DNA of 35,993 bases, taken from Promethearchaeota archaeon (lineage in GTDB: Archaea; Asgardarchaeota; Lokiarchaeia; Sigyniarchaeales; SOKP01). The stretch covers positions 1 through 35,993 of the forward strand of contig JAFGOA010000021.1 in NCBI GenBank assembly GCA_016926735.1, written 5' to 3'. Below the pieces are notes generated by a model that was not told the origin of the DNA, searched no databases, and saw only the letters and a program-made list of their open reading frames with translations. Both the position numbers and the translations under genes were made by a program. Position 1 is the stretch's first letter. The number at the start of each line of letters is the position of its first letter. Of the stretch, positions 1 through 35,993 are shown in pieces.

Positions 1-56
1 TAGAATTATATTATTAAACAATTAATTTATAATTAATAAAAGAGGCTAAGTGTGAT

Positions 57-509
57 ATGGCAGAAGAATTTAATAGCTTTCTTGCAGAAGCAAAAAAATC
101 ACCGATAGAAGATAAAGTAAATGCATTTGGAGATATTGTAGAAAAAATAATGAGTATTATATTACGTATCCCAGATTTGGTGGATCAATCTCTTTCAGGT
201 ATTAATCAAAAGATATCCAATCTAGAATCACAAATAGGTCAATTAAGAGTATCAGGAAATGTACAACCATCAATGGGAATGGGGGGCGGTCCTTCTCCTG
301 CTGGTCTTTCTACAAGCTCAAGTGTTCCGAGAGCTCCTGGAGGTCCACCTGGAGGTCCAGGACCACCCGGAGGTCCGCCCGGAGGTCCACCTGGAGGTCC
401 AAGACCACCCGGAGGTCCGGAACCTGCGCGTCCCGCAAGTCCTGTATCTCTTAGAGGTGCTATTATGGGAGAATTAAAAGAATTATTCTCTAAAAGGCGT
501 CAAGGATAA
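57..509 (+). CDS. Small coiled-coil / proline-glycine-rich protein with a C-terminal amphipathic basic helix (WH2/VCA 'C'-motif-like)
   Basis: 150-aa ORF. N-terminal heptad pattern (LVDQSLSGINQKISNLESQIGQL), central PGGPP repeats, C-terminal RGAIMGELKELFSKRRQG. Confidence 0.75.
   Translation: MAEEFNSFLAEAKKSPIEDKVNAFGDIVEKIMSIILRIPDLVDQSLSGINQKISNLESQIGQLRVSGNVQPSMGMGGGPSPAGLSTSSSVPRAPGGPPGGPGPPGGPPGGPPGGPRPPGGPEPARPASPVSLRGAIMGELKELFSKRRQG
336..419 (+). repeat. Tandem 2 x 42-bp in-frame duplication encoding PGGPPGGP(G/R)PPGGP
   Basis: 336-377 and 378-419 differ at only 2 positions (CCT/CCC and GGA/AGA). Confidence 0.9.
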
Positions 510-747
510 TTAGGGTTATTTATCAAATAATCTTCTATTTTTTATACCTTGAGAACAATTAATAATTATTATTTAATTTCTTCGATATATTTATTTTAAT
601 ATAGTCATTTTGATATTTTTCATTCTAAATAATATAGAAATAGAGAATCATAAACGGGTATTATAACCTAATTTATAATTTAACAATGATATTTAGAAGA
701 TAATAAAAATTATAATCACTGGGTTCCTAATCTTTATTTTAGAAAGA

Positions 748-1362
748 TTAGAATTCTAAAAATCCAGGATCTTCAAAAACATCTTCAATATCTCGCTTTT
801 TGCGAATATCACTTTCATCATGTTCAGAGAATAAAGAATCCTCATCAGTTTTAATTCCTTCTTCTAGTTCTTCGGTCTCTAATTTCAATAAAACATCTTT
901 CTCAAGTCTTTTATATTTTTCTGCTTTAGCTTTCCAATCATTTACTTCATTGATATCGGCATTATCTTCTTCTTCTAATAGTTGAGCCGCTTTTATTCTG
1001 CATAAACTTGATAAAAGTGAGTAGGAAAGTGCGAGTTCTCCCCATTCATTATTTTCTTTTAATTTTGCAATACCTTTTTCTAGCCTTTGTAATTCTGTAT
1101 CTGCATAAAAAACATCAATAAAATCTCCAAAAGCATCAACAGGTTCTGATATAGAGTTGATCAATACTTCTTTTTCTAATCCACAATGACCACATTTGAC
1201 CTTAGCAAACCCCTCTTGTTTCTTTAAACTTTCCACTTTAACACTTTTTTCACCACAATCCTCATTTTATAGTAAGTCTATTAAATTTTGTGGGCAGGTG
1301 AAAATTTTTGGTAATTTTTTTACCCTTTTATATGTTTGCTGTTTTCTTTTTCTTCTTCCCAA
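748..1362 (-). CDS. elf1: Transcription elongation factor Elf1 with a C-terminal extension, interrupted by a 30-nt putative intron; join(complement(1288..1362),complement(748..1257)), 194 aa spliced
   Basis: TTG start at 1362 with AGGAGA just upstream. Reads MGRRKRKQQTYKRVKKLPKIFTCPQ|CGEKSVKV...AKVKCGHCGL...EPVDAFGDFID, matching the Elf1 pattern (MGRRK, FxCPxC, CxxC, EPVDxYxxxID). The ORF track shows only the downstream part (748..1236). Confidence 0.88.
1258..1287 (-). other. Putative 30-nt BHB-type intron in elf1
   Basis: Sense sequence AATTTAATAGACTTACTATAAAATGAGGAT contains an in-frame TAA. Removing it restores CPQCG. Central helix CCAC/GAGG (3 of 4 pairs), bulges AA|A and AT|T, intron stem ATTT(A)ATAG/CTAT(A)AAAT, exon stem including TTCACC/GGTGAA. 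Confidence 0.8.
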
Positions 1363-1575
1363 TTAAATCTCCTAAGTTTTTGAATTAACTAGATAAAAAA
1401 TATATATAAAGGTAGTAATTAAATCATGATATGATATAGAATCAAAACTAAAAAATTTTTGCTTTCTAAGATTTCGATAATTTTCCATAAAATTTTTTAG
1501 GGATAATGTATATACTTATTTACTCTTTTTAGCCAAATTAATTAAATCAATGATAAATAAGAGTGGATAATAGGT

Positions 1576-2670
1576 ATGGAACATAATAATCTATCATTAG
1601 AATATGATGAAAACTTGATAAATCGAATTCTTGATGATATTAATATGAGATATATCATTCTTTTTCAATATATCATACGAAATGACCTATTTAAGAATTT
1701 AAATGATTTAGAATTATTAGAATCTTATGAAAGAATTTTAAATCTCGATGAAATTTTTAAAAATAATATAACTAAATTTTGGAATGAAAATTTCATTGAA
1801 ATAGCAATAGATCTTGGATTATTTAAGAATATTCGAAATATCAATGATTTTAAACAAAAAGATCAAGATTATATTATAAAATTAGGAGAAGAAACAGTTA
1901 CTCTAGAAGACAATACAATTTTAGTACCCGAAGATACCCTTTTTCTTATGATAAATAAAAAATTTAAACATCTTACAAGGAGAAATTTTAATTTGGCTCT
2001 CACAAAATTAAAAAGTGTAAGATGTGAATCCACTGGAGTAATTCATTCATTTATTTATACAATTGGAGAAAATGACATTACTCTTGCTGATGATGTTTAT
2101 GAGATATTGGATCAATTTGGAAATGTTTATCAATCAATTAAAATTGAGATTACAATTGAGGGATTTTATAAAAATTTTAGAGATATATATGATAAAATAG
2201 TTGAATATATAGAAATTTATGACCCAATATTTAATAATAAAAATATAATAAAAAAAATTGAAAAGGCAATTGAAGAAAATAAGGATATCTTAAAATATTT
2301 AGTTGATCAAAAAATTGTTTTACCCGAGAAATTTGATTTTAGTAAAATTGATAATAATGAGAAAATATTTAAAGATTGGAATTTACAATTGATTGATCTT
2401 CTACATTTTAGATATAAAATGAATAAGATAGATGAAGAACTTGAAAAGATTAGATGTTATTATACAGGTAAAAATAGAAAAAATAGTTATCTTCAATTTA
2501 TAGAAAAAATATCATTTGACGAAGATAACATTAATGAAAAAATAAAAAATGAATTAATCACTTTAAAAAACAAGATAGTGGATATTAATAAAATCTTGAA
2601 ACTTCTAACTAAAAAACAAATAAAACTATTAAATTTAGATTATGAAAGATTTTTCATTACAAATAATTAA
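1576..2670 (+). CDS. Uncharacterised protein, first gene of the SMC-like operon; probable winged-helix followed by a helical bundle
   Basis: 364-aa ORF with GGT before ATG. WH-like segment (PEDTLFLMINKKFKHLTRRNFNLALTKL...ITLADDVYEILDQF) followed by a long amphipathic helical C-terminal half. Confidence 0.7.
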   Translation: MEHNNLSLEYDENLINRILDDINMRYIILFQYIIRNDLFKNLNDLELLESYERILNLDEIFKNNITKFWNENFIEIAIDLGLFKNIRNINDFKQKDQDYIIKLGEETVTLEDNTILVPEDTLFLMINKKFKHLTRRNFNLALTKLKSVRCESTGVIHSFIYTIGENDITLADDVYEILDQFGNVYQSIKIEITIEGFYKNFRDIYDKIVEYIEIYDPIFNNKNIIKKIEKAIEENKDILKYLVDQKIVLPEKFDFSKIDNNEKIFKDWNLQLIDLLHFRYKMNKIDEELEKIRCYYTGKNRKNSYLQFIEKISFDEDNINEKIKNELITLKNKIVDINKILKLLTKKQIKLLNLDYERFFITNN

Positions 2671-2688
2671 AATTAGTCAATACTAGCT

Positions 2689-3666
2689 ATGAAATGTCCA
2701 GCATGTAATATTGAAATGAAGACCTTGGTTGAAGGAATTTTTCAATGTCCTCAATGCAAAAAAATCACTAAAGAAAAAACTGAAAAAGAAGAGGAATTAG
2801 AAAAGAAATCAACACTTGAAGGGGAAATAATTAATGGAGATTGGTTTCATAAACATGTTTCGCTTAATTCAGCATATGAAGTATGTGAAAAAGGTATAAT
2901 TATCAACAAAACAGATACTAGAATGTTTGCTGTATTAATATGTCACAGCGCGTATTTAAAAGATGAAAGATATATAAGACTTTCTTGGTGGAAAAAATCT
3001 TTTTATCAACATGCTGGGATGATAAAAATATATGAACCTGATGTATTAATAAATTTAATTAAATCATTAGAGTCTCTCGATCGTGATTTTGATGAATTTT
3101 GGACATTTAAAGGTAAATTTAGAGAAAAAAAATCAAATAATGAAGAAGATTCAATAAAAGAAAAAAATCTAGAATTAATAAAATACAGAATAATTGAAAA
3201 TCGAACATGTCCTAATTGTCAAAAAAAAATGAAAAAAGAAAAATCTCACTATGAATGCCCCCATTGTGGGGAAATTGTTATCTTAGAGGGGTATAATCAA
3301 CCAATATTTAATATACCTCCTTCTGAACTTAAGTTAAATTTTCAAGGTAATTTTCCAATTAATTTTTATTTACCTGTAAGTGGGATAACGATAAAATGGC
3401 TTATGGGAGAATGGAAAGCTTTAGTTGTTATTTATTCTAAAGATAATCCTAATAAAAAATGGCTTAGATTTTATTGGTGGACAAGAGATTTAAAAAGTGT
3501 TCTTAAATACGGAATTACTGAAATTGGAGATGGATCAAAACTGGGTTGGAAAGCTCAAAAAGGGTCAGGAAACAGTAATATTTATAATAAAAAATTAATT
3601 AGGCCATTAATTGAATCTTTGAAAAAAATAGCTAAAGAATTAGATTGGAATATTCATCTTAATTAA
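2689..3666 (+). CDS. Internally duplicated protein: 2 x [C4 zinc ribbon + beta-beta-beta-alpha domain resembling the PC4/PUR fold]
   Basis: CPAC..CPQC and CPNC..CPHC zinc ribbons. Repeated IRLSWW/LRFYWW and IYEPDVLINLIKSL/IYNKKLIRPLIESL segments. Confidence 0.7.
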   Translation: MKCPACNIEMKTLVEGIFQCPQCKKITKEKTEKEEELEKKSTLEGEIINGDWFHKHVSLNSAYEVCEKGIIINKTDTRMFAVLICHSAYLKDERYIRLSWWKKSFYQHAGMIKIYEPDVLINLIKSLESLDRDFDEFWTFKGKFREKKSNNEEDSIKEKNLELIKYRIIENRTCPNCQKKMKKEKSHYECPHCGEIVILEGYNQPIFNIPPSELKLNFQGNFPINFYLPVSGITIKWLMGEWKALVVIYSKDNPNKKWLRFYWWTRDLKSVLKYGITEIGDGSKLGWKAQKGSGNSNIYNKKLIRPLIESLKKIAKELDWNIHLN

Positions 3667-3682
3667 AATTATATAATTTATC

Positions 3683-4825
3683 ATGTCTGAAAGTAAAGAT
3701 CAAACTTGGAAAAGCTTATTGGATGAATTTAAAAAAAGTGTAGAAAAAGTTATTGTTCAATTAGAAAAAAGAGATATCGAAAGAATACCTGGTTCTAGAG
3801 AGGCTCTTTTAAGACGACTAGAGGATATTAAAAATCAATTTCCCAAAAATCAAGGGGAAATATTCATTAAAGCAATTGATGACAAGATTCAAAATGCTTT
3901 CTTTCCTAGTACTCTAGACTTTAGTGAAGCTTTTAAGAAAATTTTAATATCACGCACTCATGAACAAGATTTTATTATAAATGAATTAATAAATGGATTT
4001 ATTTCATCAAAATCCAAAGCAATAGCTTCGGGAACACAAGTTCCTATTATTGATCGAATGGTAGAGGCTTTTAGTAGGAGAAATGATTTTCACATTGTTG
4101 ACCATCAATTTTATGCTATGTTTGGAGATCCAAATAATCCCAAACAATATATTAAAAAACAACTAGATGAGCTGGTAAAATTATTCGGTCTGGTTTCAAA
4201 AGAATTAATTATTGAAAAAGATAAAAGGAGAAGTGAAAAAAAAATCTATACTTTCTATACCTTTCCTGATGAGATCTTAAAAATACTTGAAGAAAAATAT
4301 TTAATTTTAGATGAAAAATTGGGATATACCTATGTTTCTGAAGAATTTGATCGAAATGTTTTTATTTGCATGTTTTTAGCAAATATTGCTATTAACCGTG
4401 AAAATCTTGATAAAATAGGCGGAGAATATACAATTAATGGAATATCTGCAATTTTCGCTTTAATTTTGTTACTAAGTTTTATGCCAAAATTATCTGTAAA
4501 TGAAGATAATCCAATACTTCGAGATCCAACATATAATGATAGTAATATGAGTGTTATTCCAAAATCATGGATGATGAAACAGGTACTGGATGACCTATTT
4601 GATCCATTGATTAAAATTATAGCATACAGGTTAGGTGGGGGATTATGGTATACAAAAATAATTGATTCAGATGTAAGAAAAAACCTAGTCAATCAAATTC
4701 GCTTTCTTATTAGAGATATTAACAAATGGATCCTCGGAGAGATGATAAGGATTGAAATACCGATATTTGTTGAAATCTCTAATATATTCACACAAATCTT
4801 TATTGATAGTAATAGAGATACCTAA
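3683..4825 (+). CDS. Uncharacterised protein with a probable central winged-helix
   Basis: 380-aa ORF in the operon. The segment YIKKQLDELVKLFGLVSKE...YTFYTFPDEILKIL resembles a WH recognition helix and wing. Confidence 0.65.
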   Translation: MSESKDQTWKSLLDEFKKSVEKVIVQLEKRDIERIPGSREALLRRLEDIKNQFPKNQGEIFIKAIDDKIQNAFFPSTLDFSEAFKKILISRTHEQDFIINELINGFISSKSKAIASGTQVPIIDRMVEAFSRRNDFHIVDHQFYAMFGDPNNPKQYIKKQLDELVKLFGLVSKELIIEKDKRRSEKKIYTFYTFPDEILKILEEKYLILDEKLGYTYVSEEFDRNVFICMFLANIAINRENLDKIGGEYTINGISAIFALILLLSFMPKLSVNEDNPILRDPTYNDSNMSVIPKSWMMKQVLDDLFDPLIKIIAYRLGGGLWYTKIIDSDVRKNLVNQIRFLIRDINKWILGEMIRIEIPIFVEISNIFTQIFIDSNRDT

Positions 4826-4848
4826 AAAACTAAGAAGAGGGAAATTAA

Positions 4849-6111
4849 ATGAGATTAGAAAAATGGACAGATATTCTACCAAGATATCAAACATTTCTTA
4901 GTCATATGAAACCTATCCTTAGAGAAACAAGAAGAATTATTGAGGATCTGGACCCTGATCTCTTATATGATCCTGAAGTGTTAGATAAAATAAGAGAAGA
5001 AGAAGAAAAAAGAAATGTAAGAAAAGTTCGAGCTTTATCTGAATTCTCTGCAATGTATAGATCAAATGTATATGAAATTATGAAGGATTTTATCACAAAA
5101 TACAAAGATAGAATTTCTTTAATTGATATAAAAGATTATATAATTGAATTTCTTCAAGAATCTGTAGATGCTTTAGCTATTTTAGGAAATATAACTAATC
5201 CTGATGAACGAAATTTAGAAAATACCTACTTATATAAATTAACTAAATTTATTGAAAATATTTTATTTCCAAGAGGTACATCTTTAAAAAAGATATATGA
5301 AAGATTGCTTGAATATGCACCTCAATTCTATGAATCACAAAGACATATACTTATGTCACACACTCATTATAGAGATGAATTAGAAAACAAGGATTTTTTC
5401 ATTATACCAGGGATGTCTCCCAAAGTATATCAAATTATAAATAATATTACATCGTTATTTAATTTGGATCCTAATTATGGGGATTTTCCCGAAAGAGAAA
5501 ATCATGAAATTCCTTTAATCTTAAAAAATGATGTTTTTTTGCCATATATTGATTCGATCGCTAGTGCCGAAGAAGATGCAATTGAAAAAATTGTTGAAAG
5601 AATAGGTCTAAGAGTAATAGATGGAATTTTCTTAGGTCCTAATGAAAAATTAGTAGATATTCTCTTGGACAATAATTATTTTAGAATAAATAAACAATCA
5701 GATGGGATAAGCAGACTTATTCCTCAATTTAGTAATGAAACACTTATTCTTTATTATTTAGCATTTGCTTCAAAGAGTAGAGGTTTTCTAACAAAAGAAA
5801 TAATTAATTGGATTGCAATGAATTTTGCTTTTTTGATATATATGGGTATTTTGAAATGGAAATTATCTGATGAGAATATTTTTTACGGTATATTTAAAGA
5901 TCTTCAGACAAATGAGAAGGTATTACCTTATTTAATGAAATTGATTTGTTTTCCAAATTATATAAGTTTAGATAAAATGCAAATAAGAGACTCTCCCCAA
6001 TATAGAAAAGAGATTTTTAATTTTATAGGATCACAGATTGATAATATTCAAAATTTAATTGATGAAGTTGGAAATCATTGTCAAAATATCGAAAATGAAA
6101 ATAATAATTAA
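4849..6111 (+). CDS. Uncharacterised, mostly helical protein in the SMC-like operon
   Basis: 420-aa ORF with a GAGGG RBS-like motif upstream and a 23-nt gap to the previous gene. Confidence 0.7.
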   Translation: MRLEKWTDILPRYQTFLSHMKPILRETRRIIEDLDPDLLYDPEVLDKIREEEEKRNVRKVRALSEFSAMYRSNVYEIMKDFITKYKDRISLIDIKDYIIEFLQESVDALAILGNITNPDERNLENTYLYKLTKFIENILFPRGTSLKKIYERLLEYAPQFYESQRHILMSHTHYRDELENKDFFIIPGMSPKVYQIINNITSLFNLDPNYGDFPERENHEIPLILKNDVFLPYIDSIASAEEDAIEKIVERIGLRVIDGIFLGPNEKLVDILLDNNYFRINKQSDGISRLIPQFSNETLILYYLAFASKSRGFLTKEIINWIAMNFAFLIYMGILKWKLSDENIFYGIFKDLQTNEKVLPYLMKLICFPNYISLDKMQIRDSPQYRKEIFNFIGSQIDNIQNLIDEVGNHCQNIENENNN

Positions 6112-6129
6112 CAATTATAGAAATAGGAT

Positions 6130-7215
6130 GTGAATAAAATTACGTTTAAAGATGAAGAAATAAAGGAAAGATTAGGTAAATATGGAGTGGTTTATTTACC
6201 ACAAGATATAAAAGAAGAAATTGATGATATTAAAGGAAATAACGAAATAAAAGAGCGATTAGAGGACTTTTTCAATGCTCTTATTAAATATGAAGAAATG
6301 GTAGAACAACTAAAAAAAACAAAATTATCACCTAATTTAACAGTATTATTATATGGTCCCCCTGGTACGGGAAAAACTTCCTTGACAAGAGCTTATTCTA
6401 AAAAATACAATATTCCTATGTGTATTGTTGAATCTGATCGATTGGTTTCACCACTTTTAGGGGATACTATTAAAAATTTAAGAAACGTTGTTGAATTATC
6501 AGCAGAAATAGCTAAAGAAAATGGTGTGTTTGTTTTGTTCTTTGATGAAATTGATGCTATTGGATCAGAAAGATCAAATATCCATGAGGTAGGTGAAATT
6601 AAAAGAGCTGTTATTTCGTTTCTCCAAGTGATTGATAGAGTTAATTATGAAGGATTACCTCTGGCTATTATAGGTGCTACAAATCATCAGCACCAACTTG
6701 ATTCTGCAATATGGCGTCGTTTTACTTTCCATTTAGAATTTAATTTTCCAGATTATGAAATGAGGAAAAGTATTATTGAGTCTTTTTTGATTAAAATTGA
6801 AAAGGCAAATATAGGAGTAGACAAAAAAATTCAAGAATCATTAGAAAACGAATATAAAAAAATTAAAGAAATACATCAAAGTCTAGAATCTAAATTTGGG
6901 CGTAGGATCAATGAATTTGAGGACAATATCTTATGGAATGAGGTTGAAAAAAAAATAAATTTGAAGGGATTAATACATCTAACAATAGGATATTCAGGCT
7001 CTGATATTGAAAGAGGTACAAGAGTTGCTATATTTAAAGTAATTCATACTGGTCTTTTAACATTTGATCTCTTTTATAACTCATTAAATCTTGTAGGAGG
7101 TACTGCCATTCATGTTGAAAGACAAGATGTTGTAAGTAATATCCAAACTACAGAAAAAAAACAAAATAAATATAGTGTAAATAAAAAAAAATCGTCTGGT
7201 CCTCCAGAAATTTAA
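6130..7215 (+). CDS. Single-module AAA+ ATPase, IetA-like
   Basis: Walker A GPPGTGKT, Walker B VLFFDEID, GEIKRAV, sensor-1 GATNH, arginine-finger region LDSAIWRRF, YSGSDI. GTG start. Confidence 0.9.
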   Translation: MNKITFKDEEIKERLGKYGVVYLPQDIKEEIDDIKGNNEIKERLEDFFNALIKYEEMVEQLKKTKLSPNLTVLLYGPPGTGKTSLTRAYSKKYNIPMCIVESDRLVSPLLGDTIKNLRNVVELSAEIAKENGVFVLFFDEIDAIGSERSNIHEVGEIKRAVISFLQVIDRVNYEGLPLAIIGATNHQHQLDSAIWRRFTFHLEFNFPDYEMRKSIIESFLIKIEKANIGVDKKIQESLENEYKKIKEIHQSLESKFGRRINEFEDNILWNEVEKKINLKGLIHLTIGYSGSDIERGTRVAIFKVIHTGLLTFDLFYNSLNLVGGTAIHVERQDVVSNIQTTEKKQNKYSVNKKKSSGPPEI

Positions 7216-7236
7216 AATTATATTTTTTCTTATAAT

Positions 7237-8274
7237 GTGATATATATGGAGGATAAAATTTTTGATCTTGATAATATAAAGCAATATTTTTATCCAATCG
7301 AAGAAATACAAAGTAAAATTAGTTATATTAATTCTATTCTTATTAAGAACAATAGTCTAAATCAATCCATTGAAAATTATGTTGAAAATGAAGAATTAAA
7401 AATAAATATTAAACAAAACGCTTCAAATATAAATGACCTAAGTTTAAAATTAATTAATATTATCAATAACAACTTAAAAAAATATATAATTTTTGAAGAT
7501 AATCTAATTAAGAAATATAAAGATGTTTACTTAAATAAAATAAAATTATTGAATGCAGATCAAAATTTTCTGAAAAAAATAGGGTTATTTCTTATAGACA
7601 CTAAACAAATCTCAAAAGTTATTCAAGAAACATCATATATTCCATCAATAACCTATAATAATTGGTCAGATTTATTAGATTCCCTCAAAAATAATTCATC
7701 GTTTATTGCTATAATCGATAAAATAGATAAATTTTACAATAAAATAATAAAAGAAAAATTAAAAGAAATTATTTCAAAAATTCCTAATGATATTAGTCCA
7801 ATAATTATCGCAGATTTTAAAAAAGAATTTCTGAAAAATCCTAATATTTCATTTAATGATTTCGTTAAAAATATCGAAAATAAACTAACAGAAAAAGAAT
7901 TTATAGAAAGAAAAGAAATAATAGAAGAATCAAGGGAAAAACAAAAAATCGAAGAATTAAAGAAAACTCAAGAAGAACAGAAAAAATCTTATGAAGATTA
8001 CTTTAAATATTCTGATAAAGAGTTTGAAAGAAGAAGAAGAAAAAAAAAAAGAGAAAAATTATCTGAAATCTCTGAGAAAGCAATTAAAAATGATACTATT
8101 AATGAAGAAATTACAGAAAAAATAAAACAATTTAAATCTAAATTTGGAAACTCATTTGAAGAAAAATATCTTATTCAAAAAGATGATAATAAAGATCCTC
8201 TTAATATAATCCGTGAAAGAAAGAAAAAAAAAGAAGAAGAATACAAAAAGTTCCTAAATAAATTGAAAGAATAA
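7237..8274 (+). CDS. Charged coiled-coil protein (start may be ATG at 7246)
   Basis: 345-aa ORF with a K/E/R-rich C-terminal half (EFERRRRKKKREK). Confidence 0.7.
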   Translation: MIYMEDKIFDLDNIKQYFYPIEEIQSKISYINSILIKNNSLNQSIENYVENEELKINIKQNASNINDLSLKLINIINNNLKKYIIFEDNLIKKYKDVYLNKIKLLNADQNFLKKIGLFLIDTKQISKVIQETSYIPSITYNNWSDLLDSLKNNSSFIAIIDKIDKFYNKIIKEKLKEIISKIPNDISPIIIADFKKEFLKNPNISFNDFVKNIENKLTEKEFIERKEIIEESREKQKIEELKKTQEEQKKSYEDYFKYSDKEFERRRRKKKREKLSEISEKAIKNDTINEEITEKIKQFKSKFGNSFEEKYLIQKDDNKDPLNIIRERKKKKEEEYKKFLNKLKE

Positions 8275-8293
8275 TAAAAAAGTGTGATTTAAT

Positions 8294-9868
8294 ATATCTA
8301 AAAATGAATTTAAAATATCAATAGGCAATAATAATATCGCTATAAAAGATAAATATACGATTATTTCTGGAAATATTGATAAAAATAATTTTAATTCTTC
8401 TAATGATAATAATCTTTTTCAAACTTATGATAAATTTGATAATCTTTCTTTAGATGGTTTTCTTTCAATTATTAGTCAATTTGAAAAAACATTTAAAAAA
8501 TTAGAGAAGTATAGTGAAATGCTATCTTTTTTAAAAATATTCAGAAAGGTTTCCAATAACAATATTTCAATTCTTGATGATATTATAAATTTAATAGAAT
8601 CCACATACACATATTCAAATACTATTCTCTTAAAAAATGAGATCAGATCACTCCAAGAGGAATTAGAATTATCAACTATTAGAGATAAATCAAGTTTATT
8701 ATCCGCAAAAACTGATTTTATTCATAAAATGGAATTAAATATTGAAAAAAACAGTGAAAAATTATCCTTTTTAGAAGAGGATTATCAAAAAATAAAAAAA
8801 AAGAAAGATAAAATTGAGAAAAAGATCCAGAAGTATAAAGAAGATGTTAAAGAGCTTTCACAAAAAAAAAAAGATAAATTTGATGTAATTAATAAAATTA
8901 CACGAAATATGGAAGATCCAGATAATAAAAGTAATGAAATATTAATTGAAGCAAATCTTTCAAATTCAGAAATGATTAAAAAACTTAGAATTGAAGCAAA
9001 AGAAATCCATAACCAAATTAATCAGACTAAATTAGATTTAAATGAATCAAATGAAGAATTAAAAAAAATAGCGCCAAAATATAATCTCTATAAAAAAGAT
9101 TATGATGATCTTAGTTCAATTATACAAAAAGAAAGCATAAAATTAAAGGAAACTAAAATTGAAATCGATAAAGAAACATCTGATAATATCAAAACAGATA
9201 CGGGAAAAATAAATCAGTTTGGAAAAATTAGATCTTCTGATACCATAAAAAGAGATTTAAATGAGAAACAAAGAGCTTTAAATCAGATAAATCTTTTTAA
9301 AAATTCTTTAAAAGTAAAGGCTAAAGAAGACTTTTCAGGATTAAGAAAAAAAATATCTGATATTACGACATTTATCAATAAAAATCAAGAAAAAATCATA
9401 TTTTTTCCGAATGAAGGTGATATAATTTCAAGTATTGAAAATTTCAGGGATTTGGAATTATTGACAATTAAAGTAGAGGATCAATTAAATCAATTTCTTC
9501 TGACAATTAATCTAAAAGCTGAATTAAAAATAAAATTAGAAACAAAAGAATTCTTTATCCAAATATCATTTATCCGAAATAATAAAGAAATTGTTAAATT
9601 TGAGAATTTGACAACACCAGAAAAAGTCTTTTTTGTTATAATGTTCTATATTTCTATGAAGATCATTCTTAAATTTAAGAATATTATTTTTTCAAATCTA
9701 TTTATTCATCAAAATTATAATAAAAGAGGATCTCTATTTAGGACAATAGAAAAAATAATCCCGATATTTAAAACTAACAAACAATTGGCAGATAAAAATC
9801 TTATTTTTATTATATCCAATTTTGAGATGAATAGATCAATTAGTAATGTAAAATTAATAAAAATTTAA
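8294..9868 (+). CDS. Degenerate SMC/Rad50-like coiled-coil protein with ATPase motifs eroded; probable non-canonical ATA start at 8294 (ORF track ATG at 8519)
   Basis: The frame is open from 8288. The extension encodes KDKYTIISGNIDK at the Walker A position. There is a long central coiled coil. The C-terminal FENLTTPEKVFFVIMFYISM...NIIFSNL occupies the LSGGEK...hhhhDE positions. Confidence 0.65.
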   Translation: MSKNEFKISIGNNNIAIKDKYTIISGNIDKNNFNSSNDNNLFQTYDKFDNLSLDGFLSIISQFEKTFKKLEKYSEMLSFLKIFRKVSNNNISILDDIINLIESTYTYSNTILLKNEIRSLQEELELSTIRDKSSLLSAKTDFIHKMELNIEKNSEKLSFLEEDYQKIKKKKDKIEKKIQKYKEDVKELSQKKKDKFDVINKITRNMEDPDNKSNEILIEANLSNSEMIKKLRIEAKEIHNQINQTKLDLNESNEELKKIAPKYNLYKKDYDDLSSIIQKESIKLKETKIEIDKETSDNIKTDTGKINQFGKIRSSDTIKRDLNEKQRALNQINLFKNSLKVKAKEDFSGLRKKISDITTFINKNQEKIIFFPNEGDIISSIENFRDLELLTIKVEDQLNQFLLTINLKAELKIKLETKEFFIQISFIRNNKEIVKFENLTTPEKVFFVIMFYISMKIILKFKNIIFSNLFIHQNYNKRGSLFRTIEKIIPIFKTNKQLADKNLIFIISNFEMNRSISNVKLIKI

Positions 9869-9887
9869 AAATTAGGTATTATATAAA

Positions 9888-10394
9888 ATGTCAAGTGAAA
9901 TAAATCAACAAGATATTACGAAAATAACCAAAATAATTCTAACTAATAAACAAAAGATAATTCGAGAAGAAGATTTACAAAATTTAGTTGATAGTTCATA
10001 TGAATTCAATGAAGTTATTAATATTATATATGCTAATCTAAAAGAAGTAGGATTTGAACTTATAACAACTACTTTTTTGGATCAGAAATATTATATTTTG
10101 ACATCGGATGGGAAAGATGATAATATCACCCCAAGTCAATACGGTATTATAGCTGTTTTATTTGCATTAAGTAAAGAAATTGATGAAAATCTAAAATTGA
10201 ATGATATTAAAGATATATTCTCACAAGTATGGGATTCCGATGTAAAGTATTTAATAGAAAATGATTATCTACGAAAACAATCAATTGACAATTTAGAAAT
10301 TATCAAAATAACTCCTTTAGGTAAAGCACTATTGAAAAATATACATAAAGATCTCCAATTAAAAAATCTTATTGATATTTTTAAAAAAGAATAA
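9888..10394 (+). CDS. Tandem winged-helix protein, kite-like (MAGE/Nse3/Nse1/MksE/ScpB class)
   Basis: FNEVINIIYANLKEVGFEL...YYIL, TPSQYGIIAVLFAL and W...YLIENDYL...ITPLGKALL patterns. Lies directly downstream of the SMC-like gene. Confidence 0.6.
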   Translation: MSSEINQQDITKITKIILTNKQKIIREEDLQNLVDSSYEFNEVINIIYANLKEVGFELITTTFLDQKYYILTSDGKDDNITPSQYGIIAVLFALSKEIDENLKLNDIKDIFSQVWDSDVKYLIENDYLRKQSIDNLEIIKITPLGKALLKNIHKDLQLKNLIDIFKKE

Positions 10395-10414
10395 GGAGAA
10401 TTAAAAAAGAAAAC

Positions 10415-10831
10415 TTATTCTAAATCTAATTTAAATTGTTCAAAAATCTTTTTTACTCTTTCTGCGGATGGTCCTTCCCCTCTAACACCATTTTCATCGA
10501 CTAGAATTTTACCGTTTAGTATTGAAATTAAATTTTGATCTTCTTTATAAGAAACATGCCCCTTAGAAAAAATAGTAGCTATTCTATCAGCTAGGGCTTC
10601 CATAGGAAAAGGTTCATCTTCTATAGTCATATAACTATAAAAAGAATTTTGGATCAAAATCGTGGGATATGGTTTATTTCTATTATCTTTAACATTTGAA
10701 AGAATTAAGTTTGAATTTTCAGATACACCCTTTAATAATCCTACAAAATATTTTTCATTGTCAATATATACTTTTACAGTCTTATCAATTAATTTTTGTA
10801 ATTCTGTATTATACTCTCTGCCAATAGACAT
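10415..10831 (-). CDS. Sm-like (Lsm) protein with C-terminal domain, SmAP3 type
   Basis: Sm1 motif LIDKTVKVYI...FVGLLKGV...NLILSNV. C-terminal domain ends ILVDENGVRGEGPSAERVKKIFEQF. Confidence 0.85.
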   Translation of the reverse strand: MSIGREYNTELQKLIDKTVKVYIDNEKYFVGLLKGVSENSNLILSNVKDNRNKPYPTILIQNSFYSYMTIEDEPFPMEALADRIATIFSKGHVSYKEDQNLISILNGKILVDENGVRGEGPSAERVKKIFEQFKLDLE

Positions 10832-10876
10832 GATATATCATTTTATTTTTTTTGTAAGTATATAAAGAGTTATCAG

Positions 10877-11548
10877 CTAATGAATTTTTTCTTCTATTAG
10901 ATTGGTTAAAAGTTCTTCTATATTTGTTTCTGTCTTAGTGCTTGTTATAAATATTTTTATATTTGGATTAATTTTTTTTGCATCATCAATCATATTTTCA
11001 ATATCTATATCCAAAATATCTAAAAGGTCTATTTTATTTATTATTGCAATATCAGACATTTTAAAAAGAAGAGGATGTTTTTTGATTACCCATTCTCCTT
11101 CTGTGATCGATACTACAACAATTCTTTTGTCTGCTCCTAATATAAAATCAGAAGGACAAATTAAATTACCGACATTTTCTATAAAAATATACTTATATCT
11201 ATCTAAATTTACATGCTTAAGAACTTGGGATATATGATAGGCATTTAGAGCGCATTCTCTTCCTGTATTAATTTGAATTGTTCTTACACCATATTTTTCA
11301 ATTCTATTTGCATCTATTCTAGTAGCTATATCCCCATTTATTACTAAAATATCTTCTTTTTTTGAAAGTTGATTTATTATAGATTCTAATATTGAAGTCT
11401 TTCCCGCTCCTATAGCCCCTACTATCTCAAATGATTTTATTTTTTTTTCACTAAAAAGTTTATTGTTATGAGCCGCAATAATATCATTATTTCTGATTAA
11501 ATCTTCATTTAATTCGATAATCCGAGAGATTTTTCCCTTTTTTGACAT
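10877..11548 (-). CDS. hypB: Hydrogenase nickel-insertion GTPase HypB
   Basis: GAIGAGKT, GDIATRIDA, QINTG, IENVGNLICP, SITEG and NKID motifs. Confidence 0.9.
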   Translation of the reverse strand: MSKKGKISRIIELNEDLIRNNDIIAAHNNKLFSEKKIKSFEIVGAIGAGKTSILESIINQLSKKEDILVINGDIATRIDANRIEKYGVRTIQINTGRECALNAYHISQVLKHVNLDRYKYIFIENVGNLICPSDFILGADKRIVVVSITEGEWVIKKHPLLFKMSDIAIINKIDLLDILDIDIENMIDDAKKINPNIKIFITSTKTETNIEELLTNLIEEKIH

Positions 11549-11659
11549 ATTCTATAATAAAATATTCTTAAAACTGTTTTTTAGAAATTTAGAAGGTTTG
11601 AATAAAGTGTATAATTATGTATCATTGAAAATAATTATTATTTTTATAGAAGGTAATAA

Positions 11660-12577
11660 TTATCTTATTTTTCTAAATTTATATTTAAATATTATATATG
11701 ATCCTAACAATCCACCTAAATCAGGAAGATAAGCAACTATATAATACAAATCAATAAATATCATAAAAAATCCTGGAAGCAGAACTAAAAGGACTATTAA
11801 CAATAACATAATCTTCCCTTTCATTCTAACAGGGACAAACATAATTAACATTGTCATTTCAGTATTCATACTAAAGAAAATCAAAAATGATATTATTCCT
11901 ATAACTCCTCCAAATGCAAGCCCAATAGGGAGTATTGGTAAGTCTGGAGTTGTGAGATAAAAAGGAAGCCAAAGTAAAATATATAATAATCCTGAGAAAA
12001 AAGCAGATATTAGATATAATTTTAGTAAAAAAATACCTCCAAATCGCATCTCAATAATTCTGACAGTGTTATAAAAAAATAATATAAAGAAAAATAAGAT
12101 AAATATTCCTAAAAAATCTCCTGTATAATAAACAAAGGATGAAGTAAAAAAAGTCCAGATATAATAATTTAAAAAGCTAAATGAACTAAGACAAAGTGCT
12201 AGTGTAAAATCATCACGAATAATAGCCGCAATAGATAATATTAAAATACTAAGGATAAGATAAGTTGAGACATTTGAAGTAGGAGATTCTCTAATATGCC
12301 TCTCATAAATCTTACTAGCTCTTCTTTTCTTCTTTTCTTCTTTTTTTAAAAATTTGTTCATTTTCTTTTCTTCATTGGAAGCTGAATATTTTATTGATTT
12401 TTCATCAATATCCTTTCTTCTTTTTCTTTGAGATATTGATGATGGTATATGTTTTATTTCAAATGTACAATTATGATTCTCTGGAAGTCTATGATCCTTA
12501 CAAAAAGTTCCTCCACAATATTTGCACTTAAACGGGAGATACCCCATTTCTTCATTACAATGATCGCAATATGGCAC
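11660..12577 (-). CDS. AN1-type zinc finger fused to a rhomboid-like membrane domain, catalytic residues absent
   Basis: CDHC...[24 protein letters not shown] (AN1). [16 protein letters not shown]...LYLIS, FVPVRMK and LGGLLG rhomboid landmarks. GTG at 12577 is preferred because it parallels MPYC in the neighbouring gene. Confidence 0.8.
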
Positions 12578-12746
12578 TTTTTTTACCTTTAATCTTGCTT
12601 TTATAATCAATAAGAAATATATTATAAGTTTATAAATTGAAACTATAATTTAAAATAACTCCTTAGTAATTAAAGTTATGATTGAAAATTATATATAAAA
12701 AAAAGAACTATTTCATAAAAGAAAAAAAAATAATTTGTTGTTATTC

Positions 12747-13742
12747 TTAAATATAATAAGGATTAATATTGGGTGGTAGGTAAATACAAATATAATTTAT
12801 AGAAATTAAAATTATCATTGTTATAACTAAAGAAAAATATACTTTCTTATTCCATTTAAATATATTTTCTCCATCTAATATTCCTATAGGAATTAAATTA
12901 AATAATCCCAACATAAAGTTTAAAGAGGCTGCTTGAGCTATAAAAAAATTTATAGGATAAATTGGAACTAAAAAGGATAAAATCAATAATATCGATCCAT
13001 AGACTAAATTCACCAATGGACCCGCTGATTTGCATAACCCTGTTTTTCTATCAATTTTATCTAATCCTAAAACCACAACCGCACCTGGCAAGGCTAAAGA
13101 GGGTAATGCTTGAGATCCTGTTACCATAGAAGTAATTCCCATAATTAAACCAAATATGGTTATTATCATTCCAAATTTTAACAATCTAAACTTAGTTTGA
13201 AGACCAAAATGAACAGCAACTTGACGATGCCCTAATTCATGAAAAAAAAAAGCTGTTGTATAAAATCCTGCTAACATAAATACTATCCAACCGTAACCTA
13301 AAGAGATTAACTGAGTTTGCTGTTCTGGTTGATAAAAACTAATTAAACCTATAATGTAGATTAATACACAACCAATTAGAAGGTGAATAAATTCCGATTG
13401 ATAGGGAAATAATATTCCTTTAAATTCTATTCCGGAATTAGGATCAAATGCATTCTCAGGAATATTAGATTCTCTCCTATACCAAGTAAAACTTCCATCA
13501 CTTCTAGCTTCTGTTGTATTTGATGTTATATTTGAAGATCTTGAAGGTTGTTGTGAAAAATCATTAGGTGAAGTTATATTTGATATAGGATTAATTTGAG
13601 CATTATTCATTTCCAATGTTTCTTTTACAATATTACATTCATGGTCTATTGATTCTTTATGTAGATAACAATAAGATTGCCTGCAAGTACTGCAATAATA
13701 CAGATTTTCAGACTCATTACCGCAATGATAACAATATGGCAT
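12747..13742 (-). CDS. AN1-like zinc finger fused to an M50 (site-2 protease family) intramembrane metalloprotease
   Basis: CYHC...CSTCRQSYCYLH...HEC, HELGH, AGPLVN and FNLIPIGILDG. Confidence 0.85.
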   Translation of the reverse strand: MPYCYHCGNESENLYYCSTCRQSYCYLHKESIDHECNIVKETLEMNNAQINPISNITSPNDFSQQPSRSSNITSNTTEARSDGSFTWYRRESNIPENAFDPNSGIEFKGILFPYQSEFIHLLIGCVLIYIIGLISFYQPEQQTQLISLGYGWIVFMLAGFYTTAFFFHELGHRQVAVHFGLQTKFRLLKFGMIITIFGLIMGITSMVTGSQALPSLALPGAVVVLGLDKIDRKTGLCKSAGPLVNLVYGSILLILSFLVPIYPINFFIAQAASLNFMLGLFNLIPIGILDGENIFKWNKKVYFSLVITMIILISINYICIYLPPNINPYYI

Positions 13743-13917
13743 ATAATTAACAACTCTGACTTTTTTTGAAATTAAACATTATTAAATATAAAATTTTATC
13801 TATTAATAGATAAAAGTCATAAAAAACTAATATATAATATATTTATTGATTTAGAAAATGTTTAATTTTAAAAAAAGATATAATTGTCTAAGAAATATAT
13901 AAGTTTAGAACTCCGTT

Positions 13918-15540
13918 ATGACAAGTACACCCACATCTGTTAGAGATGGTCCATACTCTACAAACACCCTTGTATCGAAAAAATTCTTAATTATTTATAT
14001 TATAAATATTTGGATAAGTTTTTATCTCCTTCTAATAGAGTTTATATTATTTTGGAAATTGAGTGAAGTAAATATGATTGTATTCTTTTTATTTTTTCCA
14101 ATAGAAATTCTATTTGGATACTATACTATTATTTTTTCTTCTTTCTTAATCTCGAAATTATTAATGATATTAATTAATTTACTTCATAAACCAAAAGAAG
14201 GGATTTTTAGAAGAGAAAAATCTGATAAAGATTATTATTATTGGAGTTTGCGTGCAGTTATAAAAAAATGGCCTATCTGGATTTTAACCTTTATTCCATC
14301 ATCCTTATTAAACAATCTTTTTTTAACGTTATTTGGTGTAAAAACTTCTTTATCTAATAGTCTTAATCATGTTAATATTGATACTGAATTTATCGAATTA
14401 GGAAGCAAAATCCATATCGGTAAAGGTGCTTTTATAAAATCAAGTTTGATTTTTAAAGATTATCTAATCATAAAAAAGATAATTATTGAAGATAATGTTA
14501 ATATTGCCCCTCATTCATATATATCCCCAGGAACAATAATAAAGAATAATACTGTTATAAATACTCTTTCTGTAACAAAATTAGATCAATTATTAGAACC
14601 TAATTCTATATATTCTGGATATCCCGCAGAAAAGATTGGAAGTAAGGAAAAAAGCACTCTCAGTCAAATAAATATTGATATAATCCTTAAAGAAAAAAAT
14701 ATTAAGACAAATAATAGAATAGAATTGGAAAGAAAAGGGAAGATTCCTGAAAATAAGTTTATCAAAAAAATCCCAACTTATATTGGTATTTTTGCACTTG
14801 TATATTTTTGCTCTTATGCTTTTGTATTTTATGGACTTTATCTTTATTTTACAAAAATTTTCTTTCCATTTGTTTTGAATTCTCCATCATATTCTACTTT
14901 AATATTTACCAATATTTCTATAATTATACTTGTATTTACACCTATAATTATTCTTGGATTTCATATTTTAAATATTCTCTTTATGGTTTTAATTACAAAA
15001 GCTCTTTATAATATCATGAGTAAAATGATTAAACCAAAAGAAGGAGTTTTTCATTGGTCAAAAAAAACGATAGATTATGATTTTTATTTTCTTAGATCCT
15101 TTTTACTTCGATATGCTAAATGGAAGATTCAGAGAAGTCCGTATCCTTGGCTTATTAAATCTGTTTTTAATTTCATTGGAAGTTGTTCAATTGGAAAAGG
15201 GACTGTTATAGAAGATCCATATTTATCAAAAGAATTCATAAATATCGGTGAAAATACATATATTGGCAAAATACTCCTTACTAATCAACTATGGGATACA
15301 GCCTTAACTATAAAAGGAGTAAAAGTTGGAGAAAATGTTGTTATTAATGATGGATGTTGTATTGCTCCAGGTAATAATATTGAAAAAAACGTTACTATTC
15401 TCCCTCTTTCAATAACTTCAAAATACGATTGTTTAGAATATGGTGGAATTTACTATAATGCACCTATTAAATTAATAAAAAATCAAGAAGATTTAATTAA
15501 AATTTTAAATATAAAGATAGACAATAACAATAAATTATAA
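13918..15540 (+). CDS. Membrane protein with two [TM hairpin + left-handed beta-helix hexapeptide] units, acyltransferase-like
   Basis: Duplicated KPKEG(I/V)F...DY.(Y/F)..LR...KW...P unit followed by EFI.(L/I)G..IG hexapeptide repeats and a terminal G/N-x-P-x-K segment. Confidence 0.75.
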   Translation: MTSTPTSVRDGPYSTNTLVSKKFLIIYIINIWISFYLLLIEFILFWKLSEVNMIVFFLFFPIEILFGYYTIIFSSFLISKLLMILINLLHKPKEGIFRREKSDKDYYYWSLRAVIKKWPIWILTFIPSSLLNNLFLTLFGVKTSLSNSLNHVNIDTEFIELGSKIHIGKGAFIKSSLIFKDYLIIKKIIIEDNVNIAPHSYISPGTIIKNNTVINTLSVTKLDQLLEPNSIYSGYPAEKIGSKEKSTLSQINIDIILKEKNIKTNNRIELERKGKIPENKFIKKIPTYIGIFALVYFCSYAFVFYGLYLYFTKIFFPFVLNSPSYSTLIFTNISIIILVFTPIIILGFHILNILFMVLITKALYNIMSKMIKPKEGVFHWSKKTIDYDFYFLRSFLLRYAKWKIQRSPYPWLIKSVFNFIGSCSIGKGTVIEDPYLSKEFINIGENTYIGKILLTNQLWDTALTIKGVKVGENVVINDGCCIAPGNNIEKNVTILPLSITSKYDCLEYGGIYYNAPIKLIKNQEDLIKILNIKIDNNNKL

Positions 15541-15543
15541 AAA

Positions 15544-16299
15544 TTGATAAAAATGGATAATTCTGAGATAATAATAACTGGAAATAATCTTAGAGAAAAT
15601 AGATTCTTTATTTTAAAATTTTTGATAATGTGGCCAGCAATATTATTCACAATCTGTACAATATTACCATTTATAGAAATAACTATTCATTATTTTAATT
15701 TATTAACTATAATCCTTGTTCTTCCATTTGTAATGATAGTATATTTTATGGCGTTCATTATATCAATGGTTTTTTTTTCTAAATTATATTTAATTCTATT
15801 TAATCTAATACAAAAGCCAAAGGAAGGATTTTTTAAAATATCTGTCTATAATAAAGATTATTATTTTTATTATCTCAGAAAAGTATTAAAAGAATTTGTT
15901 ATAAAGATTTTTGATTATTTTCCTCTTCCTTGGTCAAAATTATTACCTTTAAAATTATTCAATATAAAAATTCCTAGCAGTGCAGGAGTACTGGATAGTT
16001 ATATTGATTCTGAATTTATTGAATTTGGTGAAGAAGCTATATTAGGAGAAGGATCGATTGTCATGAGTTCTATAATAATTGGTGATAAATTATTAGTAAA
16101 AAAAACAATTATCGAAGATCGAGTAACAATTGGAGCATACAGTGTTGTAGCACCAGGAACGATAGCTGAAGAAGGGTCTATTTTGGGTATGGGTAGTTAT
16201 ACAAATATAAACCAGCGTCTTGAAAAAAATTGGATATATGTAGGACGACCTGCTAAAAAATTAAAACAAATCATTGATGATTTTAGTAGAAAAGAATAA
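15544..16299 (+). CDS. Membrane protein with one [TM hairpin + left-handed beta-helix] unit, paralogue of the upstream gene
   Basis: KPKEGFF...DYYFYYLR, DSEFIEFG, VTIGAYSVVAPGT and YVGRPAKK. Confidence 0.8.
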   Translation: MIKMDNSEIIITGNNLRENRFFILKFLIMWPAILFTICTILPFIEITIHYFNLLTIILVLPFVMIVYFMAFIISMVFFSKLYLILFNLIQKPKEGFFKISVYNKDYYFYYLRKVLKEFVIKIFDYFPLPWSKLLPLKLFNIKIPSSAGVLDSYIDSEFIEFGEEAILGEGSIVMSSIIIGDKLLVKKTIIEDRVTIGAYSVVAPGTIAEEGSILGMGSYTNINQRLEKNWIYVGRPAKKLKQIIDDFSRKE

Positions 16300-16396
16300 G
16301 TATTATATTATTAAGAACAAAATATTTGTTTAATAAATTATAAAGTTTTTTTAGCCATAAAGATCTAATCTAATTATTATTAAAGTTGATGTATGA

Positions 16397-16621
16397 GTGG
16401 ATAAAAAAGTGTTTTGTAATACATGTGAACGCTATGTAGAATTAAAAAGGAAACAAATTGATCAAAAATATCACGAATTATGGTTTTTCTTTGTTTTTTT
16501 AACTTTTGGATTTGGTTATCTTATTTTTCTAATAGTTAAATATAGAAAAAGAAAGAACTCTTGTCCCTATTGTGAGGATATATTTGATTTAAATAATATC
16601 CAAGAAGGACCAATTGGTTGA
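16397..16621 (+). CDS. Small membrane-associated zinc protein with LITAF-like topology
   Basis: CNTC, then a hydrophobic stretch (LWFFFVFLTFGFGYLIFLIV), then CPYC. Confidence 0.65.
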   Translation: MDKKVFCNTCERYVELKRKQIDQKYHELWFFFVFLTFGFGYLIFLIVKYRKRKNSCPYCEDIFDLNNIQEGPIG

Positions 16622-16623
16622 AT

Positions 16624-16872
16624 TTATAATTCCTTAATTTTCATTTGACTTTTACATCTTGAACATATGATATCTTTTTCTGAAAGAGTAGATTTTAAAA
16701 TAGTCTTTTGATAGTTACAGTTTGATTTTGGACATTTCAATAGGTATTTTTTTAGATTTCCTTTTTTTTTTAAATCCTCAGATTCAAATAGATCTTTCTT
16801 ATTATCTACTTTTTTTGTTATTTCCTTTTTTTTTTGTTTTGAATTAACCCATTTATCTAAACTCAATAACAA
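16624..16872 (-). CDS. Small lysine-rich zinc-ribbon protein
   Basis: CPKSNC...CSRC. AGGAGA lies immediately before the TTG start. Confidence 0.6.
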   Translation of the reverse strand: MLLSLDKWVNSKQKKKEITKKVDNKKDLFESEDLKKKGNLKKYLLKCPKSNCNYQKTILKSTLSEKDIICSRCKSQMKIKEL

Positions 16873-17038
16873 ATCTCCTTTATTGTCAGAATTTTAAAAA
16901 TTGTTCTCATTTTTTATTATAATATAGTAAAAAATAATTATTCCTATAATCCTTAGTATTTTCTATTTTTTATAATATTTATTTTGATTATTATATTAGC
17001 ATAAAAAAAGATAAAAAAAAAAACCGAAAAGATCTAAT

Positions 17039-18274
17039 TTAAAAAACCTGTTCTTTTCCTGCAATTAAACGTTCTCTTAAATTAATAATATTTTCCTTGC
17101 TTAATTTTTCCTCAGCTACTTCGGTAGCTATTTTCTGTATACTTGAGAAATTAACGTTATCAGAAGGTATTAGACTGATAGAAGTAACCCAAGGGTCGGT
17201 AATTGGACGACCAATTTGAGATAATAATTTGACATGGGCTTCTAAAATATCTCCATTTCCTCTTGTGTAAATTTCCCGAGCAATATTAGTACTTAAAATG
17301 TTGTAGATTTTTCCAACATGATTAATTGGATTTTTTCCACATACTGCTTCTAAACTCATAGTACGACAGGGAGTAATTAAACCATTACTACGATTTCCTC
17401 TTCCAACTTGACCATCATCTCCAGCTTCAGCACTAGTACCTGTAATAGTAAGAAAAACAATATCTTTTTCAATTACATCTCCAACATTAATAGCACAAGA
17501 ACAATTTTTCTCTGGAATGATCTTGGTAGCTAGATCTAATACAGCATCCTTCATTTGTTCAATATAGTTAACATATTCACTTCTATCTTTAATATATTTA
17601 CTAACCATTGCACCACATATTGTGATATCAACATCTTTATCGACTCTTTGTACCATTACCTTGATATCTTCTCCTGATGCAGGACATTTACTTTTAAACT
17701 GATCTGAATTAAGCATTCTTTCTGTTTCTAATGCTATTTTTTCAACATCAGAATAAGGTGCAAAACCAACACCGAAACTTGTATCATTAGCAAGGGGTAC
17801 ACTTTCGATTGCGTCTGATTCTTCAAAAACACCTGTTAAATCAATTGAACCAGGTCTAACAGCATAATCAAATTGAATATGTTGATCTGATGAGATATCA
17901 ATATTTCTAAAAGTATCTCCAACAACTTGTCGGCAAGCATCCAAACAAAGAGTGGCTACTGGGACATATTCCAATTTATTATCTTTGAAAATTTGGTTAA
18001 TTGCCCGTCCTACTATTAAGAAATATTCGGGTTCTATTATTAATCCTCCACCATATTTTGGTTTAGAAATTCCCCCGACTAATGCTGCTTTATCAACATT
18101 ATGGTGATAATATCTACCAAAATTTTCAAAATAATACTTACAGAGAGCTCTAGAACAAGCATCTGCAGTCGCATCACATACAGAATCTGGATGCCCAACA
18201 CCTTTTCGTTCGACAATTTCTGGAAAATTACTCTTTTCAATTGGATCAAACTTGGCGTGATCGATTTTTAACAT
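17039..18274 (-). CDS. mat: S-adenosylmethionine synthetase, archaeal type
   Basis: EIVERKGVGHPD, ANDTSFGVG, GEDIKVM, SAEAGDDGQVGRGNR and GKNPINHVGKIYN. Confidence 0.96.
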   Translation of the reverse strand: MLKIDHAKFDPIEKSNFPEIVERKGVGHPDSVCDATADACSRALCKYYFENFGRYYHHNVDKAALVGGISKPKYGGGLIIEPEYFLIVGRAINQIFKDNKLEYVPVATLCLDACRQVVGDTFRNIDISSDQHIQFDYAVRPGSIDLTGVFEESDAIESVPLANDTSFGVGFAPYSDVEKIALETERMLNSDQFKSKCPASGEDIKVMVQRVDKDVDITICGAMVSKYIKDRSEYVNYIEQMKDAVLDLATKIIPEKNCSCAINVGDVIEKDIVFLTITGTSAEAGDDGQVGRGNRSNGLITPCRTMSLEAVCGKNPINHVGKIYNILSTNIAREIYTRGNGDILEAHVKLLSQIGRPITDPWVTSISLIPSDNVNFSSIQKIATEVAEEKLSKENIINLRERLIAGKEQVF

Positions 18275-18466
18275 TTAATCATCATCTATTTATTTAAATA
18301 ACAACTTAAATTATAAAATTAAATTATTCATCAAAAAAAAATTATACTACAAATATTAGAAAAGTCGATTAATATTGAAATCATTTCTTATAAAAATTAA
18401 GTATAAGTTTTGATCAATTTTATTGAATAAATTTTTTAAAATCATACAATATAATTCTAATAGGAA

Positions 18467-19486
18467 ATGAAATTATTAATTCAGAGAATAAATCAATTAC
18501 TTAAGGAAGCCAAATTTGAGACATTTGTTTTTGACTTTCCCTCACATATAAATAAGTTTTGTTATGATTTAATTGTAAAAAGAAACGATTTAGTCTTTAT
18601 TATTAAAACATTCCAAAATATAGATAATATTAATGAAGATATTATTAAAGGAATAAAATTATTATCCAAATTACTTAATTCTAAACCCTTATTAATCGGA
18701 GTTAAAAATCGTTATAAAAAATTAGAAGATAATACTATCTATCTTAGATATGATGTGCCCTTTATCACAGTAACTACTTTAGAAGGAATTCTAAAAAATG
18801 AGTTATATCCCTTTATTTTCGCTCGCAGAGGAGGTGGAATTGTTTTTATTGATGGGAAGTTGCTTAAAACCATAAGAGAAGAGCAAAACAAGACTAGAAA
18901 AGAATTATCTGAAGAAATAGGAATTACTAAAAGAACCCTTTGTTCATATGAAAATGAAAATATGAGACCATCAAAACAAATAGCTGAAAAAATAAGTGAG
19001 ATATTAAAGTCAAAATCTATATTTAGGGAAATTAATGTGTTTAATTGGGATATTAAAATTGATTTTAAGATTAAAGAAATAAAAAAAAATGAGGAGCTTA
19101 ACCAATTTGAAGAGCATATTCAAAATATAATTAAAGACATTGGAATTAAAACAAATTGGTATAAAACTGGCCTTTTTCCTTTTGATATGTTAATTTCTCC
19201 CCAAAAATGGGACAATCTTTCAGAAAATCAAATTTATCCTTTATGTTCTGATATAGCAAATGTAAAACAAGAAATTGATAAAAATTCTTTAATTAATTTA
19301 CTTACATTTACTAAATTATTTCAGAAAGATGCACTTTTTATTGTAGATAATGATTTTAAATTTCCTAATTTTACTTCAAAGGTTCAAATACCAATAATTA
19401 AAATCCGAACCCTTGAAAAAATAGATAATGAGGACGAATTTATTGATTATATACAGAATTTAAAAATAAAACCAAATAAAGAATGA
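18467..19486 (+). CDS. Archaeal Cro/C1-type HTH transcriptional regulator (COG1395-like)
   Basis: RRGGGIVFIDGKLLKTIRE...TRKELSEEIGITKRTLCSYENENMRPS. N-terminal nuclease-like fold (CYDLIVKR..FIIK). Confidence 0.8.
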   Translation: MKLLIQRINQLLKEAKFETFVFDFPSHINKFCYDLIVKRNDLVFIIKTFQNIDNINEDIIKGIKLLSKLLNSKPLLIGVKNRYKKLEDNTIYLRYDVPFITVTTLEGILKNELYPFIFARRGGGIVFIDGKLLKTIREEQNKTRKELSEEIGITKRTLCSYENENMRPSKQIAEKISEILKSKSIFREINVFNWDIKIDFKIKEIKKNEELNQFEEHIQNIIKDIGIKTNWYKTGLFPFDMLISPQKWDNLSENQIYPLCSDIANVKQEIDKNSLINLLTFTKLFQKDALFIVDNDFKFPNFTSKVQIPIIKIRTLEKIDNEDEFIDYIQNLKIKPNKE

Positions 19487-19509
19487 TAATGATCTGAAAT
19501 TGAAATTTT

Positions 19510-20229
19510 ATGTCTGAAAATTTAATATGTGGAATTGATGAGGCCGGGAGATCCAATTACATCTCGTAATAAAACCCCAAAGGCCCTGTCTTTGGTCCAA
19601 TGGTATTATGTGGTGTATGCTATAATGCATCTGAATTACAATATTTAAATGATATTGGTGTAAGAGATTCTAAACAACTTACTCCTAATAAAAGAACAAA
19701 ATTAGCTACCTTAATAAAAAAAAAATGCATTGGTTTTAAGGAGGTTCATGTATCCTCTGAAGAGATAGATAATCGAGAAGTAAGTAATATTTCATTAAAT
19801 CAACTTGAAGTTAATAAAATAGTTGAAATAATTGATACTTTGGAGCCAGATATTATATATATCGATGCTGCAGATGTAAATGAGGAAAGATTTGGTCAAA
19901 ATATTGAAAAACTTTTATCTTACAAACCAAAAGAGATAATATCTAAGCATAAAGCAGATGAAATTTACCCCATTGTATCTGCAGCTTCAATAATTGCAAA
20001 AACTAGTAGAGATACCGTAATAAATAGTATTAGAACTATTAATATAAATGATGGGCATGGAGATATCGGATCTGGATATCCTTCTGATAGAAAAACAACA
20101 GAATTTTTACGAAATTGGATAAAAAAATATAAAAAAGTTCCAGATTTTGCAAGAAAATCTTGGAAAACAACACAAAGAATCATAGATGAAGAATTAAATA
20201 ATAAAAAGATAACTGAATTTTTTAGCTAA
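19510..20229 (+). CDS. rnhB: Ribonuclease HII interrupted by a 30-nt putative intron; join(19510..19550,19581..20229), 229 aa spliced
   Basis: ATG at 19510 gives MSENLICGIDEAGR|GPVFGPMVLCG. Downstream motifs GVRDSKQL, IYIDAAD, HKAD, VSAASIIAK and GSGYPSD. The ORF track start (19600) lacks the catalytic DE motif. Confidence 0.93.
19551..19580 (+). other. Putative 30-nt BHB-like intron in rnhB
   Basis: ATCCAATTACATCTCGTAATAAAACCCCAA contains in-frame TAA TAA. Removing it restores DEAGRGP. Central helix (C)GGG/CCC(C), bulges AG|A and AA|A, exon helix GGCC/GGCC, internal hairpin ATTAC-ATCTC-GTAAT. Confidence 0.8.
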
Positions 20230-20230
20230 A

Positions 20231-20920
20231 TTATTTTTTTGCTATAAATACAATATGATCTGAAGCATATTTTTGAATATCTATGCTTTCTAAAATGAGT
20301 AAACCTGCTTCTTGCAAAACTCTTTTTTCCTTTTTATAGATTTTTTCTGATTTTGATACACTATCTATAGATTGGGATTTAATAGCTAAAATTAGGATAC
20401 CCTCTTCTTTTAAATAATAATCACAATTACGAACCGCTATTTCTGCTTGATTTGGTTGAGCTACATCTTGATAGATAATATCTATATCTGTAAAAATAGA
20501 TTTAGCATATTTTACAGGAAATCGAGCATCTCCTAGAATGGGAATTACATTCATTCGTTCTGAAGTATTTTGGATAAGCTGTCTAATACTTCTTTCTGCA
20601 AATTCCAATGCATAAATAATTCCATTAGTTAAAATATCAGATAAATGAGATATTGTTGTACCGGAAGCAGCTCCTAAATAAAGACATTTTGATCTTTTTG
20701 ATAAGAATTTTATTGAAGGATTTTTAAGAATTATTGAAGCTAATTTACTTCGATAAGGATTCCATTCTCGATATTCAATTCCATTATCAGTACATAATTT
20801 TTCTCCATATATTGTTTTTCCCTTAATTGCATTTTTTGTATATAATTTTGGTCTTTCTAGAGAACCAGAGATAAATACATTTTTTATGTGAGGATGTGGT
20901 CTAATTTTCTTTTTTTTCAT
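20231..20920 (-). CDS. flpA: Fibrillarin-like rRNA/tRNA 2'-O-methyltransferase
   Basis: YREWNPYRSKLAS, LYLGAASGTTISH, NVIPILGDAR and DVAQPNQA. Confidence 0.96.
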   Translation of the reverse strand: MKKKKIRPHPHIKNVFISGSLERPKLYTKNAIKGKTIYGEKLCTDNGIEYREWNPYRSKLASIILKNPSIKFLSKRSKCLYLGAASGTTISHLSDILTNGIIYALEFAERSIRQLIQNTSERMNVIPILGDARFPVKYAKSIFTDIDIIYQDVAQPNQAEIAVRNCDYYLKEEGILILAIKSQSIDSVSKSEKIYKKEKRVLQEAGLLILESIDIQKYASDHIVFIAKK

Positions 20921-20940
20921 TTTGATTCAACCTAATACTT

Positions 20941-22098
20941 TTAATTTTTCGGAGTTGGGTATTTAATTTTAATTTCTTCTATTTTTCTTTCGATATCCTT
21001 TATTAATTCATTACCAATAAATTTTCCTCCAAAGTAATCAACTTTTGCAGCAATAGCTAATTTACCAGCAATTAATCTTGCAATATTTCCCCTATGGTAT
21101 ATTTTACTACTCCTAATTTGTTGCCATTGAAAAATTAGACCATGTTTCGGTAATCTATCCCCTGATCTTAAAAATCGATATAAAGCACTTTCAGCCCCTA
21201 ATAACTGAATTCTTGAAGCGGGCATTATTGCTAATTTTCGAAGGGTTCCAGATTTAGCAATTAATTTTGCTCCAATTAAAGCTCCTACTATTGATTTTAT
21301 ATTTGGAGCTATCTCTTCCATTAAATTTTCTAAATATAATTCTAAATCGTTTCTATATTTTTCTAATGATAGAATTTGGTTTGCGCATTCTATAACCATG
21401 GATAAATCAATTTCTGCCCCCATAGATTCTTGAGCAATATTAAAAATATATTCTTTTTTTTTTTCCCCAATTTCTAATTTTTCTAATAAATCTTTAGAAA
21501 TATTATTTCTGTGTCCTGCTAAAGAAATTAGTTTTGCTAAAAAAATATTATCCTCAATTATTTTATCCGTTAACTCTGGAAAATGAAGGCCATACCATTC
21601 TTTTAATCGACTTGAAAAAAGACTTATTGTTTTCTTTAGCATATCCAAGTTATCAATTATTTGAATAATAATAATATCTTTTTTGTTTCCAACTTGTCTA
21701 ATTTTTAATTTTATTAATTGTTCATTGATATTTTTATAATTTATCAATAATTCCTCATAAGATGTAAATAATCCAATTTTTTTCAATTCATTGCTCAGAT
21801 TTAATCTAAAATTTCGGAATTCTAAAGAATCAATTTCTAAAAATGTTTTCAGATTATATACTTTGGATGTTAAGATTTGTAAATTCTCATCATCGAAGAT
21901 AAATTCATCAAAACCAGAGTTTTTCAACTCCGTAAATAATTCTAAATATTCGTCTTCTTCAATAATATCTTGACTTATTTGGGAGTAAAATTTAACAAAT
22001 CTTTGATTTGAATTATTAAAATCTCTAAAATTTAAGATATTTCCAGCATTGTCAATTACAAAGATTCCAACTAATGTGTTTATTATATAGCACTTCAT
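20941..22098 (-). CDS. nop5: Box C/D sRNP protein Nop5 (Nop56/58)
   Basis: LKEWYGLHFPEL, APNI, ASRIQLLGAE, PKHGLIF and KLAIAAKVD. Lies upstream of fibrillarin. Confidence 0.95.
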   Translation of the reverse strand: MKCYIINTLVGIFVIDNAGNILNFRDFNNSNQRFVKFYSQISQDIIEEDEYLELFTELKNSGFDEFIFDDENLQILTSKVYNLKTFLEIDSLEFRNFRLNLSNELKKIGLFTSYEELLINYKNINEQLIKLKIRQVGNKKDIIIIQIIDNLDMLKKTISLFSSRLKEWYGLHFPELTDKIIEDNIFLAKLISLAGHRNNISKDLLEKLEIGEKKKEYIFNIAQESMGAEIDLSMVIECANQILSLEKYRNDLELYLENLMEEIAPNIKSIVGALIGAKLIAKSGTLRKLAIMPASRIQLLGAESALYRFLRSGDRLPKHGLIFQWQQIRSSKIYHRGNIARLIAGKLAIAAKVDYFGGKFIGNELIKDIERKIEEIKIKYPTPKN

Positions 22099-22178
22099 TT
22101 TCTATTGATGATATCATACGTTAATTTCAAATAAAAAAATGACTATTAATAAATAATTATTATAATTTTTAAAAAGCT

Positions 22179-23105
22179 ATGTTAAATGTAAAGATTTCTA
22201 ATTTAGAATTAAAATCTCCTGTGATTTTAGCTTCAGGAATCCTTGGAGTATCATATTCATCAATGAAAAGAGTTTTTGATTCTGGAGCAGGAGCGATAAC
22301 AACAAAGTCAATAGGACCAAAACCAAGAAAAGGGTATAAGAATCCATCTATTTTTGAAATCTATCAAGGAAGTTTTCTTAATTGTGTTGGATTGGGTAAT
22401 CCTGGGATAGATGATTTTGTATATGAGATAAAAAAGATCAAAAAATATAATTTTCCATTAATTGTAAGTGTTTTTGGAGATTCTATTAATTCATATTTAG
22501 ATGTTGCACTTAAAGCACAAAATGCAGGTTGTGATGCTATAGAAACAAATATTTCATGTCCACATGCAGAAGTCTCTTCAATTGGAGTTAATTCTGAATT
22601 AACATTTACTCTTGTAAAGAGATTAAAACAGGAACTTTCAATACCTTTATTTGTTAAACTTAATCCAAATGTAACTGATATTACAGAAATAGCTTTAGCT
22701 GCAGAAAAAGGAGGTGCTGATGCTATAGTAGCAATAAATACTTTAACAGCTATGGCTATAGATATTAACACAAAAAGACCAATTCTTTCTCATGGGAGCG
22801 GCGGATTGTCAGGAAAGGCGATTCATCCAGTTGCTATTAAAAAAGTATATGATCTTTATAAAATTTTGAAAATACCAATAATTGGTTGTGGAGGAATTTC
22901 AAATTGGGAAGATATTGTCGAATTTTTTCTCGCTGGAGCATCTGCTATCGCTGTTGGAACAGCTCTCACCCAAGGAATGAAATTTTTTGAGAATATTAAT
23001 CAAAAATTAGAAAATTATCTTGAAAACAATGGATTTAATTCAATAAATGATATAAAAGGATTAGCTCATAATTTTCAAAATCAAGAGGTGCCTGATTTTG
23101 ACTGA
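22179..23105 (+). CDS. pyrD: Dihydroorotate dehydrogenase family 1B, catalytic subunit
   Basis: ASG, TTKS, GLGNPG, NISCPH, VKLNPN, INT, GGLSG and IIGCGGI. Confidence 0.93.
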   Translation: MLNVKISNLELKSPVILASGILGVSYSSMKRVFDSGAGAITTKSIGPKPRKGYKNPSIFEIYQGSFLNCVGLGNPGIDDFVYEIKKIKKYNFPLIVSVFGDSINSYLDVALKAQNAGCDAIETNISCPHAEVSSIGVNSELTFTLVKRLKQELSIPLFVKLNPNVTDITEIALAAEKGGADAIVAINTLTAMAIDINTKRPILSHGSGGLSGKAIHPVAIKKVYDLYKILKIPIIGCGGISNWEDIVEFFLAGASAIAVGTALTQGMKFFENINQKLENYLENNGFNSINDIKGLAHNFQNQEVPDFD

Positions 23106-23931
23106 AAATACAATCAAAACAACAAAAATCAACAATATTTCGGATGAATGTGAAGATATTAGGACAATTACATTTCATTTAGAAACTTCTTCTAAACCAA
23201 AGCCTGGACAATTTGTTATGATATGGGTTCCTGGAATTGATGAAATTCCTATGTCTATTTCTAACTATGATGAAAACGGGATTTGGGAAATAACTGTAAA
23301 AAAAATTGGTGATTGCACTCAAGCCCTTTTTAAATTAAAAAAAGGTGATTATATTGGAGTAAGGGGGCCATTAGGTAATTATTTTATTATACCTAAAGAA
23401 AAGGATACAAGAATAATCTTAGTTGGTGGTGGGATAGGACTAGCGCCTTTAAGATTTTTATCTTCAGAACTAAAAAAAAAAGAAAAGGAATTTCAATTTA
23501 TTATAGGAGCAAAAAAGGTCAATGAACTGGTGTTTGTAGATGATCCTAGTAATTATCTTGAAAATCACTACTATTGCACTGATGATGGGAGTTTTGGAGA
23601 AAAGGGTTATACTTCAGATATTTTTGAAAAAATTATAAATGAGATCCCTCTTAAAGAGTATAAAAACTTAGTTGTATATACATGCGGTCCAGAGATAATG
23701 ATGTTAAAAATACTAAATATTTGTATAAAAAATGGTATTCAATTATTTGCTAGTTTAGAAAGAATTATGAGATGTGGTTGTGGATTATGTGGATTATGTG
23801 TTCTCGATCCATTAGGGTTATTAGTATGTAGCGATGGTCCCATTTTTAATAGAGACACCTTAATAAAAATAAAAGATTTTGGAAAGAAAAAGAGAGATTT
23901 TTCTGGAAAAAAAATAAAATTAGGGTCCTAA
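23098..23931 (+). CDS. pyrK: Dihydroorotate dehydrogenase electron-transfer subunit
   Basis: KPGQFVMIW, RGPLGN, GGGIGLAP, TDDGSFG, CGP and CGCGLCGLC...VCSDGP (2Fe-2S). Overlaps the end of pyrD. Confidence 0.92.
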   Translation: MTENTIKTTKINNISDECEDIRTITFHLETSSKPKPGQFVMIWVPGIDEIPMSISNYDENGIWEITVKKIGDCTQALFKLKKGDYIGVRGPLGNYFIIPKEKDTRIILVGGGIGLAPLRFLSSELKKKEKEFQFIIGAKKVNELVFVDDPSNYLENHYYCTDDGSFGEKGYTSDIFEKIINEIPLKEYKNLVVYTCGPEIMMLKILNICIKNGIQLFASLERIMRCGCGLCGLCVLDPLGLLVCSDGPIFNRDTLIKIKDFGKKKRDFSGKKIKLGS

Positions 23932-25341
23932 ATTCTTAAACATCTCACTAAGATCTTTTAATAACTTATCATAAAATATTTCTTTTGTAAGTTCAAATTT
24001 TTGAATTCCTTGAACTCTCCTAATTCTCATTTGTAATCCCGGAATAAGGTCTGCTTCCTCTAAATAAATTGCTAAATAAGGTTTTTTTTGATTAATTGCA
24101 AAATGAATTTCATCTTGAGTATTATCCGAATTATTTACATTATTTGAAATAAATGATAAAAATACACTACTATTCATTAATTTCTCTGCGATTGTATTAC
24201 ACCAATCTTTCGATAATGGGATACCCTCATCATACCATATATTGAATCCTTGTTTATATATTTCATTTAGAATTGGGTAAACTTCTGCTTTATCTTTATG
24301 TGTATAACTTATAAATAAATAAGGATCATCTCCCATATATGATGAAAAAGGAGGCTCGATATCGATATCAGTTGTTGATTCCTTTATACTACCCCTTAAA
24401 TATTTCTCCAAATCAGTCTCATTTTTTGGTAATTTGGGATCGTTAAGCAGAGAAAACTTTTTCAGAATTTTATTTACTTGCTTTTGGTCTTTCATAATTT
24501 TATCAATTACGTTATAGGAATCAATTATTAATTTTACAGGTAGAGCTTCCTTATTATCTACTTTAATGTATCTTGTAATTAGATTTACAACCTTTTTTAC
24601 AACCCATGTTTCAATATCATCTTTCTCCTTTGAAATGTCTTTGGTTGATTTACCTGCATATTCCCCTGACCAATCTAAAATTACTAAATTTTGTTTTTCA
24701 TAAATATATATTTTATAACCATCTTCAAACATTATGCTTGGATCTTCTTTAAAAAGACTTTGAGTAGCTAATAAATCCAATCTCTTTTTTATTGAATTAT
24801 AAAACTTACTCTCAACACTAAAAGGTAGATCATCTACATTTAGTACGTTTTTACTTATCAACATCAAATAAATAGCCATTTGATGTAAACATAATCCTCC
24901 AGGTTTACCAATCTTACAATCACAATCTCTATCTATTGTATCATTATTTATTTGTAATGAAGATTTATGAGATCCATATTTTCCTTTATACCAAACAGTA
25001 TAACCATTTCCTCCGCCAATTATTGCAGCATTCTGTATCGTTTCTACTCTATTTTCTCCACTTATTAATTCAATACCTTTATTCATCAGATCATTCACAA
25101 ATTCACTCTCATGTTCTCTATATATTTGTTCCTTCCTCTTTTCAGAAATAGTTGAATCTAATAGGGTTATCAATTCTTCTTTTTTTAATTTTGAATATCC
25201 CTTTATTTTCTCTTCATTTTCTTTAGTTGATTCATTATAATCATGGAGAATCTCTTTTACTTTTAAAGCTGTAATAGAAAATAGAAATGTACGGAAATTT
25301 AAATATTCTAATTTTTCTTTTTTAGATATCTTTTGTGACAT
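23920..25341 (-). CDS. SWIM zinc finger plus C-terminal TIR domain protein
   Basis: N-terminal helix-extension-helix-like KGYSKLKKEELITLL. SWIM CDC-x8-CLH. TIR: PYLFISYTHKD, GFNIWYDEGI, VFLSFIS and TQDEIHFA. Start placed at MSQK (25341). Confidence 0.85.
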   Translation of the reverse strand: MSQKISKKEKLEYLNFRTFLFSITALKVKEILHDYNESTKENEEKIKGYSKLKKEELITLLDSTISEKRKEQIYREHESEFVNDLMNKGIELISGENRVETIQNAAIIGGGNGYTVWYKGKYGSHKSSLQINNDTIDRDCDCKIGKPGGLCLHQMAIYLMLISKNVLNVDDLPFSVESKFYNSIKKRLDLLATQSLFKEDPSIMFEDGYKIYIYEKQNLVILDWSGEYAGKSTKDISKEKDDIETWVVKKVVNLITRYIKVDNKEALPVKLIIDSYNVIDKIMKDQKQVNKILKKFSLLNDPKLPKNETDLEKYLRGSIKESTTDIDIEPPFSSYMGDDPYLFISYTHKDKAEVYPILNEIYKQGFNIWYDEGIPLSKDWCNTIAEKLMNSSVFLSFISNNVNNSDNTQDEIHFAINQKKPYLAIYLEEADLIPGLQMRIRRVQGIQKFELTKEIFYDKLLKDLSEMFKNLGP

Positions 25342-25429
25342 ATGCATTAATATTAACAATATATAAAAAATTATAGGAAAATACATAGAATACAAAAAAG
25401 ATTTTTTCAAATGAAGTATTATATAAAAT

Positions 25430-27055
25430 ATGGATAAGAATTTAGAGGATACAATAAAATTAAAAAAGCTTTCAAAAGAAATTATAAGCTATATAATCAG
25501 TAATCCTCATATCTCCAAAGATAAAATTACAAATATAAAAGCAAAATTAGGAAAAAAATATCATATTAAGAATGTTATAAAAAATGCAACAATCCTATAC
25601 TATGCTACAACAGAGGAAAAAAAAAAAATAATTCCTATATTAAAAAGAAGAAAAACAAGGACACTTTCTGGTGTTTCTGTAATTGCTATTATGACAAAAC
25701 CATTACTTTGTCCTGGAGAATGTGTTTTTTGTCCTGGAAAAAATTCTCAACCTTTTGAAAAAGTGGCACAATCTTATACTGGCAGAGAACCTGCTGCTAT
25801 GCGATCTATTCATTATAATTACGATCCTTATCTACAGGTTCAAAGTCGAATAGATGATCTTGAAAGTATTGGGCATAAGGTAGATAAAATTGAACTTGTC
25901 GTTATGGGTGGAACATTTCTATCAACAGATATCTCATATCAAAGGGAATTTATCAAAGGAGCATTAGAGGGTATAGTTGAAGAGAGAACATCTTCATTAG
26001 AAGAGGTTAAAAAAAAAGCAGAAACCTCTAAACGAAGATTAGTAGGAGTTACTATAGAAACTAGACCTGATTATTGTAGAACAAATGAAATCGATTTAAT
26101 GTTGAATTATGGTACGACTCGAGTTGAAATTGGAATCCAAACTATCTATGATGAAATATATAAGATTGTGAAAAGAGGCCATTCCATAGAAGATAGTATA
26201 CAAGCCATAAGACTGGCTAAAGATGCAGGTTTGAAGATTAATGCTCACATAATGCCTAATTTACCTAATTCTGATTATTATAAAGATTTAGAAATGTTTG
26301 ATGTTCTATTTAATAATCCTAATTATCGACCAGATATGTTAAAAATTTATCCAACAATAGTGATAAAAGGGACTATTTTGTATAATTGGTGGAAAGTGGG
26401 AAAATATAATTCTTATCCATTGAATAAATTGGTTGAATTAATTGCTACAGCAAAAAGCAATCTTCCACCTTATGTAAGAGTTCAGAGAATAATGCGGGAT
26501 ATACCCGCTAATTTAATTGTGTCAGGATGCAAAAAGAGTAATTTAAGACAATTAGTTAAAAATAAATTAAAAGAAATGAATCAGAAATGCAATTGTATAA
26601 GATGTCGTGAATATGGAATTGTAAAAAATTCGAAAATCCTCGAAGATAATTCATTAGATAATGTTAAATTATATCGTATAGATTATGAAGCTTCTAAAGG
26701 TCAAGAAATATTTCTATCCTATGAAAATAAAAAAGAAGGATTTTTGGTTGGATTTCTCCGTTTAAGAAAACCTTCAGAATTAGCTCATAGACCTGAATTA
26801 AATGATGGTAAAACAATGATTGTTAGGGAAGTACGCGTGGTTGGTGAATTAGTACCGAAAGATGTAAAACCAAATGGATTAACTCAAATTCAACATAGAG
26901 GATATGGAAAACAATTAATGCAAAATGCAGAAAAAATATCATTAGAAGAATTTGCTTCTAGAAAAATAGCAGTTATTAGTGGTATAGGTGTTCGAAATTG
27001 GTTTTATGATTTGGGTTATAAATTAGATGGTCCCTATGTTTCTAAAAAATTATAA
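25430..27055 (+). CDS. elp3: Elongator Elp3 (radical SAM + GNAT; tRNA U34 carboxymethylation)
   Basis: RTLSGVSVIAIMTKP, CPGECVFCPG, QSYTGREPA, TIETRPD, DMLKIYP, RVQRIMRDIP, QHRGYG and VISGIGVR. Confidence 0.96.
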   Translation: MDKNLEDTIKLKKLSKEIISYIISNPHISKDKITNIKAKLGKKYHIKNVIKNATILYYATTEEKKKIIPILKRRKTRTLSGVSVIAIMTKPLLCPGECVFCPGKNSQPFEKVAQSYTGREPAAMRSIHYNYDPYLQVQSRIDDLESIGHKVDKIELVVMGGTFLSTDISYQREFIKGALEGIVEERTSSLEEVKKKAETSKRRLVGVTIETRPDYCRTNEIDLMLNYGTTRVEIGIQTIYDEIYKIVKRGHSIEDSIQAIRLAKDAGLKINAHIMPNLPNSDYYKDLEMFDVLFNNPNYRPDMLKIYPTIVIKGTILYNWWKVGKYNSYPLNKLVELIATAKSNLPPYVRVQRIMRDIPANLIVSGCKKSNLRQLVKNKLKEMNQKCNCIRCREYGIVKNSKILEDNSLDNVKLYRIDYEASKGQEIFLSYENKKEGFLVGFLRLRKPSELAHRPELNDGKTMIVREVRVVGELVPKDVKPNGLTQIQHRGYGKQLMQNAEKISLEEFASRKIAVISGIGVRNWFYDLGYKLDGPYVSKKL

Positions 27056-27069
27056 AAATATAAAAAAAA

Positions 27070-29646
27070 CTATTGAGGGTTATTAAGATAATCTAGTAAT
27101 TTTTGAGCCTCTTCCACTAAAGGATTTGGATTATCTATTTCATTCCAATAATTAAGAGCATCTTTTACAATCTCTTTAGCTTTTTCAACATCATTTACAC
27201 GGATTAAACTTAATGATAGATAATAACAAGCCATCCCTGCTAAGTTATAATCTTTTCGTTCAATTGATGAATTTTTTACTATTGTATAAAGCTCTACAGC
27301 TTTCCCATAATTTTCTTGAGAAAAATAAACTCCAGCTAGATTTATCATAGTAATATCCCTTAATCCGATTTTATTTGCCTTTTCAGCAAGTTGAATTGAT
27401 TCATTATATTGTTCTATTGCTTTTCCAAGATCTCCTGATTTCACAGTAATATTAATAATATTTGCTTTTGTTGTTAATATAGCGGGAATATCCTCTATCT
27501 CTTGAAATATTTCTAAAGCTTCCGTATAATATTTCAGCGCATCTTCCAATTTTTCCATTCTATAATATAAATTTCCGATATTTGCTGTTGAATTCGCCAT
27601 CATTTTGATTTGTCCTGCTTTTTTTTTATTCTCATATGATTTCAGATAATTTTTTAAGGCTTCTTCATATCTTCCTTGTTGCTCCAAGAGAATTCCAAGA
27701 TTATTATAAATATTTGCGGCTCTCCCTTCTAAACCCAATTTATTTGCCTCGATAAGCGCATTGTTATAGATTTCAATAGCTTTTCCAAAATTACCTTGAA
27801 ATTGAACAGCTAATCCCATTTTTTCCCACATATCCATTATTAATATAGCATCATCAACTTCATTTATTAATGAATTTGTTTCTATCAAAATATCATAAGC
27901 TCCCGAGTAATCTCCACTTTCAAATTTAAAATCAGATTCTGTTAATTTTGCTCTCGCAATACCTTCTTTATCTCCAGAAAGATAGGCTTTCTCTTTTGAT
28001 AATTTAAGATTTTTTATTGCTAATTCATTCTCACCTTTATCAAAATTTAGCCTTGCTAAATTTCTATAAGCTTTTGATAAAAGTTCATCATCATAAAGTC
28101 TGGTAAAAATCTCTATTGCTTTATTCGTATCCTTCTCAGCAATTTCTATATTTCCTAACTCTGATTCAGTCAATGATTTACTTGAATAAGCTAATCCTAA
28201 TGTAAATTCCTCACCATTTTTAATAGATAATTCTATCGCTTCATTATATGCGTCTAGAGCGTCTTGAAATTTACCAAGATTATTATAAAGAACCCCTAAT
28301 CCAAGTAATGATGTGATAATCCCATAATAATCATTGTTTTCTCTCCATATTCTAACTACTTCTTCCATATTTTTCTCTGCTTTTACATATTCTCCAAAAA
28401 GTTGTTGCATCTTTGATATCTCATAAACAGAAGTTATATATCCTTCTTTATCTTCTATAATCTTAAATTCTGCCATAGCTTTTTCGTAATAAGAAATAGA
28501 TTCTTGATTCTCATTAAAATTTCTTAAAACTTTTCCATACTCGTTAAACAATATTGCTTTTACACGAGCGTTCATTTTATACTTATCAATGTTTTCCATT
28601 AAATCTTCTAAAATTGATCTTACTTGTTCTTTTAATCCTGTAGTATATCCAATATCAATTAAGATAAGTAAAGACACAATTTCCCCCCTTTTCTTAGCCC
28701 AATTTAAAGAATGATTTTTAATTTTCTCTAGCTTTTCTTGTTTTATTTTTTCAATCTTATTTTCTTTTCTTTCAAATTCTTTGGGTGGGGTTATATTGTT
28801 TGGTAAGAGTGTTTTTAAATTATCTAACCAATTAGGTAAAGTACCATAATCAATAATTCCTCGATCATTGCCATAAAGGTCACTTAATTCTATAACTGCT
28901 TTTGGAGGTTTTGCATTTTCCAAAAAAAGCCATAGATAACCAGGAGAATCATTCATTCTATGTCTTAATCCTAAATAATTAGGTTCGGCATCTAGATCTG
29001 CCCCTGAATAACCTAAAAATATCCAAAAATTCTGTGCTCCTATAATATTTAACACTTGGGTGATTTTATGATCTAAACCTTGTTTTCTTTGTTTCAATGT
29101 ATCTATACAAGTCTCTGGACGAGTAGCTGTACCATGTAATTTTAATAATAAGCAAGAATTATCATCTTCATTTGAGTTCTCTAGTAATTTGAGAATTTCC
29201 TTATACTCCTCTGGATCGACATAAACCTTTATAGATGCTCCAACCATTTTAAATGCTTTCTCAATAAGTGTATCGAAGTTTGTTGTTATAATCAATTTAA
29301 TTTTTCCTATTTTTGCTAAAGTAGCTAACCATAAATGAATTTGATTAGGAATATCCCCTTCTAAACCTTGTAAAACTTCAAAATATGATTCACCAATCCT
29401 ATCACTTATAATTTCAGAAACATATTCCGGTGGAAGTTTACCTTCTTCTTCTCTTAATTTTATTAAATTTGTAAAATTGGGAATCTCAGGATTAATTGAA
29501 CTGGATAAAATGGTAAGAGAATCAAGAATTATATGATTTACTTCCCACCAACTTGGCAAACTGGACGGTGGAATCATTGAAACTCCGGCACCAATAAAAA
29601 AGACTGCTTTTTTGTTCTCTATTATCTCTAAAATTTTTTGATTCAT
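27070..29646 (-). CDS. SIR2-like domain fused to a long TPR array
   Basis: FIGAGVS...LPSW, IITTNFD, LKLHG and FLGYSG, followed by many ~40-aa TPR units (e.g. NNLGILLEQQGRYEEALKNY). Start is ATG 29646 or TTG 29658. Confidence 0.88.
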   Translation of the reverse strand: MNQKILEIIENKKAVFFIGAGVSMIPPSSLPSWWEVNHIILDSLTILSSSINPEIPNFTNLIKLREEEGKLPPEYVSEIISDRIGESYFEVLQGLEGDIPNQIHLWLATLAKIGKIKLIITTNFDTLIEKAFKMVGASIKVYVDPEEYKEILKLLENSNEDDNSCLLLKLHGTATRPETCIDTLKQRKQGLDHKITQVLNIIGAQNFWIFLGYSGADLDAEPNYLGLRHRMNDSPGYLWLFLENAKPPKAVIELSDLYGNDRGIIDYGTLPNWLDNLKTLLPNNITPPKEFERKENKIEKIKQEKLEKIKNHSLNWAKKRGEIVSLLILIDIGYTTGLKEQVRSILEDLMENIDKYKMNARVKAILFNEYGKVLRNFNENQESISYYEKAMAEFKIIEDKEGYITSVYEISKMQQLFGEYVKAEKNMEEVVRIWRENNDYYGIITSLLGLGVLYNNLGKFQDALDAYNEAIELSIKNGEEFTLGLAYSSKSLTESELGNIEIAEKDTNKAIEIFTRLYDDELLSKAYRNLARLNFDKGENELAIKNLKLSKEKAYLSGDKEGIARAKLTESDFKFESGDYSGAYDILIETNSLINEVDDAILIMDMWEKMGLAVQFQGNFGKAIEIYNNALIEANKLGLEGRAANIYNNLGILLEQQGRYEEALKNYLKSYENKKKAGQIKMMANSTANIGNLYYRMEKLEDALKYYTEALEIFQEIEDIPAILTTKANIINITVKSGDLGKAIEQYNESIQLAEKANKIGLRDITMINLAGVYFSQENYGKAVELYTIVKNSSIERKDYNLAGMACYYLSLSLIRVNDVEKAKEIVKDALNYWNEIDNPNPLVEEAQKLLDYLNNPQ

Positions 29647-29829
29647 TGCCCTTCTCAATCTATTTATAAATAACCTTATTAATATCTGAGTACTAAAAAT
29701 TTAAAGTTTTTGAAAAAATATTCAATTCTTATTTTTAAAATATAAATATTTGATTCTGATTTTCTTACCTAAACTAATAAAAAATTTTTGTAAAATAAAT
29801 AATAAATTCTAACAATTATTTGATTCAAT

Positions 29830-31749
29830 ATGGATAAGTTCGATTATAAAAAATTAGGTCTCAAATGTGGACTTGAAATACATCAACAATTAAATTCAAA
29901 AACAAAATTGTTTTGCAGATGTCCTAATGAGCTTCAAGGAACAAAAAATCCAGATTTTACATTAAAACGGTTTATGCGTCCTGTACTTGGAGAAATGGGG
30001 GTCTATGATGAAGCTATGCTTACTGAATATCTTAAAGGAATGACTATTATTTATGAAGGATATAATGATTTGATTTGTACTTATGAACTTGATGAAACAC
30101 CCCCCTTTTCATGTAATAAAGAAGCAATAAATATCGCAATTGAAATCGCTTTACTACTCCAGTCAAACATTATTGAAGAAATGCATGTATGTAGAAAAAA
30201 TTATCTAGATGGAAGTGTACCTTGTGGGTTCCAAAGAACGATGATCTTAGCAAAAGATGGGTGTATAGAATTAGAAAATGGAAAAAAAATAGGAATTGAT
30301 ATATTATGTTTAGAGGAAGATGCTGCAAGGAAAATTAAAACTGACAATAAAATTAATTATTTCAGATTAGACAGACTGGGCATTCCTCTTGTGGAAATAG
30401 CTACAAAACCGGATATAAATACTCCAATAGAATGTAGGGATGCGGCAGAAAGATTAGGATTGTTATTGTGGTCAACAAATGTAAAAAAAGTCCTTGGTTC
30501 AATCAGACAAGATGTTAATGTAAGTATAAAAGAAGGAACTAGAATCGAAATTAAAGGGGTTCAGAAATTGGATTGGATTCCCATATTAATTAATCATGAA
30601 ATATCAAGACAACTTGAATTAGTGAATATAAAAAGTGAATTAGAAAATAGAGGATTAAAAGCAACTAACATTTTTAAAAAATCAATTGATTTATCAAAAG
30701 CTTTAGGAAAAACTAAATCTAATTTTATATTGAAAGGAATTAAATCTGGAAAACAACTTTACGGAATTAATATTGAAGGATTTAAAGGTATATTTGGTAA
30801 GGAATTATCAGTAGATTATCGTTTTGGATCTGAAATATCGAGTAAAGTAAAATCTATTTCAGGAATAAGGGGAATAATTCATTCTGATGAAGATTTAAAT
30901 AAATACAAATTTTCTGAAAATGATATTAACAAAATCAAAGAATTATTGGAATATAATGACAATGACTGTTTTGTACTCATTTTAGGATATAAAAAAGAGA
31001 TTGAAAAAGCAATAGATACTATAATAAAAAGAGTTCAATATGCATTCAAAGGTGTTCCTCCTGAGACAAGGAAGGCATTAGATAATGGAAATACTGAATT
31101 CTTAAGGGAGCTTCATGGAGGTGCAAGATTATATCCAGATACTGATTCTCAAGCAATAATTAATTCAGTAGAAAATATAAATAGAATTAAAAAAGCACTT
31201 CCGAAATATCCGTGGGATATAATCAAAGATTATTCTAATAAATTTAAAATCAGTGATGATAAAATAAAAGATCTTATTTTCACAGGAAATTTGGATTTAT
31301 TTAATATCTTGCTAGAAATATATCCAGAAAATCCTATATTAATAATAACAACTTTACTAGATTTGACTACTGCTCTAAGAAGAGATGGAAAGAATATAGA
31401 TAACGTTATGGAAAAAGATTTTAAGTCTATCTTCAATCTTTTACGTAAAAAAGAAATAGGTAAAGAGGCGATAGAGGAATTAATGACCTTAAAATCAGAG
31501 CAACCACATTTATCAATAGAAGAAATTAAACAAGAATTGAATATCGAAAGTATATCATTGGAGGATTTAAGAAAGATAATTGTAAAAAAAATAAACAATA
31601 CAATAAATCTTATTAAAGAAAAAGAAATGAATGCTATGGGACCATTAATGGGTGAAGTAATGAAAGAAGTAAGAGGAAAAATTGATGGAAAAATAGTGTC
31701 TGAAGAATTAAAAAAAGAATTAATCAATAAATTAGAGGCGTTAAAATAA
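29830..31749 (+). CDS. gatE: Glutamyl-tRNA(Gln) amidotransferase subunit E
   Basis: GLKCGLEIHQQL, KLFCRC, GFQRT, LEEDAARK, LDRLGIPLVEI, IRQDVNVSI and GVPPETR. Confidence 0.96.
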   Translation: MDKFDYKKLGLKCGLEIHQQLNSKTKLFCRCPNELQGTKNPDFTLKRFMRPVLGEMGVYDEAMLTEYLKGMTIIYEGYNDLICTYELDETPPFSCNKEAINIAIEIALLLQSNIIEEMHVCRKNYLDGSVPCGFQRTMILAKDGCIELENGKKIGIDILCLEEDAARKIKTDNKINYFRLDRLGIPLVEIATKPDINTPIECRDAAERLGLLLWSTNVKKVLGSIRQDVNVSIKEGTRIEIKGVQKLDWIPILINHEISRQLELVNIKSELENRGLKATNIFKKSIDLSKALGKTKSNFILKGIKSGKQLYGINIEGFKGIFGKELSVDYRFGSEISSKVKSISGIRGIIHSDEDLNKYKFSENDINKIKELLEYNDNDCFVLILGYKKEIEKAIDTIIKRVQYAFKGVPPETRKALDNGNTEFLRELHGGARLYPDTDSQAIINSVENINRIKKALPKYPWDIIKDYSNKFKISDDKIKDLIFTGNLDLFNILLEIYPENPILIITTLLDLTTALRRDGKNIDNVMEKDFKSIFNLLRKKEIGKEAIEELMTLKSEQPHLSIEEIKQELNIESISLEDLRKIIVKKINNTINLIKEKEMNAMGPLMGEVMKEVRGKIDGKIVSEELKKELINKLEALK

Positions 31750-33111
31750 GTGATAGAAAAATTAAAAGGTTATAAAGATGAAGCAAAAGATATTCTTGAG
31801 AAAAATGGAATTAATATTTGGGATATCATAAATATTAAAACTAAAGAAAGTATATATGAAGGAATATTACTTCCAAGAAATGAATATTCAGCATCCAATT
31901 TTATTGAAATAAAGTTAGGTAATAATTATAATATTGGTATTGATGTCTCAAAGATAATAAATATTGAAAAAACTGGAGAAAAAAAAGCTGATTATAAGAT
32001 CCCAGAAAAAAAATTTCCTAAAAATAAATCTCTTCCTAATATTATACTCTTTGGAACTGGAGGAACAGTTGCTTCAAGATTAGATTATACTACAGGTGCT
32101 GTTATTCCATCTTTTACTCCTGGAGAATTATTTAGTGCCGTTCCAGAATTAGCAGATATTTGCAACATTGAAACAGAAATCGTTTTTGAAATATTATCTG
32201 AAAATATGAAACCTGAATATTGGCAAAAATTGGCATTGAAAATTGAAAAAGCAACAAGAGAAGGCATAGATGGAATTATAATTGGACATGGAACTGATAC
32301 AATGGGGTTTACATCCGCAGCTTTGTCATTTATGCTAAAAGATCTCAATATTCCAGTAGTTCTTGTAGGTAGTCAAAGAAGTTCTGATAGACCCTCCTCA
32401 GATGCAGCATTAAACTTGATTAATGCTTCAACTGTAGCAACATCAGATATCGCTGAGGTAACCGTTTGTATGCTTGGTTCTTCCGCACATGATTATGGTC
32501 TTATTCATAGAGGAACCTTAGTAAGAAAAATGCACTCTTCTGTAAGGCATACATTTAGAACTATTGATGATATTCCTCTCGGAATGGTCAAAGACAAGAA
32601 AATTACAATGTTTAAACAAGATTATCAAAAACGATCGGATAAAATTACTACAGCTAAAGTTGATTTTGAAAAAAAAGTTGCATTAATTTATTCTTATCCA
32701 GGGATGGAAAATGATATTATTGATTTTTATGTTGATAAAGGATATAAAGGAATTGTTATTGCTGGGACTGGCTTAGGTCATGTAAGCACTATGGTTTATG
32801 ATTCGATAAAAAGAGCAATACAAGAAGATATTACTATTCTTATGACAGTGCAAACACTTCATGGATTTACAGGTATGAATGTTTACTCCACAGGTAGACA
32901 ACTTCTCAATATGGGAGTACTTTCTGGAAAAAATATGTTACCTGAAACTGCTTATATAAAACTAGGATGGACTTTAGGACAAACAAAAAATAAAAAAGAA
33001 ATTCAAAAATTATTATTAAGTAATATATCTGGTGAATTAATCGAAAGAGAATTACCAATAGCATTTAATTATAATATCGATCATCTATTAAAAAATAAGG
33101 ATTTATTCTGA
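31750..33111 (+). CDS. gatD: Glutamyl-tRNA(Gln) amidotransferase subunit D
   Basis: TGGTVASRLDY, HGTDTM, GSQRSSDRPSSDA, RKMHSS and GTGLGH. GTG start directly follows the gatE TAA. Confidence 0.96.
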   Translation: MIEKLKGYKDEAKDILEKNGINIWDIINIKTKESIYEGILLPRNEYSASNFIEIKLGNNYNIGIDVSKIINIEKTGEKKADYKIPEKKFPKNKSLPNIILFGTGGTVASRLDYTTGAVIPSFTPGELFSAVPELADICNIETEIVFEILSENMKPEYWQKLALKIEKATREGIDGIIIGHGTDTMGFTSAALSFMLKDLNIPVVLVGSQRSSDRPSSDAALNLINASTVATSDIAEVTVCMLGSSAHDYGLIHRGTLVRKMHSSVRHTFRTIDDIPLGMVKDKKITMFKQDYQKRSDKITTAKVDFEKKVALIYSYPGMENDIIDFYVDKGYKGIVIAGTGLGHVSTMVYDSIKRAIQEDITILMTVQTLHGFTGMNVYSTGRQLLNMGVLSGKNMLPETAYIKLGWTLGQTKNKKEIQKLLLSNISGELIERELPIAFNYNIDHLLKNKDLF

Positions 33112-33236
33112 TATTATATATTCTTTTTTTTCTCTATATCGAATTTTTTTTTACAACACAAAACAATAAACAATAAAAATTTTATATTTTCTTTTATTTA
33201 CTAAAATAATTAATTATTTATAATAATGTGAATCAG

Positions 33237-33965
33237 ATGGGAAAACGAATACTTGCACAGAGGAAAGGGCAAGGACACTTATGGGCGAGATCTCCTAGTC
33301 ATAGACACGTTGGCGAAGTAAGATATCGCTCCTTTCAAGAAAAGGATAAAGCATTTAATTTTAAAATTACAGAATTAGTTCATTCTCCAGGGAGAGGTGC
33401 TCCTGTTGCTAGAATCAGATATGATGATGGAGAAAAAGGATTATTTCTCCCACCAGAAGGGATATATGAGGGACAAACTTTTATTCAATCAAAAACAGGT
33501 TATGGTCTTGATATAACTGTTGGAAATATTATACCTTTAAAAAAAGTGCCCTTAGGGACTTTAATTTACAATATTGAAGGAACACCTATGGATGGGGGAA
33601 AATTTGCCCGAGCTTCAGGAGTTTCGGCTGTTGTAAAAGAGAAAACAAAGGATGGGGTAAAAATTATGTTTCGTTCTAAAAAAATGAAATGGTTTAATAA
33701 AAATTGTCTTTGTACCATAGGAGTTGTAGCTGGTGGTGGTCGAACAGACAAACCCTTCTTGAAAGCAGGTGCAAAACATTATTATGTTCAATCAAAAGCT
33801 AAAAAATGGCCTGTCGTTCGTGGATGTACAATGAATGCTGCATCTCACCCTTATGGCGGTGGAGCAAAACAATCACCTCACAAACCTACAACAACTAGAA
33901 GAGGAGCTCCTCCTGGTCGAAAAGTTGGCCAAATAGCAGCAAGAAGAACTGGTCATCAGAATTAA
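33237..33965 (+). CDS. rpl2: 50S ribosomal protein L2 (uL2)
   Basis: MGKRILAQRKG, PGRGAP, GVVAGGGR, WPVVRG and PPGRKVGQIAARRTG. ATG at 33237. Confidence 0.96.
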   Translation: MGKRILAQRKGQGHLWARSPSHRHVGEVRYRSFQEKDKAFNFKITELVHSPGRGAPVARIRYDDGEKGLFLPPEGIYEGQTFIQSKTGYGLDITVGNIIPLKKVPLGTLIYNIEGTPMDGGKFARASGVSAVVKEKTKDGVKIMFRSKKMKWFNKNCLCTIGVVAGGGRTDKPFLKAGAKHYYVQSKAKKWPVVRGCTMNAASHPYGGGAKQSPHKPTTTRRGAPPGRKVGQIAARRTGHQN

Positions 33966-34108
33966 AATCCTTTTTATTTTACTCAAGGATCTAAATTTTA
34001 CTTTTTTCTAATAATAACATCTTTATTATTTATTTTAGATATAACAGAAGTGATCTATCTATTAATATACAAGAAATAATAATGAAAAAAGAAATTAAAT
34101 AAAGAAAT

Positions 34109-35008
34109 TTATAACTGATAATTAATACTTATATTTTTCATTAGTTCTTTATATCTGGAGCGGAGAGTTACTTCCGTAACACCCACGACAGTAGATATTT
34201 CTTTTTGGCTTACTCGTTTATTTTTTAGTTTTGATACTAAATATATTGAACCCGCACACAAACCTTTAGGATCTTTTCCACAAATTGCATTTTTGTCAAT
34301 AAAACCCCTTAATATTTTAACGACATTTTTTTCAATTTCGATAGGAAGGCCTAAATCAGCACAATAACGAGGGATTAAAGAAATTGGATCTATATTTGGA
34401 GGTTTTAAATTTAATTCTCTGACAAGAATTTTATAACATTTTTTAACAATATTATCGCTTATTGAAGCCTCATCTAATATTTCTTGTAGAGTAATAGGTA
34501 CTTTTTCCTCTTTGCATTTATAATAAGCACAGGCAGCAATCATTCCATTAATAGATCTACCTCTTAAAAGATTCCTTTTATAAACTTGTTTATAGAGTTT
34601 TACAGCCGCCTTTTTTACTCTTTCTGGAAAATTAAGATTACTACCGATTCGTTTTAATTCCGTAATAGCTATAAGCATATTACGTTTTTCCCATGATAGG
34701 TGGGTATTCCATTTTGCAGCTCTTCTTAAATCTGGATTCTTTATCTTTGTGCGATCAATAATTGTTGATAAGCCAATATCCGGCATTAAAATAGAGATTG
34801 GACATCCTGTTCTCTCCTTTTTTTCTTTCTCTCTTTTTGTATATGCCCTAATTCCACTATGGGATATATCTAATAATCGTTCCCCAATTACTAAACCACA
34901 TTGTTTGCAGACAGTTTCTCCTCTTTCATCAATTGATATTGTAAAACCCCCACATTCAGGACATATATTAGATATATCACAAATAGTTGTTCGTTCAGTT
35001 TCTACCAT
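34109..35008 (-). CDS. tfb: Transcription initiation factor IIB (TFB), divergent paralogue
   Basis: CPECG...VCKQCGLV zinc ribbon, cyclin repeats (LLRGRSI, GKDPKGLCAG) and VTEVTLRSRYKEL. ATG at 35008 is preferred. Confidence 0.92.
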   Translation of the reverse strand: MVETERTTICDISNICPECGGFTISIDERGETVCKQCGLVIGERLLDISHSGIRAYTKREKEKKERTGCPISILMPDIGLSTIIDRTKIKNPDLRRAAKWNTHLSWEKRNMLIAITELKRIGSNLNFPERVKKAAVKLYKQVYKRNLLRGRSINGMIAACAYYKCKEEKVPITLQEILDEASISDNIVKKCYKILVRELNLKPPNIDPISLIPRYCADLGLPIEIEKNVVKILRGFIDKNAICGKDPKGLCAGSIYLVSKLKNKRVSQKEISTVVGVTEVTLRSRYKELMKNISINYQL

Positions 35009-35450
35009 ATTTACCCCTTTATTATAAAGATAAATTGTCTCCAAATATTTTTTAGTAAAAAGAAAATATTTTTTTATACACAATTAATCTTTTTTTTGTA
35101 ATATATTTGTATATGACAAGGGTATATTTAAAGGTTTTGTTATAAAAATATTAGTCAATCAATCTTTTTGTTATAATAAATCATTTATTTTATAATAAAA
35201 TCAGTACAAAATATAGTTTAAATGTTTATATCTTTAAAATATAAAAAATTGGGATTTGTGTACAAAAACAGATTGAACACAAAAAAACTTGAAAATTTTT
35301 AATTTTTTATCAACATAAATTTAAATTAAACCTTTTTTATTATAAAGACAGTTTAAATGGCTTAGCTAATATTAGTCAAAAACATAGATAATTTTTCCCT
35401 AAATTAAAAAAATTTTCCAATTCAAACAAATATTAAGGTATCACTAATTT

Positions 35451-35993
35451 ATGAGTAAGAGAGAATTAGAAAGAGATAAAGAATTCATTGATAAATTGGA
35501 GTCGCATAGTGATTTTGATAAAGATTCACAAATGAAAGAATATGAAGAGGAAACTGGGAAATATGCGATATGGAGAGGAGTAGTAACTGAAGGATTTAAA
35601 CGATGGGTGCGAGGAGAAAAAATATATGATCGGAATAAAGAACGAATTTCTCTTTATGTTTCTGAAGAAACTAAAAATATTTGGCAAGAATTTTTGGATC
35701 AGAATAATTTATCTACACTTTCTAAACTTATTAGAATGAGTGTTAAAAGTTTTATAAATAAGTATAGTAATTCTTCAGATGATATTTCAAAATTAAACCC
35801 TTCTAATGTATCAAGAATATCACATGCTCTTAAAGAACCTCTTACATCAATAAAAGGATATGCTCAATTAATATTAGAAAATTATAAAGATCACCTTAGT
35901 GAACAGATTTATAGTACAATTAGAAATATTTTTGACCAAAGTATACTTCTGGAAAATAAAATAATTCAATTTTTGGATAATATCAGAATTCAA
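35451..35993 (+). CDS. Partial ORF running off the window end: ribbon-helix-helix-like domain fused to a HisKA-like dimerisation/phosphoacceptor domain
   Basis: Translated by hand from ATG 35451 with no stop to the window end. KERISLYVSEETKNIWQEF...LSKLIRMSV is RHH-like. ISHALKEPLTSIKGYAQLI is H-box-like. Confidence 0.75.
   Translation, partial: MSKRELERDKEFIDKLESHSDFDKDSQMKEYEEETGKYAIWRGVVTEGFKRWVRGEKIYDRNKERISLYVSEETKNIWQEFLDQNNLSTLSKLIRMSVKSFINKYSNSSDDISKLNPSNVSRISHALKEPLTSIKGYAQLILENYKDHLSEQIYSTIRNIFDQSILLENKIIQFLDNIRIQ

What the first reader, a model, noticed from the sequence alone, without database searches (positions are those of the whole stretch)
1258..19580. A family of 30-nt BHB-type mRNA introns in essential genes (elf1 and rnhB)
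Seen: two unrelated genes about 18 kb apart each carry an exactly 30-nt insertion near the 5' end, inside the most conserved motif, with in-frame TAA. Aligned without gaps (AATTTAATAG-ACTTA-CTATAAAAT-GAGG-AT and ATCCAATTAC-ATCTC-GTAATAAAA-CCCC-AA), both put a 5-nt hairpin loop at positions 11-15. They show compensatory changes at pairs 10:16 (G-C vs C-G) and 7:19 (A-U vs U-A), keep U8:A18, A9:U17 and AAA at 21-23, and use 25-28 to pair (3 of 4) with their own upstream exon. Established: archaeal EndA cuts BHB/BHL motifs after the second bulge nucleotide and RtcB ligates; the classic archaeal mRNA intron example is crenarchaeal cbf5. Inference: this organism splices many mRNAs using a shared, structurally conserved micro-intron. 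In an Asgard archaeon this would bear on intron origins, could give post-transcriptional control, and would make annotation pipelines call such genes truncated or pseudogenes.
Basis: partly seen in the sequence, partly recalled or inferred. Interest (0 to 1): 0.95.

Follow-up and report, generated by a model that had tools for sequence, protein, structure and literature searches.

The report
tRNA-type micro-introns inside Asgard protein genes
Two genes in this Asgard (Loki-type) archaeon, and at least ten more sites elsewhere in its genome, are interrupted by 30-32-base introns of the kind normally cut out of tRNAs, so this organism very probably has to splice many of its messenger RNAs, including that of RNA polymerase subunit B.

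Summary
Observation confirmed. elf1 (minus strand, insert 1258-1287) and rnhB (insert 19551-19580) each carry a 30-nt insert with stop codons inside their most conserved motif.

Both inserts fit the archaeal bulge-helix-bulge (BHB) splicing motif, and the predicted cuts restore the frame.

Relatives settle it:
- The rnhB insert sits at the same site in 18 of 30 inspected loci. Its length is 28, 29, 30 or 31 nt, and removal always restores the frame. Covariation is strong, including exon wobble bases pairing with intron bases.
- The elf1 insert is in 4 of 4 genomes of the genus and in 0 of 26 other loci.
- dN/dS is 0.04-0.27, and I found no intact paralogue.

A homology survey and a motif scan found ten more introns of the same build (30-32 nt) in this genome. 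They lie in genes for RpoB, an EF-2 paralogue, PFK, NadE, MoxR, thioredoxin, a ThiF-like enzyme, mevalonate kinase (probable) and an aldolase (two introns).

Two EndA paralogues are present. RtcB is missing from this assembly but present in all three congeners.

No RNA data could be found, so splicing itself is inferred, not shown.

Only cbf5 (coding) and one haloarchaeal 5'UTR intron turned up in print. Earlier notes of this scan report similar mRNA introns in other genomes (cbf5, metK, rtcB, mtnA). This is a new member of a known kind, but on a much larger scale than described before.

The parts
1288..1362 (-). elf1 exon 1 (TTG start; 25 codons ending in the first half of the CPxC zinc knuckle)
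   Evidence: ORF list and translation. Pfam PF05129 spans the junction. Intron-less orthologues run straight through this point in 26 of 26 loci of other genera.
1258..1287 (-). elf1 intron, 30 nt. Build: A + a 9-5-9 hairpin + the 4-nt strand GAGG (1260-1263), which pairs with exon CCAC (1290-1293), + AU. The bulges are AA|A and AU|U.
   Evidence: Canonical BHB geometry with H 3/4, h 4 and h' 4. It is present in 4 of 4 genomes of the genus, and the hairpin shows compensatory changes.
748..1257 (-). elf1 exon 2 (the rest of the zinc ribbon plus an acidic C-terminal tail; the stop codon is 748-750)
   Evidence: dN/dS of the joined coding sequence within the genus is 0.04-0.07.
19510..19550 (+). 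rnhB exon 1 (ATG start; 13 codons plus the first two bases, AG, of the Arg codon of DEAGRGP). The exon strand of the central helix is 19545-19548.
   Evidence: In the same-genus genome G001 the Arg codon can only be read as AG + A, which fixes the splice register.
19551..19580 (+). rnhB intron, 30 nt. Build: A + a hairpin (5 bp closing a 5-nt loop) + CCCC (19575-19578), which pairs with exon CGGG (3 of 4 here, 4 of 4 in 10 of 19 orthologues), + AA.
   Evidence: The same site is occupied in 18 of 30 inspected loci, with lengths 28, 29, 30 and 31 nt. Covariation count: 87.7% of cells paired against 67.7% in shuffles, 0 of 500 shuffles as high, and 11 of 16 pairs with changes on both sides.
19581..20229 (+). 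rnhB exon 2 (third base of the Arg codon, then GPVFGP... to the stop)
   Evidence: Pfam PF01351. It is the single rnhB match in the genome. dN/dS within the genus is 0.19-0.27.

Best explanation
The two inserts are archaeal bulge-helix-bulge (BHB) introns inside protein-coding mRNAs.

How it works:
1. In the transcript, four exon bases just upstream of the 5' splice site pair with four bases near the 3' end of the intron. This is the central helix.
2. The intron's own 22-25-nt hairpin and an exon-exon helix flank the central helix, leaving a bulge on each strand.
3. The tRNA splicing endonuclease EndA cuts after the second bulge base on each strand. Here EndA is two paralogous subunits, which suggests the broad-specificity (alpha-beta)2 type.
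4. An RtcB-type ligase joins the exons. The frame and the conserved motif (CPxC in Elf1, DEAGRGP in RNase HII) are then restored exactly.

The two introns belong to a set of at least 12 introns of the same build (30-32 nt) in this genome. The introns sit preferentially near the 5' end of genes, in G+C-rich codons for conserved Gly/Pro/Cys motifs. In a genome with 26% G+C, these are the places that can supply a stable exon half of the motif.

Shown: position, structure, covariation, conservation, selection on the exons, and presence of EndA.
Inferred: that the RNA is actually cut and joined, by which enzymes, and any regulatory role.
For: 1. Geometry. With the rule '4-bp helix, then cut 2 nt further 3' on each strand', elf1 gives H 3/4, h 4 and h' 4 at exactly the 30 nt that restore the frame.

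2. Independent discovery. Eight further G000 introns were found by homology alone, without using structure. All eight then showed a 4/4 central helix at the frame-restoring length, an A as first intron base and A-A/U before the 3' cut. The predicted junctions recreate known motifs such as GGGD|CPG, WCGPC|K and HIDHG|K.

3. Orthologous rnhB introns.
- They occupy the same site in 18 of 30 inspected loci, across at least 8 genera.
- Lengths are 28, 29, 30 and 31 nt, and removal always restores the frame.
- In the 19-sequence alignment 87.7% of cells pair, against 28-46% when partners are slid by 1-3 columns and 67.7% in shuffles (0 of 500 as high).
- All 9 hairpin pairs and 2 of 4 central-helix pairs change on both sides. 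The Ala and Gly wobble bases of the exon covary with intron bases.

4. Genus-level introns. The elf1, rpoB and EF-2-paralogue introns are shared within the genus and show compensatory changes. One example is exon CAC to CAT paired with intron CUGU to CCAU.

5. Selection. dN/dS of the joined coding sequences is 0.19-0.27 for rnhB and 0.04-0.07 for elf1. Intron identity meanwhile falls to 43-57%.

6. No back-up copies. There is one match each for rnhB, elf1 and rpoB in the genome.

7. Machinery.
- Two PF01974 EndA genes are present, at 100.8 and 66.3 bits.
- Asgard EndA is reported as (alpha-beta)2 with the L1 insert that confers broad specificity (PMC5829648, passages read).
- RtcB is present in 37 of 41 genomes searched, including 3 of 3 congeners.
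Against: - No RNA evidence. No listed run held the stretch. Three metatranscriptomes of the same study gave only 20-30-nt spurious pieces.
- RtcB (PF01139) has no match in this assembly, which is 99.3% complete in 238 contigs. In relatives rtcB lies about 11 kb beyond elf1, which here would be off the end of the contig. An assembly gap is therefore likely but not proven.
- In this genome the rnhB central helix has a C-C mismatch (3 of 4). If the covariation-supported outer helix forms, its 3' bulge has 4 unpaired bases, so the motif is relaxed.
- Single-sequence folding energies of the 70-nt contexts are not unusual (z -1.4 and -0.7).
- Genome-wide motif scans barely exceed shifted-register controls. 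Structure alone therefore cannot identify these introns in so A+T-rich a genome.
Confidence: 0.9

Rival explanations
1. The gap is skipped during translation, not at the RNA level. This would be programmed ribosomal bypassing ('hopping'), as in phage T4 gene 60 or the byp elements of yeast mitochondria.
For: - The inserts are short and carry a stop soon after the break.
- They contain a hairpin.
- Their lengths need not be multiples of three.
All of these features also occur in bypass elements (recalled knowledge).
Against: - Bypassing needs matching take-off and landing codons. Here they differ: in elf1 CAA versus GAU, in rnhB AGA (AGU in G001) versus AAA.
- The covarying helix links exon bases to the 3' part of the insert, in the exact register of EndA cleavage. 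Bypassing does not require this.
- All 12 sites obey the BHB cut rule.
Confidence: 0.03
2. These are broken genes: pseudogenes hit by a small insertion element, or assembly or sequencing artefacts.
For: Stop codons interrupt the frames, and gene callers would report truncated genes. The genome is a fragmented MAG of 238 contigs.
Against: - The same inserts appear in independently assembled genomes of other species and genera.
- The exons are under purifying selection, with dN/dS 0.04-0.27.
- Single-copy rpoB carries an intron in 3 of 3 congeners in which the gene was found.
- Insert lengths differ among species, yet removal always restores the frame.
- There are no terminal direct repeats or sequence family of the kind a transposon would leave.
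Confidence: 0.01
3. The inserts are removed from the RNA, but not by EndA and RtcB. An unknown nuclease-ligase pair or RNA-catalysed excision does the job, and the BHB-like fold is only partly relevant.
For: Canonical RtcB was not found in this assembly. The rnhB motif is relaxed.
Against: - Thirty nucleotides are far too few for a group I or II ribozyme.
- The cut positions follow the EndA rule at 12 of 12 sites.
- EndA is present.
- RtcB is present in all three congeners that carry the same introns.
Confidence: 0.05

Closest known systems
cbf5 pre-mRNA intron of Crenarchaeota (Watanabe et al. 2002; Yoshinari et al. 2006; Yokobori et al. 2009, PMC2738675; I saw only the search listing and abstract, plus citations in PMC7714728 and PMC5829648)
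   Same: It is a BHB intron inside a protein-coding sequence. It is short, lies in a conserved motif, is presumed to be cut by a hetero-oligomeric EndA, and is gained and lost among related lineages.
   Different: That case is one gene per genome, in thermophilic Crenarchaeota. Here there are at least 12 introns in 11 genes of one Asgard genome, none of them in cbf5 as far as I looked. One gene carries two introns. The size is stereotyped at 30-32 nt, and the introns sit mostly near the 5' end of genes.
BHB intron in the 5'UTR of HVO_1309 mRNA, Haloferax volcanii (PMC7714728, passages read)
   Same: An mRNA is a substrate of the tRNA splicing endonuclease. That case was confirmed in vivo and in vitro.
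   Different: It lies in the untranslated leader, so the reading frame does not depend on it. The enzyme there is the alpha'2 type. The paper states that cbf5 was the only other known case.
Multi-intron tRNA genes of Asgard archaea (bioRxiv 10.64898/2026.10.13.758758, passages read; earlier scan note e1-2073658 on this same genome)
   Same: Same lineage and same enzyme. An EndA catalytic homologue was found in 58 of 60 Asgard genomes, and 44 had two paralogues. Introns lie at non-canonical positions and were gained repeatedly.
   Different: The substrates there are tRNAs. The word 'mRNA' does not occur in that text, and 'protein-coding' occurs once, in an unrelated sense.
IRE1/RtcB unconventional splicing of HAC1/XBP1 mRNA in eukaryotes (recalled; named in PMC13149111, passages read)
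   Same: This is a works-like comparison only. An mRNA is spliced by proteins alone: an endonuclease cuts at two small structured sites, and a tRNA ligase (RtcB in animals) joins the exons, which changes the reading frame.
   Different: The nuclease family and the recognition motif differ. That system is a single regulated substrate. No regulation is shown here.
Translational bypass elements (T4 gene 60; mitochondrial byps) (recalled)
   Same: They are short, stop-containing, hairpin-bearing gaps in coding sequences, with lengths that are not multiples of three.
   Different: They need matching take-off and landing codons and act on the ribosome. That defining feature is not met here.

Membership tests
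Archaeal BHB intron (EndA-cleaved, RtcB-ligated) | [quoted passage not shown] | tested here: met
   - elf1: CCAC with GAGG (3 of 4 pairs), bulges AAA and AUU.
- rnhB: CGGG with CCCC (3 of 4) in this genome. In the 19 orthologues, 10 have 4 of 4 pairs and 9 have 3 of 4.
- The ten other G000 introns all have 4 of 4.
- In rnhB the 3' bulge is 4 nt if the outer helix forms, so that motif is relaxed.
Archaeal BHB intron (EndA-cleaved, RtcB-ligated) | Cutting after the second bulge base on each strand gives the functional product | tested here: met
   At 12 of 12 G000 sites the rule removes exactly the length that restores the frame and the conserved motif. G001 rnhB forces the AG|...|A register.
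Archaeal BHB intron (EndA-cleaved, RtcB-ligated) | Flanking helices (h from the exons, h' inside the intron), supported by covariation | tested here: met
   The h' hairpin has changes on both sides in 9 of 9 pairs and 85% of its cells pair. The h helix is 3 bp and 93% paired, but it is built from conserved codons and so says little.
Archaeal BHB intron (EndA-cleaved, RtcB-ligated) | The splicing endonuclease is encoded in the genome | tested here: met
   There are two PF01974 matches above the cut-off, at C33:8963-9190 and C100:19024-19269. I did not test the subunit type. The (alpha-beta)2 assignment rests on PMC5829648 and the bioRxiv census.
Archaeal BHB intron (EndA-cleaved, RtcB-ligated) | An RtcB-type ligase is encoded in the genome | tested here: inconclusive
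   PF01139 gives 0 matches in this assembly. It matches in 37 of 41 genomes searched, including 3 of 3 of the same genus. An assembly gap is plausible.
Archaeal BHB intron (EndA-cleaved, RtcB-ligated) | Spliced RNA and an excised (often circular) intron are observed | not testable with these tools
   No RNA run held the stretch, and laying three metatranscriptomes gave nothing usable.
Programmed translational bypass element | Matching take-off and landing codons flank the gap | tested here: not met
   For elf1 the codons are CAA and GAU. For rnhB they are AGA (AGU in G001) and AAA.
Group I / group II self-splicing intron | A ribozyme core of hundreds of nucleotides | tested here: not met
   The inserts are 28-32 nt. 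I ran no Rfam search.

The most novel reading that the evidence does not exclude
Loki-type Asgard archaea carry tens of tRNA-type micro-introns in their protein genes, RNA polymerase among them. These introns would be a dynamic, possibly mobile population. They would be gained repeatedly at G+C-rich codons of conserved motifs, for example by reverse splicing followed by reverse transcription or recombination. Gene expression as a whole would then depend on EndA/RtcB activity. In some relatives rtcB itself carries such an intron, which would close a feedback loop.

This would be a second, protein-only route to split genes in the closest prokaryotic relatives of eukaryotes.
Probability: 0.25. 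Interest if true: 0.88.

Novelty: new member of a known kind. Interest (0 to 1): 0.74.

Why it matters
In the papers I could search, BHB introns in archaeal mRNAs amount to one coding-sequence case (cbf5) and one 5'UTR case. One Asgard genome here carries at least a dozen, and its relatives carry different sets.

Consequences:
1. Annotation. Gene callers will report rnhB, elf1, rpoB, an EF-2 paralogue, PFK, NadE and others as truncated, split or missing. This distorts completeness scores, metabolic reconstructions and the marker-gene alignments used in Asgard phylogeny.
2. Biology. The tRNA splicing enzymes become general gene-expression factors. In a system where transcription and translation may be coupled, the timing of splicing matters.
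3. Evolution. Presence and absence vary between genera and even within them, which offers a tractable system for studying intron gain and loss in prokaryotes.
4. Testing. Cultured Loki-type strains and sediment metatranscriptomes make the prediction directly testable.

Tried and rejected
- Broad structure-plus-ORF scans of the whole genome. A loose BHB rule gave 28,333 hits. A second version gave 81,456 hits against 81,746 in a shifted-register control. There was no enrichment, so I abandoned both as too noisy for a 26% G+C genome.
- Strict scan (H 4/4 with at least 2 G-C pairs, or 3/3; A first; A-A/U last; hairpin). It gave 114 hits against 92-122 in four controls over lengths 24-48. At 26-36 nt it gave 52 hits against 23-41. 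With coding-like flanks it gave 9 against 3-6. It recovers 7 of the 12 accepted introns, so it is useful only together with homology or Pfam.
- Candidates rejected:
  - C201 5900-5931: Pfam shows that nothing is missing from the beta-CASP protein.
  - C29 13811-13843: the domain does not span the gap, so it remains uncertain.
  - C144+32133, C231+23684, C50+73676 and C82+7650: split or gapped matches without a BHB motif.
  - A 45-nt P-loop insert in G010:C27 and 36-nt inserts in G035:C2 and G025:C9: no convincing BHB at the tested lengths.
- N- and C-terminal rescue of short exons at low score gave mostly low-complexity noise.
- RNA evidence. No RNA holder was listed. Laying X1-X3 gave only 20-30-nt pieces of foreign contigs.
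- ARAGORN called introns in 19 of 52 tRNA genes, with lengths 8-736 nt. This mode is unreliable and blind to non-canonical positions, so I drew no comparison of intron size.
- I did not build a covariance model. The introns of different genes share no sequence, so MAFFT could not give a structural alignment, and I could not hand-edit one.
- Literature. Five full-text searches found no description of BHB introns in Asgard protein-coding genes. Subscription journals and supplements were not covered.
The census therefore rests on 2.32 Mb of relatives' DNA.


Full report
THE OBSERVATION

On the minus strand, a 25-codon ORF (1288-1362, TTG start) ends in the first half of a CPxC zinc knuckle. Thirty bases later (1258-1287, containing an in-frame TAA), the second half of the knuckle and the rest of an Elf1 zinc ribbon continue in the same frame, down to 748.

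On the plus strand, rnhB starts at 19510. It reads through the DEAG motif, is interrupted at 19551-19580 by 30 bases with two TAA, and resumes with GPVFGP.

Read through with X at the stops, Pfam gives Zn_ribbon_Elf1 (7.7e-14) and RNase_HII (5e-46; profile 1-199 of 199), each as one stretch across the insert.

THE STRUCTURE

I applied the textbook BHB rule. The rule is a 4-bp helix between exon and intron, a 3-nt bulge on each strand, and a cut after the second bulge base (as stated in PMC5829648 and bioRxiv 10.64898/2026.10.13.758758, passages read).

- elf1 is canonical. Exon CCAC pairs with intron GAGG (3 of 4). The bulges are AA|A and AU|U. There is an outer exon-exon helix and an inner 4+4-bp hairpin. 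The two cuts are exactly 30 nt apart.
- rnhB was less clear in this genome. The helix that RNAfold prefers gives 29 nt. The same-genus genome G001 resolves the question. Its Arg codon can only be assembled as AG + A, which fixes the register AG|N...AA|A. In that register its central helix is a perfect CGGG with CCCG. In G005 the helix is UGGG with CCCA, and the intron is 31 nt.

RELATIVES

rnhB. I searched 60 relatives with rnhB exon 2 and inspected the 30 loci that were returned.
- 18 carry an insert at the identical site: G000 and 17 others, in at least 8 genera of the family.
- 12 carry none.
- G021 and one further MAG also carry the insert.
- In the 19-sequence alignment the lengths are 30 nt (16 sequences), 28, 29 and 31 nt (one each). 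Removal restores the frame in every case. This excludes in-frame read-through.
- It is also hard to reconcile with decay.

Counting the BHB structure on that alignment gave:
- 87.7% of 301 cells form standard pairs, against 67.7 +/- 1.9% in shuffles (0 of 500 as high) and 28-46% when partners are slid by 1-3 columns.
- 11 of 16 pairs show changes on both sides.
- In the central helix, the third base of the Ala codon (U, A, C or G) covaries with the intron partner (A, U or G).
- The third base of the Gly codon (G, U or C) covaries with its intron partner (C or G).
- The outer helix is supported only in a register that leaves four unpaired bases on the 3' side, so the rnhB motif is slightly relaxed.

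The tool warns that related sequences inflate shuffle statistics. The slid-register control does not suffer from this.

elf1. The insert is present in 4 of 4 genomes of the genus, always 30 nt, and in 0 of 26 loci of other genera. The 3' strand GAGG is invariant. The hairpin differs and is a perfect 9 bp in G001.

NOT PSEUDOGENES

- dN/dS of the joined coding sequences within the genus is 0.20, 0.19 and 0.27 for rnhB, and 0.07, 0.04 and 0.04 for elf1.
- Intron identity meanwhile drops to 43-57% between G000 and G001.
- Each gene has a single match in the genome.

A FAMILY

To test the claim of 'many mRNAs' I fetched 2.32 Mb of contigs from ten relatives. I compared all ORFs with this genome by tblastn in both directions. 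I looked for three signals: stop-containing in-frame gaps, split matches in different frames, and missing N- or C-termini encoded just beyond a gap.

This structure-blind search recovered elf1 and rnhB and found eight more sites in G000. Every one then showed a 4/4 central helix at the frame-restoring length, A as the first intron base and A-A/U before the 3' cut.

A strict motif scan added two more. Pfam confirmed the gene identities and showed that the profile coordinates continue across the gaps.

| Gene | Contig and position | Length | Pfam evidence |
|---|---|---|---|
| PFK | C119 16691-16722 | 32 nt | exon 2 starts at profile position 11 |
| NadE | C143 3050-3079 | 30 nt | one stretch covering profile 2-242 |
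| MoxR AAA | C235 10264-10293 | 30 nt | |
| DeoC/LacD-type aldolase, intron 1 | C50 42770-42799 | 30 nt | |
| DeoC/LacD-type aldolase, intron 2 | C50 42170-42201 | 32 nt | |
| thioredoxin | C17 29832-29863 | 32 nt | exon 2 starts at profile position 36, just after WCGPC |
| EF-2-family GTPase (one of two full-length paralogues) | C188 20431-20461 | 31 nt | exon 2 starts at GTP_EFTU position 17 |
| RpoB | C69 28503-28534 | 32 nt | exon 1 matches Rpb2_1 positions 1-28, exon 2 positions 41-203 |
| ThiF/E1-like | C108 9843-9872 | 30 nt | one stretch across the gap |
| mevalonate kinase | C95 7648-7678 | 31 nt | probable; the junction is not covered by Pfam |

With elf1 and rnhB this makes 12 introns in 11 genes.

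The rpoB gene is single-copy. It is interrupted in the 3 congeners in which it was found and in none of the roughly 50 other genomes, judged from open-frame length, with 6 loci inspected. The EF-2-paralogue intron is likewise specific to the genus (31 or 32 nt). It shows a compensatory exon-intron change.

All 12 introns share one build: A, a 22-25-nt hairpin (usually with a 5-6-nt loop), a 4-nt exon-binding strand, then A-A/U. They do not share sequence.

TWO REGULARITIES

- The 24 exon bases around the introns average 49% G+C. The mean for coding windows is 27%, and only 2.5% of random windows reach 49%.
- 10 of the 12 introns lie within the first 60 or so codons of their gene.

My reading, which is inference: in so A+T-rich a genome only Gly/Pro/Cys-rich motifs can provide a stable exon half of the motif. 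A 5' position limits the cost of translating an unspliced message.

HOW MANY

The two estimates disagree.
- The homology survey covered only 372 plus 194 of the 2,791 ORFs of at least 150 aa. I did not compute the overlap between the two sets. It yielded 7 genes beyond the two index cases. Naive extrapolation gives a few tens.
- The strict motif scan recovers 7 of the 12 accepted introns and adds few coding-like extras over its controls (9 against 3-6). This points to about 15-20.

I therefore claim at least 12, and probably 15-40.

RELATIVES CARRY OTHER SETS

- rtcB itself is interrupted in G018 and G015. The G018 intron is 29 nt with a 4/4 helix.
- Introns also lie in a PP-loop enzyme of G036, in a GyrB-like gene and in two other genes of G025.
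- The second EF-2 paralogue carries stop-containing insertions in seven genomes, including two of another family of the class (not inspected further).
- A Thermoplasmata MAG has a 43-nt insert at the very same rnhB site.

MACHINERY

- Two EndA paralogues are present. This is consistent with the (alpha-beta)2 enzyme with the L1 loop reported for Asgard archaea (PMC5829648; bioRxiv census).
- RtcB has no match in this assembly. It is present in 37 of 41 genomes searched, including all three congeners.
- In relatives rtcB lies about 11 kb beyond elf1, which here would fall off the contig end.

WHAT IS NOT SHOWN

No RNA run holds this DNA, and three metatranscriptomes of the same study gave nothing usable. 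Splicing, the enzymes responsible and any regulatory role are inferred.

COMPARISON WITH WHAT IS KNOWN

- A 2020 paper states that cbf5 was the only BHB intron reported in an archaeal mRNA besides its own 5'UTR case (PMC7714728, passages read).
- Five full-text searches found no Asgard mRNA case.
- Earlier notes of this scan report similar introns in other genomes: cbf5, metK, rtcB and mtnA, including rtcB in a Jordarchaeaceae genome. Another note reports a two-intron tRNA-His in this very genome. These notes are AI leads. I checked only the rtcB idea, in Loki relatives, and the taxonomy. A same-genus record is titled Promethearchaeota.

VERDICT

The mechanism is a known one, so this is a new member of a known kind. 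What is new is the scale, the lineage and the genes affected.

Noticed in passing
G000 whole assembly; relatives G018:C13:33313-34649 and G015:C222:4087-5423: Canonical RtcB (PF01139) has no match in this 99.3%-complete assembly, yet it is present in 3 of 3 congeners. In two relatives rtcB is itself split (profile 1-47 and 47-426). In G018 the gap is a 29-nt BHB intron with a 4/4 helix, so there the ligase mRNA would need the ligase.
   Followed up: partly
G000:C50:42042-42883 (minus strand): One DeoC/LacD-type aldolase gene carries two BHB introns, of 30 nt and 32 nt, which gives three exons. I found no report in the papers searched of an archaeal protein-coding gene with two such introns.
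   Followed up: partly
L253 (Thermoplasmata MAG), about 400 nt into the locus: A 43-nt insert sits at exactly the same rnhB site (inside the Arg codon of DEAGRGP) in a distant euryarchaeal lineage. The other 12 non-Asgard loci in which the site could be read have none. This suggests the site is a recurrent target. I did not check the fold.
   Followed up: no
Second EF-2 paralogue in G028:C1, G007:C129, G035:C76, G025:C10, G015:C30, G059:C23 and G060:C6: The matches contain one in-frame TAA or TAG, and several of them are 9-33 nt longer than in the other genomes. More introns therefore likely lie in the other EF-2 paralogue, including in two genomes of another family of the class.
   Followed up: no
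12 intron sites of G000 (listed in the full report): The exon flanks average 49% G+C, against 27% for coding windows. Ten of the 12 introns lie within the first 60 or so codons. The insertion points are Gly/Pro/Cys-rich signature motifs (P-loop, WCGPC, GGGD, KYGDG, CPxC).
   Followed up: partly
window 1360-1362 (minus strand): elf1 starts with TTG in this genus, and with GTG or TTG in several others, where most relatives have ATG.
   Followed up: no
G010:C27, about 384418 on the minus strand: A 45-nt stop-containing insert lies inside the P-loop of an Obg/OLA-like GTPase. I found no convincing BHB motif at the lengths I tested. It may be a longer or relaxed intron, or a broken gene.
   Followed up: partly

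Follow-up and report, generated by a model that had tools for sequence, protein, structure and literature searches.

Introduction

For more than 20 years, the textbook view has assigned bulge-helix-bulge (BHB) introns to tRNA genes, rRNA genes and exactly one protein gene, cbf5. The BHB intron in the cbf5 pre-mRNA of Crenarchaeota was reportedly described by Watanabe in 2002. According to a subsequent study, this intron is found in Crenarchaeota of the Desulfurococcales and Sulfolobales (Yokobori 2009; PMC2738675). In 2020 it was stated to be the only BHB intron in a coding region, and an intron in the 5' UTR of HVO_1309 in Haloferax volcanii was added (PMC7714728); our literature search found these two, cbf5 and one Haloferax 5' UTR, as the only known mRNA BHB introns. 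In Asgard archaea, many BHB introns are present in tRNA genes, where they have been gained repeatedly at BHB-foldable sites (bioRxiv 10.64898/2026.10.13.758758); the words "mRNA", "Elf1" and "cbf5" are absent from the text of that preprint. Neither an elf1 intron nor mRNA BHB introns in Asgard archaea came up in our searches of the literature, although their coverage was incomplete and an earlier description is possible.

In this study, we analyzed the elf1 gene at positions 748-1362 (minus strand) of a window of 35,993 nt, by which we mean the whole stretch of DNA examined, from contig JAFGOA010000021.1 of a Promethearchaeota archaeon, a Lokiarchaeia-type Asgard (assembly GCA_016926735.1). 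Judged from its sequence, predicted fold and relatives, the 30-nt segment at 1258-1287 (minus strand) is very probably an archaeal BHB intron in the elf1 pre-mRNA.

Results

Organization of the interrupted elf1 gene

The minus-strand elf1 gene is split between CPQ and CG, within the first zinc knuckle, by 30 nt (window positions 1258-1287). The features of the locus are as follows:

1401..1410, minus strand: putative TATA-box-like sequence TTTATATATA, 39-48 nt upstream of the start codon, recognized by eye
1369..1372, minus strand: putative Shine-Dalgarno-like GGAG, 6 nt upstream of the TTG, recognized by eye
1288..1362, minus strand: elf1 exon 1, TTG start at 1362-1360, 25 codons, the last being TGC CCA CAA (CPQ)
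1258..1287, minus strand: predicted BHB intron, 30 nt, with an in-frame TAA inside
748..1257, minus strand: elf1 exon 2, 169 codons plus stop (748-750), beginning CGEKS (CGEKSVKVE...)

The frame that opens at the TTG encodes MGRRKRKQQTYKRVKKLPKIFTCPQ and then runs into NLIDLL-stop. The unspliced RNA is therefore closed after 31 codons (...CPQNLIDLL*), exactly where the original prediction had placed the stop in the translated frame; the letters of the minus strand at 1240-1305 also read precisely as it had given them. When positions 1258-1287 were deleted in silico, 194 stop-free codons were obtained with Cys at positions 23, 26, 47 and 50, and only after this deletion was the C4 zinc ribbon (CxxC...CxxC) complete. 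Exon 2 supplies what is left of the ribbon, together with about 115 aa of C-terminal extension.

Pfam analysis assigned exon 1 to profile positions 1-27 and exon 2 to positions 28-77 of PF05129 (Zn_ribbon_Elf1). Thus, no position of the domain is missing or duplicated, and the earlier claim that the insert splits the first CPxC knuckle of elf1 between two exons was borne out. With an X in place of the stop, the read-through frame reached a profile score of 52.0 bits; exon 2 on its own reached 39.2 bits (cut-off 29.8). In addition, residues 7-55 of exon 2 matched the Elf1 chains 8jh2_M, 6ir9_M and 5xog_M of Pol II elongation complexes (E ~3e-4); these structure-chain matches were weak but specific, all seven of them being Elf1. 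On the strength of these profile and structure matches, the interrupted gene is elf1. The profile search revealed a single PF05129 match in the host genome, which fits the suggestion in the original prediction that Elf1 production would depend on splicing. No RNA sequencing run containing positions 700-1500 was listed, and at 85% similarity no reads aligned there from three metatranscriptome runs of the same study, which share next to none of this sequence; this outcome speaks neither for nor against splicing. No known RNA family was found in positions 1000-1600, and no tRNA gene was found in the window.

Predicted fold of the insert

RNAfold was run on the minus strand from 1310 to 1235 (76 nt). 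The minimum free energy (MFE) structure, at -11.4 kcal/mol, contained an outer helix and an inner hairpin separated by a symmetric 7x7 internal loop, CCACAAA/GAGGAUU. The outer helix comprises 10 bp and one bulged U, and pairs UUUUCACC.UGC of exon 1 with GUGGUGAAAA of exon 2; the inner hairpin comprises 8 bp and one A.A. Read as a BHB, the 7x7 loop provides a central helix CCAC/GAGG (three G-C pairs plus A.A) with one bulge on each strand, AAA and AUU. The energy of this explicit BHB conformation was -9.5 kcal/mol, 1.9 above the MFE. Its elements are:

1294..1304, minus strand: outer helix h, 5' strand, exon 1 codons UUUUCACC.UGC with one bulged U, in the MFE structure
1290..1293, minus strand: central helix H, 5' strand, CCAC, three of four positions pairing with GAGG
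1287..1289, minus strand: bulge 1 (AA|A), predicted 5' splice site 1288|1287
1264..1286, minus strand: inner hairpin h2, AUUUAAUAG / loop ACUUA / CUAUAAAAU, in the MFE structure
1260..1263, minus strand: central helix H', 3' strand, GAGG
1257..1259, minus strand: bulge 2 (AU|U), predicted 3' splice site 1258|1257
1247..1256, minus strand: outer helix h', 3' strand, exon 2 codons GUGGUGAAAA, in the MFE structure

The structured element (1247-1304) lies inside 1240-1305, the stretch for which the original prediction had proposed the fold, and both the outer helix and the inner hairpin appear in the MFE structure. The form proposed there, a relaxed BHB with one A-A in the central helix, also agreed with our analysis, with three of the four CCAC/GAGG positions paired. 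The strict hBHBh' form has two 3-nt bulges with exactly 4 bp between them; here the spacing is right, and the central helix consists of three pairs and an A.A, which is outside the strict form. The features of a relaxed BHB, namely 3-nt bulges 4 positions apart with helices on both sides, are all present in the elf1 insert. With regard to energy, the fold did not differ significantly from shuffled sequences (z -1.39; 14 of 200 shuffles folded at least as well), and folding energy is uninformative as a test for an AT-rich stretch of 76 nt with such a z value.

Cuts at 1288|1287 and 1258|1257, which fall between residues 2 and 3 of each bulge, are the sole pair of positions that yields CPQ-CG. 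Cutting after the second nucleotide of each bulge restored the frame as had been predicted, with 194 open codons and a junction of the same form as the contiguous CPxCG of 45 intronless orthologues. For cbf5 introns, the cleavage rule in PMC2738675 is likewise between bulge residues 2 and 3.

Comparative analysis of elf1 orthologues

We collected relatives of exon 2, one genome per species; 118 were found and the best 80 were kept, giving 81 genes with the window. The 80 loci belonged to Promethearchaeota-type MAGs as named in their records, with some other Asgard names and one bacterial name. Inserts were called by locating the codons for F-T/N-C-P-x and C-G-E-K at each locus. We found that CPxCG was contiguous in 45 of the 81 genes, whereas the other 36 carried an insert at the identical nucleotide position; the original prediction had named orthologues with and without the intron as one of its checks, and this result is in its favor. 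Insert length varied little: 28 nt in one gene, 30 nt in 13 (including the window), 31 nt in 16 and 32 nt in six. An intron of this size would be close to the smallest that still accommodates the inner hairpin. Almost two-thirds of the inserts (23 of 36) were not a multiple of 3, so that they shift the frame and do not allow read-through translation.

The insert sequence types are almost wholly different in primary sequence and fold alike. In an alignment of the 36 sequences (35 distinct), 92.2% of the cells of the 21-pair BHB structure were paired, compared with 43.7-49.1% when the 3' partners were slid by 1-3 columns; for the outer helix the proportion was 97.1% (35 distinct sequences). Changes on both sides were observed in nine pairs (70 cells of the 36-sequence alignment), and the covariation score was reached by none of 500 shuffles. 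In the inner hairpin, each of the seven scored pairs showed double changes, as did two of the four central-helix pairs, where compensatory change is illustrated by CCAA/AUGG vs CCGA/ACGG. Among the 36 carriers, the central helix had four of four pairs in six genes, three of four in 29 and two of four in one. Taken together, the predicted fold is a relaxed BHB both in the window and across the insert-bearing family, and the case that it is more than a chance structure rests on comparison (the shared site, the covarying helices and the contiguous orthologues) and not on energy.

These data also bear on three other explanations. First, the insert might not be removed at all, and the gene might be broken or split into a 31-aa peptide and a 162-aa protein that starts at GTG 1236 and lacks the first knuckle, with the hairpin serving some other role. 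An ORF with this GTG start does exist at 748-1236. However, every one of the 36 genes with an insert has kept exon 1 (MGRRKRK...FTCPx) conserved and free of stops, and the insert is found in each case at the single nucleotide position compatible with restoration of CPxCG. In addition, there is covariation in the BHB geometry, and 45 orthologues are contiguous. Moreover, a C4 ribbon without two of its cysteines would be unlikely to fold. We therefore regard a split gene as very improbable.

Second, the ribosome could bypass the insert in the manner of phage T4 gene 60, hopping over a hairpin gap to a matching landing codon and producing the same protein without splicing. The E-type orthologues resemble such an arrangement, in that GAA precedes the insert, UGA follows immediately and the insert ends with GAA before TGC (for example, locus L047), like take-off and landing codons that flank a hairpin; this repeat arises because both bulges are AA|U. 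In the window, however, the take-off codon is CAA and the last insert bases are GAT, which do not match, and the N-type orthologues have AAT or AAC vs GAT, so that by reading no matching landing codon was present in 20 of the 36 genes. Bypass also has no need of helices between the exons or between exon and intron, yet these helices covary. An explanation by translational bypass is thus exceedingly improbable. Finally, an assembly or sequencing artefact or an inconsequential population variant deserves next to no credence, since, although the window comes from a 238-contig assembly, inserts of diverged sequence and equivalent structure occupy the same site in 35 genomes that were assembled independently in many studies.

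Distribution and codon context of the probable elf1 intron

An HMM survey of the window's family covered 101 genomes, of which 89 had an Elf1 match. These were sorted by reading the match rows:

59 of 89 genomes: Elf1 uninterrupted
11 of 89 genomes: one Elf1 match with a stop inside
1 of 89 genomes: partial Elf1 match with TGA inside
12 of 89 genomes: Elf1 match only from profile position 26-28 on, as expected for frame-shifting inserts
5 of 89 genomes: tandem-domain ORFs
1 of 89 genomes: weak Elf1 hit only

The interrupted pattern was observed in four genera, including all four genomes of the window's genus. A phylum sample of 251 genomes gave 204 with a match, and among the matches listed, which leave out 157 rows, none outside the family had a best E-value of 1e-8 to 1e-13, the range typical of interrupted elf1, so that such introns may also occur elsewhere. 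On a tree of exon 2 proteins, the presence and absence of the intron needed 17 changes, at least four of which were forced by well-supported branches, and the window grouped with three other 30-nt carriers (99% support). Within a single archaeal family, the elf1 intron is an old feature with a patchy distribution.

With regard to codon context, TTCACC...GGTGAA was present in 22 of the 36 intron genes vs none of the 45 intronless genes, and all six core outer-helix pairs in 26 of 36 vs 10 of 45, both being raw contrasts, the first of them strong, that ignore kinship. In the intronless genes, 6-8 of the 8 possible outer-helix pairs are already there. When phylogeny was taken into account in testing whether codons and intron are linked, only four independent pairs were available on supported branches (median p 0.5); thus, we do not claim selection on synonymous sites.

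Similar candidate introns in other genes of the host genome

We searched the whole assembly (3.88 Mb) for sites that have BHB geometry and also pass an ORF test, in which both flanks had to be open, the unspliced frame closed and the junction in frame. In the first scan this yielded 6,965 distinct candidate loci, and AT-rich noise accounted for nearly all of these. When candidates were ranked by a log-odds pairing score, elf1 came seventh and the top of the list was enriched for inserts of 29-32 nt. The flanks of the candidates were then scanned separately against Pfam for continuity of the profile, which revealed another five genes, with inserts of 29-32 nt, whose profile continued exactly or to within one codon:

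Contig C50, 29-nt insert: PEBP, Pfam positions 2-83 then 85-135
Contig C17, 32-nt insert: thioredoxin, directly after WCGPC, Pfam positions 19-33 then 36-87
Contig C151, 29-nt insert: MoCF/CinA-type gene, Pfam positions 2-66 then 67-143
Contig C188, 31-nt insert: aEF-2, inside the P-loop, Pfam positions 1-15 then 17-187
Contig C143, 30-nt insert: NAD synthase (NadE), Pfam positions 2-143 then 144-242

Four more genes likely carry a BHB intron: aIF2-gamma (contig C18, 29 nt, at the same P-loop site as in aEF-2, GG-A-A|A-G-AC in both), an AIRS-family gene (C62) and a DeoC-type aldolase (C50), each with no Pfam hit on one exon, and CTP synthase (C177), with a gap of 11 profile positions. ParE (C24) was not counted owing to its profile gap (1-18 vs 30-88). 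Most of the other high-scoring scan candidates were AT-rich chance hits at gene boundaries, and those on C167 (26 nt), C141 and C4 were judged by eye to be ordinary gene starts.

The aEF-2 insert was present in all four genomes of the window's genus vs none of the nine loci of other genera inspected. Eleven further aEF-2 loci had N-terminally complete open frames, inspection at the DNA level being confined to the other loci. In one aEF-2 relative, the exon strand of the central helix carried a synonymous substitution for which the intron strand carried a matching change. By this pattern of presence and absence, together with the compensatory change, such inserts are bona fide intron-like elements, and the aEF-2 intron looks recent.

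Candidate splicing machinery

The host assembly consists of 238 contigs (3.88 Mb) and is 99.3% complete. It encodes two EndA-domain proteins (PF01974, 100.8 and 66.3 bits; ORFs of 203 and 202 aa), one with and the other without a His in the catalytic-site region, as seen by eye. Which of them is the alpha and which the beta subunit is presumably to be read from the catalytic triad. As far as their sequences indicate, the pair fits the (alpha-beta)2 enzyme of Asgard archaea. In PMC5829648, the Asgard EndA is described as (alpha-beta)2 in type, with a loop that allows cleavage of relaxed BHBs. On the other hand, RtcB (PF01139) was not found in the host assembly by HMM or tblastn despite its 99.3% completeness. 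Of 13 genomes searched, 11 contained RtcB, among them each of the three from the host's genus, and we read its absence from the host as a probable assembly gap.

Discussion

Our results suggest the following model of elf1 expression. In the pre-mRNA, the exon 1 codons UUC ACC UGC would pair with the exon 2 codons UGU GGU GAA to form the outer helix, and CCAC of exon 1 would pair with GAGG near the 3' end of the intron to form a central helix of four positions, one of them A.A. The intron's own hairpin would provide the second flanking helix, leaving the two 3-nt bulges AAA and AUU exposed. A heteromeric EndA would cut after the second base of each bulge, and an RtcB-type ligase would join the elf1 exons. 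From the mature mRNA, Elf1 would then be made as a protein of 194 aa whose C4 zinc ribbon is intact, and from unspliced RNA only the 31-aa peptide. We infer cleavage and ligation in vivo, the identities of the enzymes and any regulatory role from the features described above.

Beyond elf1, we think it reasonably probable that Lokiarchaeia-type Asgard archaea have dynamic BHB mini-introns of about 30 nt in many protein genes (Elf1, aEF-2, aIF2-gamma and housekeeping enzymes), whose gain and loss take place on a genus-level timescale, at sites where codons supply the outer helix. If true, the closest prokaryotic relatives of eukaryotes would routinely need mRNA splicing by EndA and an RNA ligase for essential proteins, and tRNA-splicing capacity could be linked to the output of the machinery for transcription and translation. 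There would also be practical consequences, in that gene callers working on Asgard MAGs would, as a matter of course, shorten such genes or break them in two, affecting marker sets and phylogenies; EF-2 and aIF2-gamma are commonly used marker genes. Furthermore, the lineage nearest to eukaryotes appears to tolerate interrupted protein genes, and the arrival of such introns and their possible role in regulating expression become testable in the Asgard cultures available.

Several known systems can be compared with the elf1 intron. In eukaryotes, splicing of HAC1/XBP1 mRNA by IRE1/RtcB, a system mentioned in PMC13149111, is also a protein-only, structure-guided excision of a short intron with joining of the tRNA-ligase type, by which the frame or the protein is changed. 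However, the nuclease there is IRE1 and not EndA, the substrate is formed by twin stem-loops and not by a BHB, and no homology is implied. The HVO_1309 intron, as described in PMC7714728, resembles the elf1 intron in being an mRNA substrate of the archaeal splicing endonuclease, but it belongs to the Euryarchaeota and lies in an untranslated leader, so that no reading frame depends on it. The tRNA introns of Asgard archaea, to judge from bioRxiv 10.64898/2026.10.13.758758, share with the elf1 intron the presumed machinery and the motif, whereas in elf1 the outer helix is made of the codons of a protein gene.

Finally, the cbf5 intron, as presented in PMC2738675, is similar to that of elf1 in its presumed mechanism, relaxed motif, hetero-oligomeric EndA and patchy gain and loss among relatives. 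Unlike cbf5, the putative intron described here occurs in elf1, a transcription elongation factor gene, and in the Asgard phylum, is only 28-32 nt long and is one of several such introns in the host genome. Given its occurrence in dozens of Asgard genomes and its sister introns, the splicing of mRNA by the tRNA-splicing machinery appears to be no one-gene curiosity. Compared with what was known from cbf5, the elf1 intron thus adds a gene and a phylum to the BHB introns of pre-mRNAs, and it evidently belongs to a larger set that has yet to be described.

BHB inserts in other protein genes

Outside the window, five more protein genes of its own assembly were found to carry bulge-helix-bulge (BHB) inserts of 29-32 nt, with Pfam profiles matched on both flanks and profile continuity that was exact, or within one codon, across all five.

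Protein genes with BHB inserts (C, contig; L, locus)
C50 5629-5657, PEBP gene (L087)
C17 29832-29863, minus strand, thioredoxin gene, directly 3' of the WCGPC codons (L088)
C151 13293-13321, minus strand, MoCF/CinA-type gene (L089)
C188 20431-20461, aEF-2 gene (L091)
C143 3050-3079, minus strand, NAD synthase gene (L096)

Four additional genes, encoding aIF2-gamma, CTP synthase, an AIRS-family protein and a DeoC-type aldolase, likely contain mRNA introns of the same kind. These were graded as likely rather than proven because one flank had no Pfam match or the profile showed a gap.

Likely candidate inserts
C18 42938-42966, minus strand, aIF2-gamma gene (L097)
C177 8792-8822, minus strand, CTP synthase gene (L099)
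C62 12420-12448, AIRS-family gene (L086)
C50 42170-42201, minus strand, DeoC-type aldolase gene (L098)

A ParE-family toxin gene (L100; region C24 1459-1485, minus strand) may hold a further candidate insert of 27 nt, which was left out of the count since the profile matches on its two sides (1-18 and 30-88) were non-contiguous.

With regard to the translational GTPases, aEF-2 and aIF2-gamma are interrupted at a P-loop position of identical nucleotide context (G-H-x-D-H-G | K | T-T), and in both genes the outer helix is built from the V/I-D-H and K-T-T codons. This suggests either that certain sites are preferred or that copying took place from one paralogous site to another. In 4 of 31 sampled genomes (genome:contig G007:C129, G138:C1, G209:C10 and G257:C30), the first 300 codons of the second aEF-2 paralogue included a single in-frame stop, and such stops may represent further introns of 3n length in other genomes.

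Variation of Elf1

Analysis of Elf1 open frames revealed lengths of 193-212 aa in the family and order of the window, whereas most of the phylum's remaining families had frames of 77-134 aa. Elf1 of this family and order has a conserved C-terminal extension of approximately 115 aa, with an acidic tail at its end (window 748-1100, minus strand); in the window protein, the extension matched no Pfam family. Two tandem Elf1-domain matches (profile spans 1-69/72 and 24-77) were present in a single open frame of 253-261 aa in five genomes of genus g11 (G050, G135, G151, G180 and G268), a single domain being usual. The start codon ahead of the conserved GRRKRK was often not ATG: TTG was used in the window (1360-1362) and at several other loci, and GTG, CTG or ATA was seen by eye elsewhere, with L003, L014, L038 and L050 among the non-ATG starters. 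In addition, a contig titled Nanopelagicaceae bacterium (DATKTW010000134.1; L033) encodes the Loki-type Elf1 with the 30-nt intron, and this contig or its bin is probably mislabelled.

RtcB and tRNA genes

HMM and tblastn searches of the whole 99.3%-complete assembly of the window found no RtcB gene, which is present in all three same-genus relatives searched; its absence here is probably an assembly gap. ARAGORN identified 21 tRNA genes clustered on C157 (7086-13605), only one with a called intron, and a second cluster of six on C42 (7266-8492). This is unusual for a lineage reputed to have heavily interrupted tRNA genes, and may reflect a mobile element or virus, or contamination of the bin.

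Follow-up and report, generated by a model that had tools for sequence, protein, structure and literature searches.

A predicted bulge-helix-bulge intron in the catalytic motif of the RNase HII gene in a family of Asgard archaea

Introns of the bulge-helix-bulge (BHB) type have been shown in the pre-mRNA of cbf5, a TruB_N gene and the archaeal homologue of dyskerin, of the Desulfurococcales and Sulfolobales (Watanabe 2002; Yokobori 2009, PMC2738675). According to the accessible parts of the literature, cbf5 was the only archaeal mRNA earlier reported to carry such an intron, a case in a 5' UTR of Haloferax having been added in 2020 (PMC7714728), and as of 2009 the splicing of further coding genes had been predicted but never confirmed (PMC2738675). 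In the Asgard archaea, tRNA introns are described as abundant by a 2026 preprint, the available text of which does not mention mRNA introns (10.64898/2026.10.13.758758). In the searchable full-text literature, which comprised few subscription journals and main texts without supplements, we found no report of an intron in rnhB or of any BHB intron in an Asgard mRNA.

The Promethearchaeota, an archaeal phylum in the kingdom Promethearchaeati, are the Asgard archaea, i.e. the closest prokaryotic relatives, or the sister lineage, of eukaryotes. The genome studied here is a metagenome-assembled one of 3.88 Mb in 238 contigs, with an estimated completeness of 99% and a G+C content of 26.2%. Among named relatives, those nearest to its RNase HII ORF (open reading frame) are metagenome-assembled genomes called 'Promethearchaeota archaeon'. 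The window, by which we mean the whole stretch of 35,993 nucleotides that was analysed, carries the gene for RNase HII (rnhB) and, as judged by Pfam, also encodes fibrillarin, Nop5, an archaeal SAM synthetase, Elp3, GatD/GatE, an Lsm protein and an Elf1-like zinc ribbon. No other split gene was found in the 36-kb window when 30 of its ORFs were scanned with Pfam for a truncated domain adjoining a matching fragment, and a search of the window with Rfam gave no match at or above the gathering score of any family.

The rnhB gene starts with the ATG at 19510 and reads ATG TCT GAA AAT TTA ATA TGT GGA ATT GAT GAG GCC GGG AG up to position 19550, where it is interrupted by a 30-nt insert, ATCCAATTACATCTCGTAATAAAACCCCAA (19551-19580); at 19581 it resumes with A GGC CCT GTC TTT GGT CCA ATG... 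and it ends with the TAA at 20227-20229. A preliminary description of this DNA had located the insert within the catalytic DEAGRGP motif, and this account is exact: the unspliced frame from ATG 19510 gives ...DEAGRSNYIS and then TAA TAA, whereas the universal DEAGRGP motif is restored once the 30 nt are taken out. The parts of the gene are as follows.

19510 to 19550, plus strand: rnhB exon 1, which consists of 13 codons for MSENLICGIDEAG and of 2 nt that begin the Arg codon; the HMM match starts at 19528.
19551 to 19580, plus strand: predicted 30-nt BHB intron, delimited by the sequence and by the family-wide pattern; in 12 family members that have no intron, AG is joined to AGG exactly where the insert would be.
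19567 to 19572, plus strand: two in-frame TAA stop codons within the intron, seen in the sequence and in the HMM match.
19581 to 20229, plus strand: rnhB exon 2, A GGC CCT ... TAA, the rest of RNase HII, matched by Pfam RNase_HII.

Because an A flanks the insert at both ends, the boundary 19552-19581 is equivalent to 19551-19580. Placed at 19551-19580, the intron is in phase 2 and splits the Arg codon of DEAGRG. In the list of ORFs of the window rnhB is represented only by a frame of 209 aa that begins at the internal ATG 19600; this ORF (19600-20226) matches the Pfam RNase_HII profile from position 15 to position 199 of 199 with E = 4.7e-39. The Asp-Glu pair within profile positions 1-14 provides catalytic residues of RNase HII, and the automatic annotation of these genomes yields an enzyme that is catalytically headless. 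A six-frame HMM search of the whole genome, on the other hand, returned a single RNase HII match, which runs from 19528 to 20172, covers profile positions 1-199 and has two TAA codons inside. The preliminary description had advised looking for another intact rnhB, and this search revealed no second RNase HII match in the 3.88-Mb, 99%-complete genome.

To learn how the insert is distributed, we took the Asgard (Promethearchaeota) family to which the source genome belongs and searched its 135 genomes with a pattern made of the flanking codons, GAYGARGCNGGNMG-N24-40-RGGNYCNRT. It was matched in 81 of them (the source genome included), once per genome, while a control with the reversed pattern gave 0 matches. 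Leaving the source genome aside, the matches fall in genera g1 (3/3), g6 (5/6), g10 (1/1), g9 (1/2), g5 (3/10), g11 (50/54), g2 (13/42) and g3 (4/7); the pattern was not found in g8 (0/5) or in g7, g12, g13 and g4 (0/1 each). Among the 54 family genomes that do not match it, 12 were inspected and have an uninterrupted rnhB, and these include sisters of intron-bearing genomes. The profile search leads to the same division. Among 40 relatives, 12 have an rnhB HMM match that is either interrupted by stops or lacks everything before profile position 8, and the DNA of these 12 and of the source genome has an insert of 29-31 nt at the same place, after GGN AG and before A GGN CCN, while 12 other sampled members of the family have a continuous GGN AGA GGN CCN at the junction. 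The two methods agree in all 25 family genomes that were checked by both (intron present in 13, absent in 12). The N-terminal coding sequence of exon 1 is also found in relatives. Over all copies in the family the insert measures 28-31 nt and occupies exactly one site in rnhB.

Outside the family, in a sample of 400 genomes of the phylum, 4 of 265 genomes matched the pattern (G033, G332, G335 and G354), and the same search gave five matches to the reversed control. We regard these four as chance matches and not as intron carriers: the control is matched five times, none of the four ends in the GGNCCNGT context, and the G335 sequence, when read through, is an open frame. Since 81 of 135 family genomes match the pattern with no control match, and matches outside the family do not rise above the level of chance, the insert is a heritable feature specific to the family, and neither an assembly error nor the scar of a pseudogene. 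The supposition that it arose as an assembly or sequencing artefact may seem natural for a metagenome-assembled genome in 238 contigs, but 80 other assemblies have homologous inserts whose sequences have diverged, in some cases on megabase-sized contigs, and this makes an artefact a practically negligible prospect.

The coding properties of the insert were analysed in 51 distinct copies, obtained from 53 loci after two identical duplicates had been left out. In none of the 51 is the insert free of in-frame stops (49 TAA, 11 TAG and 3 TGA by type). The length is 30 nt in 47 copies, 29 nt in two, 31 nt in one and 28 nt in one; in these last four it is not a multiple of 3 and the frame is shifted. 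After removal of the insert the junction codon is AGA in 49 copies and AGG in 2, i.e. the Arg of DEAGRG is regained in 51/51. The frame of exon 2 remains open for more than 150 aa in all 13 intron-bearing loci that were examined at full length, which one would not expect if the gene were dead, given a G+C content of 26%. Where the source genome has the Met codon at 19600, several intron-bearing relatives have TTA, CTG or CTT in the alignment; the Met is thus not kept, and a separate translation of exon 2 is no conserved option. Taken together, the stops, the frame shifts, the constant Arg, the open exon 2 and the unconserved Met exclude read-through, recoding and decay into a pseudogene far better than any single sequence could.

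It could be argued that rnhB is a pseudogene, or that it produces only an N-terminally truncated protein from ATG 19600 and tolerates the disruption, which is what gene callers would in effect report (a 209-aa ORF, 19600-20229). However, such a protein would be without profile positions 1-14, including the Asp-Glu, and would start at a Met that is not conserved, while exon 1 and the DEAG codons are intact and, as described above, the junction Arg is constant and exon 2 open; moreover, 81 species-level genomes have retained the insert at a single site, and compensatory changes keep its BHB structure intact (see below). We consider this explanation highly improbable.

Even less can be said for the idea that the ribosome copes with the insert, without RNA splicing, by programmed translational bypassing of the kind known from gene 60 of phage T4 or by recoding of stop codons. 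The insert is indeed short, lies in a coding region and has a length divisible by 3 in 47 of 51 copies, but all three stop codons occur in it, four copies shift the frame, and read-through would add about 10 variable residues to a catalytic loop. Translational bypass relies on matched take-off and landing codons, between which the gap is skipped by the ribosome. Here the gap begins inside a codon (AG/A, the slash marking the predicted cut), the flanking Gly codons differ (GGG and GGC), and their use would delete the conserved Arg; the element that covaries is an exon-intron BHB and no take-off and landing arrangement. Besides, the genes of the window have ordinary stops and give full-length Pfam profile matches under table 11. 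It is hardly credible that the insert is dealt with in translation.

The reading that we prefer, in which the insert is a BHB intron, was examined at the level of RNA structure. RNAalifold, applied to 13 sequences, independently predicted three helices: an outer one between GAYGARGC of exon 1 and GNCCNGTC of exon 2, a central one in which the last bases of exon 1 pair with the intron's 3' end, and an inner hairpin of 9 bp with a 5-nt loop, located entirely within the intron. The explicit BHB structure was then counted on an alignment of 51 sequences, with two kinds of controls, namely structures in which the 3' partners were slid by 1-3 columns and 500 shuffles. The elements in the source genome are as follows.

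19537 to 19544, plus strand: 5' strand of the outer helix, exon 1 GATGAGGC, predicted by RNAalifold to pair with 19583-19590.
19545 to 19548, plus strand: 5' strand of the central helix (H), CGGG of exon 1, pairing with 19575-19578; 93.1% of cells paired.
19549 to 19551, plus strand: 5' bulge, AG/A, unpaired in the folds and AG/A in 47/51 copies; predicted 5' cut after G19550.
19552 to 19574, plus strand: inner hairpin, in which 19552-19560 pairs with 19566-19574 around the loop 19561-19565 (ATCTC).
19575 to 19578, plus strand: 3' strand of the central helix (H'), CCCC of the intron, supported by RNAalifold and the 51-sequence count.
19579 to 19582, plus strand: 3' bulge, AA/A(G), supported by RNAalifold and the 51-copy count; predicted 3' cut after A19580.
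19583 to 19590, plus strand: 3' strand of the outer helix, exon 2 GCCCTGTC, supported by RNAalifold and the 51-sequence count.

Over the 51 sequences, standard pairs fill 91.9% of the cells of the BHB structure, as compared with 29-48% in the slid controls, and in 11 of its 20 pairs both partners have changed. Covariation scores 0.391 for the BHB structure, 0.07-0.09 when the partners are slid and 0.218 in the shuffles, of which 0 of 500 reached the score of the BHB structure. The three helices differ in what they contribute. The outer helix is paired in 98.0% of cells but has no double changes; both of its strands are coding, hence its changes are one-sided and it lends no covariation support. 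In the central helix (columns 24-27/55-58) double changes occur in two of the four pairs; all four pairs form in 37 copies and three in the other 14. The most telling covarying pair is the one in which the wobble base of the Gly codon in the exon changes together with a base of the intron (U-G 25, G-C 13, C-G 7, U-A 5, unpaired 1). The inner helix is paired in 86.6% of cells and all of its 9 pairs have double changes.

The copy in the source genome is at the weak end of the family and slightly degenerate. Its central helix has three G-C pairs and a C19545.C19578 mismatch (3/4), and in its inner helix 6 of the 9 positions pair, with three mismatches. The geometry proposed in the preliminary description, a relaxed BHB with three G-C central pairs, thus holds for this genome, while most relatives have the full 4 bp. 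The 5' bulge has 3 nt and the 3' bulge 3-4 nt, the latter being AA/AG in 34 copies, AT/AG in 7, AC/AG in 8, AC/GG in 1 and AA/GG in 1; G19582 is unpaired or, in the source genome's own genus, paired with C19545. Because the 3' bulge has 4 nt whenever the 4-bp helix forms, the motif is relaxed and not strict.

When the region 19520-19610 is folded as a single sequence, a BHB-like pairing is reproduced, but with z = -0.48 and with 58 of 200 shuffles as good; the case for something more than chance is therefore comparative and not thermodynamic. The complementarity of the rare GC-rich patches, to which the preliminary description had drawn attention, is present in the minimum-free-energy fold, where GGCC/GGG pair with CCC(C)...GGCC, though this is the fold that does no better than its shuffles.

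Despite these weaknesses the insert has the features by which a BHB intron is recognized: a 4-bp central helix with bulges on opposite strands, together with outer and inner helices (hBHBh'). The layout is like that of a canonical tRNA BHB: on the 3' strand the inner helix adjoins the central helix, and the 3' bulge comes before the outer helix. In a BHB either strand of the 4-bp helix is followed, two bases further 3', by a cut, and descriptions of the motif in the available parts of 10.64898/2026.10.13.758758 and PMC5829648 agree with this rule. The position of the 5' cut was derived here from the BHB geometry and the reading frame; cuts after the second base of each bulge would remove exactly 19551-19580 and keep the frame. 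With 28-31 nt and no Rfam match the insert is not of the self-splicing type, since group I or II introns have a ribozyme core of hundreds of nucleotides.

We propose the following course of events. In the transcript, exon 1 (GAGGC) would pair with exon 2 (GCC...) to form the outer helix, the central helix would arise from CGGG, with which exon 1 closes before the splice site, and CCCC, at the intron's 3' end, and the middle of the intron would fold into a hairpin, which would leave AG/A and AA/A in opposite-strand bulges, each directly after the central helix. EndA, presumably an (alpha-beta)2 enzyme, would cut after the second base of each bulge, and a ligase of the RtcB type would join ...GGG AG to A GGC CCT..., remaking the Arg of DEAGRGP, so that the spliced product would carry the junction-spanning peptide DEAGRGPVFGPM. 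Splicing would probably be constitutive. The unspliced mRNA could give only a peptide of 19 residues or a protein shortened at its N-terminus and so devoid of the catalytic Asp-Glu, and because it is non-productive, active RNase HII would depend on the predicted splicing. That RNase HII is splice-dependent had been suggested in the preliminary description; conservation and covariation in the relatives, and the lack of a second rnhB in the genome, now speak for it.

The machinery for the first step is at hand. The genome encodes two proteins of the EndA family, of 203 and 202 aa, on different contigs, both of which score over the cut-off for PF01974 and match TIGR00324 (endA). The matching regions are at 8963-9190 of contig C33 and at 19024-19269 of contig C100. 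The two proteins are divergent paralogues, 27% identical; compared with models of fused EndA, one corresponds to their C-terminal half, which is the catalytic one, and the other to their N-terminal half, with a weak match to the beta subunit. According to the consulted part of PMC5829648, Asgard EndA is an (alpha-beta)2-type enzyme with a broad-specificity L1 loop, and the two paralogues presumably make up an (alpha-beta)2 enzyme of this kind. Besides, aragorn calls introns in 19 of the 52 tRNA genes of the genome, so the tRNA splicing pathway must be in use. As regards ligation, RtcB was not found in this assembly either with an HMM or by tblastn with the RtcB sequences of relatives; it is, however, present in 19 of the 21 genomes of the search among relatives, including all three congeners, and its absence is likely to reflect a gap in the 238-contig assembly.

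Among the sequencing runs listed for the locus there was none of RNA, and three metatranscriptome contig sets of the same study gave no record at it; neither outcome speaks for or against splicing. Among the points that stand against a BHB intron are the missing RtcB, the weak copy in the source genome, the insignificant fold of the single sequence, the relaxed 3' bulge and the uninformative outer helix. Weighing them against the distribution, the coding properties and the covariation, we estimate at roughly 85% the probability that the 30 nt at 19551-19580 are a genuine BHB intron which EndA removes from the rnhB pre-mRNA.

If the intron is real, its removal might still be regulated, i.e. a switch based on a competing fold or on limiting EndA might gate the production of RNase HII in a manner resembling HAC1/XBP1. 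The in-frame stops in 51/51 copies, which render the unspliced mRNA non-productive, would suit such a switch, as would the insert length held at 28-31 nt and the partly conserved loop, and a role as a negative regulator was proposed for the cbf5 intron by its authors (PMC2738675, as far as its available text goes). However, 30 nt of A+T-rich sequence will tend to contain stops by chance alone, and at least 12 of the 54 family genomes that do not match the pattern are known to have an uninterrupted rnhB, which implies that a regulatory role would be dispensable. The competing fold itself had been put forward in the preliminary description as a hairpin between GAGAT and ATCTC. The complementarity does exist in the source genome, but it is not conserved: over the 51 sequences only 50.0% of its cells are paired, 497 of 500 shuffles are as good, and slid versions are equal or better, for which reason we rejected this hairpin as a conserved feature. 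The suggestion that expression is 'possibly regulated' consequently finds no support, given a hairpin no better than its controls and many family members that do without the intron, and we judge regulated removal to be distinctly unlikely in comparison with constitutive splicing of the predicted intron.

The history of the intron was studied with a maximum-likelihood gene tree of 37 RNase HII sequences, rooted at the midpoint, from which the intron-less L014 and L016 (genus g8) were left out. In this tree the members of the family group together in a single clade (support 98/95), whose two basal branches both include intron carriers. At least 8 changes of intron state are required by the whole tree, and at least 4 if only its well-supported branches are considered; G018/G007 and G011/G021 are sister pairs, well supported, that differ in intron state. 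The introns share their length, architecture and loop consensus, which makes a single gain followed by losses the simplest reading. The sequences thus suggest as most likely one gain near the base of the Asgard family and several precise losses thereafter, although lateral replacement by recombination may also have produced the distribution seen in a midpoint-rooted gene tree. A gain followed by loss has been proposed for the cbf5 intron too, which might have been lost when spliced mRNA was reverse-transcribed (PMC2738675, in the part consulted).

It is tempting to speculate that rnhB is the tip of a wider, unannotated splicing of mRNA by EndA and RtcB in Asgard archaea, and that rnhB splicing could be a checkpoint which couples a genome-maintenance nuclease to the state of tRNA splicing. 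If the former were true, more coding genes should have short BHB introns and be called as truncated or split ORFs. A genome-wide scan for coding introns gave, with a loose filter, 154,989 candidates versus about 158,446 decoys. With three tiers of stringency and a filter for ORF restoration, the real counts compared with position-shifted decoys were 15,113 versus 12,952 (relaxed), 950 versus 775 (mid) and 58 versus 46.5 (strict). The real counts thus exceed the decoys by 17-25%; the top 40 rows resemble ordinary gene boundaries, and the rnhB intron itself appears in neither the mid nor the strict tier. At 26% G+C a BHB of this small size is not informative enough to be recognized unless homology helps, and the scan is therefore without discriminating power; it says nothing on the existence of other coding introns. 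The gene annotation, for its part, covers one window of 36 kb. We regard the speculation as unlikely.

The predicted intron is of interest irrespective of this speculation. Its occurrence in the sister lineage of eukaryotes, and within a catalytic motif, would mean that protein-only splicing of mRNA is no crenarchaeal oddity, and it makes Asgard mRNA splicing directly testable. With 81 genomes, presence and absence within genera, and at least 4-8 events of gain or loss, the family offers a natural system for the study of intron loss and of the rules by which EndA would select mRNA substrates.

In comparison with the BHB introns of archaeal tRNA and rRNA, which are processed by EndA and RtcB, the rnhB intron exhibits the same two opposite-strand bulges on a 4-bp helix, the same flanking helices and one predicted cut per bulge. 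At the canonical tRNA position, as in rnhB, exon 1 supplies one strand of the central helix and the intron's 3' end the other. On the other hand, the rnhB substrate is an mRNA, the exon strands of its helices are constrained by codons (GAG GCN GGN / GGN CCN), and its 3' bulge measures 3-4 nt. Splicing of HAC1/XBP1 employs IRE1 instead of EndA/TSEN, acts on paired stem-loops and is regulated by stress. It is similar to the process predicted here in that proteins alone, an endonuclease and a tRNA ligase or RtcB, remove a short intron and thereby alter the product (PMC13149111, available text), but no homology is implied. The BHB intron in the 5' UTR of HVO_1309 of Haloferax volcanii is likewise an EndA substrate in an mRNA, the removal of which matters for expression (PMC7714728, in the part consulted); however, it lies in an untranslated leader of a euryarchaeon with a homodimeric enzyme, whereas the rnhB intron interrupts the reading frame in a catalytic motif.

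The closest counterpart is the cbf5 intron, which is also a short BHB in a coding sequence whose removal is needed for a functional protein, occurs in lineages with a hetero-oligomeric EndA of broad specificity, and goes back to a common ancestor, with secondary loss in some lineages (PMC2738675, in its available text). The two differ in gene and phylum, and cbf5 splicing has been shown experimentally, while the rnhB intron is a prediction. In the source genome cbf5 is an open frame of 361 aa with no stops, and no stops were found in any cbf5 match in 60 of the 61 family genomes searched. The rnhB intron is thus of the same kind as the cbf5 intron without being a member of the cbf5 intron family; the kind of intron is known, and rnhB would be, in the literature searched, the second archaeal gene after cbf5 to carry it in the coding sequence.

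The ligase presumed to join the exons of the interrupted rnhB gene, RtcB (PF01139), was sought by both HMM and tblastn searches in the 99%-complete assembly of the source genome, and no match was found; it is present in 19 of the 21 genomes of the relatives search, including all three that belong to the same genus. Many tRNA genes of the source genome carry introns despite the undetected RtcB. Genome-wide, aragorn called introns in 19 of 52 predicted tRNA genes, with positions grouped at ~32-41 and lengths ranging from 8 to 736 nt, and the longest of these calls may be artefacts.

A perfect match to the strict tier, the tightest structural filter in a non-discriminating scan for further bulge-helix-bulge (BHB) introns, was found on contig C167 of the same genome (minus strand, near 16850). 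Long open frames of 509 and 250 codons lie on either side of this 26-nt BHB-like hairpin, with a T-run following it, and it most likely represents a gene boundary or terminator.

The window also contains four genes of eukaryotic flavour:

748-1236, minus strand, Elf1-like zinc ribbon
10415-10831, minus strand, Lsm protein with Lsm_C domain
11660-12610, minus strand, AN1 zinc-finger protein
25430-27055, plus strand, Elp3

The Elp3 gene is flanked on both sides by genes whose products suggest a role in anti-phage defence or NAD signalling in this Asgard genome:

23920-25410, minus strand, 496-aa protein carrying a TIR domain (TIR_2 / ThsB_TIR) at its C-terminus, adjoining Elp3
27070-29658, minus strand, 862-aa SIR2_2 + TPR protein, on the other flank

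An uncharacterised gene cluster is formed by a further series of ORFs, all on one strand, several of which have GTG start codons:

1576-10394, plus strand, ORFs of 325-449 aa each, mostly without Pfam match
6130-7212, plus strand, AAA ATPase (Pfam) within this series

The rnhB intron (19551-19580, viewed with its flanks at 19549-19582) is in phase 2, and its exon junction reads NAG|AGG. Eukaryotic spliceosomal introns are associated with a 'protosplice' context, MAG|R, to which this junction is similar; the likeness is probably a coincidence arising from the Arg-Gly codons.
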